Source: Podarcis bocagei | Taxonomy: Eukaryota | NCBI GenBank assembly: GCA_964188305.1 | Contig: OZ076892.1 | Strand: one strand, 5' to 3' | Length of the DNA: 64,000 nucleotides | Shown: positions 1 to 64,000 of the stretch, piece after piece | Layout of the letters: every line of letters starts with the position of its first letter | How positions within the stretch are numbered: position 1 is the stretch's first letter | Translations under genes and position numbers: made by a program | The notes under the pieces: model-generated | Databases searched by the model: none | Told to the model about the DNA's origin: nothing | Seen by the model: only the letters and a program-made list of their open reading frames with translations

Positions 1-780
1 GGATTATGGGACATGTGGCAGGATGCTCTTCACAATGGGCCATACTGTCACCTCTTGCTCAATGAGAGCATGGCTTAGCATGCTGGGTGCACTTCCTTTC
101 TGAAAAGCTTCCATTTCATAACTGGTCCCTGAGAAACCTTAAAGCTCGGGGATGCCAAACCTAAGACCTGCTAAATACTGTCAGATTCTGATTCCCATCA
201 GCCCCAGCTAGCAAAGAATGGATGGCCACAAGTTTCCTCACCTGAGCTCTGCCTAGCTTCAGAAGGAGCCCTAGGTTTTCTCCGCGCACGGCTAGCTCAT
301 GAGATTGAAAATCCGCTGCTCTGTTGCCTTTGATACCCGGGAAACATGGGCAGGATTCTCCACGTTCCTGTATCCCAGCATTCAACAGCCCTCAAGACCT
401 CTTTCCTGTCTCAGAAGGTAGAATTGCAATGATTCATCCATGTAAATAAGCTGTGTCTCTTTCTGAGACCGCGCTGCCCACAATCCATCCCACCGTAGGC
501 ATGCAAGCTGATCATATGGCACAAATTGGTTATCCTACCAGGTAGGCTGTGTTGTATGATGGGGGTTGTAGTCTAGTAACATCTGGGGACCCAAGACTGG
601 GAGAAGGCCGCACTAATAAATACTCTTTTGCTTGGTGGTTAAAGGACAGCTTTCGCTGTTTCTGTGTGGAGGTGGGTTGAAAAAAGGCCTATTAGCCGCT
701 AGACTAGGAAGATTGCTGATAATGGCCCAGGGAGGCTGACTATTCTGTAGGGATTAATTCAAGGTTCATGGATGTGATCT

Positions 781-785
781 GGTGT

Positions 786-826
<41 letters not shown>
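781..826. repeat. (TG)n microsatellite
   Basis: Near-perfect TG run read directly. Confidence 0.95.
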
Positions 827-828
<2 letters not shown>

Positions 829-1587
829 CAACAGAAGATATGGTCACCCCAGATTGTAGGGTGTGGCAGCTGGAGGGCTGCCGATCGTCCTACTGGAAGA
901 AGGAGGTCTTTTGGGGATAAGTAGGTTTTCTCCTGTGACACACATTGTTCATAGCTGCCCAGTTCTTTTTCACCTCTGCCAGCCTTGCTGGGTCTGCCAA
1001 TCCATCATTGTCCGGATATAATAGGACGGCATTAATGAAGAGACGGGTGCCAAGGAGGCCATCAGACTCCCAGGACAGCCAACAGCGCATGTGGGGGAGA
1101 GAGAACTCTTCTCTGGGCACCATGCCTCACTTCCGTCTCGGAAGCCAAACCCAAGAAGTTCTGACCTCCGTTCCTCCGCTGCCGTCTTAAGTGCCTCTTC
1201 TTCCCAGAGTCGAGGTGCTCTCAGGTGCTCTGTGTGACCGAGAGCATGGTTCAATTCCTCATCTAGTCACAAAAGCTCTCCAGATAACCCAGGCCTGATC
1301 ATTGCCCTCTGCCTCTCTCTGGAACCTTTGCAACATGGGATTGTTGTAAGCATGTGCTGAAAGCAAGAGCTTTATAAGCTGGCAAATGCTACCACTATAG
1401 GTCTGCTCGGGTGTTATGCTTGAATGGGGAATATAAACATGCAGAGGGGGCCCATGCCATCTTGCTCCCAGTTGCCCCACATGCACCAGCCCCTGCTTGA
1501 CTTGCTCCTGAGCTCCCCCCCAGTGTGGACCTTCCCAGATTAACATAGGAATGTCAAGAAGGGAGTGCGCAGGAGTAGATAGGGATA

Positions 1588-1829
1588 CAGTGGTACCTCA
1601 GGTTACATACGCTTCAGGTTACATACACTTCAGGTTACAGACTCCGCTAACCCAGAAATAGTGCTTCAGGTTAAGAACTTTGCTTCAGGATGAGAACAGA
1701 AATCGTGCTCCGGTGGCGCAGCAGCAGCAGGAGGCCCCATTAGCTAAAATGGTGCTTCAGGTTAAGAACAGTTTCAGGTTAAGTACGGACATCCGGAACG
1801 AATTAAGTACTTAACCTGAGGTACCACTG
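1588..1829 (+). mobile_element. Tc1/mariner (pogo/Tigger-like) MITE, family A
   Basis: TIR CAGTGGTACCTCAGGTTA...TAACCTGAGGTACCACTG, TA on both sides; near-identical copies elsewhere in window. Confidence 0.9.
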
Positions 1830-3582
1830 TATTGGGAGCAGCAGGAATGTCTCCTGTTCCACCTACTCGAATTTACATTCTGTGCTCAGGCAAAGGTTGC
1901 TTACACACTATGCATTTAAAGCACATTTGCACCCTCTATCCAGAAGAATTATAGGAAACCAGGGTTGCCAACTTGAATAAAATATTGTAGGGAGAGGTAA
2001 GCCCCTCTCCACATAATCAATCCCATGGCATGGCACACACCATTTGACTTGCAATGCCCATCAACTTTGGGGGAGCCCAGAGTCCTCAAATCTTTTATGG
2101 GGGGGGGGGGGCTGAAGGGATCTTGGCCCCCAGGAGTTGGCTCCTCCTGTTGCTTACCTGTCACAGAGCTACAATTCCCAACACACTTAACAAACTGTCT
2201 ATTACAGGCTCCTTCTGTTGGGTGAAGGAGTCTCTTGAGTCCTTTTGCTGCAATCCACTCCAGTAAGGGCCGGAACTTGCAGGTTTGTTCTTTCTAATTA
2301 CACCTGACATATTTTTTTATCTCGCTGTTCTTCTAAAGAGCACTTGGCAACGGCCATGTGGCAATTTGGTTTTTCATCTTCCCACAGGCCCTATGGGATA
2401 GGTTATGTTGTGAGGTGGACGCTGACCCCAAGGTTTGCCCTTCATGGCCAAAGCACAAGGTTGTGCCTTGAACTCAGGCCGCCGCAGAACAAGTTTCAAC
2501 CTCTTGTCCGTTGTCTGTGGCACGCTGAGTCCCTGGTTTTCTTCCTGAGTGTTGGGACTTTCCTCTAGACAATGGGGGCTCTCCTTCCTTCAAGTTCCTT
2601 GACAGGAAGGTGGTCTATAAGTGCAGAATATAAATGGAATGGAAGATATATATATAAATGCACTATAAATTTATATGGGTTTCATGTCAGTTTCGAACGT
2701 TACGGCTTCCCCAAAGAATCTTGGGAGCTATTGTGTAGAAAGGTTACTGGAAAGGCTCTCGGGTCTCCCCACAGGACTATATTTCCAAGGATTCCCCGGG
2801 GAACGAGAGCGCTGTGATGGCAGAGAGACACCGTTTCCGTGGCCAAAATTCCTAGACCTGAATGTGGTACTTTGCTGTCTGCAACGAGGGACAAGATGGT
2901 GCAGACATGCGCCCAATTCTACGTACAGAAGCCACCCAGTCTGGCAGCTAAATCTTACTTTGACCCGGGTGATGGGATGTGCTCTAGGGCAGCAGCCTAG
3001 TTTAGGTGGCTCAATTCAGCTTTGCTGTCCGACATCCCACTGCTGAGGTGGGATAGGCAGTGACTGACCTGAGGGTGCAGTTCTGCGGAAGCAGCATTTC
3101 CTATCGTTGTGTGGGGCAAAATCGCCCCACTGAAGGTTGCCTTGGTTGCTTGAAGGAACAATAAGGTTTTTAGACAAGGTCGCAGTTTGGCTGACCCTGC
3201 TCTAAAGTAGCAGAATCCAGGGGTCCAGTCACATCTCCTGCTCTCTCGACCGCCCCTCACATCCCCAGCCTGCCTCGCCTCTGCAGCTCTCCTGCTTATT
3301 GCTCCGTTTCTCTTGCTCTGCCTAATTGTTTCTGCCTTCCCTATTATGTGAACTAAATATTGCCTTCCATAGCTCAGGGCCTCTTCCTACCTTGGCGCGC
3401 TCCTTTCGAGATTGTTTTCCCTCCTCTAGGCTACCTGCGTAACCAAGATGGAGTGACCTAGGAGTCCACAAGGAGAACTAATTATTGTATGTTCAGAGGG
3501 TGTTTACAGAGCCCATCCCCACAGACTCCCAGCTTTGGTTTCTCTCTCTCCTTCTCTCTGTCTCTCTTCCCTGCTTGCACAG

Positions 3583-3639
3583 AGCATCCTGAGATGGAGA
3601 ACGCTGGATCTGGAGCGGCGCTGGGTCCCACTGGGGATT
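3583..3639 (+). other. candidate exon after a strong splice acceptor (unassigned)
   Basis: Long CT tract then CACAG; one frame reads HPEMENAGSGAALGPTGD-stop; no recognised homology. Confidence 0.2.
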
Positions 3640-4748
3640 GAGGCAGCGCAACGGCTGCCTTTTAGCACCGACAGAGCACAAGTAATTAACGGCAGCAGCA
3701 AAACCCCGTCCTTCTCAGAGCAGGTTTGCTGGCTGCTTATGCAAAGATCTTCTGCATCTTTGTTGGGACGCGGCCATTTTGGTCCTCCCTGGAGTGGCAG
3801 CTGGGATTTGTTTACTTGCTGCACAGGAAACTTTTGCTTAGGTTTGAGATGCGGCTGACTCTGGACTGGAAACGGGGGCATTTGCATGTTTGGCTAACAT
3901 GAACCGATGGCCCTGCACAGTCAGTATGTATTTGCTGTGTTGGGAAAGAATCATCAGCAACTTGTTCCGGGTCAGATAGGCCGTTGCCCAGGGGTTTTCC
4001 TTCTCTGTCTCACCCCACTTCACCCTGCAGTGTCTGGCTTGGCTTGCTTGCTTTTGAGTTATTTTTTTTTACTTTCTAAGCACCTTTCTACTTGTTCTGT
4101 GTGGCTGGAGACAGCAGAGGCTGGTCCATTAGCACGAAGCGGGCACTGCTCCACCTGCCATAGCCTGCTACCACCTGTCTTCCTAAGGGTGCAGGCGGTT
4201 GGCACTGCTTCCTCCTCTTTAGTCTTAGTTGTTGCCCTTGCAGAAGTCCAGGAGGAAAAGCTAGAGTTTGTTGGTTTTGGCACTGGCTCCTCCTACTGCT
4301 GGGCTCCCTGCCTGCTGACCCACCAGCTGCAGTGGGCACCAGCCACCATGGCAGAGACTCTGCCTAGATTGTGAGCCCTTCCAGGCTGTTGCTGTTTTGC
4401 AGGTAGATGGCAAGCTCAGGTCGTGCAGTTAAAGTGGATTTGGTTCTGGCCAGTGAGTAGACGATTGGTCATGCCTTGGTAGGGAGTCATTGATCGACTT
4501 TCGACTGCTTTGGATTCCTCGAAGCAGCTAGATAACACTCTCCTCCCCACAGAGATGGGGAGCTGGAAATTCACTTCTCATTCAAAGGTGAATCTACCCG
4601 ATTCACACTTTGCAAAAACAAAGGTGCAAACTGATACACAACCATCCTTTGAAATTTGCCCTTCTCTGAATGTTGCAGTGCAGTTCTCTGACCAAATACC
4701 GTGTACATCAATGTCTTTACTGGGTTAAAGGGTGCATTAAAATGAATA

Positions 4749-4962
4749 CAGTCATACCTCGGGTTACAGATGCTTCGGGTTGTGCGTTTTCGGGTTGCGC
4801 ACCGCGCTGAACCCAGAAGTACCAGAACGGGCTACTTCTGGATTTCGGCACTCACACATGCGCAGAAGCGCCGCATCGCAACCCGCGTGTGTGCAGACGC
4901 GGTGCTGCGGGTTGCGAACGTGCCTCCTGCACGGATCACGTTTGCGACCCGAGCATCCACTG
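4749..4962 (+). mobile_element. Tc1/mariner MITE, family B (CpG-rich)
   Basis: TA-CAGTCATACCTCGGGTT...ACCCGAGCATCCACTG-TA; similar to 16604-16821 in reverse. Confidence 0.85.
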
Positions 4963-5455
4963 TATATTGGTGGAAAGAAGAGGGGGAAATGCATTATATT
5001 AGGAATCATTGTTTTGCAAAAATGTGCCTATCAGGCACAATTGCACACAAAAAGGTATTATATTAGCAGAAGTTCCATCCTAAAATGCTGAAGAATCTCC
5101 ACGAGGACATTTGTTTTTTAGTGGGAATTACTGTGGAAATGTGGAGGACAACATTACATAGGAAAGGTGAGAAACCGAAATGGACAGATTCAGCCATCCA
5201 CCTCCCCAGTCCTTCTCAAAACTTATCGGAGTCCTGGTTGCCAACTCCTGTTCCTGAATCAGTTGTTTCCTCTCTGGCTAGATATGCATTGCTGATTTTC
5301 AAATTGGTTTAGCAGTCATTTCCCTTGTTCTCATGGGAATTGCAGTTCTATGAGAAGAACTTGGCATTCCCAGGATATGTTGAGGTTTAATCGGTGTAGA
5401 AGGCATACCAGCTAGTGTAGATAGCATTATTCTTTATTTAAAGCTATCCATGTAA

Positions 5456-5504
<49 letters not shown>

Positions 5505-6358
5505 TAATCATTTTATTATTTATACCCCACTCATCTGGCTGGGTTTCCCCAGCCACTCTGGGCAGCTTACAGCATATATAAAACATAGTAAAATATCAAA
5601 CATTAAAAACTTCCCAATACAGGCTGCCTTCAGATGTCTTCTAAAAGTTGTGTAATTCTTTATCTCCTTGACATCTGATGGGAGTGTGTTCCACAGGGAG
5701 GGCACCACCACCAAGAACGCCCTCTGCCTGGTTCCCTGTAACCTCACTTCTTGCAGCGAGAGAACCGCCAGAAGACTCTCGGAGCTGGACCTCAGTGTCC
5801 AGGCTGAATGATGGGGGTGGAGATGCTCCTTCAGGTATGGCTCAGGGAGCCAGTGAAAATCCTTTTGGACCAGTGTTATATGGTCCCAGCGACCACTCCC
5901 AGTCACCAGTCTAGTTGCCGCATTCTGGATTAGTTGTAGTTTCCAGGTCATCTTCAAAGGTAGCCCCACGTAGAGTGCATTGCAGTAGTCCAAGCAGGAG
6001 ATAACTAGAGCACTCTGATGAGACAGTCTGTGGGCAGGTAGGGTCTCAGTCTGTGTATCAGATGGAGCTGGTAAACAGCTGCCTTGGATTGACATGCGCC
6101 TCCATGGACAGCTGTGAGTCCAAAATGACTCCCAGGCTGCACACCTGGTCCTTCAGAGGCACAATTACCCCATTCAGGACCAAGGAATCCTCCACACCTG
6201 CCCGCCTCCTGTCCCCCCAAAATAGTACTTCTGTCTTGTCATGATTCAACCTCAATCCGTTAGCCACCATTTATCCTCCAACCGCCTCCAGACACTCACA
6301 CAGAACATTCACTGCCTTTACTGGTTCCAATTTAAAAGAGAGGTAGAGCTGGGTGATG
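5456..6358 (-). mobile_element. L2 LINE 3' fragment, 5'-truncated, frameshifted
   Basis: Minus-strand peptides TQLYLSF, LRLNHDKTEVL, LGVILDSQLSME, LDYCNALYVGLP, QLIQNAATRL, HWLP; (TAA)n tail at left end. Confidence 0.92.
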
Positions 6359-6403
6359 TGTCTCAAAGAAGGAAAGGGCAGGTCTAAAGGGTAAAGCCTA
6401 GAA

Positions 6404-6542
6404 CAGGTGTGGGGAACCTTCAGCCCTCCAGATGCTGCTGGACTGCAACTCCCATCAGTCCTAGCAAGCAGGGCTAGTGGTGAGGGATGATGGGAGTTGT
6501 AGTTCAGCAACCTCTGGCCAAAGGTAAGATTTCTCACACCTG
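6404..6542. mobile_element. hAT-type MITE (ACTACAACTCCCA/TGGGAGTTGTAGT family)
   Basis: TIR CAGGTGTG...CACACCTG; 8-bp TSD GCCTAGAA/GTCTAGAA; internal palindrome. Confidence 0.8.
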
Positions 6543-6677
6543 GTCTAGAAGATGACACAAGGAAGACAGATGAGGAAGGAGAAGGATATGGAGGCATAAA
6601 TAAACGGGGGATGTGTGACTTTTGCAGTTACATGTACTTAGGGTTAGCTGCAGATTACAGGGTCAGCCCAAGACATT

Positions 6678-7108
6678 TGCGGCTCAGGACCACAATACCT
6701 AAAGGACCGCCTCCTCCCATATGAACCTACCAGGTCTCTGAGATCACCTTCTGAGGCCCTCCTATGTGTGTCCCCTCCATGAGAGGTCCAGAGGCTGGCA
6801 ACACGAGAATGGGCCTTCTCTGCAGTGGCTCCCTGTCTGTGGAATGCTCTCCCCAGGGAACTTCGCCTGGCACCTTCATTATCCACCTTTAGCCACCAGG
6901 TAAAAAAGTCCCTTTTTAACCAGGCCTTTGGTTGTTCTTAGTGACATCCAACACCCTTTTAGAATATGGCTTTTGGTGGTGGTGGTGGTGGGGGGTTATT
7001 GGGTTATTGTTTTTGGTTTGATTCTATATGTTGTGGTTTTGTTTGGGAACCGCCCTGAGACCTCCGGGTATAGGGCGGTGTATAAATTGAATTAATAATA
7101 ATAATAAT
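6678..7108 (+). mobile_element. L2 LINE 3' end
   Basis: Encodes GSGPQYLKDRLLPYEPTRSLRS...AFSAVAPCLWNALP; 3' end GAACCGCCCTGAG...GGGCGGTGTATAAAT plus (TAA)n. Confidence 0.85.
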
Positions 7109-8241
7109 TTTGCTGCCTGAGTTGGAGCAGCAAAGCAAGTTGTTTTGGCATCTCAGGCAGAAAACCCAACAGGTGCTTCTCTTTCTGCAATAAAAATGTG
7201 ACAAGTAATTTGCTGCCCTTTCATGACATCTGAAACTGGTTATATCCATCTAGCGTTAGTCATATTCTCAGTATACCCATTGGACTTAATGGGCATGCCT
7301 AACTTAAGCCCATTTATTTCAGTGGGTCTTCTCTTGAGTATAACTTAGGTGGATACAACCCCCTTTGTCTAAAGTTGGGGCTGGCTCTGTTGCTGTCTTT
7401 GATGTTGTGCTGGCTGTATCCTGCTGTATAACTTGTGTATTTAGCAACATCACCATTTCCCCCAAAGAATCCTGGGAACCAATTTGGTGAAGGCACTAAG
7501 AATTATTTGAGGTCCTTAGTTCCTTCAGCCGAACTACAATTTCTCAAATTCTGTATCAGGAAGCCTATGTAGCATTTAGGTTTTGACTAATTAGTTACTG
7601 TAAGTTGATTTTAGGCTGCAGCTCAGGTAAAGAAACCATAATTGATTAATTGCATGAATTTAAATTGAATCTGCAAAAGTTTGTGTACAAATAAATCAAT
7701 AGTTTTGATGGGGGAAAACATTTCCTTGGTTTTTTTTAGAGAGGCATACTTTTAGAGGCTTTCCCTACTCTGTGAGAGAAGAGGAAGAAAGGTCTTCTAA
7801 AGAGGTGCTAATAATCTCTTTTATGGATTTGCAAGTATCTTTTCTTCAGATTAAAAGAATGACAAAATATAGAAAAATACAGAAGTCAAAAACACACTGA
7901 ACAATGAAATGAAACACACTAAATCATGATGCATGTATAATCAATTCACCCAAAATGGACTTAGTTCTAGAATTCTTAAGTTAGAACTCAAATTATTTTT
8001 ATTCTAGTGTTGAATAAAAACAGACCATTACTCCCCAAAACAAGAAACCAACTAAAAGGCTCCAGCTCCACGAATGTCTGTGGGCTGTGTCAAGTGTTAG
8101 TCACACATGACTAAATCAGGTCCCTAAATTTGGCTCTACTCTTAGTCCAACTTAGTTGGAGATAAACCTGTGCTTATTCAAAGGCATAATATGCTAGATG
8201 TTCTGTACCCATTCCTTATAAGTAGGGACCCAAGCGTAGGC

Positions 8242-8495
8242 AAGAAGAAGAGTTTGGAAGAAGAGTTTGGATTTGATATCCCGCCTTTCACTCCCCTTCA
8301 GGAGTCTCAAAGCGGCTAACATTCTCCTTTCCTTTCCTCCCCCACAACAAACACTCTGTGAGGTGAGTGGGGCTGAGAGACTTCAGAGAAGTGTGACTGG
8401 CCCAAGGTCACCCAGCAGCTGCATGTGGAGGAGCGGGGAAGCGAACCCGGTTCACCAGATTACGAGACTACCGCTCCTAACCACTACACCACACT
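8242..8495 (-). mobile_element. tRNA-derived CORE-like SINE (Squam3-like), young subfamily
   Basis: Nearly identical to 54238-54496; A/B-box-like head at right, GTGACCTTGGGCCAGTCAC core on minus strand, (CTT)n tail. Confidence 0.85.
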
Positions 8496-8641
8496 TCACA
8501 ATAATTTCACAATTTGCTGAAATATCTGCTCCCTGATTATTTAGCTGCATCTTTTAAAATCAATTAAATTCTTAATTGATTGATGGGCTAAGCCTGCAGT
8601 CTTCAACACAGCTTACTAGGGGACACACCTTGTTGAAGAGG

Positions 8642-8796
8642 TAGGTAGCCGTGTTGGTCTGCCATAGTCGAAACAAAATAAAAAAAATCCTTCCAGTAGC
8701 ATCTTAGAGACTAACTAAGTTTGTTATTGGTATGAGCTTTCGTATCTGAAGAAGTGTGCATGCACACGATAGCTCATACCAAAGGAATTTTTTTAT
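8642..8796. mobile_element. Penelope-like element remnant with inverted arrangement and degenerate hammerhead motif
   Basis: 13-bp flanking direct repeat CTTGTTGAAGAGG (8629-8641, 8797-8809); GTAGCCGTGTTGGTCTG terminus; CTGAAGA-agtgtgcatgcacac-GATA-gctcata. Confidence 0.8.
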
Positions 8797-8942
8797 CTTG
8801 TTGAAGAGGCTGAGACTTACCGTACATCCGAGTAAACGTGCATTGGCTTATGCTGTTAAATGTCCCAGCCCAGCTATGATTTGGTCGTATTTCCATGAAC
8901 TTCCTCCTCAAGGTCTGTATATAGACACACACCACTCCTCTG

Positions 8943-9301
8943 TAAAGGTAAAGGTAAAGGGACCCCTGACCATTAGGTCCAGTCGTGACCGACTCTGGGG
9001 TTGCGGCGTTCATCTCGCTTTATTGGCCGAGGGAGCCGGCGTACAACTTCCGGGTCATGTGGCCAGCATGACTAAGCCGCCTCTGGTGAACCAGAGCAGC
9101 AGATGGAAACGCCGTTTACCTTCCCGCTGGAGCGGTACCTATTTATCTACTTGCACTTTGACGTGCTTTCGAACTGCTAGCTTGATAGGAGCAGGGACCG
9201 AACAACGGGAGCTCACCCCGTCGCGGGGATTTGAACCGCTGACCTTCTGATCAGCAAGTCCTAGGCTCTGCGGTTTAACCCACAGCGCCACCCGCGTCCC
9301 T
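8943..9301 (-). mobile_element. Sauria SINE, full length
   Basis: (ACCTTT)n tail, tRNA-like head GGGACGCGGGTGGCGCTGTGGG on minus strand; TSD ACCACTCCTCTG (8931-8942, 9302-9313). Confidence 0.95.
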
Positions 9302-9984
9302 ACCACTCCTCTGGGGGTGTATCAAAAGCTTGTTCTCTTCACTGTTTCAGGTACAGTAGGTTGACACTAACATGCAGGAGTGGCTGTTTAGCTATTCCTT
9401 CTCAGGAGAAGGATGGCAGAGAGCATTTTAGAGAGGTTATGTTAATCTGCATGTAGTGATCTTGAGAACACTCTGGTCTGATGTTAATCTGGAACGAAAG
9501 CCATGGATTAAGATAGGATTGTCAGAGCGGTAGCTCCGTAAATACACTTCAGAAGAATGGGGCATGGTTGGATATTCCCTGCAAGCAGATGCTGGACAGT
9601 TGCAGGTAGGGGTAGCGAGGCAATGCCAGACAGCTGGCCGCATGCTTCTCTGGGCACACTTGATTGCTGTTGTGTCAACATTTTCTATGGTGCTTTTCAT
9701 TAAAAAAAAACTTCCAAAGCTATGTACACAGATTAAAAGTTTTAAAATTCATAAGATCAATTAAAACAAACAAAGCCATCAATGCAGCAAAGAACAGCAG
9801 CAAAATTAATTGGTAAACTCAAAAGCTCCTTGAAAAATAATTATAAGAGGAGCTGCTTCCTGGGATCATGTTGCTCGTTGCAAAGGAGCGTGTGAGTTCC
9901 TTGGGAGACCAGCCCTGCCTTACTTTTGTGAGTGAAACTTAATGGCTGGGGTTGTACCCATGGTTTGTTTGGCAATGCTAAACT

Positions 9985-10097
9985 ATGGTTTGTTTGACCT
10001 AACTGTAGTTCATTTGAATGTGTGGCTTGTTAACCATGGTTTGTTTGACCTAACTGTAGTTCATTTGAATGTGTGGCTTGTTAACCATGGTTTGTTT
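9985..10097. repeat. 51-bp perfect tandem duplication within an AACCATGGTT-rich interspersed repeat (~9950-10250)
   Basis: Unit starts at 9985, 10036 and partially 10087. Confidence 0.9.
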
Positions 10098-10716
10098 TCT
10101 GCCAAGAAACCGTGACGAGAAGTTGTAGTTGGTTGTTGGTTTGTAAGCCTTGTTTTGTTTCTGCTATAGTTTAGCGTTGATGTCTGAGTCTTGCTTAACT
10201 GTGGCTTGTTTGGAAAACAAAACCAGGCTTTGAAGAAACAAGCCATGCTTTATTCACCTGTCACTGAGATTCTCAGCACCCATTTCTGTTAAATTATTTT
10301 AAATTGTGAACTGTTTTGTCTTTTGCTTTATTGATAATGCAAAAAAGGGGCTCCTGTTGTTTGGGATACCTAGTTGTGGTGGTGGCATTAGCATGCAATG
10401 CCAGACTCAGGTTGTCAAATACAGACAAGCATGCCTTTGCATAATGCTGAGTGACAAACAGAGGCAAAAGGAGCAGATTCGCCATGTGGCTCTGCCCAGC
10501 AAAAATAAATCTTCTTGTCAATTATTTTCAGGACTGTTCCAGTCAGTTTTGGGGTGTTCTTCTGTAAAGAGTTTGATGACAGTACAATGATGATTTCAAA
10601 ATAATCATTACAAACATGTGGAGATATATAAATATAATACTGTTTATCATCATTCTTTATTACTAGTAATTTTATGCTTCTTCCCCATGGGGCCAAGAGT
10701 ACAGTTACGAGGAATA

Positions 10717-10968
10717 CAGTCGTACCTCATGTTATGTTTGCTTCAGGTTGCGCGTTTTCAGGTTGTGTCCCGCAGCGACCCAGAAGTACCGGAAAGGGTT
10801 ACTTCTGGGTTTCACCGCTCGTGCATGCGCAGACGCGCAAAATGACGTCACGCACATGTGCAAAAGTGGCGAATCACGACCCATGCATGCGCAGACGCGG
10901 TTTGCATTCTTTTCAGGTTGTGAACGGGCCTCTGGAACAGATCCCTTTCGCAACCAGAGGTGCCACTG
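10717..10968 (+). mobile_element. Tc1/mariner MITE, family B
   Basis: TA-CAGTCGTACCTC...GAGGTGCCACTG-TA. Confidence 0.85.
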
Positions 10969-11970
10969 TACCTCCCTCGTGCTCCCCAGCCTTTCAAAGC
11001 ACTTTTGCAAGATGCTTTTCACAGCCCCATCTTGTTCTGTCTCTTGCTCTCTCTCTTGTCCCAGATTGAAATGAACCCACGGTCTTCTCAGGATCTGCCC
11101 CACCTCTCCAAAACACTTTTTCCCGTTCTCCCCCATAAACAAGCAGATGTATGCTTAGTTCTGAGCTTCTCTGCCTTTCTTTCCCTCAAAGAATAACTCA
11201 GGCCAGTCCGTCTTTGCAAGACCTTGTTTCACCGCGGTGTGCTTTGTATGAATCAGCCCTTCAGCTTGGATCTGAACTGTGTGTTCATGGTGATGCATTT
11301 GGCCTTGGGGTATGTGTGTGTGTGTGTGTGTGTGTTTAGGAGGGAAGAGAAGAGCCCTTCTCCATCCTGGGCTCTTTAAACAGGTTGGGGGTTTCTTCTG
11401 GCTCTCGTCAAGCCTCTTAGCTTTCATGTCATCCGACTGGTGTCAAATTGCCTTCTCTCCGGATCTGGCCTCTTTGTGTGAACAGGAGGCTCCAAATCCC
11501 CCAGCTGTCTGGTGGAGGTGTTGCCTTTCTGCTTAGGCGGCTCCAGGCTGTGCGCTGTGCCCGCCGGGGTGTGGGCAGAGCTCTCCTCAGCCGATGCCCT
11601 TCTGCTCTGGCTTATTGCACAGAGGCCTTGGGGTCTGACAGGTCATGATGTTATTTTTTAAATGAGCTGCTTTCATTTGGGAGGCCTGCAGCAGATAGAT
11701 TTATTATTCTAAAGCCGGGACATCTCCCCGCATGTCAGAATGTTGGGGAGTTATCCTAGGATGGGTAGGGGAGACTTAATGATTTCGATCAGGGGCTGCT
11801 GGGAGCGACATCTGACTCAGTATATCAACACTCGCTTAATATTACCAGTAACTCATTAACATTCTCAAATCGCTTTGTAGTATTCCTAACCTAGAGGGTG
11901 GGGATTTGTTTTATTTATTCTAAAATGCCTTTTAAGTCGCGTCAGTAGGTGCATCTATTCTATGTTAGTT

Positions 11971-12469
11971 TTTTTAATGTCTTTTTAATAAATATTTTCT
12001 TGATTTACAAAAGTACAGTGGTACCTCGGGTTACATACGCTTCAGGTTACATACGCTTCAGGTTACAGACTCCGCTAACCCAGAAAATATTACCTCAGGT
12101 TAAGAACTTTGCTTCAGGTTGAGAACAGAAATCGTGCTCTGGCGGCACGGCAGCAGCGGGAGGCCCCATTAGCTAAAGTGGTGCTTCAGGTTAAGAACAG
12201 TTTCAGCTTAAGAACAGACCTCCAGAACAAATTAAGTTCTTAACCAGACGTACCACTGTATGTGCAATGTCTCTCTCTCATTTTTTTCTTCCCTCATGTA
12301 ATATTTTTACAGATCAGTTTCATTTGTTGAGACATTAAGAAGAAAAGGGGGAAAGAGGTGGGGAGGAAGGATGGGTGGGGGTGGGATCGGGTGACAATGT
12401 TTCTATTTTACTTAATATATGTAGGGTTTGGTGTTAGCATTGCTTGTGCAGGTTCTTTGCTGTTATTTC
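11971..12469 (-). mobile_element. 3' UTR fragment of a poly(A)-tailed LINE (L1/Tx1-like), interrupted by a MITE
   Basis: T-run at left; TSD ATGTTAGTT at 11962-11970 and 12470-12478. Confidence 0.65.
12016..12258 (+). mobile_element. Tc1/mariner MITE, family A (nested)
   Basis: TA-CAGTGGTACCTCGGGTTAC...GTACCACTG-TA. Confidence 0.9.
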
Positions 12470-13557
12470 ATGTTAGTTGATGCTGACTCAAAGGGCACTT
12501 GTTATTTTGGATTAATGAATTTGGAGCATCGTGCCAGGCCATGTGCACACGCCATACTTCTTTGGGAGCGCAGAAGAAAATCTCAGCGCGGTGTTTTGGC
12601 TGCAGAATTAAGCTCTCTAACAAACCCCCAACTTCCATTTCCCCCATAAACAAACAAGCAGAGATAAAGTTCATAGTCCTTGCTTATTATAGAAATCCGG
12701 GCTTGAAAATGTGTGGGCAAGTGCTGGGTGAAAACCCAGAGGCTAGGGAAGCATATGACTAAGCTTTCCAGAGGTTGGAAGAGGAGGAGGCCTCACCTCC
12801 CCTGTATTCCTTTGATTAGCAGGAGCAGATTACATTATGCAGTGTTTTTTTAAAAGAAAGTGCTGAATAAATTATGCAAAATGGGAGCGGTTAAGAAAAT
12901 ATGCATAATTGTATATTTATACAGGTCGCAGGACTCTGTTTTCCTTGCAGCAGAATTTGTTTTTTCCCCTTGGTGCAGAGCAAGCACAATTTTGGCTTAA
13001 GGGTGTGATCCTTACGTGATCAATCCTCTGTTCTCTCCCTGTTGAAATCTTCTCTCAAAACCCAGTTCTTCCGCAAGGTTGCTGGTGGGTGGTTTTCTCC
13101 CTCCCCACCCCGTGCTATACTTTTTTTATGATGGTCCCCTTCCCTGATCCAACCGCATCTCCTCCCTTCAAACTTTGTTGTGTCTTGGGTTGTGAGTCTC
13201 CAGGCAGGGGCCAATGTCATGCCCTGCCTATCATGAATGGGTATAGTGCAGGGATCACCAATGTGGTGCACATGTTTGGACTTCCTGGAATAGACTGGGC
13301 TGGATCGACCAGTGCTCCAACTTGGTTGAAGTTTGCTTATGCATTGGGTGAAACATGGGGGACTCCTCCTCTAACGCTCAACACTTGGTCCCAGGTCAAG
13401 CTGGAAGGAAGGAGCAGACTGAGGATGGGTGGCTCAAAAATGCACTCCCTATATTGGGGGTGGAGGCCTCCAGCCTGCAGGCCAAACTTGACCCACTAGG
13501 CATGGGCGGGAGCAGAGGGGCAGCTGCCCCCCCCAATCAAGTAAATCAATAAAAATA

Positions 13558-13816
13558 CAGTGGTACCTTGGGATGCGAATGGGATCCGTTCCGGAGCCCT
13601 GTTCGCATCCTGAACACAATGTAAGACGCGACGGCGCACCTGCGTGTGCGCGGGTCGCGTTTTGCTGCTTCTGCGCATGCGCGCGACATCGTTTTGAGTG
13701 TCCACGCATGTGCGAGCGCGAAACCTGGAAGTAACGCGCTCCGTTACTTCCGGGTTGCCGCGGAGCGCAACTCGGACGCGCTCAACCCAAAGCACATTCA
13801 ACCCGAGGTATGACTG
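13558..13816 (-). mobile_element. Tc1/mariner MITE, family B
   Basis: TA-CAGTGGTACCTTGG...CCGAGGTATGACTG-TA; CpG-rich interior. Confidence 0.85.
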
Positions 13817-15329
13817 TACTTAACTGACTGAGGTTCTGCCTCCCTCAACATGAAGGCTGCCCACCGTAACACAAATCCTGGCTGCCACTAGGCCTCCCTA
13901 TTTGGCCTGCCAGGCCATTTTCACAAAATCATGCCCACCTGCTCCACACCGGATGTCATAGGTGATGCCAGGTGTTGGGCAAGCTGCAGAATGGAAGACA
14001 GCACTCCTACAGAGAGTTAAATCCTGCTTGGTTTGAATGTGCCAGCCAGTTCCCAGATTCTACTGCTCACCCATCAAAGTTGGCCCACCAGGGTGCGGGG
14101 AAATAGAAGATCTGGTCCATAAGGCCAAAAAAGGTTTTCCCCACCGGGTCCTAACAACACAAGCACATATCTAAATTCATTTTCTCTGGGAGAGAGAACT
14201 GCCCTATACTGTTGAAGAGTGTGTCTCAGCAGGGATGCTCAAGAGGGAATGGACCACTCTGAGCCTCCACTGCTTTCTTAGCGGTGTCTGTAGGGCAAGA
14301 GAAAGCATACCTGTTAGCTTGGATTGTGAGCCATGAGTGTTGGTGACAGGTGTGTGGCTTTTTACCTTCCTGTGGAAGACTTCATTTAGATACCTTCCCT
14401 TATTATGTCACACCGAGATTGTACCGAGCTGGGACATGCCATCAGACTGGCTGTGTGCAGGGCAATGCCTAAATACCGTCTTCCGTTGTATTTGGGGGGG
14501 GGGAGGAGAGAGGGGTAGATTGTTGCTCGAGAGCAGTGACAAGGGCCCCCGCCTTCCTGCAGGGTTTCTCTGCCTCATGTGCGCCTTTGCGTTTGTTCCT
14601 TCTGTTCCTTTTAAACCAGCAGAAGTCTAATTGTTCCTGCCTCTGCAGCCTTTGTCTACCTGGTTTGCGATTCCCCCTCCCCTTAAACTTCCCCGGAATC
14701 TTTTTGTTCCTAAAGCCCTCTTAGTCCCCTGCAGTCCTATTCAGACTATCAGTCCAACAGGAACAAGGGAAAATAATTTTCAAGCTTGGAGTTTCATTGC
14801 CAGAAAATTAAGCTTTGATTTCAGGAAGAGGGGAGATGGTTCCGATGTTTAAGGGTATGAGACCACTTGGGTACAGAAGTGGCTGCTTTGTACAGAGTCA
14901 GGCCATTGACAGTATCATCTACACTGACTGGTAGCGGATTCCAGACGGGGTCTCTCCCATTTCCACCTGGATATGCCACCAGGGATTGATGCAAAGCAAA
15001 TGCTCTGTTGCTGAATTCTGCTTCCATCTTGGGAAGCGAAGTGGGGTCCTGTGGTTAGAAAGGTGAAGCCCAAATATGTTTTGCCAGGTTCTCTCCTTGG
15101 CTTTTGAAAGGGAAGTGATGGGGAAGGAACTGGGAGGACTTTGTGTTCTATTTCTGCCTCTTGCGTGGGTAGCAGGTCTTCACCTTTCAGTGAAGTGTTT
15201 GGCAACCTGGGGGGTGGGGCTCAATAAGTGAAAGTTTTGGAGCAGGGGACAAGTGGGAAGGAAACCAATATGTCTGCTTTATTAGGTAACAAGCCTACTG
15301 AAAGGCTTGTTTCCCGCACTATGGGTGGT

Positions 15330-15670
15330 ATTTATTTATTTAATGTATATCATGCTTTTCTCCCACTGCAGAGCTCAAGGCAGCTTACGGCACTAATGAA
15401 AACAAACACAACTAAAAACAGACAATATTACACCCACACACCCACACACCCACACACCCTTATTAAAACCTGCACTGAAAGCCATTTACAAATCACCCAC
15501 CCTTAAAAGACCCTGCCACAACAGCCAGTTTATGGCTGAACAAAACCTGTCAGAACAAAGAAAAAATATGCCTACTGGTAAACAAAAGGTAAACAAAAAA
15601 TGGCGCAACCTAGGTTTCCATGGAAGGGAGTTCCACAAGTTTGGAACAGCCCCCAAGAAGGTCCTTTCAT
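15330..15670 (-). mobile_element. old L2-like 3' fragment
   Basis: TTTA-repeat tail, GAGCTCAAGGCAGCTTAC, GGGAGTTCCACAAGTTTGGAACAGCC (minus: AVPNLWNSLP). Confidence 0.55.
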
Positions 15671-16310
15671 ATTCAGTTCCCTCCCCCCCTCAAAGAATTC
15701 TGGGCACTGTAGTTTATCCCTCGCAGAGTTAGCGTTCCCAGCAGCCCTTAGCAAACTACAGTGCCCAGAATTCCTTGAGGAAGAGAATGTGCTTTGAATG
15801 TACAGTGTTTACAGAGCCACAGTGTCTCTGAATGCTATTCATCTACAGCAACTGTGACAGCAGAGGGTCATGGCCTTCAAGCCTGGCTTGAAAGATTTCC
15901 AGTGGCAGACAATTGACCTGACCCAGCAGGGCTCTTGATGCACAGAGAAAGAGGAAGCCGGAAATCTTCTCTGAGATGCAGCTTGTCCATCAATGCCACT
16001 CCTCCCCTGCAATATGCGGCATCAGGGAAGTGTTTGGGTATGTTTTCTTGCAGGGACTACAGCCCCCATCACCCCTGATTATTGGCCATGCTGAATGGGC
16101 CTGTCCAACACCATCGGGGAGCCACAGGTTTACTACCCAACGTATGGTGAATTATTCTTTGCTGCAGCGGGCAGTGATGAGACTCAACAGGCCAGCTGCC
16201 TATTAAAACTAGGTGCCTGGAGGAGTCCCAGAATCCTTTGCAGCACACTGGTGACATTCTCCCAACTTCCCCAAAGGGAGACAAATGTGAAAATTCCACC
16301 AAGTCAAGTA

Positions 16311-16479
16311 CTGTATTTTTCGCTCTATAACACGCACCCGACCATAACACGCACATAGTTTTTAGAGGAGGAAAATCCGTAGGCATGCCACCCGTAGGCA
16401 TTCCCTCCATAACACGCACAAACATTTCCCCTTACTTTCTAGGAGGAAAAAAGTGAGTGTTATGGTGCAAAAAATACAG
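16311..16479. mobile_element. Tc1/mariner MITE, family C
   Basis: TA-CTGTATTTTTCGCTCTATAACACGCAC...TTATGGTGCAAAAAATACAG-TA; related to 21535-21793. Confidence 0.85.
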
Positions 16480-16603
16480 TAAGTTGTAAAGAAGTGTGTG
16501 GTGTCGAACACTCTGTACATGGGCAGGAGGAGAGGCTGGGAGTTGAGACTTGAAATGTGTCCTGTAGGCAAAGACAGGAAGCGGTGATGCAGACTTGGGA
16601 CTA

Positions 16604-16821
16604 CAGTGGACGCTCGGGTTGCAAGTGTGATCCGTGCGTGATCCGTGCGGGCGGCGTTCACAACCCATGTCTGCGCACACGGGTTGCGATTCGGCGCTTC
16701 TGCACATGCGCAAAGCATGATTGCCAAAGCCCGGAAGTAACCCGTTCCGGTACTTCCAGGTTTCAGTGGTCCGTAACCCAAAAAAACGCAACCTAAAACG
16801 TCTGTAACCCAAGGTATGCTG
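16604..16821 (-). mobile_element. Tc1/mariner MITE, family B
   Basis: TA-CAGTGGACGCTCGGG...CCCAAGGTATGCTG-TA; reverse of 4749-4962. Confidence 0.85.
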
Positions 16822-16967
16822 TATTGTATTCTCCCTCTTACCTTGCCTGTTAAATGAGATCTCTTTGACCAGGGGGCCTTGGGAATAGGTAGGCACCTGT
16901 GAGCCTTTGTAGGACCTCTCTCTCTTTGCTCAGCACACCTTCCTCCTTGCTCTGTGATCCCTGTCGG

Positions 16968-17190
16968 TTATTTATTCATTATCTCATTTATATTCCACCT
17001 TTCCTCCAAGGAGCTCAAGGTGGCTGTCTTGGTTCTCCGCCTCCTCACAACAAGCCTGCAAAGGTAGGTTAGGCTCAGAGACAGTGACTGACTCCAAGGT
17101 CACCCAGTGAGCTAAATGGCTGGATGGGGATTTGGACCCTGGTTTCCCATGTCCCAGTCCAGCACTCTCACCACTACACTACTCTGGCTC
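16968..17190 (-). mobile_element. older tRNA-derived CORE-like SINE
   Basis: CCTCACAACAA...GGTAGGTTAGGCT...CAAGGTCACCCAGTGAGCT...GGATTTGGACCC...CCACTACAC. Confidence 0.75.
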
Positions 17191-19587
17191 TCACTGTTTG
17201 CTGAGGGGAAGAGGAGAGAAAAGGGGAAAGTCCTGATGATGCTCCTCTGCTGCCATTTTAATTTCCCACAATGCCCTGACACAAAGCTACACTGGAGGCC
17301 TTGTGGGGAACTAAAATGGTAGCTCGCTGGCACAAAACACTTGGGGGGGGATTTAAAGTGGAGCAGCTGAGGTCAGATATCAAGCCATGGGCCCTTCTGG
17401 TGGGTGGGGGCCTTGGGCAAGCTGTTTATGGAAGCCCCTTGTCCTGGTCAAACTAGATTTGGTTGGGTCAGCCATGGGCTTGTTGTGTCGCACAGCAGCC
17501 ATGTTTGTTGGTTTGTGTTTCCGTCCTGCTTACGTGCAAAGCAGGGGGTGATTTGCAGTCTTTAATTTTTACAACATAAAAATGTGTGCATTGTTGAGCT
17601 GAACCTCTCCTCCTCCTGCTTACCCTGCTGTGTTCCATCTCTGCAGGAGCTTTCCTCTTGCCTCACATCTGAACAGTGCAGACACGTATAAACAAACAGG
17701 GCGGCCCCTCCATCACGTCTAGTTGGGCTCCCAGGAGGTCCCCAGCACAGTACGGGTTTTTGCAGGAGCAGCGGGGTGTGCAGCCGCCCTGCCCTCCCAT
17801 TCCTTGCTTCCCTCCCCGATAATCAAAGGGGTCCTGGGGCGCTTCATGCTCCACCAAATGCCTGTGTACAGAGCCAGCCAGATTAAAAGGCAGCCTCTCC
17901 GAGTGCCCAGTTGGCTTTTTGTAACCATCAATCTTTAATGATCCTTAATCCAGCTGGGTTTCTCCTGGGGAGAAACAACAGGGAATGTCCCAGCCATGAT
18001 CAGAATGAGCGAAAGAAGGATCTTCTCATTTTGCTCAGTGAACTGTGGGGGGCGAGGGAGGAGCAGAGGAGTGATAGCAGGGGAGGGAGGAATTTGGGGG
18101 CCTCTGCTTTTAGACGCCTGTCCCACTTTCCCTTGCAGTCTCTTCTCTCTTTCCTTACACTTCCAGCCCATTGATTTCCCCCTAAATTATTCATTGGGGT
18201 TCCATAGCAGAGTCGGGATTCCTTGCCTTGCATGCCATCCTGGTGGAATTCCCCTTCTGGGAAGGAATGGGCAAAATGGGAACTATCTGGGAAGGAGGAG
18301 AAATCAGGGGAAATGGGCAGGTTTTCTCATGCTGTGCTTTCTTTCGGTCCGTCCACATTGCTCTTAATGTTGACATTCATTGCTCTCCCCACCTCCCCTG
18401 TGTTGAAGAACAACAGGGAGCTTGTGGATGGATCAAGGAGAGACTGGAATTTATTCAGAGGCTTACCGTGAAGGGAGAGTTCACACCAAGGCTAAGCCCC
18501 AGACTTAGGCGCTGGGATTTATGAATCCGTAATGAAGCCAAGAGTACACTTTGAGCATGTGAAGAGTGTCTCGTTATTGTTTCGCGTACTTCTACCCCTT
18601 AAGAATGGTTGGTACATCTTAGCTTGTGTACAGATAGAGATGGTTTGAGTGGTGGATTTGCGTTACCCCATTTCTCTTTTGCAAAACATGCAACCTTCCT
18701 TAGAGAATTGAGCTTGGAATCACTTCTTTCTGTTCCCAGGTGAAACCAGCTGCACTTTTTGGCTGGCTGCTTAGTGACACTCACAAAGCCACTTCTGCCT
18801 CCCTCCTGCTTCCAAGAGCATTGTTTCAAGTTTAGGAAAAAACGGATTAGCTAAAAGAAAACAAGAGCATAAAGGTTTAGCTGGATTGACATGCCAGGCA
18901 TTTGATAATGTTAAACACAGACAGAAGGGCAAAAATTAGCTCTTAATTCAGAGCCTGGTGCATTTGTCATTGGAGGAATGAAAGCAAGGGAAGCAGGACA
19001 AACCCACACCTATCTGCCCCTGAAGGGAGGCATGTGTATATGTGCCACTTGGTTTTCTGTAGTCTCCTAACCGGATGCTGATCAGGCCCTCATGCAATTA
19101 GCTTCACCAGAAGTGATCTGGGCTGTTCACCAGGCCTTTCCATGGCTGCAGATGAGCCACAGTTTGTCCTCATGCATCTGAATTTAGGGGGAAGGTCAAA
19201 GGTTATTGCCACCCAATAGATTTGAGCTCTGGCATTTCTCTCTGTAGGTTATGTAAAAAGGGATTGTCCTTCCTCAGGATTAGTCTGGCTTCCTCTGACC
19301 ACCTGCATCCCACAAAAAATATGCATGTGGCAGACATCATGGTCAGAAGTTTGAATGTTGATTTAGTAGTCTGTCTTGCACCTCTGTTTCACCATGTTTC
19401 AAGCAGCCTGGCTGCCTTCTTTTATTTTTAAAGCTGCGTGCACATTCAAGACAAACACATGCATATGTTTTAAAACTGGAAGACTTGTCTGAGGAAGTGG
19501 GAATCGGAGATTTTGATGACACAGATTCTATCCAATCAGTGCTGTGCACTGGCAGCTTCTAACCCAAGTGTGCAGAACTGGTTTTCC

Positions 19588-19724
19588 TTGCTTAGTTGTT
19601 AGAGCATGAGACTCTTCGTCTCAAGGTTGTGGGTTTGAGCCCCATTTTTTTATAAAAGATTCCTACACTGCAGGGGGCTGGAGTAGTTGATCCTCGTGGT
19701 CTCCTCCAGCTCTACAATTTTGTG
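19588..19724 (+). mobile_element. SINE with tRNA-Lys(CTT)-derived head and CR1 3' tail
   Basis: Head AGAGCATGAGACTCTT..TCTCAAGGTTGTGGGTTTGAGCCCCA; tail AGATTCCTACACTGCAGGGGGCTGGAGTAG...CTCTACAATT. Confidence 0.75.
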
Positions 19725-20520
19725 CGTCTCTGTGTTTGGTAGTATGGAGTGGTATCTCTGTGAAATATTTGCTTTGAGATTTATGAGTAGATGCGGTTCT
19801 GCTCATGCTGGGAAGATGACTGATAACCCTACCGGGATCAGAGAGGAAACTTTTTCTCTCTTAGTCCGATTACTAGAGAACAACCCCTGTGGGTTTCATT
19901 GCATCCTTTTGTTGTTTGTGGTTTGGTTTGTCTTGTCTGTCTGTCTTAGTTGAATAGAGCAGACTTCTGGGCAGGCAGCGCTTATGAGATGCACCTGTCT
20001 CTCTGCTTGGAAGTGTACTGTGGTCTGGATTGAGGCGGATGATCCAGGAAGGGCTGAGCGGAATGATCTATCCTGGGTTCCACATTGTTCCACAAGCAGA
20101 GCAGGTGCCTGGCCGGAAGGCGACCGCTCAAGCAAATCTACAATGGTATTAGCCCTTCATTTTGTCCAGGGCCACAGCCTTGCTCCCTCCCCCCATACAC
20201 AAATGCCCCTCTGCATTTCTCAGAGGCTGTATTTAGAGAGCTCTGTTTCCTCAGTCCTCTTGCACAACTCTTGTGAAACCTCTGGGAGCGATGAAAACCT
20301 GTCTGTTAGTGAAACATCTGTGGCAAGTTTGTGGCAAATGGCCACTCAAGAGAGATGTATTTCTGGATGTCACTGGTCTAATAGCTGTCCCCTTTTGTCA
20401 GAGTAGTTCTGGGAATTGAAATTATATGAAGGTGGTGGGAAGGAAGTTAATAGTGTTGCCAGACCTTCAGATCTGTCCTGAAGTCTCCTGGTTTGCCTGG
20501 CCCCCTCCTGGTGGCAGGTA

Positions 20521-20795
20521 AAGGTAAAGGTAAAGGGACCACTGACCATTAGGTCCAGTTGTGACTGACTCTGGGGTTGCGGCGCTCATCTCACTTTATT
20601 AGCTGAGGGAGCTGGCTTACAGCTTCCAGGTCATGTGGCCAGCATGACTAAGCCGCTTCTGGCGAACCAGAGCAGCACACGGAAACGCCGTTTACCTTCC
20701 CGGCTGAGTGGTACCTCTTTATCTACTTGCACTTTTGACGTGCTTTTGAACTGCTAGGTTGGCAGGGACCGAGCAACGGGAGCTCACCCTGTTGC
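20521..20795 (-). mobile_element. Sauria SINE, 5'-truncated
   Basis: Body matches 8943-9301; TSD GTGGCAGGTA (20511-20520, 20796-20805). Confidence 0.92.
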
Positions 20796-20834
20796 GTGGC
20801 AGGTAGAGGGCTTGAATAGCCAGGAGGATGAGAC

Positions 20835-20874
<40 letters not shown>
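20835..20874. repeat. (AAT)n microsatellite
   Basis: Read directly. Confidence 0.95.
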
Positions 20875-21534
20875 TTGCTTGCAAATGTCAGCCTGGCAGG
20901 AGCTGGCTGCAAATTATATAATAGACACTCTGTGGGGTCTGCTCCCCTCTCCCAATTTACCTCAGTCTGTGATACCTGCTCCAGGAACATCGCCAAGGGG
21001 TTGTCAACAGAGCCCCTCGCCAAACTACAGTTCCCAGGAATCTTTGGGAGAAGCCACGAGCAGTAAGAGTGGTTTTCAAAAACCCAGTCTAAACTTTTGT
21101 CACACGCCCAGTTGCTTCCGCTTCATGCCTGCTGTTGCTCTTATCTCGTTTTCCACACTCAGACAGTTGACCCTGTAGCTGCTGTTGTCAGTTGTACCTT
21201 GTCCTCCCTTCCCCTGAGCAAAAACACAAGTCTGAAACAAAGCCATTTTTTTATTATTATTAAACAACAACAACCGAACATCACACGCTGCCTGGGTCAG
21301 GGGTGTGTGAGGATGGATAGCTTGAGCCAAGCGGCAGAAGCCTTTGCATCTTGTTATGGTCATTACGGGTTTCTGAAAAATCTTGCACAAAACCGGGAGC
21401 TTGCGTTCCAGATATGTCCTTTTGCCATAGTCGCTTGCATGATGCGAAAACAAAAAGGAGCAACCGAGTTTCTGTGTATTTCCTTTTGGAAAGTTGAATC
21501 TTGTGCAATGGGCTTCCAAGGATCAAGTGGTTAC

Positions 21535-21793
21535 CCGTATTTTTCGCTCTGTAAGATGCACCAGACCATAAGATGCACCTAGTTTTTGGAGGAGGAAAAC
21601 AAGAAAAAATATATTCTGAATCTCAGAAGCCTGAACAGCAAGAGGGATCACTGTGCAGCGAAAGCAGCGATCCCTCTTGCTGTTCTGGCTCCTGGGATAG
21701 CTGCACAGCCTGCATTCGCTCCATAAGACGCACACACATTTCCCTTTACTTTTTAGGAGGGAAAAAGTGAGTCTTATAGAGCAAAAAATACGG
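21535..21793. mobile_element. Tc1/mariner MITE, family C
   Basis: TIR CCGTATTTTTCGCTCTGTAAGA...TCTTATAGAGCAAAAAATACGG-TA. Confidence 0.85.
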
Positions 21794-22321
21794 TATTTTG
21801 CCTTCTCACTGGTAATCTTTCTGCCAGGCAGAATTACTCAAGGAAGGTAGAATCTAGTATTGGTGAGAGATGTAGGATAGGGATCACCTCAAGGTCCAGA
21901 AGGAAAGGTCTGGAGAGCCACATTTTGACCCTGGGCTTGAGTTATTTTTCTCCCCACCCCCCCAGATGTAGGAAGTTCAAGTTCAGCTCCCATTTTGGCT
22001 GCGCGGTCTTGGGGAAACGATTCTCTATCGCTCTCAGAACCAACCAGCTTCCCAGGGTTGCCTCGGAGATAAAGTGAGACCATGCACAGCCCTTTGAGCT
22101 TCTCGGAGGAAGAGTGGGCTATAATTTATTGCTCCTTTGAAGCATTTTTACCCCGCTGTTGAGTGGGGAAAAAGCTCCCAGAGCGGCTTATAAAGATCAA
22201 TGGTAAGTCAATCCCTGCCTTTAGGCTTACAATTTAAAAGTCAGGAGGAGACAAAAGGGGAAACAGATTGGGAAGGAGGGAATGAAATTAAATTATTTGG
22301 ATGCTTTTAGAGATTAGTCTG

Positions 22322-23085
22322 CCAGCCTGGGAATAAGAATAGTGGGGTCTAATAAAGAGTGTTAGAAGTCTGGATTTGTCCACACTGTCGCAAAGGCTCA
22401 CGGAGTTCCCGCTAAACCCCGATTCAAATTGAGCCAATCCGCGGCCAGCCCGGGGGGAGGTGTGGCCTAGGCGGGGAGACCTGGACGAGGCAGGCTTCCC
22501 TCAGGTCCTCCCGCCAACAATATAGCCCAGCCAACCCTGCGCTCCTCAGTCGGCCAGGAGCGTCCCCCTCCCATTCCCTCCCTTCATATTTGCTTGCTAC
22601 ATTAACCGTTTCTTTTTCAACCAGGAGGGTTTTGTTGTGGTCTGCGGATGGTCACCATTTTCGGGGCCGGGAAGGAATTTCCCCTGCACTGCAGGTTTCG
22701 CACTTGTCATGACTTTGGCGGTTTAGACCTTTGGGCGGAATCCTATAGCCTTTCATCCGATTGGGCTGTGGTGAATTGGCGACTCACCCACCCCCTGTTT
22801 CCTGCTGCGGCGATAACAGGCTACCCCGTCAGAGGGGTCTGGAGGGAAGTCTTTGCCCAAAGTGCCAGTTGCATAGGGCCTAGTGGGCCATAGGGCTTCC
22901 CTCAGTGTTTGGAGGCGATCCTAAACCTGCGTTTTGCAATGGATCCACTCCTGAAAAGACCATGTAATGCCTCAGTTCCCCATGGGGGGGCGGCGCTGAG
23001 AGGGTTACATGCCCAGTGCCTTTGCCAAGGCTTCCTACATCTGAAATCAATAAAGTTGGGGCCTTTTTAATCCTTGTCCATTCAT
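22322..23085 (+). mobile_element. CpG-rich terminal-repeat-like element (probable DIRS/Ngaro-type or solo LTR)
   Basis: CCAAT 22434, GC boxes, AATATA 22519, AATAAA 23049 followed by GTTGGGGCC; no TG...CA ends seen; family call is by recall only. Confidence 0.45.
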
Positions 23086-23554
23086 TTACCCACCCACCCC
23101 TTTTGTAGTCAGGCGTGATGGGTGGGGGACTCTGCGACTGGGCACGCAATGGGTGTGTGCTGTGTTTGAAGGTGGTGAATCTGTCCCTTTGTTTACTTTT
23201 CCAGAATTGCACTGTCAAGGCAGAAGTGATGTGAGAGAGCTGTGATTAGATGCCTTGACCTATTTGCTTTGCTTTAATAAAGCAACAAGGGCCTCTGGTT
23301 TTGCTGGGAACAGTGGTGCTTAAGATCCCCCAGCCTGTACTGTTCTATATCCCCCTCCCTCCCCGCAGCAATTTTTCCTTCTAAGGAAGCACTGGATTCG
23401 CACCCACCACCCGCCTCTGGCTGATAGCACCTTTGAGGTGCTGTTTGAGCAGGGAAGAAGCATGGGGGGGGGGAATTAGGACATCCGGCCAATGGTCTCC
23501 CAAGTCCTATCTTTTTTCCTAACGCTTTCAGGGCGGGGAGCCTTGCAAATGGGA

Positions 23555-23754
23555 NNNNNNNNNNNNNNNNNNNNNNNNNNNNNNNNNNNNNNNNNNNNNN
23601 NNNNNNNNNNNNNNNNNNNNNNNNNNNNNNNNNNNNNNNNNNNNNNNNNNNNNNNNNNNNNNNNNNNNNNNNNNNNNNNNNNNNNNNNNNNNNNNNNNNN
23701 NNNNNNNNNNNNNNNNNNNNNNNNNNNNNNNNNNNNNNNNNNNNNNNNNNNNNN
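23555..23754. other. assembly gap (200 N)
   Basis: N run. Confidence 1.
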
Positions 23755-23869
23755 GGCGCGGCAGCAGCAGGAGGCCCCATTAGCTAAAGTGGTGCTTCAG
23801 ATTAAGAACAGTTTCAGGTTAAGTACGGACCTCCGGAATGAATTATGTACTTAACCTGAGGTACTACTG
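23755..23869 (+). mobile_element. Tc1/mariner MITE family A, right half (left half in gap)
   Basis: Matches 1715-1829; ends GAGGTACTACTG-TA. Confidence 0.88.
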
Positions 23870-25999
23870 TACAGTATAAGGTTGGGGGAGAGAGGCGGTG
23901 AACTGACACAGGGGACAAATAAAAGGGGGCGCCTTCACCCCGGTATGGCCCGCCCTGCTGTCCTTCCTTCTCCCTTTCCTCTGTGCCTGTGAGCAGATTG
24001 TACTTCCGAGCAGCAGCAGCAGGTGAGAGCAGTTCTCTGGCCAGCCTGGGAGAAATCCAAGTTGGTCCCACACCCTGTCTCTTCTCAGGCTGTGGATTTG
24101 ATCTGGCAAGAAGCGTTGGGATCCCAGTGGGCAACCGATGAGAAAGAAGGCCGAGCTGCTGCCAGAGGCAAGTGAGCGTAATTCATTCCTGTTTGTCAGG
24201 ATTTAATGAAACTCTTTCTCTCCCCGGGGATGCGGGGCGTGCTGAGAAGCTGGGATTGGCTTTGGTATCGCCCAGCAGGAGAGGAGAGGAGCTTTCTGGG
24301 GGAGAAGAGAAGAAGAGAGCGGAAGCCCTTAGCCAGGCTTCACCCAGGCCTCCTTCGTAGGGGGTGTCCTTCCGCTTGGGGCAGTATCTCGTATGCTTTG
24401 TGAGGAATCCCCTCTGATCGTGCCATCCGGTCATGCAAGGAGCAGCAGGGGCAGGCCTTGTTAGAAAAACGTTTGGTCCCCAGGCAGGCGGAATCCATGG
24501 GCTTTTAAATTCTCATCCTTTAAATTCACCCACCACCACCCCTTGGCAACTGTCTCCAGCTGAAAAATTCAGTGGGAAAGGGAAACTGAAGTTGTCACAG
24601 TTGGCTTTACATATCCAAGGTCAGGAACGGAAATCGCGCAAGTAATTGTGAGCAGTCGTTCATGGCTGTCTGCAAATCCTACGTACATAAACGGTTACGT
24701 TACTTTCTGCACTGCATTTGACGTTTCCCTTCCATTGAAATTGCGCCACGAATTGCATCGGTTTCAGCCATAGTGTATTGTGAGACCAGTAACATAGGTT
24801 TCAGGGGAAGCCAAACTGTTGTCATTTTTATTTTATTCTATTGTTTTATATTTTTCTGAACCACTTTCCTAGAACTTTTGTTAAATAAACAAACAAATAA
24901 ATAAATAATAAACCAACCAACCATAGCAGAACAAAAACAGCGCTAAGCTAAGGGTGGAAATCGCTGCATCCTTACATCCCCACTTGCACCCAAGGCCGTT
25001 CTCTGTGGGGTGAAGGAGCTGTACTGCATATTGCGGCTAGGTCTGTTACCTGGAAATGATATTCAGTGTCCCTATCTCCTCAGCCCACTTTTCTTTTTAA
25101 AAAACCAAGTTTCTAGCTCTCAAAACTGCTGTGCAAAGTTTGCAAATATCTCCATGCCTGTCCCTGTTTTTTCCATTCTCTTCTATGAAATCTGCTACCT
25201 TCCTTTCCGTTTTTTCCACCCTGGTTCCAAGCCCAACATTAAATGGGCTCTGTGTTCTGTTACCTGACTTCCTCCTTTCTCGGGGCGGGGGGCATGTTAA
25301 TTTTGTCAATAAAGGCAGGATCACCTGTTGGGCACCACCTACTCCTTCCAATTGCTCTGTGTAATCAAGTCACACAAACAGGTGTGCGCCAGAAAGATGG
25401 AGGATAAAACGGCTCCATACAAGGGACAAAAGCCACATGTGACAGGAGAAGGGCAAGAAATGAATTGTTTCCCAGAGTTCCTAACAGATCTGACCTGGGC
25501 TGAAAATTTGTAGAGCCTAGGAAGCTGCCTTATACCTAGTCAGATTATTGGTCTGTTGAGTTCAGTACTGTCTATGGGGAATCTGTGGCCTTCCAGATGT
25601 TGTTGGACTACATCTCCATCATCCCTGACCATTGGCCATGCTGGTGGCAGCTTGTTGGTTGTTGGAATCCAGCAACATCTGGAGGGCTGCAGATTTCCCA
25701 TCCCTGGTCTGCATAAGCTGCCAAGACTCTCTGGAGTTCTAGATAGGACCCTCTCCCAGCCCTGCTTGGATGTTCCAGGTACTCAGATGGTATGGACTTT
25801 GGGTTTTTCCTTAACACGGTGGTGAATCTGATGCCAAGCATAGGGAAAATAGACTGGAAGCTCACTGGTGTGCCTCTCTCCTTGGGGAAGCATCAAATTT
25901 TTCCACTTAGCAAGAGGCTCAAAGTGACTAGTCCCTGGTGAATCGCTCTCGCTCTGGATTAAAATGGTGTATGGTCTTGCAAAATGGGTTTGCCATTGC

Positions 26000-26400
26000 C
26001 GGCTGGCTTGCAAACTGCAGCTGGACTCTTTCCTCCCCGCCAGGCAGCCAGCATGCCGCAGGCTTCCCCGGGCGCGTAGAAACCACTTTCTGGCATCCTC
26101 GAGAGGTCTCAATTATGTGCTTTAATGAAATAATCCTTGGGCTGATGCCCAGCTGGTGGTGTGTGCCACCGCCTCCTCCACCTGCCCGCTTGCCCGCTGA
26201 TGGGGATCTTCCCTTCCCACGCCTCATCGTCACTCCCCCGCCCCTCCCCTGCCACCACTGCGATTGGTTGGCGGGGAGCCCCTCCGCGGCCTGCTGCTCC
26301 CCCCCCACAAAGTCCCTTGGCTCTCGCTCCCCCTTTGCACTCAGAAATGAATTAAGCCCTTGGAATGAGGCCTTAATAGATCTCTGATATCGGTGCCAGC
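26000..26400. promoter_or_regulatory. candidate enhancer or conserved non-coding element
   Basis: Non-repetitive, CpG-retaining; CAATTAT, TTTAATGA, TGAATTAA, TTAATAG homeodomain-like cores; GATTGG. Confidence 0.35.
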
Positions 26401-26758
26401 TGCCAGGGAGGAAGGCCGGCCCACAGTCAGGAGGGATGGCAGGAGGACAGTGGCTATCTTATCTCACGGGCCGACGGTGCAAGCGGGCGCCTCTTGCCAG
26501 GCCATTTCCCCAGCCTGCTGTGTCAAAGGTGCGAGTTCTTCTGGAGGTGTGGGGCGTTGGGGTATCCTGTTGCCCAGTTTAGGGAGAAGGTGCAGCCATC
26601 TCTGGGGGGTGGTGCCACTGTTTCTGTAGAAAGGGGTAGGGAAGCTGTGTCCCTCTCTGCCTTGTTATGGGGACTCCAGCTGCCCATAATTCCTGATTGT
26701 TGGAAGGTTCCCTCTCCCTGCTTTCAGGACAAATTGGTCCTGGTTTAGCTATCTTGAG

Positions 26759-27007
26759 CAGGGGTCGGCAAACTTTTTCAGCAGGGGGCCAGTCCACTGT
26801 CCCTCAGACCTTGTGGGGGGGCCGGACTATATTTTGGGAAAAAAACGAACGAATTCCTATGCCCCACAAATAACCCAGAGATGCATTTTAAATAAAAGCA
26901 CACATTCTACTCATGTAAAAACACGCTGATTCCGGACCGTCTGCGGGCTGGATTTAGAAGGCGATTGGGCTGGATCCGGCCCCTGGGCCTTAGTTTGCCT
27001 ACCCATG
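26759..27007. mobile_element. hAT (Charlie-like) non-autonomous element
   Basis: TIR CAGGGGTCGGCAAAC...GTTTGCCTACCCATG; 8-bp TSD ATCTTGAG/ATTTTGAG. Confidence 0.85.
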
Positions 27008-30000
27008 ATTTTGAGTGTGTGGCTTCTCAGTGGAAAAGGGTGAAGGGAGAGCAACCTGGCGATTCCAACATCAATCCATAGTGTGATGGGTGTATCACTC
27101 CACCCAGAGTTGCTAGTTTTCTCCCATTGAGAGATGCTGGGCCTTTTAAACAGCTGGGATTACTCACTGAATTCCTTCCCCTCTTGAACTGGTTAAACGG
27201 TCAGGAAGCAAGATTGCCTCTTTCTGACTTGCCTCTCTTCCTGACTTGAGGTGGATGGAGTGATGGGGAGAGGGATGGCATTTTTAAGTGTTCCCAGGGG
27301 CAGGCAGAGCTTTTTTTTAGAAATAGGAAACATGGTGGGTGGGATGGATTTTGGCGGTGGGCCTGCTGAGCGTCTCCCATGGGGAGCCGTCCTCCCCACA
27401 CAAACCTTTCAAGTGACCCTCAGTGGAGTTGGGAGAATGGGGCTGCCGAATGCAGGGAACGAAGGGGGCTTTGGCTGGTGCAAGGGGTGCTGGTTTTGTG
27501 GGTGCACAATGGGCCATTCTCCACTCCCTGGCTGGGATAAGGGGCCCCCTGTGCAGTGACTGGAGGCGCACAGAGACGCCTCTCAGCCCTTTGTTCACGG
27601 CCTCCCGGCCTGTTTGTTTTCCCCTTCTCCCTCTACCAGGATCGGCTGCCTCTCTGCAACCAGATGAGCTAGGAGCTGTCATCTCCTCTTGGCACTGGGC
27701 GAGTGGGGAGGGGCTCCCGAGGCAGCCCAGCCACTAGCGGGGGAAAGTGTTGCCTTCAAGGGGATTGTGAGATGCATTAACAAAGAATGAGCTTCGCAAA
27801 ATGGTTGTTTGCAATGGCAGTTAAAAAAACACCAAAAACCTCCATCTTCAGAGGCAGTATATCTGATTTGCAGGAAACAAAGAGCAACAGGGAGGGCTGC
27901 TGCCTTTATCCCATGCTTGCAGGCTTTCTTGGGACATCTGCAGAAGCAGGAAGCTGGGCCAGATGAATTCTTGTGAGGCACAGGCAGGGGAGAGGGGGAG
28001 TGAGTCACTCAACTTTACCTGCCTTTCCTCCCAAATTCTGGGAAAGTACTCAAGAGTCCAAATTCACAGATAACCACTTGTTGCAGTCCCTACACCCCCT
28101 CCATTGGCCCTGGAATGCCTTGCAAAACCCAATTTGCACAACACAGACCACAGTTTACCATGAGTTCACAGGTAGCTCTCCCCTAGCGGGAGCCAGCAAA
28201 CAATAATCTCAGCTTAGCTTTGCCCACAAACCAGAGCTCATGGTTTGTTTAGTTCCAACAACTCTTGGGAAAGGTAAACCAAGAGCAAACCTTGACTTCA
28301 CACCATGCTTTGTTCAGAGTGCAAACAGCGACACCAAGTCCCCAGTTCAGACATAATGCTAAAGCAAGGATCATGGTTTGTTGCTCCTGCTCACAGCAAG
28401 GGAAGAGTGAAGTAGGAGCCATCTTTGCATTCATAGCAAACCATTGTTTACTATGCCCAGTCAGCGTAAACCCAATACTAGTTTTGTTAAGCATGAGCTA
28501 GTAAGGAACAGTTGGGTTAAAATCGGCACAGTGAAATGAAGTATTGTTTTCTGTGCCAGGCTTTACCAACCATTCTAGGCCCATGAGCACACTTGGATTT
28601 CTGAGCAGAGGTCGAGGGCAAATGTTCTAAGGGGCAATTCATCCCTCTCTGTGTATGCACATACCTGAGGTTCAGCTCAGTGTACGCAGCAGCAGAGTGC
28701 ATGGCAAAACAATTTCCCCGGTTCCCACTTGCCCCAAATTCCCGTCCAGCGTGCAGTAAACCCTCCCCCCCCCACACCATGTGCTTGAATGGTAAATTTT
28801 AACGAGTGGTGAAGCAATCCAACAACAGCTCCACCTCCGAATCATGCTTTCAAGGTCCTTTTGACCTTCGTGTTGCCAAGTGCCGTGTTTTCAGGTGTCT
28901 CTTCAGCACCAAGCTCTTGAAAGAAACTGCCTGGGTTACCACACCTGCGTCTCTACGACCACAACGGCTAGCGATCCAGCCGTTGCTTTCAAGCTGCGCA
29001 CCGGGGCATTCTGAGGGAGCAGGCCTGTTCTGGGTTAGTTGTTGCAGCATATTGCTGCAACAGACTTAACATGGCTGCCCATCTGGAAGCATAGTCTGTG
29101 TTAGACGGCATATCCTGTCATTATGATATCTGTGATTCTTCCCCCCCCCCCTCGCGTCTGTGCCAATGCTGGGGGTAAATCACTGACGCTGTGGTGCACA
29201 TGCTCGGCAGTGCTGGCTCTTTCCAAGTACCCCAGCTTGGCCTTGATAAGAAGCGTTGCTTTGCTAGGGCTTTTAAAATCCCATCCCCATGCTTCTCCAA
29301 GGCGACCACATCTTCCTCTCCACACCAGAATTGTTTCAGGTGTGTGTGTGTGTGGGGGGGGAACGACACACGCACAACCCCGGTGTCTTATTCATCAACA
29401 CCCTATGTTTACCTGGAGTTCCAACGAATAAATAACCTCTTTTTAGCAAAGGAGGCTGTAAAATGCTGATAATTCCAGATGGAGCGAGCAACATTGTTAA
29501 AATATAGGAGGCACTTAAATTTCACAGAGGGGAATATAAAAAAGTCTCCTGTTTCCCCATTATAGGATTGCAGAGAAAGTCAGAGCGGAAGAGACGCTGG
29601 CTCCCTCTGGAAGCCTTGGTTCCTCTGCCAAGTGCTGGGGGCTGGAGTTCTGGAGTGGCAGGGAGAGGTGGTCTGGCTTGAGGCAGGCGAAAAATCTCAG
29701 TCTTGAGGTTTAGTGAAATGGTGGGGGGTGGGAAGCAGCAAGATTCCTGGAACCTGTGCGCTTCTTCAGCTGTGCCTTTTCTGAGCCACCCTTGGAGACG
29801 GAGTCAGGCAGTGGGGTTTGGGGTGCAATCGAGATTGGCAGACAGCCGCATCTGATCAATGGATGTACCCAGAAGTTATCTGAAGCAAGCCCCATCGATG
29901 TGAACCTGAACTGTCTAGGTGTTCCTTGTGCAGGAAGACTTCCCGGTTGCTTGTTCTTTGCTTAGTGAGGTGGGGTACCAATGTAGTTATTTTAAAATGG

Positions 30001-33000
30001 TGGCAGAGCCCATCCTCACTTAGCTTTTGCCCCACGCTTTCTAGGCACACGCCTGCACTTTCCCAGTCCAACGTCTGAGCATTTCAGGTCTTCTGTGGAT
30101 TGCCAAGAGCATTAAAGAGCAAGCAATGGGGGCGGGGAAGTACTTGGAGACAGACCGGGAAAGCACAGATCTGTGTCTAAAAAGCATGGAGGAAAATCTG
30201 TGTGGATTAGCCCTTAAGGTGCTTGTGGCATAGGGATTCTCTCACTTGTGCCAGCCTATATGCATGCTAGGAGGCCTTGCTTCTGTGGCACAGTGTTTAC
30301 TTGTCTGCAGCATTCATACCCACTCCTTTAGCCAAAAAGGCACTCCAAAGGGGTTTGCAAATGTCAATACTGCGGAACCCACTGCCTGCAGGCTCACAAT
30401 CTAGAAAAGGACGTGGCAACCAAGGAAAAAAGAATGGGAGGGAGGAGGAAAAAGCAAGCCGGAGCACAACGTCATAAAGTTACCACCAGAGTTGGTGGCA
30501 GTTCCGACTGCGTTACCTTCCTGGGAAGTCCTCTTTCCCTCCAGATCAGACCCAGGAGCAGAGAAGGTGACCCTGCCAGTGCAGGGCAGGAGCGCAGGGC
30601 AGTTCTCGCCAGACAGTTAAATGCTTGAAACCAGCCCTAATAGCTGTATGGTCTCAGCAAGGTAAGGGGTGCATGTGCACAAGGGGTCAGGACTGCTTCT
30701 CTTTCTGTTCCAGATCTGTTGGAGAGAATGAAGTTTTGAAAGCAAGCTGGCCATCAGACGTTTGAGGTCCTGGCTGGGGAAAGCTCCTTTTGGGAAGCCA
30801 AGCGCTCAGCGGCCTAAATGCAACCTTACAAGTGGCTTCGTTCCATGTGACCTTTATCTTGCATTCCTGTGACCCATTTTTTAAGCTGACATATGGGCTG
30901 GGGAAAGTGGTTTATAGGCTTGACGTATGCAGAATGCCGGGAGCCAGGATGCCTGGGTTCTTTCTCATTTAGTGGAACCAGTGGGCGCTCTGGACCAAAT
31001 CAGGCCCTGTCCGCTCTGCCCTTTTGGCATCTCTGCCTTGGATGCCATTGCCTCCCCATTGCCAATTTATTCCTCTATTTCTGAAGGGGAACGTTGTGGG
31101 GAAGGAGAAAGCAGCCTTTGTTCGGAGGGGCCAGGTTACTTAATGTTTTATGGGCACATTTGTTGCATGCCCATTTTTAAAGATAAGATAAAACAACATT
31201 CCGTATGCAGGCAATCCCAAACAGCGCGGCAATAAATTTTTGCATGCTTGGCTAGGCAGGGGGAGAGGCCAGGAGGTGCACAGGGTACCAGGCCATGGCT
31301 TCAACCCTTGGAAATAATTTGAAGCCCCCACCCCCCAAAAAGCACCTGACATTTCAGCGGACCATTGCCCTATCTTGCTTTCAAGCATGTATTCGCAGGG
31401 CTAGAAGCTTTTGCTTTGAAAATGATTAACTGTGATCCCCAGCAAGCTGAATTATGCCACCGGGAGCACGTTCTGCACTCCTTTTCCCCAGCCCCCCCTT
31501 GCCCCGAGATTCTGCAGAATCGCAGTATAGAAGCGGCCCTCTTTGTAGGTCAGAACTGGCATAAGCAGGGAGCTGGCAATGACTGTTGTAGCTGGAGGCT
31601 TTAGAGGGCCAGATCCGGGATACGTGGGAGGGTGGAAATGGAGGGGCATCAGAGAGATGGAGCAATCCATTGGGACAGGAGAGAGGGTAAGGCCCATGGA
31701 ACTGATGGCAGAGTTCCATCTTTGGAACAGGCCTTGGGGGGGCAGGTAGCTGCACCCTTCCTTGGAGAAGTGGGGTCCTCCGGCGAATCGTGTCCCCCCT
31801 CCTGGGCATATTTCATCTCCTCCACCTCCAGTGCTTCACCAGCAAGAATCCCCAGCTCCCCACACTGCAAAGCATTGCCCGTCTCAGCTGCAGCCGGAGA
31901 TAAGGGGGTGAATTAATCCAAGCTGTGTGAGAGGATGCAGCACTGTGATCTGGTAACTGCTTCCCTCGGGATACTCCAGCAGGTTAATCCCTTATCGCAG
32001 CCTCTGCAGGTTGGATCTTCCCACTGGCTGCTAATGATACCTGGGGACGGGCTCTCCTTTGGCACTAAATGGCTTGTGGAACGTCTTCGGGGGGAAAGGC
32101 GCTTGGACAGCACGTCCACCCACACCCCGGTATGCCCCACGGCTGGAGAGAGCAGGGGCTGCTTGTTGGGGGAAGCACCTGAGCTCTGGCTTTGCAAGAG
32201 GGAATTGCAGGTTGGGATTGAGAGAGGTGTGCCTGCCTTTTGTTTGGCAAATGCTGTGCTCCTAGGTAAAAAGTGGGAGTCAGGGGAGCTGTTTGGATTG
32301 GGGGAATATTAGCAGGGTTCGTTCAGATTCCTGTCCCTGAGGTTTCCCTCCTCTGAGGGGAAAGAACATGAGGAAATAAGAAAGCGAGATATATATTAGT
32401 AATAATAAATAGGGCAAGAACAGAAAGGAAGGGGATAAGAGAGGAAAGCTGTTGTGGGAGGGGAAAAGTGAATGTGAAAGGACCAGGGATGAAAGAAACC
32501 GTGGTTTGTTGCTGTGGGGTAGGCCGGCGGATGATGAGCGTGAAAGGAGAATGGGAGAAGAAATTACAGGAGATGCGTTTAAAAATACTTTGGAAACGCT
32601 TGTGGGGATGGGAAGGGGAAAATATTAAGCCTTCTCTGCTTAAAGTTTCTGGATCCGCTAATGCTGCCTAAAATGTGGGAGGCCAAATCATAGTACCTTC
32701 GGAGTGAATGCCTGTACTTAGCCTGAGGGAACTTCTTACCTCAAGGAAAATGCTGTGTTGAAGAACTTCACGATTTCCAAATATGGGATAGATATCAGTA
32801 GAAAATGATATCAGTAATTGCAATCTTATTACACCACACTCTGCATCCATCGGCCACCATTTTGTTCCAGCACCACCATTTTGTGTCCAGTGGGTCTCAG
32901 TAATTTATGGCCACTTCAAGTGAGCCCTGGAGGTCAAAGGTTCGTGAACCTATGTCCTAGCATATGTCTGTCTTCCCAAGCCACACATTTTGTACTTGGC

Positions 33001-33084
33001 TCTGGTTGGTGGTTCCAATAAGAAAGAAAATCGAATTCCCCCAAACTTCAAGTCTTCCCTCATCCTGGTGTGGAGGGCCCATTA

Positions 33085-33449
33085 AAGGTAAAGGTAAAGG
33101 TACCCCTGCCCGAACGGGCCAGTCTTGACAGACTCTGGGGTTTGTGCGCCCATCTCACATCTATTGGCCGGGGGCCAGCGCTGTCCGGAGACACTTCCGG
33201 GTCACGTGGCCAGCGTGACAAAGCTGCATCTGGCGAGCCAGCGCAGCACACGGAACGCCGTTTACCTTCCCGCTGGTAAGCGGTACCTATTTATCTACTT
33301 GCACCCGGGGGTGCTTTCGAACTGCTAGGTTGGCAGGCGCTGGGACCGAGCAGCGGGAGCGCACCCCGCCGCGGGGATTCGAACCGCCGACCTTTCGATC
33401 GGCAAGCCCTAGGCGCTGAGGCTTTAGCCCACAGCGCCACCCGCGTCCC
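33085..33449 (-). mobile_element. Sauria SINE, full length, distinct young subfamily
   Basis: Perfect 14-bp TSD TGGAGGGCCCATTA (33071-33084, 33450-33463); CpGs intact. Confidence 0.95.
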
Positions 33450-34890
33450 TGGAGGGCCCATTACCTTCCCACAAATAAGTGCATAGACCTTGTGAAGCAG
33501 TCTAAATACCACATGTGAAGCAACCACTGGGAGCGGCCATCAACTTCATGCTTGGCTTGTGAGTTTCCTCAGAGACATCTGGCTGGCCACTGTTGGAAGC
33601 AGAATGCTGGGCTAGGGGGAACCATGGTCTGATCCAGCAAAGCTGTTCTTGCATTTAGCTTTGTGTATTCCTGGCCCCGTAACAGATGGCCACGTAGCAT
33701 GCTGCCAAATCTGCCTTCTCTCTCTCTCCATCTCTTGACATCAGGCGTTTCCATCCTTTTCCATGGTAGAAGAATCCGTCTTGTTGCCAGGACTTAATTT
33801 CCAAAAGGAAAAATGCCAGGCAATGCTAGTCCCAGGGCAGAGGTGTTGTCTGTCTACTTCAATCTACCATCGTGGCGTAGTGGCCAAGGAGGGGTGAGGC
33901 AGGGTGGAAATCACTCTGCGTAGGCCCTGACTATCCACATGGACAAAGGTCCACCACACAGGCAGAATTGCTTCTTTTTGCTGAATATGAAGTCTCTTTG
34001 CATGTTTAGAACATGGTCAACCTTTCCATCAGGCTGCAGAGCAGAGCGGATTCTTCCCCCAAAGGATCCTGGGAACGTAGTTTACCCCTCACAGAACCAT
34101 TTCCAGCACTCTTAATAAATTATAGGTCTCAGAATTCTTTGGAGGAAAGTCATGCACTTTCAATGTATGGTGTATCTGCAACCTGGGATAGATTTATCTC
34201 TAGGGGTTGCCCGCAATGTTAAGTTCTACTCAAGAGTAGATTCACTGAAATGAATAGACATGACTAAGCCAACAACCACATCATACATGTAAAGCAATGT
34301 TACACCACTTTAAACAGCCACAGCTTCCCCCAAAGAATTCTGGGAGCTGAGGTTTGTGAAAGGGGCTGAGAGTTGTTAGGAGAACCCTATTCCTGTCATG
34401 GAGCTACAGTTCTCAATCCCTCTTCATAGGGAACTCTGAAAACGGTAGCTCTGTGAGGAAAACAGAGGCCACCTTACAACTCTCAGCCCTCTTGATAGAC
34501 TACAGCTCCCAGAATTCTGTGGGCGAAGCTGTGGCTGTCATGGTAGTGCTTTATATGTATGATGTGAATGTGGCCTAAACTAGGTCCATTCATTCCAATG
34601 GGTCTACTCTGAGTAGGACTTAGTTGGAAACTGTTATCTGTCTGTACTCCTCTGGGAGCACAGAGCAGCTGTTTCTACAGAGATTCACTGACTGGGAAGG
34701 GGAGTTTGTGGGAATGTATGAAAATCAGAGCAGCGGGGAGTAGGGATTGCCAGCTGCAAGAGAGAAACAAAGGCCTTGATTACTGTATGGAAGCCAGTGA
34801 AAAGAACCAGATATTGTCGCACCCCAACTTCCATCAGCTCCAGCCAGCATGGTCAGTGGCCAGGGACAGTGGGAGTTGTAGTTTAGCATG

Positions 34891-34950
34891 GCAGAGGCTT
34901 AGACTAGATGCCCCTTGGGGTCCCTTCCAGTTCTACAATTCTATGATCCT
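34891..34950 (+). mobile_element. isolated CR1 3' terminus
   Basis: GACTAGATGCCCCTTGGGGTCCCTTCCAGTTCTACAATTCTATGAT. Confidence 0.75.
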
Positions 34951-37599
34951 GTGAACATGTTAGAGGGCCCACGGGCTCCACCCTGTCCCTCTGTTTCTGG
35001 TGTGTCTCATTCACTCAGCCAAAGAGAGAGAAACTTCCACGCTTGCCCAGATCGAGAAGTGTGAGTCAGCAGCCGAACAAAGAGCCCCCTATCTGCGCCT
35101 GTGGGCAGCTTTTGACGCTTCTCGGCTCCCCGGCTCGTGGCCTGCAAAGAATGCCAGGTCACGCTCCCTTTCCCGGAGGGCACCACTGAGTCAATGGCAT
35201 CCGCGTCCCACCGTCCTTCAAGAGTTCCATTCTTCACCTCTCCGCTCAGAAAATCTGACCCCTAGAAATTCTGGCGCTGCGAGCCTCCTCCCAGCCCTGC
35301 CAAACTGGAATGTTTGCAGTACAGTAAATTTCTCCCTCCTCGCCCCCTTCCCCAATTCAGAGAGAGCTGTGTGGGCAGTGCATAGCCCAGGCACTGAGCT
35401 CCAACCATCCCATTCCAGTAGCGCTCAGCCTGTAAGGAGTCAGTGGCAGGATGGGTGCAGCAGGAAGGATCTGGTCCGTGCATGGTATATCCCAGCCTAA
35501 ACTACTACTACTGTCGTGTTTTCCTTGAATTTGAAGGATGGTGTTGCCCAGGGAAAGTGTGGAGAAGGGAAGGGGGGATTCTTTGAGAAGTTATGGCAGC
35601 TGTCATTCTGCCAGACGGCGGTTGATGATTGGCCGGGATCCGGGAACTGCTGCATTACAGGGTGGGCGGAAATGTCTAACAACATGTAAATGACATTGTC
35701 ACCTTATTAATCGAATACTTAGAGGGACTGGCAGGCAGGCTTGGCTGGGATCAGAGCAGAGAGAGATGGCGAGTGATTGAGGCCTGTCGAAAGTGGCCGG
35801 CACAGCAATACATTCTTCTCCATAGCACGCGATTGCCTGGTGGTTCAGCGCTAGAGTTCTTTCCTACATATAGCGGTGCCAGGGTATGGGTTCAGGCTCT
35901 GCACAGGAACTCCTCATTGCCGATACATCGTATATTGTTTCCCCTAAGAAATATTGCGTCCCATGGAAGGTGAACCTCCATGAGCTATGCTGCTACTGCT
36001 TCATAGCTGACTCACTGATGGAGCGCAAGAAGTTGTACCATTGGTCCATCCATCTCAGCATTGTCTGCACTGATTGGCAGATCAGACCCACTGAAAGTAG
36101 TGGCCATTAACTTAGATTTAGCTGTGCAAAAAGCTAGTTGAGTGCAACCTGGTATGGCTGTGTACACACCAAATTTTTGAAGCACAAGACTTCTTCCCCC
36201 CAAATAATCCTTGTTTACCCCTCTCAGATTTCCAGCACACTTAACAAACTAAAATTCTGGGGACTCTTTTGGGGAAGACTCTATGGCATGGGAGTGCCCT
36301 GTGGGTGCTTTCAGACTGTGCTATTTTTTCAGATGGAATCAGTCATATACTAGCAAATTCAGATTGTTGAAGCTCTTGTGCAATAAGCCTCCTTCCCCCA
36401 AAGACCAGACTTCTATGCGATAAGGAAAGTGACAGGAAAACGCAGTGGGAAGTGTGAGATGATGCTTGCCCACAAATCTGAATCTGAGGAATCCTCATTA
36501 ACCAGCATCACCCTAGATGGACCTTTGGTGTGCTTTCAGACAGGGGCTTAATTTGCAAATAGATTTGCTGAGATACTACAAGCAGGTCATTGGCAACATG
36601 GTGTTTGTTTGTTTTTTAAACTTATCAGATCTCTCTGTAAAAGAGTATGGCGCTTAATGCCAGTGATGTTGGGTACATGCTGCAGAAAAGCTTGTGTGAA
36701 TGAGCAACACCCATTTCACAATAAACCTCTGTCTGGAAGTAGCTTTGATATGGCCCAGGAAAGCCTTTTTTTTTTAATGTTGCAAGACTACAGATTAAGA
36801 TAGAATTGGTACGATCTAAATTAACCTCCGGGGTGGACGGTGTCAAATCATTTGAGATTTGTTCGTGTGTTGCCCTGAATGCTGTAGCCCGGTCGGCAAC
36901 CAGCCAACCACAAAGTGGAAGCATCACTAGGCTTGGGGGCAAGCCTGAAGTTTGCAAAAGTGCAAAATGTTTTAGGAAAAAGGCCTGAGCTGGAAGGCAA
37001 CTGCCCAGCAGCTCAATGCGTCTGCTCAGTGGCCACGGAATGCTGACAAATTGATTGGGGGGAAATTGGACTCCCAACTCGCATCACCCCAAATGTTTTC
37101 CCATGCCAGCTGAGCTGGATGGGAGTTGGACTCTGACAACATCTGGATCGCTGCCAGTTTCCCATCCCTGGACTGGATGATCTTTACGTGCTTTGTGTCT
37201 TCTACCATTCTTGGGGTCCAGGTCTCAATTCCACGATCACTTCCATCCTGCCTGTTCCATATTCACAACTGTGACTGTTTACGCATCATGAGCCACACTT
37301 GTGCATCCAAAGTGGGGCACAGGGGAGGAAGGGCGCCTCCCTTTTGCCACTCCACCTCTGCTGTACACGGCAAGGTTGACCAAAGAGTGTTAAGTGGGCA
37401 ACTGATCTGCATCAAGTGGCCTTGGCCGGCCGAAGACTTTCCTTGTCATTTCGTAGCATTGTTAGCTGCTGCACATCAAGCGCCCTGTTGGGAACATCTG
37501 GGCAAGAAGCAGGATGCCAAACGTTCCGCTTCCTATACCTGCGCACACATCCTGCATCCCTTTCCCGGGATCTATGCTTGCTTCGCCTCCTGCACTTGC

Positions 37600-37950
37600 T
37601 CCCCCCACCCACCCCCACGAAAGCTGTTACCTTGACAGCTGAGCCAACACAAAGCCGCCGCTCAGCCGCCTTCCGTAATCGGCCCCCATTATCTCGGCAG
37701 GGCCCTCTGCTCTCTGCGCCAGACTCGGAGTGGCCTGGAGGGGGATGCAGGCTCACGCTAGGCAGCCAGCAGACCCTGCCTGCCCAGAAGGAACGTACTC
37801 CCTCCCCGCTGTTCTTCTCCCTTTCTTCCTCCTCCTCCCTCCCTCCGCCCCGTTCCCCATAACCATTACTTTGATAACCGCAAGAGACGTTAGCTTTGCT
37901 TTTTAATTAAGGCAAGAGGCGCTGACAGGCAGGGTGCCATTTCTGGGAGG
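37600..37950. promoter_or_regulatory. candidate enhancer or CpG-retaining regulatory element
   Basis: GC-rich unique block, CCGCCCC, CGTAATC, TTGACAG/CTGACAGG (MEIS-like), TTAATTAA. Confidence 0.35.
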
Positions 37951-38240
37951 TGGGGAGCAGGGTGATGTTTTAGCAATTTCAGGGACTTGCAGAGGTGAAA
38001 GGAGGCAAAGAGGTCGTCTGTTCCACCTTTTCTTTCTTTTCTTTAGTAAGGCAGGACTATGGCAGGACTATTCTTCCTTTAACCTCTTAAAGATCACTTC
38101 CTGCAATCTCAATCAGGGGAAGGTTGTGGGATCTACCGGTACTTTTTTTTTAATGTCTGAAATGATTAACCAGAGTCAGGCGCAAAATAATGGTGGGGAG
38201 GGGGAATCTACTCCTTCAAAATAAGGAACCAGGTCCCTCT

Positions 38241-38453
38241 GAGAGCCTGTGTGGTTACAGTGTTGGACCTGGACCTGGGATATGAGGGTTTGAATCCCCA
38301 CTTGGCCATGAAGCTCACTGGGTGACCTTGGGCCCATCTCTCCCTCCTCCTCTCTCTTTCGCTTTCTCTCTCTAATCTACTTCACAGGGTTTTCGTGGGG
38401 ATTAAATGAGGAGGCACTACCTTGAGCTCCTTGGAGAACAGATAGAATATAAA
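38241..38453 (+). mobile_element. older tRNA-derived CORE-like SINE
   Basis: GTGGTTACAGTGTTGGAC...GGTTTGAATCCCCAC...CACTGGGTGACCTTGGGCC...CACAGGGTT. Confidence 0.75.
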
Positions 38454-38579
38454 ATGATTTTCATAACAGCAACTTGATTTTATTTATTAGAAGGGGGTTA
38501 TCACTTTTTACTGTTAAACAATTGGGAGTCAGAAACCTTGCTGATCTTCCGCAAATCGCTCAAATCACCATTGCTAGTA

Positions 38580-38810
38580 CAGTGGTACCTCGGGTTACAT
38601 ACGCTTCAGGTTACATACGCTTCAGGTTACAGACTCCGCTAACCCGGAAGTAGTACCTCGGGTTAAGAACTTCACCTCAGGATGAGAACAGAAATCGCAT
38701 GGCGGTAGCAGGAGGCCTCATTACCTAAAGTGGGACCTCAGGTTAAGAACGGTTTCAGGTTATGAATGGACCTCCAGAATGAATTAAGTTCGTAACCAGA
38801 GGTACCACTG
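38580..38810 (+). mobile_element. Tc1/mariner MITE, family A
   Basis: TA-CAGTGGTACCTCGGG...AGAGGTACCACTG-TA. Confidence 0.9.
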
Positions 38811-40077
38811 TATATGTATTTATACCCTGTCTTTTTCTGTGATCGGGCTCAAGGTGGTTTACAGGTTAAAACCAAGAACCACTGTAATACATACAAAAAT
38901 GATTATTAAAATACAGTTATACATTGATAGAATTAAAACTAAATGGGTTGCCGTGCCATGCAAATTTGACCTTGTGGGTTGCCATACCAAACCAGCTGGG
39001 AACTTCTCCAAAGATGTTCACTTAGAAGTAAGTGCCAATGAGTTTGCTGGGGCTTTACTCTCAAGTAAGTGGGTGTACAGCTGCAGCATTCCACTCTGGT
39101 CCTTCTCTATCTAGTCTTTCTAGAGATGTAAAGAGAGAATTTCTCTTGGCAGTTAAACCTCTCTCTTCTTTCTCCTCTCCCCCCCCTCCCCTCCCCCATC
39201 ATTATAGGATGGTATCTGCTAGTGTGTCTCGTCGGCAGTCTTTGTGGCTTTATTTTTTTGAACTTTTAAAACATTTTTAATCTTTCCTTTTATCTTGCTT
39301 TAATCTGCTATCCTTTTGTGTGTGCATGCCTGTGAAAGATTTATAGTGTTTTTATTATGTATATGCATTCGGGAGGCCTTTGGGCTGTTGTGTGCGTTTT
39401 TAGAAAGCTAAATAATGATGATCTCATTATCAAATTGGGCCAGGCTTGTGTGCTGGAACTCTTGCAGGGGTACAGGAAGGCTCAAAAGGCCAGAGCCATT
39501 CCTGTTCTTGTTTTGTTTTTTGAGGAGGTTGAGACGGAGGCAAACGAGTTACAGAGAAGAACACTCTAAAATCTCTTGCTGTACATTTCCCCTCCTATAA
39601 GAGGCTTTCAGAAAATGAATTGCAGGTAGGTGAGCACACGTCTTCTGCTTTCCTTTCATTGGCACCAGTAACCTTCTAATTTACGGTGACCAGCAGTGGT
39701 GTGTTGATAAATTTTGAAGTGCAGGTGCTAGTCATGGCAGCTCCCTTCATAACAGGGCCGTCCTAGGACTTTTTGATGCCTGGAGGGTAACAGCAAAATG
39801 TGTCTTTCCTTCTTCCCCCACCATCACCCAAATTTAGGTGCATAATGCCCAAGGCTAGCTAAGTTCTTCTGGCACCTGGCACAGAAAAGCTCACAAGCAG
39901 CTCAGCCCAAGGCCACATTCACACCCATACATTGAAAGCACTCTTAAACAGCTGTAGATCTGTAGAGGTGAGCATCCTGTAGATCTGTAGAGCTGTAGAT
40001 CTGTGAGGTGAGCACCCTTAAGAAACTACAGTTCCCAGGAACCTCCATGACTGTTAAAGTGGAGGTATGGGGTGGAA

Positions 40078-40494
40078 GTGAGAGCTGGACCATAAAGAAG
40101 GCTGATCGCCGAAGAATTGATGCTTTTGAATTCTGGTGCTGGAGGAGACTCCTGAGAGTCCGATGGACTGCAAGAAGATCAAACCTCTCCATTCTTAAGG
40201 AAATCAGCCCTGAGTGCTCACTGGAAGGACAGATCCTGAAGCTGAGGCTCAAATACTTTGGCCACCTCATGAGAAGAGAAGACTCCCTGGAAAGGACCCT
40301 GATGTTGGGAAAGATGAATGGCACAAGGAGAAGGGAACGACAGAGGACGAGATGGTTGGACAGTGTTCTTGAAACTACCAGCATGAGTCTGACCAAACTG
40401 CGGGAGGCAGTGGAAGACAGAAGTGCCTGGTGTGCTCTGGTCCATGGGGTCACGAAGAGTCGGACACAACTAAACGACTAAACAACAACAACAG
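40078..40494 (+). mobile_element. BovB (RTE clade) LINE 3' fragment
   Basis: Open frame ESWTIKKADRRRIDAFEFWCWRRLLRV...LKYFGHLMRREDSLE...VHGVTKSRTQLND-stop; (CAA)n tail; TSD ATGGGGTGGAA (40067-40077, 40495-40505). Confidence 0.95.
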
Positions 40495-40829
40495 ATGGGG
40501 TGGAATGAAAACCTATTTCTTAAAATAAAATAGAAACAACCTGCAAATGTGCTGCTGTTTCATGCCACCCTCAATCTATTTCTTGAAACAGTCCCCTTGC
40601 TCTGCCAAACAATGGGACCTTCAATGCCTGCAGGACAGACTGCCCTTGCCCCAAAGTCCCACCTTTAAGCCTCCATAGGTCCATTGTGGTTTCTGTGTCA
40701 TGGTAACTCGAAACACTAAAAGAAAGTTGGCTAAGTGGAATGGTATCTGTAATTGGGATTGGTCTGATTGTGCCCCCCTCACTCTTGTCACATTCTAGCG
40801 TGACAGCGGCTGCCGTGGTACGCATGCTT

Positions 40830-41180
40830 ATTTATTAATTTACTATATGAGTCACTTTCCCCCCAGAAAGGTGATCTCAAAGTGACTTGCAAAGCAAACA
40901 TTAAAACAAGTGTAGAAAAGCGCTCAGCAGTAATATGCACCAAAGAGCAAAAGATTCAGCTCAAAAAATTAGCAGTAAATTAACGTCCAATTCCTGGGTG
41001 AATGAAAATGTTTTGTCTGGCACCTAAAACTAGATATTGACTGCTCAGGCAAGCCTTTCAGGGGAGAACATGGAGACACCACTGAGAAGGCCCATTCTTA
41101 TGTCTCCACCCACTGCACCACATACAGAGAAGAGCCTTAGGTGACATATGCAGGGTCTGGGTCAGTTCATGTGAACTTGG
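40830..41180 (-). mobile_element. old L2-like 3' fragment
   Basis: TCTCAAAGTGACTTGC, GGCACCTAAAA, CACCACTGAGAAGGCCC (minus: AFSVV). Confidence 0.55.
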
Positions 41181-41479
41181 GAGCAGACTCCATTTGGACT
41201 GGGTGTGAATAACTTCTGAGTGAACGTGCCCAATATTGGAGTGTGTGAAATGTATTCCATGGGCATAGACTGCTAATTTGCCTTCCATCACCCTTCGCCC
41301 AAAGACTCTTCTGTTCGCCTTCCTCCTCCCCAGCTTGTTTCTGTGAAAGGGAAGCTGCCTCAGGCCCCCTTTCCACGCCCACCCCTTCTCGTTGCCTCTC
41401 TTCAGAAAGAATACGGGAGGCAGGAGGCACATTGGATTGTCTTCTCTCGCAATGCCTCTTGGAGGATGTTTAGGGAGCC

Positions 41480-41700
41480 CGAGTGATGCTGAGAGTTTAG
41501 TCTCTTAACGCATCACTCCGGAATGTTGTTAATGCAATAGAGAACGGAGTGGCACAATTTTGCAAATTGAATGTGCATTCTAATCAATGTGGCTCGTTCA
41601 ATTTGCAGGCATGAGAAATACGAATGCCACTCTTGGCGTCATTTGTGAAAACGCTCTGTTTATACAGCACACATATCAGCGGGAAGACAATAGCGGGCTT
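41480..41700. promoter_or_regulatory. candidate enhancer
   Basis: Unique block with TTAATGCAAT, TTTGCAAAT, CTAATCAAT, CAATTTGCA motifs. Confidence 0.3.
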
Positions 41701-44072
41701 CTTTCTTTCTTTCTTTCTTCTTTTGCTTCTCCTCCCCCTCTAGGGAACTGAAGGCGGCTTGGAAAAAAAGGATCTGCAGCCTTTCCTGTGTATGCGCTCA
41801 ATCCCACTTTCACCTCCAGCAAATGAGTTGGACAGGTCTTGGAATCACTTCCAAAACCTGTCCATGGCTTTTGCCTGGAGAAGACTGGACCATTCCATGG
41901 ATGTACAGTATTTGAAGCATGTGGCTTCCCTATAGAATGCTGGGAACTGTGGTTCACCCCTCACAGAACTGCAATTCCCAGGCCCCTTAACAAACTATAG
42001 TTCTCGAGGTGAATGGTGTGAATATGCCCTATAGGCACTGCCAGGCTGCCTCTATTTTCAGGTGGGATTTGGTCGTATACCAACAAATTTGGATTGTGCA
42101 ATTAAAGTTGATTTGGAGCTCTTGTGCAACAAATCCACTTACCCGATTGATCAGAAAAGTGTGATAAGGAAAGTGAAGATATAGTGGAAAGTGTGGGGTG
42201 ATGCTTGCCTTTATCCTCTAGCTTCCCCTGACCCAATCATCATTTAATGTCATCTAATAACTCTCACAAGCAAAGAAGCATGAATGTCCAATAAACAGGT
42301 CATCTGGAAGCAGTCTCCAGGCTTCAGTCCTCCAGACAAAATGAACAAAATGAGGTGAGACCTCTCCCAAACTGCATTCAGTTCTCTTAAAAACAACTGT
42401 TTCCTCCAGCTAAAAGTTCAGAGCTCCCTGTGAACTAATTTATTATTATTCCCATTGCACAGATGGGGAACTGAGGCTAATAGACAAGGACTAGTTCTCA
42501 GTGGTTCCATAGCAGGGTGGAACTTGAAGACAGAAACTGATCTCTCCTTGAAAAATGACGTATTCTTATGCTTGGAGCAGCAACTGGAAAGGGAAAATAA
42601 TGGGTTCCTTTGTGGCCAATCCAAAAGCATGGAATTGAGTAGGCTCTGTGAGTGGAAATGTCAGGAATCCTGACCTTCTGCCCCTTCAGTGTCTGTACGA
42701 AATTCTTATATCTGGGTCTCCCAAAGTAAGAGACAAGCTTCGCTTTGGGAGCTATGGACAGTTGCCAAGGGAGAGGCAAGTTTCTTCCCGAGATACCTCC
42801 TTCCCTGCCCACTTCAAATAGTGTGTGCTGTGATTGGCCAGAGTGCCCACCCATCCACACCCGTTCAATTTCAAGGTTGGGGCTGAGGTACACACCATAT
42901 CTTTAAAGCACACGACTTTCCCCCAAAGCACCCTGGGAGCTGTAGTGTATCCCACAGAGCTACAATTCCCAGCACCCTCGACAAGCCACAGGCTGTGTAC
43001 ACACCATACTTTTAGGCTTTGGAGGGCAGGGGTGGGCTCTCTTGTTTGAGAGTTGTTGTTTTTTCCTGTTAAGGATGCTCTCTTAGGGACCTTCTAAGTG
43101 CATCTTTTCCTTTCTTTTTTGTTGTTGAAAAAAATTGCCGCATGGAGTCAATTCCATCTGGCCGACTCCAGTTGTTGGGCAGCCAATTACCCCACAGAAA
43201 CTCACAAGCAAGGCAACTCCCCTGTCCTTTGTACTCAGCACCTTCTCTTCAGAGAAATCCTGCAGAAGTAGCCATGTCGATGAAGGCTAATGCCTGCCCC
43301 CCAGGAAATATTATCTACTCTTTTTTTAAAAAAACAAATCAAATGCTGCTTATGAGAGGGGCCATCGCAACACCCTCTGGCGACAAATTCCACAGATTAG
43401 TTATGCATCGGGTGAAGAAATAACTTTGCCTTGTATGTCCTAAGCCTACCGTCAATCAGATTCGTTGGATGAGCATGAATCCTAGTGTTTGGGGAGAGAA
43501 TGAATAATTGCTCTGTTCACTGTTCTCGCTTTTCGGGCCAAGCCTCTTATATTGGACTAATTGTGGAAGATGGGCAGTGGGTTGGCGCTCCGCCTTCTGG
43601 CTCCAACGAGGCTCCCAATGGGAAGGACCTGGGAGGTCTTCGCGCGCCATCCCTGGCTGCGGTCCATGAATCTCCCCTGGGGAGGTTCATTGCATGCCCT
43701 CCTTTTTTTTGCAAAATTAGTCAACTATGTTCCGCTTTAATTATTTCCGAGGATTCTTGCGGTGCGTGGGTTAGCGGGAGCGGAATAAATGGCCTGGTGT
43801 TTCTGGTGGGGTGCAAGCAGGCAATCCCGGAGGGTGGGCTAGCAGGAGGGGCCTCAGGTTTGGACTGACAAGCATCTGCAGAGCTGTCTTGGGTGTGTGA
43901 TGGGCTGTTGACCTTGTCGAGGGGAGTCTGACCTTGGCCGTCACAGCCGGCTGCGCAGTAGGTGCCACAGAGACCCTTTGAGCAGAGGGGAGGCGGGTGG
44001 GAGAAGAGGAAGGAGCTGACACAGCATTAAACCGTAGCACCCCCCTCCCCTCCCACTACACACCAGAAGTAT

Positions 44073-44174
44073 GGCACCTAGCAACAGCCGATGGGGGCGT
44101 TGCTAAGGCAACCGGGATGGTGATGCGGCAGCTGCTAGTGACACAAGCTGGGATGGAGGAGGCTGCTGGGTAAC
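44073..44174. promoter_or_regulatory. cluster of RFX X-box motifs
   Basis: GTTGCTAAGGCAAC (44099-44112), GGCACCTAGCAAC (44073-44085), GCTGCTAGTGAC (44131-44142), GCTGCTGGGTAAC (44162-44174). Confidence 0.55.
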
Positions 44175-44426
44175 CCTGGGGTCAGGTCCCAGCCACAGAC
44201 CCCTTTTTCTTCCTCAGCTCAGTTATTGATACAGATATTGGGGGTGGTGGAAAGAAAATACGGGCCAGCGACATCACAGCTGCGGCATGCAGAGGCCGGA
44301 AACGATCTCTGCTAGTCAGAAGTGTGTTTGCTCCCCGTCACATTTCCAGACAGACCCAGTGCTTACACGGCAAGTATGTGTGGATGGAGGACAGGCACAG
44401 GATGTTTTCCTAAAAGCCTGAGCAAG

Positions 44427-44547
44427 CATCAGGTGGTGCAGTGGGTCATTGCGTCTGGCTGTTAACCAGAAGGCTGGTGGTTCAAGCCCACCCAGGAACA
44501 ACTGTGGGCAGTATCCCTGTGTTGCAGGAGGCTGGACTAGATGACCC
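44427..44547 (+). mobile_element. SINE with tRNA-Asn(GTT)-derived head and CR1 3' tail (3' end lost)
   Basis: GGCTGTTAACCAGAAGGCTGGTGGTTCAAGCCCACCCAGG matches tRNA-Asn; followed by TGCAGGAGGCTGGACTAGATGACCC. Confidence 0.75.
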
Positions 44548-44687
44548 AAAGAACTGTAATTCACCTCTCACAAAACTGCAATTCCCAGCACCTTGGCAAA
44601 GGTTCCAGGATTCTTTTGGGCTTGTGTGCTTTAAATGTATGATACATGTCCATATACATGTCACACTAGTTTGGAACTTAACTCTAT

Positions 44688-44696
44688 GAGATAGAT

Positions 44697-44731
<35 letters not shown>
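44688..44731. repeat. (AGAT)n microsatellite
   Basis: Read directly. Confidence 0.95.
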
Positions 44732-44732
<1 letters not shown>

Positions 44733-45792
44733 GAAATTCCTGTGCTATAAGACTGAGTACTACTCGGATAGCATTCAGTTGAATCCTTGGTTAAAGCCCC
44801 AAGCAGAAAGAGCTCAGCTTCTCTCCGAATACCTCCCCCCCCCACCAAATAAGTTAATAAATAAATACATACACAACTCCATTCTCAACAGGACCTCGGC
44901 ACCAAAGTTATATAGCTGGGCCTGATCATTACTCCTATGGTCAAACATTTCAAATTCTGTGCCAAGCGAAGCTAGCGCTGCTTATGGGAAGCCTGGGAAT
45001 GAATTTATGCAGGTCAGTTAAAAAAAGAAAGAAATCTATGCAAACTTTGTTGCTTGCATAAACATACTTTGTTTGCATGCTGTGCATCTAAGCTTGTCAT
45101 CTCTGTGTGCTTCTCTGCAGAATTGGGAACATACTTTCCTTGGAGGGGAAAGAATGGCAGGGAGCAGGGAGGAGCAAAGCGGAGGTGGGTGGTGTGGGGG
45201 ACGTGGTAGAGGGGGCTGACAAAAATAAACTGGCATTTCTCAACATTTTAGAGGTTGAGTCTCCCCCCCCCCCTTGCCCCCAACCTGGCTGCCTTCTCCC
45301 AACACAGTTCCTCCTAACTGCAGAGGGAATGTGCAACCTCTCTGGCATGCACATATTTCTGGGTAGGGTCACAAGTTTGGTCCATCTATACCGGAAGCAG
45401 CTTGGACCCTGCAGTCTTCATCTGATGTCCTCCTCTGTATGCCCTGTCTGAGGAAAGTGCAGAGCATGCCTGCATAACATGACTTTGGGTGGTGGTCTCT
45501 CCATCTGTGAAATGTTCTCCTTTGAAAAGTGTGCCTCGCACCATCTTTTTCAGTTTTTCAGCTCCAGGCTAAGATCTTTCTGTTTAGCCAGGTCTTTGGT
45601 TCATTAATGTCGCCTCCTATGGCGGTGATTATCTTTTGGTGAGGCGGGTTGGACTTGGCCCATAATTTGTTCCTGGATAAGGAGGTTGTGCATTTTTTAA
45701 TTGCCAGTGTTTTAAATTTTCTCTGGTTTTAAATTGTTTTGATGTATTGCATTTCATTTTTGTCTAGTCATCCTTAGACTGGGGTGGGGGGT

Positions 45793-46121
45793 TAGGTCCA
45801 GTCGTGGCCGACTCTGGGGTTGCGGCGCTCATCTCGCTTTACCGGCCAAGGGAGCCGGCGTACAGCTTCCGGGTCATGTGGCCAGCATGGCTAAGTCGCT
45901 TCTGGCGAACCAGAGCAGCACACAGAAACGCTGTTTACCTTCCCGCCAGAGCGGTACCTATTTATCTACTTGCACTTTGACGTGCTTTCGAACTGCTAGG
46001 TTGGTAGGAGCAGGGACCGAGCAACGGGAGCTCACCCCGTCGCGGGGATTCGAACCGCCGACCTTCTGATCGGCAAGTCCTAGGCTTTGTGGTTTAACCC
46101 ACAGTGCCACCCGTGTCCCTT
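45793..46121 (-). mobile_element. Sauria SINE lacking its 3' tail
   Basis: Body matches 8973-9301; TSD TGGGGTGGGGGGT (45780-45792, 46122-46134). Confidence 0.92.
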
Positions 46122-46174
46122 TGGGGTGGGGGGTAGGGGAGGGTAAAAAGTGACACATCAATTCATTAAATAAA

Positions 46175-46632
46175 AAATAATGGATGATTGAGTGGATAAG
46201 ACCAATAGTGGGTCCAAGGGTCAGGAAGGTGGTTTCTGCTCACGCTTTCAATGGAAGTGAGGGGCAGATGGGGCTTGACAACCTGCGAAGGTAGTCCATC
46301 TAGGAGAAGGAAAACTCTGATCCTACAACCTCCTCTGCCTTCTGGGATATCTTCAGGAGAAGAAAATGCTAAGGAGTAAACCCTACACAAATCTGGAGTG
46401 GAGTTTCTAAGTTGGTTGGATAGCACCTTGTACGCCTCCTTCTGCCAACTCCTGCAGCCAAGAGTATTGCTTTGCTTTCCTCTGGACCACATCAGTGTGG
46501 CTGAGAGTTGGGGCTTGTTGCCTGGGCAGCCCAGGGCCTTCATGCATGCTGCCCTGCTTGCACCCCAGGGAGGTCACTTTGGTGCTGCTAATGCAGCAGT
46601 TTGACTTCACCCCTTGAGGCGCACTCCATTAT
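46175..46632 (+). mobile_element. probable RTE 5'-UTR-derived element
   Basis: GAAGGTAGTCCATCTAGGAGAAGGAAAACTCTGA motif resembles RTE 5' regions (by recall); boundaries approximate. Confidence 0.45.
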
Positions 46633-46939
46633 TTCTCTGCCAACAATGAAATGGATCGGCAGTAGAGTCAGGACAGGCAGAAGAAAGTACAGTCCTTCTT
46701 TCAAACAACTTGGTTACTGAGTCCACTGCCACAAGATAGCTTTAAGTGGCTTAAAAAGGGATTAGGGAAATTCTTGGAAGAGGATGGTTGAGTATTATTA
46801 TGGGATACCCACTGCAGCAGGAGGTGTTGTGGCGAGCTGTTGTAGGCGCTGCAAAGGAACTTGGTCTCTGAGCTTACCTGCTTTGTCCCTGCTTCACAAA
46901 GAAGGGTGTATCCCTAAAGCAGGCAGGGGCCTCTGGGGA

Positions 46940-47110
46940 GGTGCCAGTTGAAATGCTTGTTTAATTAAGGGGTGAATGAAATTTTTGTGTGTGCGCGTAA
47001 GCAAAGGTTTGCTAATGAAGAGCAGGTGTCTTCTAATGAGGGTTAGAATTATGGAGCCAGCTCCAATTATCAGGGAAGGGGAATTAATTTCTTGCAGGAG
47101 AAACGTGCTG
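46940..47110. promoter_or_regulatory. candidate homeodomain-rich enhancer
   Basis: TTAATTAA, CTAATGA twice, GAATTAT, CAATTAT, AATTAATT within about 140 bp. Confidence 0.35.
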
Positions 47111-49154
47111 CCGGTTGCCGAGAGGAGAGCCCCAATACCCCCCAAGGTGCTATGAGCTCACAGCTGAGGGGCGCTGGGGTCCTGGATGCATGTGGCAGCC
47201 TCTCTTTCTGCTGTGGCTCGGATATCAGGTTTAGGCTCATGTCTTCCGCCAAGAGCATTTACAGACAGAAGAGCGAGTGTGAGTTGAGCCTGCCTCTCCT
47301 CACAACTCCATGGTGTTTGTATCAGCTCTGCTTTCTGCTGTCTAAGTAACCCTCCTGACCTCTTGAGTAACTGTACTCCCCTTTGAGGGCGATGCTCACA
47401 ATCCATCTGCTGCCGAATTCTACAGATTCTCCACTTCCCTGTTCCTTTAAAACAAAAGACAAAACATCCTCATTCTCAGACAGAACCAGGATCAAGATCA
47501 CTGTGCCACCTTTCTGCAGATTCTGCTGCACTACATCCTGGCTAGGGCCGAAGGGCTTTTCATCCCAGCCACACTTGAGGGGTGACAGCTTCCCCATCCC
47601 TCTCATTGTGCAATCTTGCAGCCTTTGCGCAACTTGTTTTGGGTCCTTAGATCACAAATAGAGCGATTCACAAACAGAAACCTCCGAATCTACTAGTCCT
47701 CCCCTGCCAGTTCCTGGAATCTCAGGTTGACTTCTGGGGCAGAGACAGATTGACAAATGGAAGGAAACCCGAGAGGAGTCACAACGATGATGAATGTGCC
47801 ACCGCAAGGCAGTTTGGGAGAGATTTACAGAGCTGAAAGCTCAGTTCTGCTGTTCCGAACTGGGATATGCAAGCACTGTTGGCGTGTTGTGTGTGCATGC
47901 TCGCTTGCTGGCTAGTTGCAGGAACACACCTTGCCTTCGTGTTGGTGTTGTCGCTTCAGGATTTATAGATCTGTGCTGGAGTTGCACACGGGGACCTGCA
48001 AAGCCTTTTCCAGGTAGCCCTAAGTTTGGTGACCGGGAGCGTTGTTTGTCTGAGCACTTTTGATCCTTGCCGCCAAGGCTGACCCCTGCCAATCTCTGTG
48101 GCTGAGGGGGACCTGCACAGGGTCTGCAGTCTACAGATCTGGTTTTATGGACTTTTTTGGGTAGTCTGGTGGCAGAGGGAGGGTAGCATCTGTCTACATG
48201 GAAGCTGCACCTTCCACCTGGGAAGTATTTCCTCCTAATACTGGAAGTTCATCGGCTTATGCTTACTTGCTGGTAAAAGGCATTCTGCCCTGAAGGACAC
48301 AAGCGGAGACCCTCATTGAGATAGGTATATCCAGCATCTCTCTCTCTCACTCAGAGGTATACTCTGTTCGAATATGGAAGCTATTTTTTGCTCTGATGAC
48401 TAATATTATTCCACAGCAGATGTGAGCGGTCTGGTCCAAGGACCATGCGTGGTCCTTGGCCTAATTTCATGTAGGTGGCATGGAGGGGGGAAATGGGGGT
48501 GGAAGAAGCAGAAAGAGAGCTAGAGAGGGAGAATTGGGGTTTCCTCACTTTTGGTTTGGTCTCATCCACCTGCAGCTCTGGCCCCCAACAATTTAACCCT
48601 GAGGGAAAGTGGCCCTCAACATAAGAAACGGCTCCCTGTCCATAATTCCCAATATTCATAGCACACTTAAATCAATTTTTGCTCATCTTTTCTGAGCCTG
48701 GGTACTGAAAGTTGGCCGGAATGAAAAAGATCCAGGTTGGATGTAACACTAAACTGTAGTTTGGCTCTACTTGCAATGAACCTGCTGGATTCTTGGGCTT
48801 GTGTGCTCTCTCCCTCTCCTCTAAGGGGAGAGCGAAACACTTGCTTCCTTGTTTAAACGTATCACAGGTCGTCATTATGCATGAAGCTGGGCCAAACCGA
48901 GCTTAAACTGTGTTTTATTGAAACAGGGTTTAGAGTTGCATCTGAACCAGGCCGGCGGCTTTCCTTTGGGATATACCGAGGCTCTGAATTGAATCCTTTG
49001 CTAAGGAATTTGGACAGCGCAAGCCGAAAGTGAGGTGGTTGTTCAGCACCATGTTGACATAACCTGTAATAACCTCCTGCCATCTCATCTCTGCTGCTCT
49101 CACTTCTGCACCAAACTGAGGATGCAGAAGTCGCTACCTGCCTGAGCTCTAAAT

Positions 49155-49156
<2 letters not shown>

Positions 49157-49193
<37 letters not shown>
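49157..49193. repeat. (CA)n microsatellite
   Basis: Read directly. Confidence 0.95.
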
Positions 49194-49195
<2 letters not shown>

Positions 49196-50810
49196 CTGTT
49201 GGGGCGCTGGTGCTGGGAGATGGGGGTGGAGTCTTCCTCCATTGATGGCTTTGCACTTCAAAGAGGATTTACCAAGAGGATTTTGCAGCCCTGGGGAACA
49301 GCACTTGCGAAACAGCACTGTCAAGAGGGAGAGAGGTTCCTACAACAGGGAGCTAAAGTAACCCCCACCTCCCCTTTGGCTGGCACTGCTGGCTGCAGCT
49401 CTGTGGCTCCTCCCTTCCCCAGCATGACCGGATCATACCATGATAATGGTGGGCTTCTCTAAAGGGGCAGAGAGGAGAAGAATGTGCTTTGCATGGTGGA
49501 GCGGTTTGGAAAATACAGGGAAAAGAGACTGGATTACAGGCATACATCCAGAGAGTGAGGAATCTGACCTTTGCTCGGTTGCCAGGGCAGTTCTCAGGAC
49601 CCCTTCATTGAGCATCTGACTTCTCTGGGGACTAGAGAAGGGCTGCCTGCTGAGAACTGGCAAGCTTTGCCCGGTTTCAATTCTCAAATGTCTCATTGGC
49701 ATGCGATAAAAGTTATTCAGACACTGCCAAAGAATATGGAGAAGGACAAGTTGCTTTCTGGACCTGCCGCTCCACCCCAGAGTGGCTCAGAACCTGCAAT
49801 TAAGGGTGTAATCTACCCGCAAATTCATCACATCCTCTTTTTTTTAAAAGTGTCTTTCAGAAAGGCTTTAACTCTTGAGTTGTGTCAAACGTTAGTCATA
49901 CTTGTATACCCACCAAAATGAATGGACCTAAGTTAATGATGCCCATTGATTTCAGTGAGTCTACTCAGAGTAAAGCTGAGTTGGCTACGCCGATCTGTTT
50001 TTAAACCTTTTTTTCTCAAAAAGATGAAAGAGCCTTGTTAGTTGCTGGTGCAGATCATTTCTGATCTGTGTACATCCTTATTACTCTCAAGTCTTCCCAA
50101 CAAAACACCCTGGGAACGTGTGTGTGGTTTTAACAATAAATAAAGATAATCTCTTTATTTCCAGGGTTTTCAAAAGCTTGCAATAAAGCACTGTGTGGGC
50201 AACCGCATGTAACACAAGCACAACCCAAACATACAGGGCACATCTGCTGCACAATGTAAAGAGAAGTACTAGCAAGGAGAGTCCTCTCAAACATGACCTT
50301 TCAATCCTTGGTGCCACTATATTGTCTTGAAGGTAAAAAGTGTCTTGGCAACAGGCCTAGCCAGAGGCACTACAGAACTCCTTTGACCTATCCATAATTG
50401 TTTTATGGCTCTGAGATCAGACCAGCCCATCTCTCAGAAACTCTTAGCCTGAGAAAAGTTGAGGCATTTAATCAGGTATATTTTTGCATAGCAGACGGGG
50501 GCTTCTATAAGGAGGCAATTTCTCTTGAAACACGCACAGCTCTGCCTCGTTCTCTTGGGGTGGAAATCTTGTTTACAGTCTCTAAGGGTCTGTCTAGACA
50601 TAGGGTATCCCCATATTGTGCATTCCAGAAGCTTTGGGCTATGATTGTGTACACACCATTGAAGCACTGCCAAAGCACATTCCTTCACTCAAAGAATTCT
50701 GGGCGCTGTAGTTTGACCACCACAGAGTTACAATTCCCAGCAACCCTTAGCAGACTACAGCCCCCAGGATTCTTTGAGGGAAAGAATGTGCTTTGAGTGT
50801 GCTTTAAGTA

Positions 50811-51043
50811 CAGTGGTACCTCAGGTTACAAACACCTCGGGTTACAAACACTTCAGGTTACAGACTCTGCTAACCTTGAAGTAGTACCTTGGGTTAAGAA
50901 CTTTGTCCCAGGATGAGAACAGAAATCACGTGGTGGCAGCAGGAGGCCCCATTATTAGCAAAAGCGTGCCTCAGGTTAAGAACGGTTTCAGGTTAAGAAC
51001 GGACCTCCGGAGCGAATTAAGTTCAAAACCTGAGGTACCACTG
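50811..51043 (+). mobile_element. Tc1/mariner MITE, family A
   Basis: TA-CAGTGGTACCTCAGG...TGAGGTACCACTG-TA. Confidence 0.9.
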
Positions 51044-51556
51044 TACCTGCTGGGACTGATGGGAGTTGTAGTCTACAACCTCTGGAGGGCACTATGTTGA
51101 CTAACCCTGATCTGGACATTACACAGCAACAGCGGCAACTCCCTTTCTTGGGCTTCAATCCAGATTGGGATTGCGGCACACAAGAATGACCCTTAACCTC
51201 TTTCTCCCTGTGCCACATTTCTGATGCAAACCACCTTATAAGCCAAAAAGGAACTAGTGGGGTGGTGGCAGCGGTGGGAGATTTTAGACCAGAAATGGCT
51301 CAAGGAGGAAGTGGTTTAATCCTCTTGCCTGCATGCTGTGATCCTGGTATGACTGCTAGTTCTGTGCAAAAAGAAAACAAGGGGAAGGGAAAAGAGGAAG
51401 TGGCTGTTGCTAAGCATGCTTAGCATATTGTGCATTTTGACTTGGACTACTTGTGACAGCCCTGCTCCCTCCTTGACAAGCTGAACCCCAGCCACTAGGC
51501 ATGTATGCAAAAATAATAATTTCCAGCTTCAAATAGGCAGTATAACCAGGCATACA

Positions 51557-51698
51557 NNNNNNNNNNNNNNNNNNNNNNNNNNNNNNNNNNNNNNNNNNNN
51601 NNNNNNNNNNNNNNNNNNNNNNNNNNNNNNNNNNNNNNNNNNNNNNNNNNNNNNNNNNNNNNNNNNNNNNNNNNNNNNNNNNNNNNNNNNNNNNNNNN
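51557..51698. other. assembly gap (142 N)
   Basis: N run. Confidence 1.
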
Positions 51699-53915
51699 TC
51701 ATTGCGGGAGTGTAGCCTGTTGTTTTTGGTAAGTGTGTTGTCTGACTTTTTTGTCTGTGTTTTATTTGTGTTTGTGGAAAATAGGTGAGATTCCTGTGGT
51801 GTTGTTGTTGTTGTGCTAGTGGTGGTTTTCAGCATTGTCAGTTTTTCCTCCTCCTGTGAAGTGGGTATTTTGTGGGGACCTCAAGTTATTTCGAAATGTG
51901 GCCCCTGAGCCCAAAACGTTTGGAGACCCCTGACTTGGCGAATCACACAGTCCTGCTCCAATTGATACCTTTTGTATGTTGGTCTGTATCTGAGAGCCTG
52001 GAGCAGACAAGGACTCAGTTTGCACATCACCCTAAACCTTGGCTTAAGTGCTACATTTACGAGCTGGAACAAGCCAGAGCAAAGCCTTGGGCTCGCTTGC
52101 TCTCTCCTCCTCCTGCCGAGAAAAGGATTTTGCCAGCATTTTGTTCCAGTTTCAAGAATCTTGGCTTGTTGCATCGTATCAGATCGTTGTTTAAAACATG
52201 CTCTGGTTAGTTAAACAAGCCAGCTTCATAACTCAGGGTTTGAAATTGGTTTGTTATAAACCATGATCTCTGGTTGGTACAGCACAACGAGCCAAGATTC
52301 TGTGAAACGGAAATTAAACACGGGCAAAGGGGAATTGGGGCGAGAGCCAGTGTGTGAACTCAAGGCTTTGTCTGGACTCACTTTCACTGGTGCATGTCAT
52401 TCTAAGCCAGGGGTGGGCCAGCTTCTCAGGGTCAAGGGGCCACATTCCCAGGGGGAAACGATTGGGATCACACACAGTAGGCAGCAAGCAGGGCCAAAGC
52501 AAAAAGTAGGTGGGGCCCAAAAGTGTGGAAGCTGCCCACTAGGGCACTTGGGGCACTGTTCCACCAAGCTCACCCATCTGCCACCTGCCTGCCTTCTTAC
52601 CTAGAATCAGCTTCCTTCTCCTTAGTCTCAGTGTTTTCCTAGAAGACGAGGATGACAGACAAAATTGGCTCTGCCTCCTCTTAGCTGTATGTGCTTTCTG
52701 TCTTCTTCCCTACCAGTCCCAATGGGCACCATTCACCGAAAGAAAAAATGTATTGGGTCCCCTTCTTTTATGTTTCCTCTCCTCAGAGGCGTAGGAAGGT
52801 CAGGTGGTACCCGGTGCAGAGAATTTCTTGTCACGCCCCCCCCCCCCCGCCCCACATTGTTTTTTGCCTGCTGTGGGTTTACATAATTTCATATTTTCTT
52901 ACAAAGGAATGTGGATTCTGAGCCTCTGATAACAAGTAGGAGACTATGGACAGATGCTTAAATCTACAGGATGGATTGTGTTTTGGCTTGTGTTATTTTA
53001 TTTAAATTTATTGTTTATTTATCTAATAAAATTTATTTATATATAAATAAAATTTATTTATTTTAAAAAACCTGCAAAGTGGTTTACCAAAACAAAAAAC
53101 AAACAAAAAAACACCACAGCAGTAATATCAAGAGAAATTAACAGTCCTACTTTAAAACATACAAAAGCTAAAATATTAAGATTAAAATTACTTCAACTTC
53201 CTAAGCATCTAGGTAATCTTGCCTAAAGAAGAATGCTTTTAGCAGGCGCCTGAAAAGAGTGTAGCAAAGGCACGTGCTTTGTTGAAATTTCAGCCTTCAC
53301 GACATAGGAAAACGGCCAAGTAAACAGCTGTTTTCGTGGAGGAGGGTCAAGATATTAACTGATATGCATGAAATTTCATATGTAGCTATATAATCCCTAG
53401 TGTAGAAAGATAAGACCTTTGAAGCAAGCATTTTTTTAAAAAAAGTTTTTTATGAACCGCCCTAGTAGGGCAGTCATTGTTCCTTGATAATTTGTCACCC
53501 CCCTCCATGATGGCACTTGGGGCGCCCCCCCACCCCGTTCGTACGCCCCTGCCTCTCCTCTCCCCGTTACTCATTCAGCATCCATTGTTTTTCCCTCGGT
53601 CTCTCCAACACAGACACACACTCCTTCTCTACCACTTTGTTTATTCCCCTCTTTCTTGCATTCTTCTTTCTTGCATTTTATGCTGTGAAATGCCCTGAGA
53701 TCTATGGATGAAGGGCAGTATACAAATACAAACAAACAAACAAACATTCAGTGATTCTCTTTCCAGGCTTATGAAACCTCTAAACCCGAGTTTCCTAAAC
53801 GTGGGTCTCCAGCTGTTTTTGGACTACAACTCCCACCATCCCTAGCTAGCAGGGATGATGGAACTTGAAGTCCAAAAAAACAGCTGGAGACCAGGCTCTA
53901 GATGGTTTAGATTTA

Positions 53916-54125
53916 CAGTGGTACCTCGGGTTAAGTACTTAATTCGTTCCGGAGGTCCGTTCTTAACCTGAAACTGTTCTTAACCTGAAGCACCACTTTA
54001 GCTAATGGGGCCTCCCACTGCTGTCGCGCCACCGGAGCACAATTTCTGTTCTCATCCTGAAGCAAAGTTCTTAACCTGTGGTAATATTTCTGGGTTAGCG
54101 GAGTCTGTAACCCGAGGTACCACTG
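53916..54125 (-). mobile_element. Tc1/mariner MITE, family A, inverted and internally deleted
   Basis: Reverse complement of 1588-1829 with TA flanks. Confidence 0.9.
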
Positions 54126-54237
54126 TACATCCAATATGGCCCTTCTCACACTTACTTCTCATTACGATGCTAAACTGCCTCTGGGATGTTACCACTTTGA
54201 GGCTGTGGTTTGGATTCCCATGATAGACTATTCATTT

Positions 54238-54496
54238 GAAGAAGAAGAAGAAGAAGAAAAGTTTGGATTTGATATCCCGCCTTTCACTCCCCTTCAGGAG
54301 TCTCAAAGTGGCTAACAATCTCCTTTCCCTTCCTCCCCCACAACAAACACTCTGTGAGGTGAGTGGGGCTGAGAGACTTCAGAGAAGTGTGACTGGCCCA
54401 AGGTCACCCAGCAGCTGCATGTGGAGGAGCGGAGACGCGAACCCAGTTCCCCAGATTACGAGACTACCGGTCTTAACCACTACACCACACTGGCTC
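54238..54496 (-). mobile_element. tRNA-derived CORE-like SINE (Squam3-like), young subfamily
   Basis: Near-identical to 8242-8495; (GAA)n at left is the tail. Confidence 0.85.
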
Positions 54497-54829
54497 TCAA
54501 CATTTGGGTGCATCCCCTGCATGTGTCAGTGCAGAAGGTGAGGCTGGACCTCCTGACAGTGCTTGTTTTCTGTGTGTGAGGATGTTGTTGTTGTTTATTA
54601 GCTTTTTTCCATGGAGGAACATTCCCTCACCTGCAGGAGCCCCCACCTGCAGCCTGAAGTGCAGCTCAAGCCCTGATTTATCAACACCTTAGGCCTCAAC
54701 CTCAACATCACCCCCTCTACCTCTGCCCGCACCCAGGCTCCACTTTGCATTTCTAATGAGCTTTATTTATGTACTTATTACACTTGTGCTCAACCTTTCC
54801 TTCAATGAGTTCAGAGTACCATTCATGGC

Positions 54830-54936
54830 CTGCTCGTTTCTACAGCACATACACTAAAAGTGGAATGACGCAGAGAAGATTAGCCTGGCCGCTGCGCAAG
54901 CATGACACGCAAATTCGTGGCGCGTTCCACATTTTT
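54830..54936 (+). pseudogene. RNU6: U6 snRNA processed pseudogene
   Basis: Full-length colinear match to vertebrate U6 with about 15 substitutions in 107 nt by hand count; ACAGAGA box changed to GCAGAGA; upstream is SINE, with no PSE/TATA. Confidence 0.95.
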
Positions 54937-55075
54937 CCAATAATGCTTTCACATTAAATAAAAGAAGCATCCATGGTTACCCCAACCCCTCATGTTATCC
55001 TCACAACAACCCTGCGAAGTAGTCACAGCCCCAAATCGCCCAGTGGACTTCATGGCTGAGTACGGATTTGAACTT

Positions 55076-55411
55076 TTTTTTTTAAAAAAAATTATTTAAT
55101 CTTTTTTTTGACACAAACAACAACCGCAAAAGACACTACAACAAAAACCATAACAACAAAAATAACACAATTTAACAATTCAGATTTAAATACACTGATA
55201 TACCTATGATTGCACCTTTTAAACAATTTCCCACCTCTCTCTCCTCCTCCCACTTCCCACCACTATCCGCCTTATGGCTTAAATATTCCTTCCTGATTTC
55301 TTCATATTTATCCATTCTTAATTTGCATCAACATGCAATTTGTTCATATGTAGCTAATCTGTCCATATTATCAATCAATGGAATCTTTTGGCGGCTCTTC
55401 CAATTCATCAG
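55076..55411 (-). mobile_element. L1-clade LINE 3' fragment
   Basis: T-run at left; perfect TSD GGATTTGAACTT (55064-55075, 55412-55423); minus strand reads MNWKSRQKIPLID...YEQIA, like a non-mammalian L1 ORF2 C-terminus, then a G-rich and GT-rich UTR. Confidence 0.75.
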
Positions 55412-55649
55412 GGATTTGAACTTGAGTTTTCCCAGCTCAGTGCTCTAACCACTACACAACACTGGAGGCAGGAGCGGAGTCAAGTCAGTTTGCTGTGACA
55501 TGGCACTTGGGGTGTCCAGTGGCACTGAGGTAGACGTCTCCCCTGACAGTCTGATCTGGATTGGCGCCTCCCAACCTGCTGGGATCTTTCCCAGGATTCA
55601 GTTCCTTCAGCTCCCATTCTCAACCCCTTTCGCCTCCTCGATATCTTGG

Positions 55650-56390
55650 CCAACAGTGTGATGCAGCAGGAGCAGCAGCAAGAAAGAAAGAAAGAAAAAA
55701 GCTAGTGCTATTTTAGGCTGCATTAGCAGAAATATAGTGTCCTGATCAAGGGAAGTCATAGTACCACTCTGTTCTGCCTTGGTAAGACCACACCTGGAAT
55801 ACTGTGTCCAGTTCTGGGTGCCACAATTTAAGAAGGGTGTTGACATGGTGGAACGTGTGCAGAGGAGGGAGACCAAGATGATCAAGGGTCTGGAGACCAA
55901 GCCTTATGAGGAACAGTTGAAGGAGCTGGGTATGTTTAGCCTGGAAAAGAGGAGAAAGAGAGGAGATCATAGAATTGTAAAATGGAAGGGACCATGAGGA
56001 TCAACCTTCTGCAGTGGAGGAATCTTGTGCCCAGTGTGGGACTTTAACTCACAACCTTTGAAGATGGCTATCATATCTAAAAGGCTGTCACATGGAAGAT
56101 GGAGCAAGTTTGTTTTCTCCTGCTCCAGAGGATAGGACCCAAGTCAATGGATTCAAGTTACAAGAAAGGAGATTCCGACTAAACATCAGGAAGAACTTTC
56201 TGATGGTTAGAGCTGTTTGACAGTGGAACGGACTCCCACGAGAGATGGCGGACTCTCCTTCCTTGGAAGTTTTAAAGCAGAGATTGGATGGCCATCTGTT
56301 ATAAATGATCTTGTTGAGATTCCTGCATTTGCAAGGAGTTGGGCTAGATGATACTCCAGGTCCCTTCCAACTCTACAATTCCACGATTCT
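55650..56390 (+). mobile_element. CR1 LINE 3' fragment
   Basis: [19 protein letters not shown]...[17 protein letters not shown]; 3' end GGTCCCTTCCAACTCTACAATTCCACGATTCT. Confidence 0.95.
55965..56065 (-). mobile_element. 5'-truncated tRNA-Lys/CR1-tail SINE inserted antisense within the CR1
   Basis: Minus strand: AAGGTTGTGAGTTAAAGTCCCACACTGGGCACAAGATTCCTCCACTGCAG...GGTCCCTTCCATTTTACAATTCTATGATC. Confidence 0.6.
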
Positions 56391-57287
56391 ATATCCATGG
56401 GTTTGATGAGAATTATTCTTTTTCCCAGTTTATTTCCCACCTTCACCATCTGGTTCCAGGGCATATTGCAGCAATTTCAAAAAATCAATGATGTACGATC
56501 ATAAGAATAAGGTGGGTTCCGAAAGCATATACCTCACATGTCAAAGGCCACGTCCCTTGATTTGGTGAGAACCTGCTGCTGTTTTGCACACCTTACTGTT
56601 AAGTTGCCCTACTAATAATGATTTAAAATAGCTCTGTGCGGGGACCTGCAACAGCCCTGCAATCTCACAATGTGGGTCTCACCTTCTCCTGTGAGTTATA
56701 TTCTGTTGTGTTAGCTCTTGATCCAGCCGCTTGCACATTTTCACATGATTGTTATTTTCTTGCTTCGTTGGCCATAGGGTATTTAACCTCCGTAATGATA
56801 ATACATTCATGGATTGTGTCAACACTTGAATTAAACCTTTGGTTCTCTAGTGCTTTCACATGAAGGGATCATGGGCTGCTTTGATTGAGGTGGCACTAGA
56901 AACTGCAGCTTCTAGTGCATGTTAAGTAACAAAAGCTTTTTCAAGTGCCTTCGTTCCTTTCAACATCCATTGTTTTCTGCGGCCTCTAGATCGGGAAGAT
57001 GTTCTTGCAATCCTGCAGGTGTGTGTACAGTTATCGTGGGTAGGAATCGTTGTGTATGCTGCGCTGCAAATTACAAAATGAAAACCTAGGTGTCTATAAC
57101 AAGCTTTCCACCATATAAATTCATGCCCTGGTAACCTCAAGGTGGTATTCAACTAAGTTGTACCCACAGCAGACTCATTAAAACCATTGAACTTGGCTAA
57201 GATAGGACCAGTAATTTCAATGGGTCTACTCGGAGTGAGACCTAGCTGAATGCTACCCCCTTGCTTACTGAATCTTTGGACCTGGGC

Positions 57288-57495
57288 TCAAAGCTCCTGG
57301 CTGTGCAAAACGTCACAGCTAGACTCTTGGTGGAGATAGCAAACTACTGCCAGCAAATCGGCCTGATCCTTAATAGCTTGCACTGGCTGCCCATTTGTTA
57401 CTGGGCCAAGGTCAAAATTCTTACATTAATTTACAAGGCTCTTCCCAATTTGGGCCAAGGATATCTTAAGGACCTGGTCCCTTATATCCCAGCCC
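57288..57495 (+). mobile_element. old L2 ORF2 fragment
   Basis: KLLAVQNVTARLL...LHWLPICYWAKVKILTLIYKAL...GYLKD. Confidence 0.75.
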
Positions 57496-57772
57496 ATATC
57501 CACTGGAAGCCATGCATACAAAAGTGTGAATAATAATAACAACAGTAGTAGTAGTAGTAGTAGTAGTTATTTCTTCCCTCCTGGCTGAGATTAGACTAGC
57601 CTATAGACCGTTCTTTTTTTTAAGCAGACATTTTAAGGAATTTTTCTGTTTTCATTTTATTCATTACACCCTGTAGAAACCTCAACAATAAAGCGTTACA
57701 GAAATACCTCAAGTAAATTTTTAAAAAAATCAATATATTGCACAAATAAAGCAAATGGTTGAATATTCACAC

Positions 57773-57987
57773 AATTTATTTATTGCACACCACCGTTATC
57801 TTCGAAGGTGCTCAAGGTGGTTGTACAAGGTTCTCCACGTCTGCATTTCATCCACACAACAACCCTGTGAGGTAGGTTAGGCTAAGAGATGATGACTGGC
57901 CCAAGGTCACCCAGTGTTAGCTTCATGGCTGAGTGGGGATTTGAATGCTGGTCCCCCAGGTCATAGTCCAACACTCTAACCATTACT
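57773..57987 (-). mobile_element. older CORE-like tRNA SINE
   Basis: CACAACAACCCTGTGAGGTAGGTTAGGCT...GGCCCAAGGTCACCCAG...GGATTTGAA. Confidence 0.8.
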
Positions 57988-58230
57988 TCAAAGAATTCTG
58001 GGAGCTGTAGTTTCTTAAGGGTGCTGGGAGTTGTTAGGAAATTCCTATTCCTCTCCCTCTATTCCGTTCCCAGAGTCCTTTAACAGTCAGTCCCTTTCCC
58101 CAGGGAACTCGGGGAATTGTAGCTCTGTGATGGGAACAGTGGTCTCCTAACAACTCTCAGCACCCTTAAGAAACTACAGCTCTTTGGAGGAAGTCACGAT
58201 TGTTTTCATAACATAATGCTTTAAACATGT

Positions 58231-58539
58231 GGCATGTCCGGGTGGCGCTGTGGTCTAAACCACTGAGCCTCTTGGGCTTGCTGATTGGAAGGTTGGCGGT
58301 TCGAATACCCGCAATGGAGTGAGCTCTCGTTGCTCTGTCCCAGCTCCTGCCAACCTAGCAGTTTGAAAGCACACCAGTGCAAGCAAATAAATAGGAAGGT
58401 AAACGGCATTTCTGTGTGCTCTGGCATCCGTCACGGTGTTCCGTTGCGCCCGAAGAGGTTTAATCCTGCTGGCCATATGACCCAGAAAGCTGTCTGTGGA
58501 CAAATACCAGCTCCCTCTGCCTGAAAAGCGAGATAATAG

Positions 58540-58582
<43 letters not shown>

Positions 58583-59652
58583 TTTTATTTATATCCCGCC
58601 CTCCCCAGCCGAAGTCGGGCTCAGGGCGTCTAACAACAATAAAACAGTACAACACAACACAACACTCTAAAATCATTAATTTTATAATGAATTCAAATCA
58701 AACCAATGGCAACCATTGGGCCAGAGGTCCGCGAAGATCGCCAAAGGAGGTAGTCAGTCTGTGCCCTGGCCAAAGGCCTGGTGGAACAGCTCTGTCTTGC
58801 AGGCCCTGTGGAAGGATGTCAAGTCCCGCAGGGCCCTAGTCTCTTGTGACAGAGTGTTCCACCAGATCGGAGCCACAGCCGAAAAAGCCCTGGCTCTAGT
58901 TGAGGCCAGCCTAACCTCTCTGTGGCCTGGGACCTTCAAGATGTTTTTATTTGAAGACCGTAAATTTCTCTGTGGGACATACCAGGAGAGGCGGTCCTGT
59001 AGGTACGAGGGTCCTAGGCCGTATAGGGCTTTAAAGGTTAAAACCAGCACCTTAAACCTGATCCTGTACTCCACCGGGAGCCAGTGCAGCTGGTATAGCA
59101 CCGGGTGAATGTGATATCGCAGCGAGGACCCCGTAAGGAGTCTCGCTGCAGCATTCTGCACCCGCTGGAGTTTCTGGGTCAGTCTCAAGGGCAGCCCCAC
59201 ATAGAGCGAGTTACAATAATCAAGTCTGGAGGTGACCGTCACGTGGATCACAGTGGCTAGGTCAGGGCGAGAGAGGTAAGGAGCCAACTGCTTAGCTTGG
59301 CAGAGATGGAAAAATGCCGCCTTTGTTATAGCTGCAGTCTGCGCCTCCATGGAAAGGGAGGTGTCGAAGATTACACCCAAACTCTTAACGGACGGTGCTG
59401 GCACTAATTGCGCCCCCGCAAGAGATGGGAGTTGCCCCCCATCCCATATTGTCCCGTCCCAGCCACAGGACCTCTGTCTTCGAAGGATTTAGCTTCAACC
59501 GGCTCCCATGTAACCATCCAGCCACAGCTTCCAAACATCTGGTCAGTGTGTCTGGGGCCGAGTCAGGATGGCCATCCATCAACAGATAGAGTTGAGCGCC
59601 ACAACCCCGTAGTTGCCTTTGAAGCAACTTCCAGGGGTCCTTTATCTTTACC
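58231..59652 (+). mobile_element. older Sauria SINE split by an L2 insertion (58231-58534 plus 59594-59652)
   Basis: GGGTGGCGCTGTGGTCTAAACC head; AAAGCGAGAT resumes as GAGCGCCACAACCCC...GGGGTCCTTTATCTTTACC after the L2. Confidence 0.85.
58535..59593 (-). mobile_element. young L2 LINE 3' fragment
   Basis: 216-aa open frame 58754-59404 (SVKSLGVIFD, SRLDYCNSLYVGLP, QRVQNAAARLL, LHWLPVEYRIRFKVLVLTFKAL) plus QLYLL...LKLNPSKTEVL in the adjacent frame; (TAT)n tail. Confidence 0.95.
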
Positions 59653-60174
59653 GATACCTTTATGACATGAATGTTGCCTTGGTTTGCATAAGTTACGCTG
59701 CTTTTGTTAGCTTGTATGTGTGTAAGGGTGTTTGTGAGATGGTGATGGTGATTTCTTTTCTATACCACTTGTTATTTTAAAGAAAAAAAAATCTCAAAGC
59801 GGTTTACAACACATTAAAACATTTTTTAAAAATCCAAAATAAAACAAATTCAAGCGTCAAGGAAAATATTTCTGATTCTTTTGTAAGTGACGTTTTCCTT
59901 TCCCCATACTTGGTGAGTGAGAATGAGTATGGAACTCTGGAGCTCCAGCCGTTCTCTGCCTTCCGACATCCCACCAGGCATTGCCCAAACATGCTTCAAG
60001 TTTATCTTTGCGCCTGGGAAGTCTCAAATGGAGACGATGCTTTTCTTTTGATTGTCTTCGGGGGAAGGAGGAAGAACAGAAGGAATTCTAGGGAGCAAAA
60101 CGCTGTGGATGATAAATTCTGCACTGTCGAAGTGCAATGATGGAAGGGAAGCATTCCAACCCCCCTGCAATTAC

Positions 60175-60220
<46 letters not shown>
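60175..60220. repeat. (AAT)n microsatellite
   Basis: Read directly. Confidence 0.95.
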
Positions 60221-60221
<1 letters not shown>

Positions 60222-60454
60222 GGTTTGTCCCAACATTTCCATTCGCGCAATCAGATTGCTTAAAGAGCGATGGAAAGAATGTTTGTCACTCTTTGAGTTG
60301 TGCACAAGGGTGGAATAAGGATTCTCCCATGTGTCGGTGGTAAGAATACAGAGCCAGGGGGTGGTGTTAATTCTGGGTTAATCCATCTAGAGTGCATATA
60401 TGTTTTTGTATTTCTAGTTGTGGAATGGGATGGGAAGAGGCATAGGGTAACAGA

Positions 60455-61184
60455 GAAGTGCAGAGTATTTGAGGACCGGGACATTTGCAGGGAAACCAAA
60501 ATGCTTGTTTACAAAGCTATTGAACTACCAACCCTACTGTATGCTAGTGAAACATGGACCACTTATAAACTCCATCTCCAACTCCTCAAAAGATTCCATC
60601 AACGATGTCGCCGAAAAATTGTACATATCACTTGGGAAGACAGGCGAACTAATACCAGTGTACTGGAAGAAGCAAAGATCACCAGTGTCAAAGCAATGAT
60701 TCTTCAACATCAGCTTCATTGGACTGGTCATGTTGTGTGGATGTCTGATTATTATCTTCCAAAGCAACTACTCTATTCTGAACTTAAAAATGGAAAGCGT
60801 AATGCTGGTGGTCAACAAAAGAGGTTCAAAGACTGTCTCAAAGCAAATCTAAAAAAATGTTGTATAAACACCAACAATTGGGAAACACTTGCCTGCGAGC
60901 ACTCCAGTTGGAGAACAGCCTTTACCAAATGTGTCAGGGCTTTGAAGACACTCAAACTCAAGATGCAAGGGAGAAACGTGCTAAGAGGAAGGCACACTTG
61001 GCAAATCCACAACATGATCAACTCCAGCCCGGAAACCAATGTCCCCACTGTGGAAGGATGTGTGGATCCAGAACTGGCCTCCACAGTCACTTATGGATTC
61101 ATTGTTAAAACCATGTTTATAGAAGACAATCTTACTTGGCTGCAAGTGATTGCAGAGGAGGAGGAGGAGGAGGAGGAGGAGGAG
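60455..61184 (+). mobile_element. RTE-clade LINE 3' fragment (non-BovB, C-terminal zinc finger)
   Basis: TKMLVYKAI..PTLLYASETWT, RFHQRC.RKI, WTGHV, LPKQLLYSEL..GKRNAGGQQKRFKD; shifted frame ends CPHCGRMCGSRTGLHSHLWIH; (GAG)n tail. Confidence 0.92.
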
Positions 61185-63504
61185 TATAATGGAACAGAAG
61201 GCAAGGTGAACCCAGGACACTTACTGTCCATAAAATAAGTCAGCCTTTTTTCTTCTTGTTGTTGGAAGACAGCAGGGATGGGGAACATGCAGCCCTCCAG
61301 ATATTGTTGGACTCAACTCCCATAACCTCTTACCATTGGCTTTGCTGGCTGGAGCTTATGGGAGTTAGGGTTAGGGTTCCAACAACATCTGAAAGGTCAC
61401 ATACTCCCCATCCTTGGAGCCAGGAATTGACAGTCTGTCTGTCTTGTGGAGAAAAGCATTGAGCTCTCTCGATGTTTTGTGCATGGAGGGGGAGGAAGAA
61501 TTTAGCTTGTCTCACCCTTTTGCTCAGTTGCCATAACGTCTAAAAAAGAGAGAGAGAATGCACATGAAGTTAGCGCGAGTGTAGGATCGTTCAGGTGCTG
61601 TGCCAAATATGCATTTTGGGAGCAGGCCAGCAAGCTGTCTTCCCTACCAGCACGCACACTCTCTCTGCACCTTGTGCATTCTGAGTCACCTCTGAACAGC
61701 CCTAAAAACTCTGTATGGGGATTTAATTGCAAATGACTGATCTAAGGTGGCAGATATAGTTGTCCGAAAAGGAGGCGACTGGGGCATTTTAACTGCTGCA
61801 GCTTTTTGTGTCATAGTCCTCTTTCTGTAGGCGGTCTCCCAGTTCCCGTAACGCCATATATTGGCCATTGATTAGCAGTCGATTCAGGGACAGGCGAAAT
61901 AAATGACTGCAGAATCAACCCCTGGAACTTTCTGCCACTGGTTGTGGCGCTACCAGGTTGATACTTGCTTTGACAGCTTCATATTATTCGCCACGGTGTC
62001 TAAACAGAATCTCCATGCTCAGGGGCAGTCTGCCCTCTAAGGCCAGTGGCTGGGCAGCGGTCAGCGGTGGGGTGATGCTACCTTGGCATGCCCTGCTTCT
62101 GGGATCTGAGGAGGCTCCTGGGGCACCTGCTAAAGGTGCCCTCTTCTGCCCGACTCTCAGAAGGCATCGAGACCCTCGTCTCTGCCTGATCCTCTTTGGC
62201 GTTTTTGCTTGGCCTGCGCCATCTCCTGCCCCTTTTGCAGCTGCCTCCAGCCGCCGGCCTCAAGGTGTGGGTTCCCCCTGCTGCCTCTTTCCCCGAGGCC
62301 AGCCTGGCACAGGCAGGAGAAAGGCACACAGAATATCAATCAGGTGCCAGCGCAGAGGTCAGAGCGGTGGGGTGGGGGAGGGGGGCTTTGCTTCAAGGCC
62401 GAGAGCCGCGCGGCAGCGTTTCATGCTCCCTGCCTCCCTTTTGTAGAATATCAGCAGCCCTCGTGAGCTGCATCCTTGATGCGCCCGACGCCTCATACCG
62501 GAATCTCATTGCAGCAGGCGCAAGGATGGAGCCTGAGATGGAGAGGGCGGTGTGTGTGTGTGTGCGCACACGCTGGGTGTGTGTGTCAGGAAATGGAGGT
62601 AGTGGTGGGCAATTTTGGAAGCTGGACTGTTTTAGAAGGGGTGGGGGAGCGAACTCTGCAGGTCCACTTTGAATTATGGCATCAAAGCACCAGGGCAGGT
62701 GGCTGCTTGCCATGCAGGGCTCCTCCTGCTTCTTAAGAGTTGCGGAGAGGAAAGAGTTGGGGCAGGGATGGTGGCAGAAGGCCGCCCTCGCCCAAATTCA
62801 CTTCATGTCTTCACCTCCACAGCTGTTTGTTTGCGGTTGGAGTGGGAAGCTCTCTTTTCCCTTATTGATCTGGCAACCTGACCTCCTTTTGAGGTTTGTC
62901 TCCTCACACCGTAGCAGTGCCTTTTCACAGCGGCTTGATGTACAGGAGATGCAAGCAGGAGGAAAAGCTTCATTTGCCGCCGGGGGTGTCACCCGGTTAA
63001 ATGAAAAGGCAGATCCACGCAGCATGCTTTCGAAGGCCACCCGATGCATATTTGAAGCACATGGCTTCCCCCCAAGGAATCCTGGGAACTGCAGTTTGTG
63101 AACGGGTGCTGTGAATTGCAGCTCTGTGAGTAGGAACCTACCGTTTCCAGGATCCTTTGGAGGGAGCCATGCTCTTTGAATGTGTGGTGTAGGTCCACCC
63201 AAAATGTAAAAGGCTTTTGTGGGGGTATGGAGCACAGAGGAGGATGCCCACAGCCTCTCTGCTTGACTTCCCCCAAGGAATTGTGGGAGCTGTAGTTTAT
63301 TAAGCATGGCAAGAATTGGAGCTACAGTTCCCAGGGGGGAATCATGTGCTTTTAAATGTTCACTGGGTGTGCTTCAAATGGATCTGCCCAATGTTTACCC
63401 TACTCTGAGTAGTCCCAGTATAATCAATAGATTTTAATTAGTCCTGTCCATTGGTTTCAGTGGGCTTGTCTTAGATGAAGCGTTTACCCCAGTTTGAGAG
63501 TGAT

Positions 63505-63872
63505 GGCCAGAACGGCAGTGTAGAGTTTTGGGCTAGAACTTGCATGACCAGGGTTCAAATTGGAACCACCCTGGGTAGCTCAGCTGGTTACAGCATGCTT
63601 CTGATAATGCCAAGGTTGCAGGTTTGATCCCTGTATGGGACAGCTGCATATTCCTGATTTGTAGAATGATCCTCAAGGTCCTTTCCAACTCTAAAGTTCT
63701 ATGATTCTACGATTCCCCACTTAGCTGGGAAACTCACTGGGTGACTTTGGGCCAGCCACTGCCTCTCAGACTAACCTGCCTCACAGGGTTGTTGCGCAGA
63801 TAAAATGAGGAGGGGGAGAAGCATATACAAACCACCCCAAGCTCCTTGGTGGGATATAAATGCAATAAAAAT
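63505..63872 (+). mobile_element. older CORE-like SINE interrupted at 63561-63714
   Basis: GACCAGGGTTCAAAT resumes as CCCCACTTAGC...CTCACTGGGTGACTTTGGGCCAG...CCTCACAGGGTTGTTG. Confidence 0.75.
63569..63714 (+). mobile_element. SINE with tRNA-Ile-derived head and CR1 3' tail
   Basis: TAGCTCAGCTGGTTACAGC...CTGATAATGCCAAGGTTGCAGGTTTGATCCCTGTATGGG matches tRNA-Ile; tail ATATTCCTG...GGTCCTTTCCAACTCTAAAGTTCTATGATTCTACGATT. Confidence 0.8.
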
Positions 63873-64000
63873 TCTTCTGAGACGCTGCCTGTCACCTGCA
63901 AATTTTATTAGCACTTACATTTAATATAGGTAACATTTTTAAAATATATTTTTTTAAAAAGCCACATTAATTATGGATCCGCTTTTAAGGTTTTTGACTG

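What the first reader, a model, noticed from the sequence alone, without database searches (positions are those of the whole stretch)
19588..63714. One CR1 tail, three different tRNA heads: a modular SINE system
Seen: four short elements share the same 3' segment (ATTCCTGCAYTGCAGGRGG.TGGACTAGATGA.CC...GGTCCCTTCCAACTCTAC.ATTCTATGATT, each copy partial or diverged), which also ends the CR1 at about 56316-56390. Their 5' ends are different tRNAs: Lys-CTT (19588-19645, plus a more diverged partial antisense copy at 55965-56065), Asn-GTT (44427-44500) and Ile (63569-63642). The linkers between head and tail also differ. Established: SINEs combine a Pol III head with the 3' end of a partner LINE. 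Inference: in this lineage the CR1 machinery has repeatedly fused different tRNAs to nearly the same tail breakpoint, either by independent SINE births or by head swapping. I cannot tell whether these families are already catalogued.
Basis: partly seen in the sequence, partly recalled or inferred. Interest (0 to 1): 0.75.

Follow-up and report, generated by a model that had tools for sequence, protein, structure and literature searches.

The report
Lizard CR1-tailed SINEs, three tRNA heads

Summary
All three tRNA-like matches in the 64 kb window have anticodon loops reading CUU (Lys), GUU (Asn) and GAU (Ile). Each lies 12-20 nt upstream of, and on the same strand as, a copy of the CR1 3' end. 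That CR1 3' end also closes a 5'-truncated CR1 at about 55690-56395.

- **Lys:** a second, 5'-truncated Lys-type copy sits antisense inside that CR1. It shares diagnostic changes with the first copy.
- **Ile:** the unit splits a MIR/Squam3-like SINE cleanly, so head and tail inserted as one piece.
- **Asn:** raw reads and contigs from four coded lizard species were laid on the element. Depth was about 340-390 reads across the Asn linker against 1-4 on the unique flank, and hundreds of contigs spanned head to tail. The Asn junction is therefore multi-copy.
- **Ile, from the same reads:** 265-301 reads carry an Ile-like head end before the same tail start.

These are old, dead copies of CR1-mobilised tRNA SINEs, not chance juxtapositions or one-off chimeras.

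The kind is known: tortoise Pol III/SINE (Lys), TguSINE1/PittSINE (Ile, then Asp by head swap), and tuaCR1-SINE1/Squam2 (Ala). Whether these three families are in Dfam or Repbase could not be checked. Head swapping versus independent births is unresolved.

First readers noted the same trio in three other windows of this genome. The assembly gaps touch none of the elements.

The parts
19581..19735 (+). Lys-type SINE copy 1. Head is about 19581-19645 (anticodon loop CUCUUCG). A T7 run plus ATAAAAG follows at 19646-19657. The CR1-type tail is 19658-19735, with a decayed ATTCTRTG end.
   Evidence: Rfam tRNA 30.6 bits, with alignment. Tail profile E = 7e-21. The tail folds into the CR1-type hairpin, but the z-score is not significant.
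34886..34956 (+). CR1 3'-end fragment without a tRNA head. It abuts a mir-5408-type hairpin repeat. It is most likely a severely 5'-truncated CR1 or SINE insertion.
   Evidence: Tail profile E = 7e-19; sequence. It ends in ATTCTATG ATCCTGTG.
44429..44552 (+). Asn-type SINE copy. Head is 44429-44500 (anticodon loop CUGUUAA), linker 44501-44512, and the first about 40 nt of the CR1 tail 44513-44552. The rest of the tail is missing; another repeat follows from 44553.
   Evidence: Rfam tRNA 35.5 bits. Reads and contigs: depth rises at 44429-44433, contig pieces span 44429/33-44547, and 581-646 reads continue past 44547 with the remaining CR1 tail.
55690..56395 (+). 5'-truncated CR1 LINE fragment holding the ORF2 C-terminal region and the 3' UTR. 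The SINE-shared tail is 56318-56393. The fragment is interrupted at 55968-56063.
   Evidence: Translations. The ORF piece has 2758 relatives, mostly in birds; UniRef names those in Grus, Hirundo and Limosa 'reverse transcriptase'. Tail profile E = 1e-20.
55968..56063 (-). Lys-type SINE copy 2. It is 5'-truncated within the anticodon arm, ends exactly in ATTCTATG, and is nested between the codons for ..RGD and M.. of the CR1 ORF2. It lacks 9 nt of the 5' arm of the tail hairpin.
   Evidence: Alignment to copy 1, sequence, translation of the interrupted ORF.
63560..63713 (+). Ile-type SINE copy. It starts with 9 extra bases (63560-63568). Head is 63569-63642 (anticodon loop CUGAUAA), linker 63643-63649 and CR1 tail 63650-63713. 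The tail has a 12-nt internal gap and ends ATTCTATG ATTCTACG AT.
   Evidence: Rfam tRNA 24.9 bits, below the gathering score. Tail profile E = 1e-13. Alignment to an intact host-type SINE shows a clean 154-bp insertion.
63500..63850 (+). MIR/Squam3-like host SINE split by the Ile-type insertion. Host parts are about 63500-63559 and 63714-63850.
   Evidence: Global alignment to the uninterrupted copy at 57790-58030 on the minus strand.

Best explanation
The elements are decayed copies of three families of CR1-mobilised, tRNA-derived SINEs in a lizard genome.

Each unit is 125-155 bp in these copies. It consists of a tRNA-derived head (Lys-CTT, Asn-GTT or Ile-GAT type) carrying the internal Pol III A and B boxes, then a short family-specific linker, then the last about 75 nt of the CR1 3' UTR. 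That tail contains a hairpin and ends in ATTCTRTG repeats.

Inferred mechanism. Pol III transcribes a master copy. The CR1 reverse transcriptase recognises the shared 3' hairpin and octamer repeat and copies the RNA into a nick by target-primed reverse transcription. This sometimes stops early (the 5'-truncated Lys copy) and leaves little or no target-site duplication.

Inferred origin of the heads, held with low confidence. The different heads were most likely acquired by template switching of the CR1 enzyme from a tail-bearing RNA onto a tRNA. The breakpoint would be fixed near the 5' edge of the part the enzyme needs.

The copies in this window are dead. Their B boxes are CpG-decayed, the Lys copy has a T7 run, and several tails are deleted or cut.
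For: Shown:
- Isotype-specific anticodon loops in the Rfam alignments.
- Six copies of the tail, one of them ending a CR1 ORF2 remnant.
- The tails end in ATTCTRTG units. PMC5729268 gives this octamer and the hairpin as typical of amniote CR1.
- The Asn head-linker-tail is multi-copy in four coded species. Depth across 44497-44512 is about 380-390 (X23) and about 340 (X24), against 1-4 on the flank. X15 and X13 laid 1443 and 973 contigs. Contig pieces span 44429/33-44547 at 81-85% identity. 149-155 reads share one linker consensus (agreement 0.7), which points to amplification from a master copy rather than independent chimeras.
- 265-301 reads carry a consensus before the tail start that aligns 20/28 to the Ile head end plus linker.
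- 127-143 reads carry the CR1 LINE body before the same point (23/30 to window 56288-56317).
- Two Lys copies share changes not seen in the CR1 tail.
- The Ile unit and Lys copy 2 are clean nested insertions that begin in the head and end in the octamer.

From the literature: the same architecture and head exchange are published for passerines, tortoises, tuatara and Squam2.
Against: - Only the Asn family was tested directly with reads. Ile rests on a low-agreement (0.42) loose-end consensus plus one copy. Lys rests on two copies.
- The Ile head scores below Rfam's gathering threshold.
- The hairpin folds are not better than shuffles (z = -0.5 to -0.8). Two tails (Lys copy 2 and Ile) lack the 5' arm of the hairpin.
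- No target-site duplications could be shown.
- No transcription or activity data exist.
- 20 kb of Podarcis lilfordi (L001) held no copy.
- The depth figures are biased by the 80% likeness cut-off against this one diverged copy.
Confidence: 0.85

Rival explanations
1. One ancestral CR1-tailed SINE gave rise to the others by head swapping. The reverse transcriptase switched template from the SINE RNA to a tRNA, so the tail and breakpoint are inherited rather than re-acquired.
For: The breakpoint in the CR1 tail is the same to within about 10 nt in all three families: ATTCCTGCA follows the linker in Lys, Asn (read consensus) and Ile. This is the published precedent for TguSINE1 to PittSINE.
Against: Two tail variants are seen. 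GATGATCCTC occurs in Lys copy 1, Lys copy 2, Ile and the local CR1. GATGACCCTTGGGG occurs in the Asn copy, the fragment at 34886-34956 and the read majority. This hints at more than one CR1 source. The evidence rests on one or two decayed copies per family.
Confidence: 0.45
2. The three families arose independently from CR1 RNA. The common breakpoint is imposed by function or mechanism: it marks the minimal part the reverse transcriptase needs, or a pause or switch site at the base of the hairpin.
For: The linkers differ between families. There are two tail variants, and the local CR1 shares the variant of the Lys and Ile tails. CR1-tailed SINEs arose separately in turtles, birds and tuatara.
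Against: Three independent events ending within a few bases of each other is improbable without a hotspot, and no hotspot is demonstrated. Variant sharing could also come from later exchange of tails.
Confidence: 0.35
3. The units are one-off chimeric retrocopies (tRNA joined to a CR1 3' end by template switching, like U6-L1 chimeras), or chance insertions of truncated CR1 next to tRNA pseudogenes. On this reading they are not amplifying SINE families.
For: Only one Asn copy and one Ile copy are present in the window. The tail fragment at 34886-34956 shows that very short headless CR1 ends do insert. A U6 pseudogene lies 750 bp from the CR1.
Against: The Asn junction and linker are shared by hundreds of reads and contigs in four species. 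The Ile-like junction consensus appears in 265-301 reads. Two Lys copies share changes. All three tRNA-like hits in the window sit directly upstream of a tail, with a chance probability of about 1e-8.
Confidence: 0.05

Closest known systems
TguSINE1 and PittSINE of passerine birds (PMC5729268)
   Same: tRNA head (Ile in TguSINE1) joined directly to a CR1 3' end with a hairpin and AUUCURUG repeats. Two families share one tail but have different tRNA heads, explained there by template switching.
   Different: Different host lineage and CR1 subfamily. Here there are three heads (Lys, Asn, Ile-GAT type), different linkers and possibly two tail variants. No family consensus or tail phylogeny is available here.
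Tortoise Pol III/SINE (Cry I) with PsCR1 (table in PMC3747384)
   Same: tRNA-Lys derived head plus a CR1 3' end. This is the classic SINE/LINE shared-tail pair.
   Different: It belongs to turtles.
Squam2 of squamates and tuaCR1-SINE1a/b of tuatara (PMC7116210 supplement; PMC10702118)
   Same: CR1-tailed tRNA SINEs of lepidosaurs. Squam2 is reported in all squamates.
   Different: They are described as having a tRNA-Ala head and a body: 270-284 bp in tuatara, and 190-350 bp for the three squamate SINE families taken together. The elements here are simple head-linker-tail units of 125-155 bp with Lys, Asn or Ile heads. No Ala-type head was found in the window.
CORE-SINEs, V-SINEs and DeuSINEs (modular SINE superfamilies)
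   Same: Different Pol III heads are combined with a shared downstream module.
   Different: In those superfamilies the shared module is a central domain of unknown origin. Here the shared part is simply the partner LINE's 3' end.

Membership tests
tRNA-derived SINE | 5' head derived from a tRNA, with internal Pol III A and B boxes | tested here: met
   Rfam tRNA matches cover the D arm to the T arm. They score 30.6 and 35.5 bits (above the gathering score) and 24.9 bits (below it). The B boxes read GGTTTGAGCC, GGTTCAAGCC and GGTTTGATCC, which are CpG-decayed forms of GGTTCGANNCC.
tRNA-derived SINE | Short, non-coding, dispersed in many copies with the same head-body junction | tested here: met
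   Met for Asn: about 340-390-fold depth over the linker against 1-4 on the flank, and hundreds of contigs spanning head to tail in four coded species. Only indirect for Ile (loose-end consensus) and for Lys (two copies in the window).
CR1-mobilised SINE | 3' end homologous to the 3' end of a CR1 LINE of the same genome | tested here: met
   The tail profile hits the end of the CR1 ORF2 remnant and all SINE tails; alignment. Reads show the CR1 body upstream of the same tail. Relatives of the ORF piece are named reverse transcriptase in birds. Assigning the LINE to the CR1 clade rests on the tail signature and established knowledge, not on an RT-domain phylogeny.
CR1-mobilised SINE | Hairpin (reverse transcriptase binding site) in the tail | tested here: inconclusive
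   The CR1 tail and Lys copy 1 fold into the expected hairpin, with a GUUGG/CCAAC to GCUGG/CCAGC change on both sides. The z-scores are -0.8 and -0.5. Lys copy 2 and Ile lack the 5' arm.
CR1-mobilised SINE | ATTCTRTG octamer repeats at the very 3' end | tested here: met
   Ile ends ATTCTATG ATTCTACG. Lys copy 2 ends ATTCTATG. The fragment at 34886-34956 ends ATTCTATG ATCCTGTG. The CR1 ends ATTCCACG ATTCTATA. The read consensus past the cut Asn tail ends CAATTCTAT. The end is decayed in Lys copy 1.
CR1-mobilised SINE | Mobilised by the CR1 enzyme (retrotransposition in trans) | not testable with these tools
   Only indirect signs are available: a 5'-truncated copy, clean nested insertions ending in the octamer, and no clear target-site duplication.
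Squam2 | tRNA-Ala type head and a body region between head and LINE-derived region | tested here: not met
   The anticodon loops read CUU, GUU and GAU. The linkers are only about 4-12 nt. The Squam2 consensus itself was not available for alignment.
Functional tRNA gene | Complete cloverleaf including the acceptor stem | tested here: not met
   ARAGORN finds none, even at relaxed thresholds. The Rfam matches stop at model position 63 of 71.

The most novel reading that the evidence does not exclude
In this lizard lineage one about 75-nt CR1 3' module was captured at essentially one breakpoint by at least three different tRNAs (four if Squam2's Ala head uses the same module), and from at least two CR1 tail variants. 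That would point to a mechanistic hotspot for template switching at the 5' edge of the reverse-transcriptase binding hairpin, which would amount to a rule for how CR1 makes SINEs. On this reading the three families are also not yet catalogued.
Probability: 0.2. Interest if true: 0.5.

Novelty: new member of a known kind. Interest (0 to 1): 0.3.

Why it matters
If the three families are uncatalogued, adding them would improve repeat annotation of lacertid-type lizard genomes. It would also supply presence/absence markers. Three heads on one CR1 tail, with the partner LINE in the same genome, would be a convenient natural system for asking how SINEs are born: head swapping against repeated capture, and why the breakpoint is fixed. 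This extends the two-family passerine case. It does not change the picture of SINE biology.

Tried and rejected
- ARAGORN on the window, and with thresholds relaxed to 70%, gave no usable tRNA call. At 70% it gave only a spurious Val|Cys call overlapping the Ile head. Isotypes were therefore read from the Rfam alignments.
- Pfam on the CR1 ORF pieces gave no family.
- The ESM Atlas feature search gave only weak leads (0.77, PF09004-bearing clusters).
- I tried to sample more lizard genome through CR1-derived proteins. Only one Podarcis lilfordi protein was named among the hits. Its 20-kb locus, L001, holds a CR1 tail but no SINE of these types. The second search returned bird proteins only.
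- A metagenome scan for 'B box, 8-38 nt, ATTCCTGCATTGCAGG' returned one bacterial contig (L002) with a genuine bacterial tRNA and a chance 16-mer. It is irrelevant.
- RNA folds of the tails are not better than shuffles.
- I looked for the missing 3' part of the Asn tail downstream of the neighbouring repeat. The profile finds nothing there.
- U6 to CR1 fusion as direct evidence of template switching is rejected. The U6 copy ends in its own T run about 750 bp upstream of the CR1 fragment.
- Only one read-laying run was allowed, so the Ile and Lys elements could not be tested directly.
Full report
**What is in the sequence**

The window comes from a lizard genome. It is rich in mir-5408-type hairpin repeats and MIR/Squam3-like SINEs. 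Earlier notes of this scan on the same genome also call it a lizard.

Rfam finds only three tRNA-like stretches in 64 kb:
- 19590-19645 (30.6 bits)
- 44438-44492 (35.5 bits)
- 63576-63634 (24.9 bits, below the gathering score of 29)

The cmscan alignments place the anticodon loops as CUCUUCG, CUGUUAA and CUGAUAA. None is a tRNA gene. ARAGORN rejects them even at relaxed thresholds, and the acceptor stems are not matched. The heads do not collapse into one consensus. The only similarity between heads is 21 nt of the T arm between Lys and Ile.

**The shared tail**

The two tail motifs occur 4 and 3 times against 0.28 and 0.02 expected. A profile built from the tails finds six copies and nothing else above noise:
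- One ends a 5'-truncated CR1 at about 55690-56395.
- Four follow tRNA-like heads: Lys at 19658-19733, Asn at 44513-44550, Ile at 63650-63712, and the antisense Lys-type copy at 55964-56024.
It has no head and abuts a hairpin repeat.

The ORF remnant of the CR1 reads ..[26 protein letters not shown] | M..DGASLFS..RFRLNIRKNFLMVRAV. It has 2758 relatives. Those in bird genomes are named reverse transcriptase.

The tails end in ATTCTRTG units. PMC5729268 gives this octamer, together with a hairpin, as the signature of amniote CR1 3' ends.

All three tRNA-like hits lie 12-20 nt upstream of a tail on the same strand. By my arithmetic the chance of that is about 1e-8.

**Are they units that moved as one piece?**

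- The Ile element (63560-63713) splits a MIR/Squam3-like SINE exactly between GGTTCAAA and TCCCCAC when aligned to an intact copy at 57790-58030. It starts at the tRNA 5' end, after 9 unexplained bases, and ends in ATTCTATG ATTCTACG AT.
- The antisense Lys-type copy (55968-56063) sits between the codons for RGD and M of the CR1 ORF2. It starts inside the anticodon arm and ends exactly in ATTCTATG. A 5' truncation with an intact 3' end is what target-primed reverse transcription produces.
- This copy shares CACTGCAG and GTTGATCCTCNTGG with the full-length Lys copy, and these differ from the neighbouring CR1 tail. So the Lys type has at least two related copies in this window.

**Is the junction multi-copy?**

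I laid window 44280-44680 against two raw whole-genome runs (X23, X24) and two sets of Logan contigs (X15, X13). These come from four coded lizard species. The likeness cut-off was 80%.

Depth (sum of both mate directions):

| Region | Depth |
|---|---|
| Unique flank | 1-4 |
| Head | about 780-860 |
| Linker, 44497-44512 | about 340-390 |
| Tail | about 830-910 |

- X15 and X13 laid 1443 and 973 contigs. The listed pieces span 44429/44433 to 44547 with 16-22 differences, which is 81-85% identity.
- Reads whose alignment stops at 44496 (149-155 per run) continue with one consensus, GATGGCTGTGGGCAGGATTCCTGCATTGCA, at agreement about 0.7. This is the same linker and tail start. That pattern fits amplification from a master copy and does not fit independent chimeras.
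- Reads that run past 44547 (581-646 per run) continue with ..GGGGTCCCTTCCAACTCTACAATTCTAT. The family therefore carries the full CR1 tail, and this copy lost its end.
- At about 1.3-fold sampling of a roughly 1.5 Gb genome, this corresponds to a few hundred copies recognisable at 80% likeness to this one diverged copy. That is a lower bound.

The same table shows what else precedes the tail start:
- 127-143 reads carry TGGCCATCTGTCATGGATGCTTTAGCTGAG. This is the CR1 LINE body, matching window 56288-56317 at 23/30.
- 265-301 reads give a lower-agreement consensus (0.42) that aligns 20/28 to the 3' end of the Ile head plus its linker, ending at the same junction.

That is indirect but independent support that Ile-headed units are also numerous.

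First readers reported the same Lys/Asn/Ile trio in three other windows of this genome. I treat those notes as unchecked agreement.

**What it is and how it works**

These are old, dead copies of CR1-mobilised tRNA-derived SINEs of three head types.

- Shown: the architecture, the partner LINE end in the same genome, insertion as units, and multi-copy status (direct for Asn, indirect for Ile and Lys).
- Inferred from the established model of SINE/LINE pairs: Pol III transcription starts from the head's A and B boxes. The CR1 reverse transcriptase recognises the shared hairpin and octamer repeat. Integration is by target-primed reverse transcription, with occasional 5' truncation.

The copies here cannot be active. 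Their B boxes are CpG-decayed, Lys copy 1 has a T7 run inside it, the Asn tail is cut, and Lys copy 2 and Ile have internal gaps in the tail.

Divergence suggests old families. At least 11 majority differences occur in 115 nt of the Asn copy, and copies are 81-85% identical to each other. I did not date them.

**Head swapping or independent births?**

This is unresolved.

- Similarity to CR1 starts at ATTCCTGCA in all three families. Parts of the linkers resemble the preceding CR1 bases GCTGAG, so the breakpoint is common only to within about 10 nt.
- The linkers differ: about 4 nt after the Lys acceptor strand, about 12 nt in Asn and about 7 nt in Ile.
- Two linked tail variants exist. GATGATCCTC occurs in the local CR1, both Lys copies and Ile. 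GATGACCCTTGGGG occurs in the Asn copy, the headless fragment and the read majority.

This hints at more than one CR1 source with one breakpoint, and so at a functional or mechanistic constraint. It rests on one or two decayed copies per family. I put head swapping from a common SINE ancestor at about 0.45 and independent capture at about 0.35.

**Comparison with what is known**

The kind is well described:
- Tortoise Pol III/SINE: tRNA-Lys with PsCR1. TguSINE1: tRNA-Ile with CR1-X (table in PMC3747384).
- PittSINE arose from TguSINE1 by acquiring a tRNA-Asp head, explained by template switching (PMC5729268).
- tuaCR1-SINE1a/b: tRNA-Ala head and CR1 tail, 81-83% similar to squamate Squam2 (tuatara supplement). 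Squam2 is reported in all squamates (PMC10702118).

The elements here fail the Squam2 description, which has an Ala head and a body. I found no paper in the held library describing Lys, Asn or Ile heads on a CR1 tail in lizards. Dfam, Repbase and SINEBase could not be queried, so 'uncatalogued' is not established.

**Verdict**

The interpretation as a modular SINE system is partly supported. I rate novelty as at most new members of a known kind, and interest as modest.

The assembly gaps (23555-23754 and 51557-51698) are at least 3.8 kb from every element and play no part in the finding. I did not test their continuity and filled in no N.

Noticed in passing
window 54830-54936 (+): A full-length U6 snRNA-like sequence (Rfam 76.6 bits, model positions 1-105) that ends in TTTTT. 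It has many differences from the consensus and no obvious TATA box at about -30, so it is probably a U6 pseudogene. It lies about 750 bp upstream of the CR1 fragment and is not fused to it.
   Followed up: partly
window 6431-6514, 25596-25679, 34821-34882, 53812-53884, 61301-61388: Palindromic hairpin repeats that match the Anolis mir-5408 precursor model below threshold on both strands. This is a MITE-like repeat family that is abundant in the window.
   Followed up: no
window 44553-44643 and 41944-41994: Another multi-copy repeat, with about 45-240-fold read depth, directly follows the cut Asn tail. Either it inserted into the tail or a deletion joined the two.
   Followed up: partly
window 55968-56024 (-) and 63650-63713 (+): The Lys copy 2 and Ile tails both lack the 5' arm of the CR1 hairpin: 9 and 12 nt are missing at the same alignment position. 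The two copies belong to different head families. This could be deletion at a hairpin after insertion, or subfamilies that move without the full hairpin.
   Followed up: no
window 19646-19657: Lys copy 1 has TTTTTTTATAAAAG where Lys copy 2 has the tRNA acceptor 3' strand plus linker (ACTGGGCACAAG). This is a Pol III terminator-like run inside the element.
   Followed up: no
window 63560-63568: Nine bases (TTGGAACCA) lie between the break in the host SINE and the tRNA-Ile 5' end. They may be a decayed target-site duplication of TCCCCAC or a 5' leader of the family.
   Followed up: no
window 44690-44735: A (GATA)n microsatellite lies about 140 bp downstream of the Asn element.
   Followed up: no
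L002 885-940: The metagenome scan returned a bacterial contig with a genuine bacterial tRNA followed by a chance match to the 16-mer that starts the CR1 tail. It is unrelated to the finding.
   Followed up: yes
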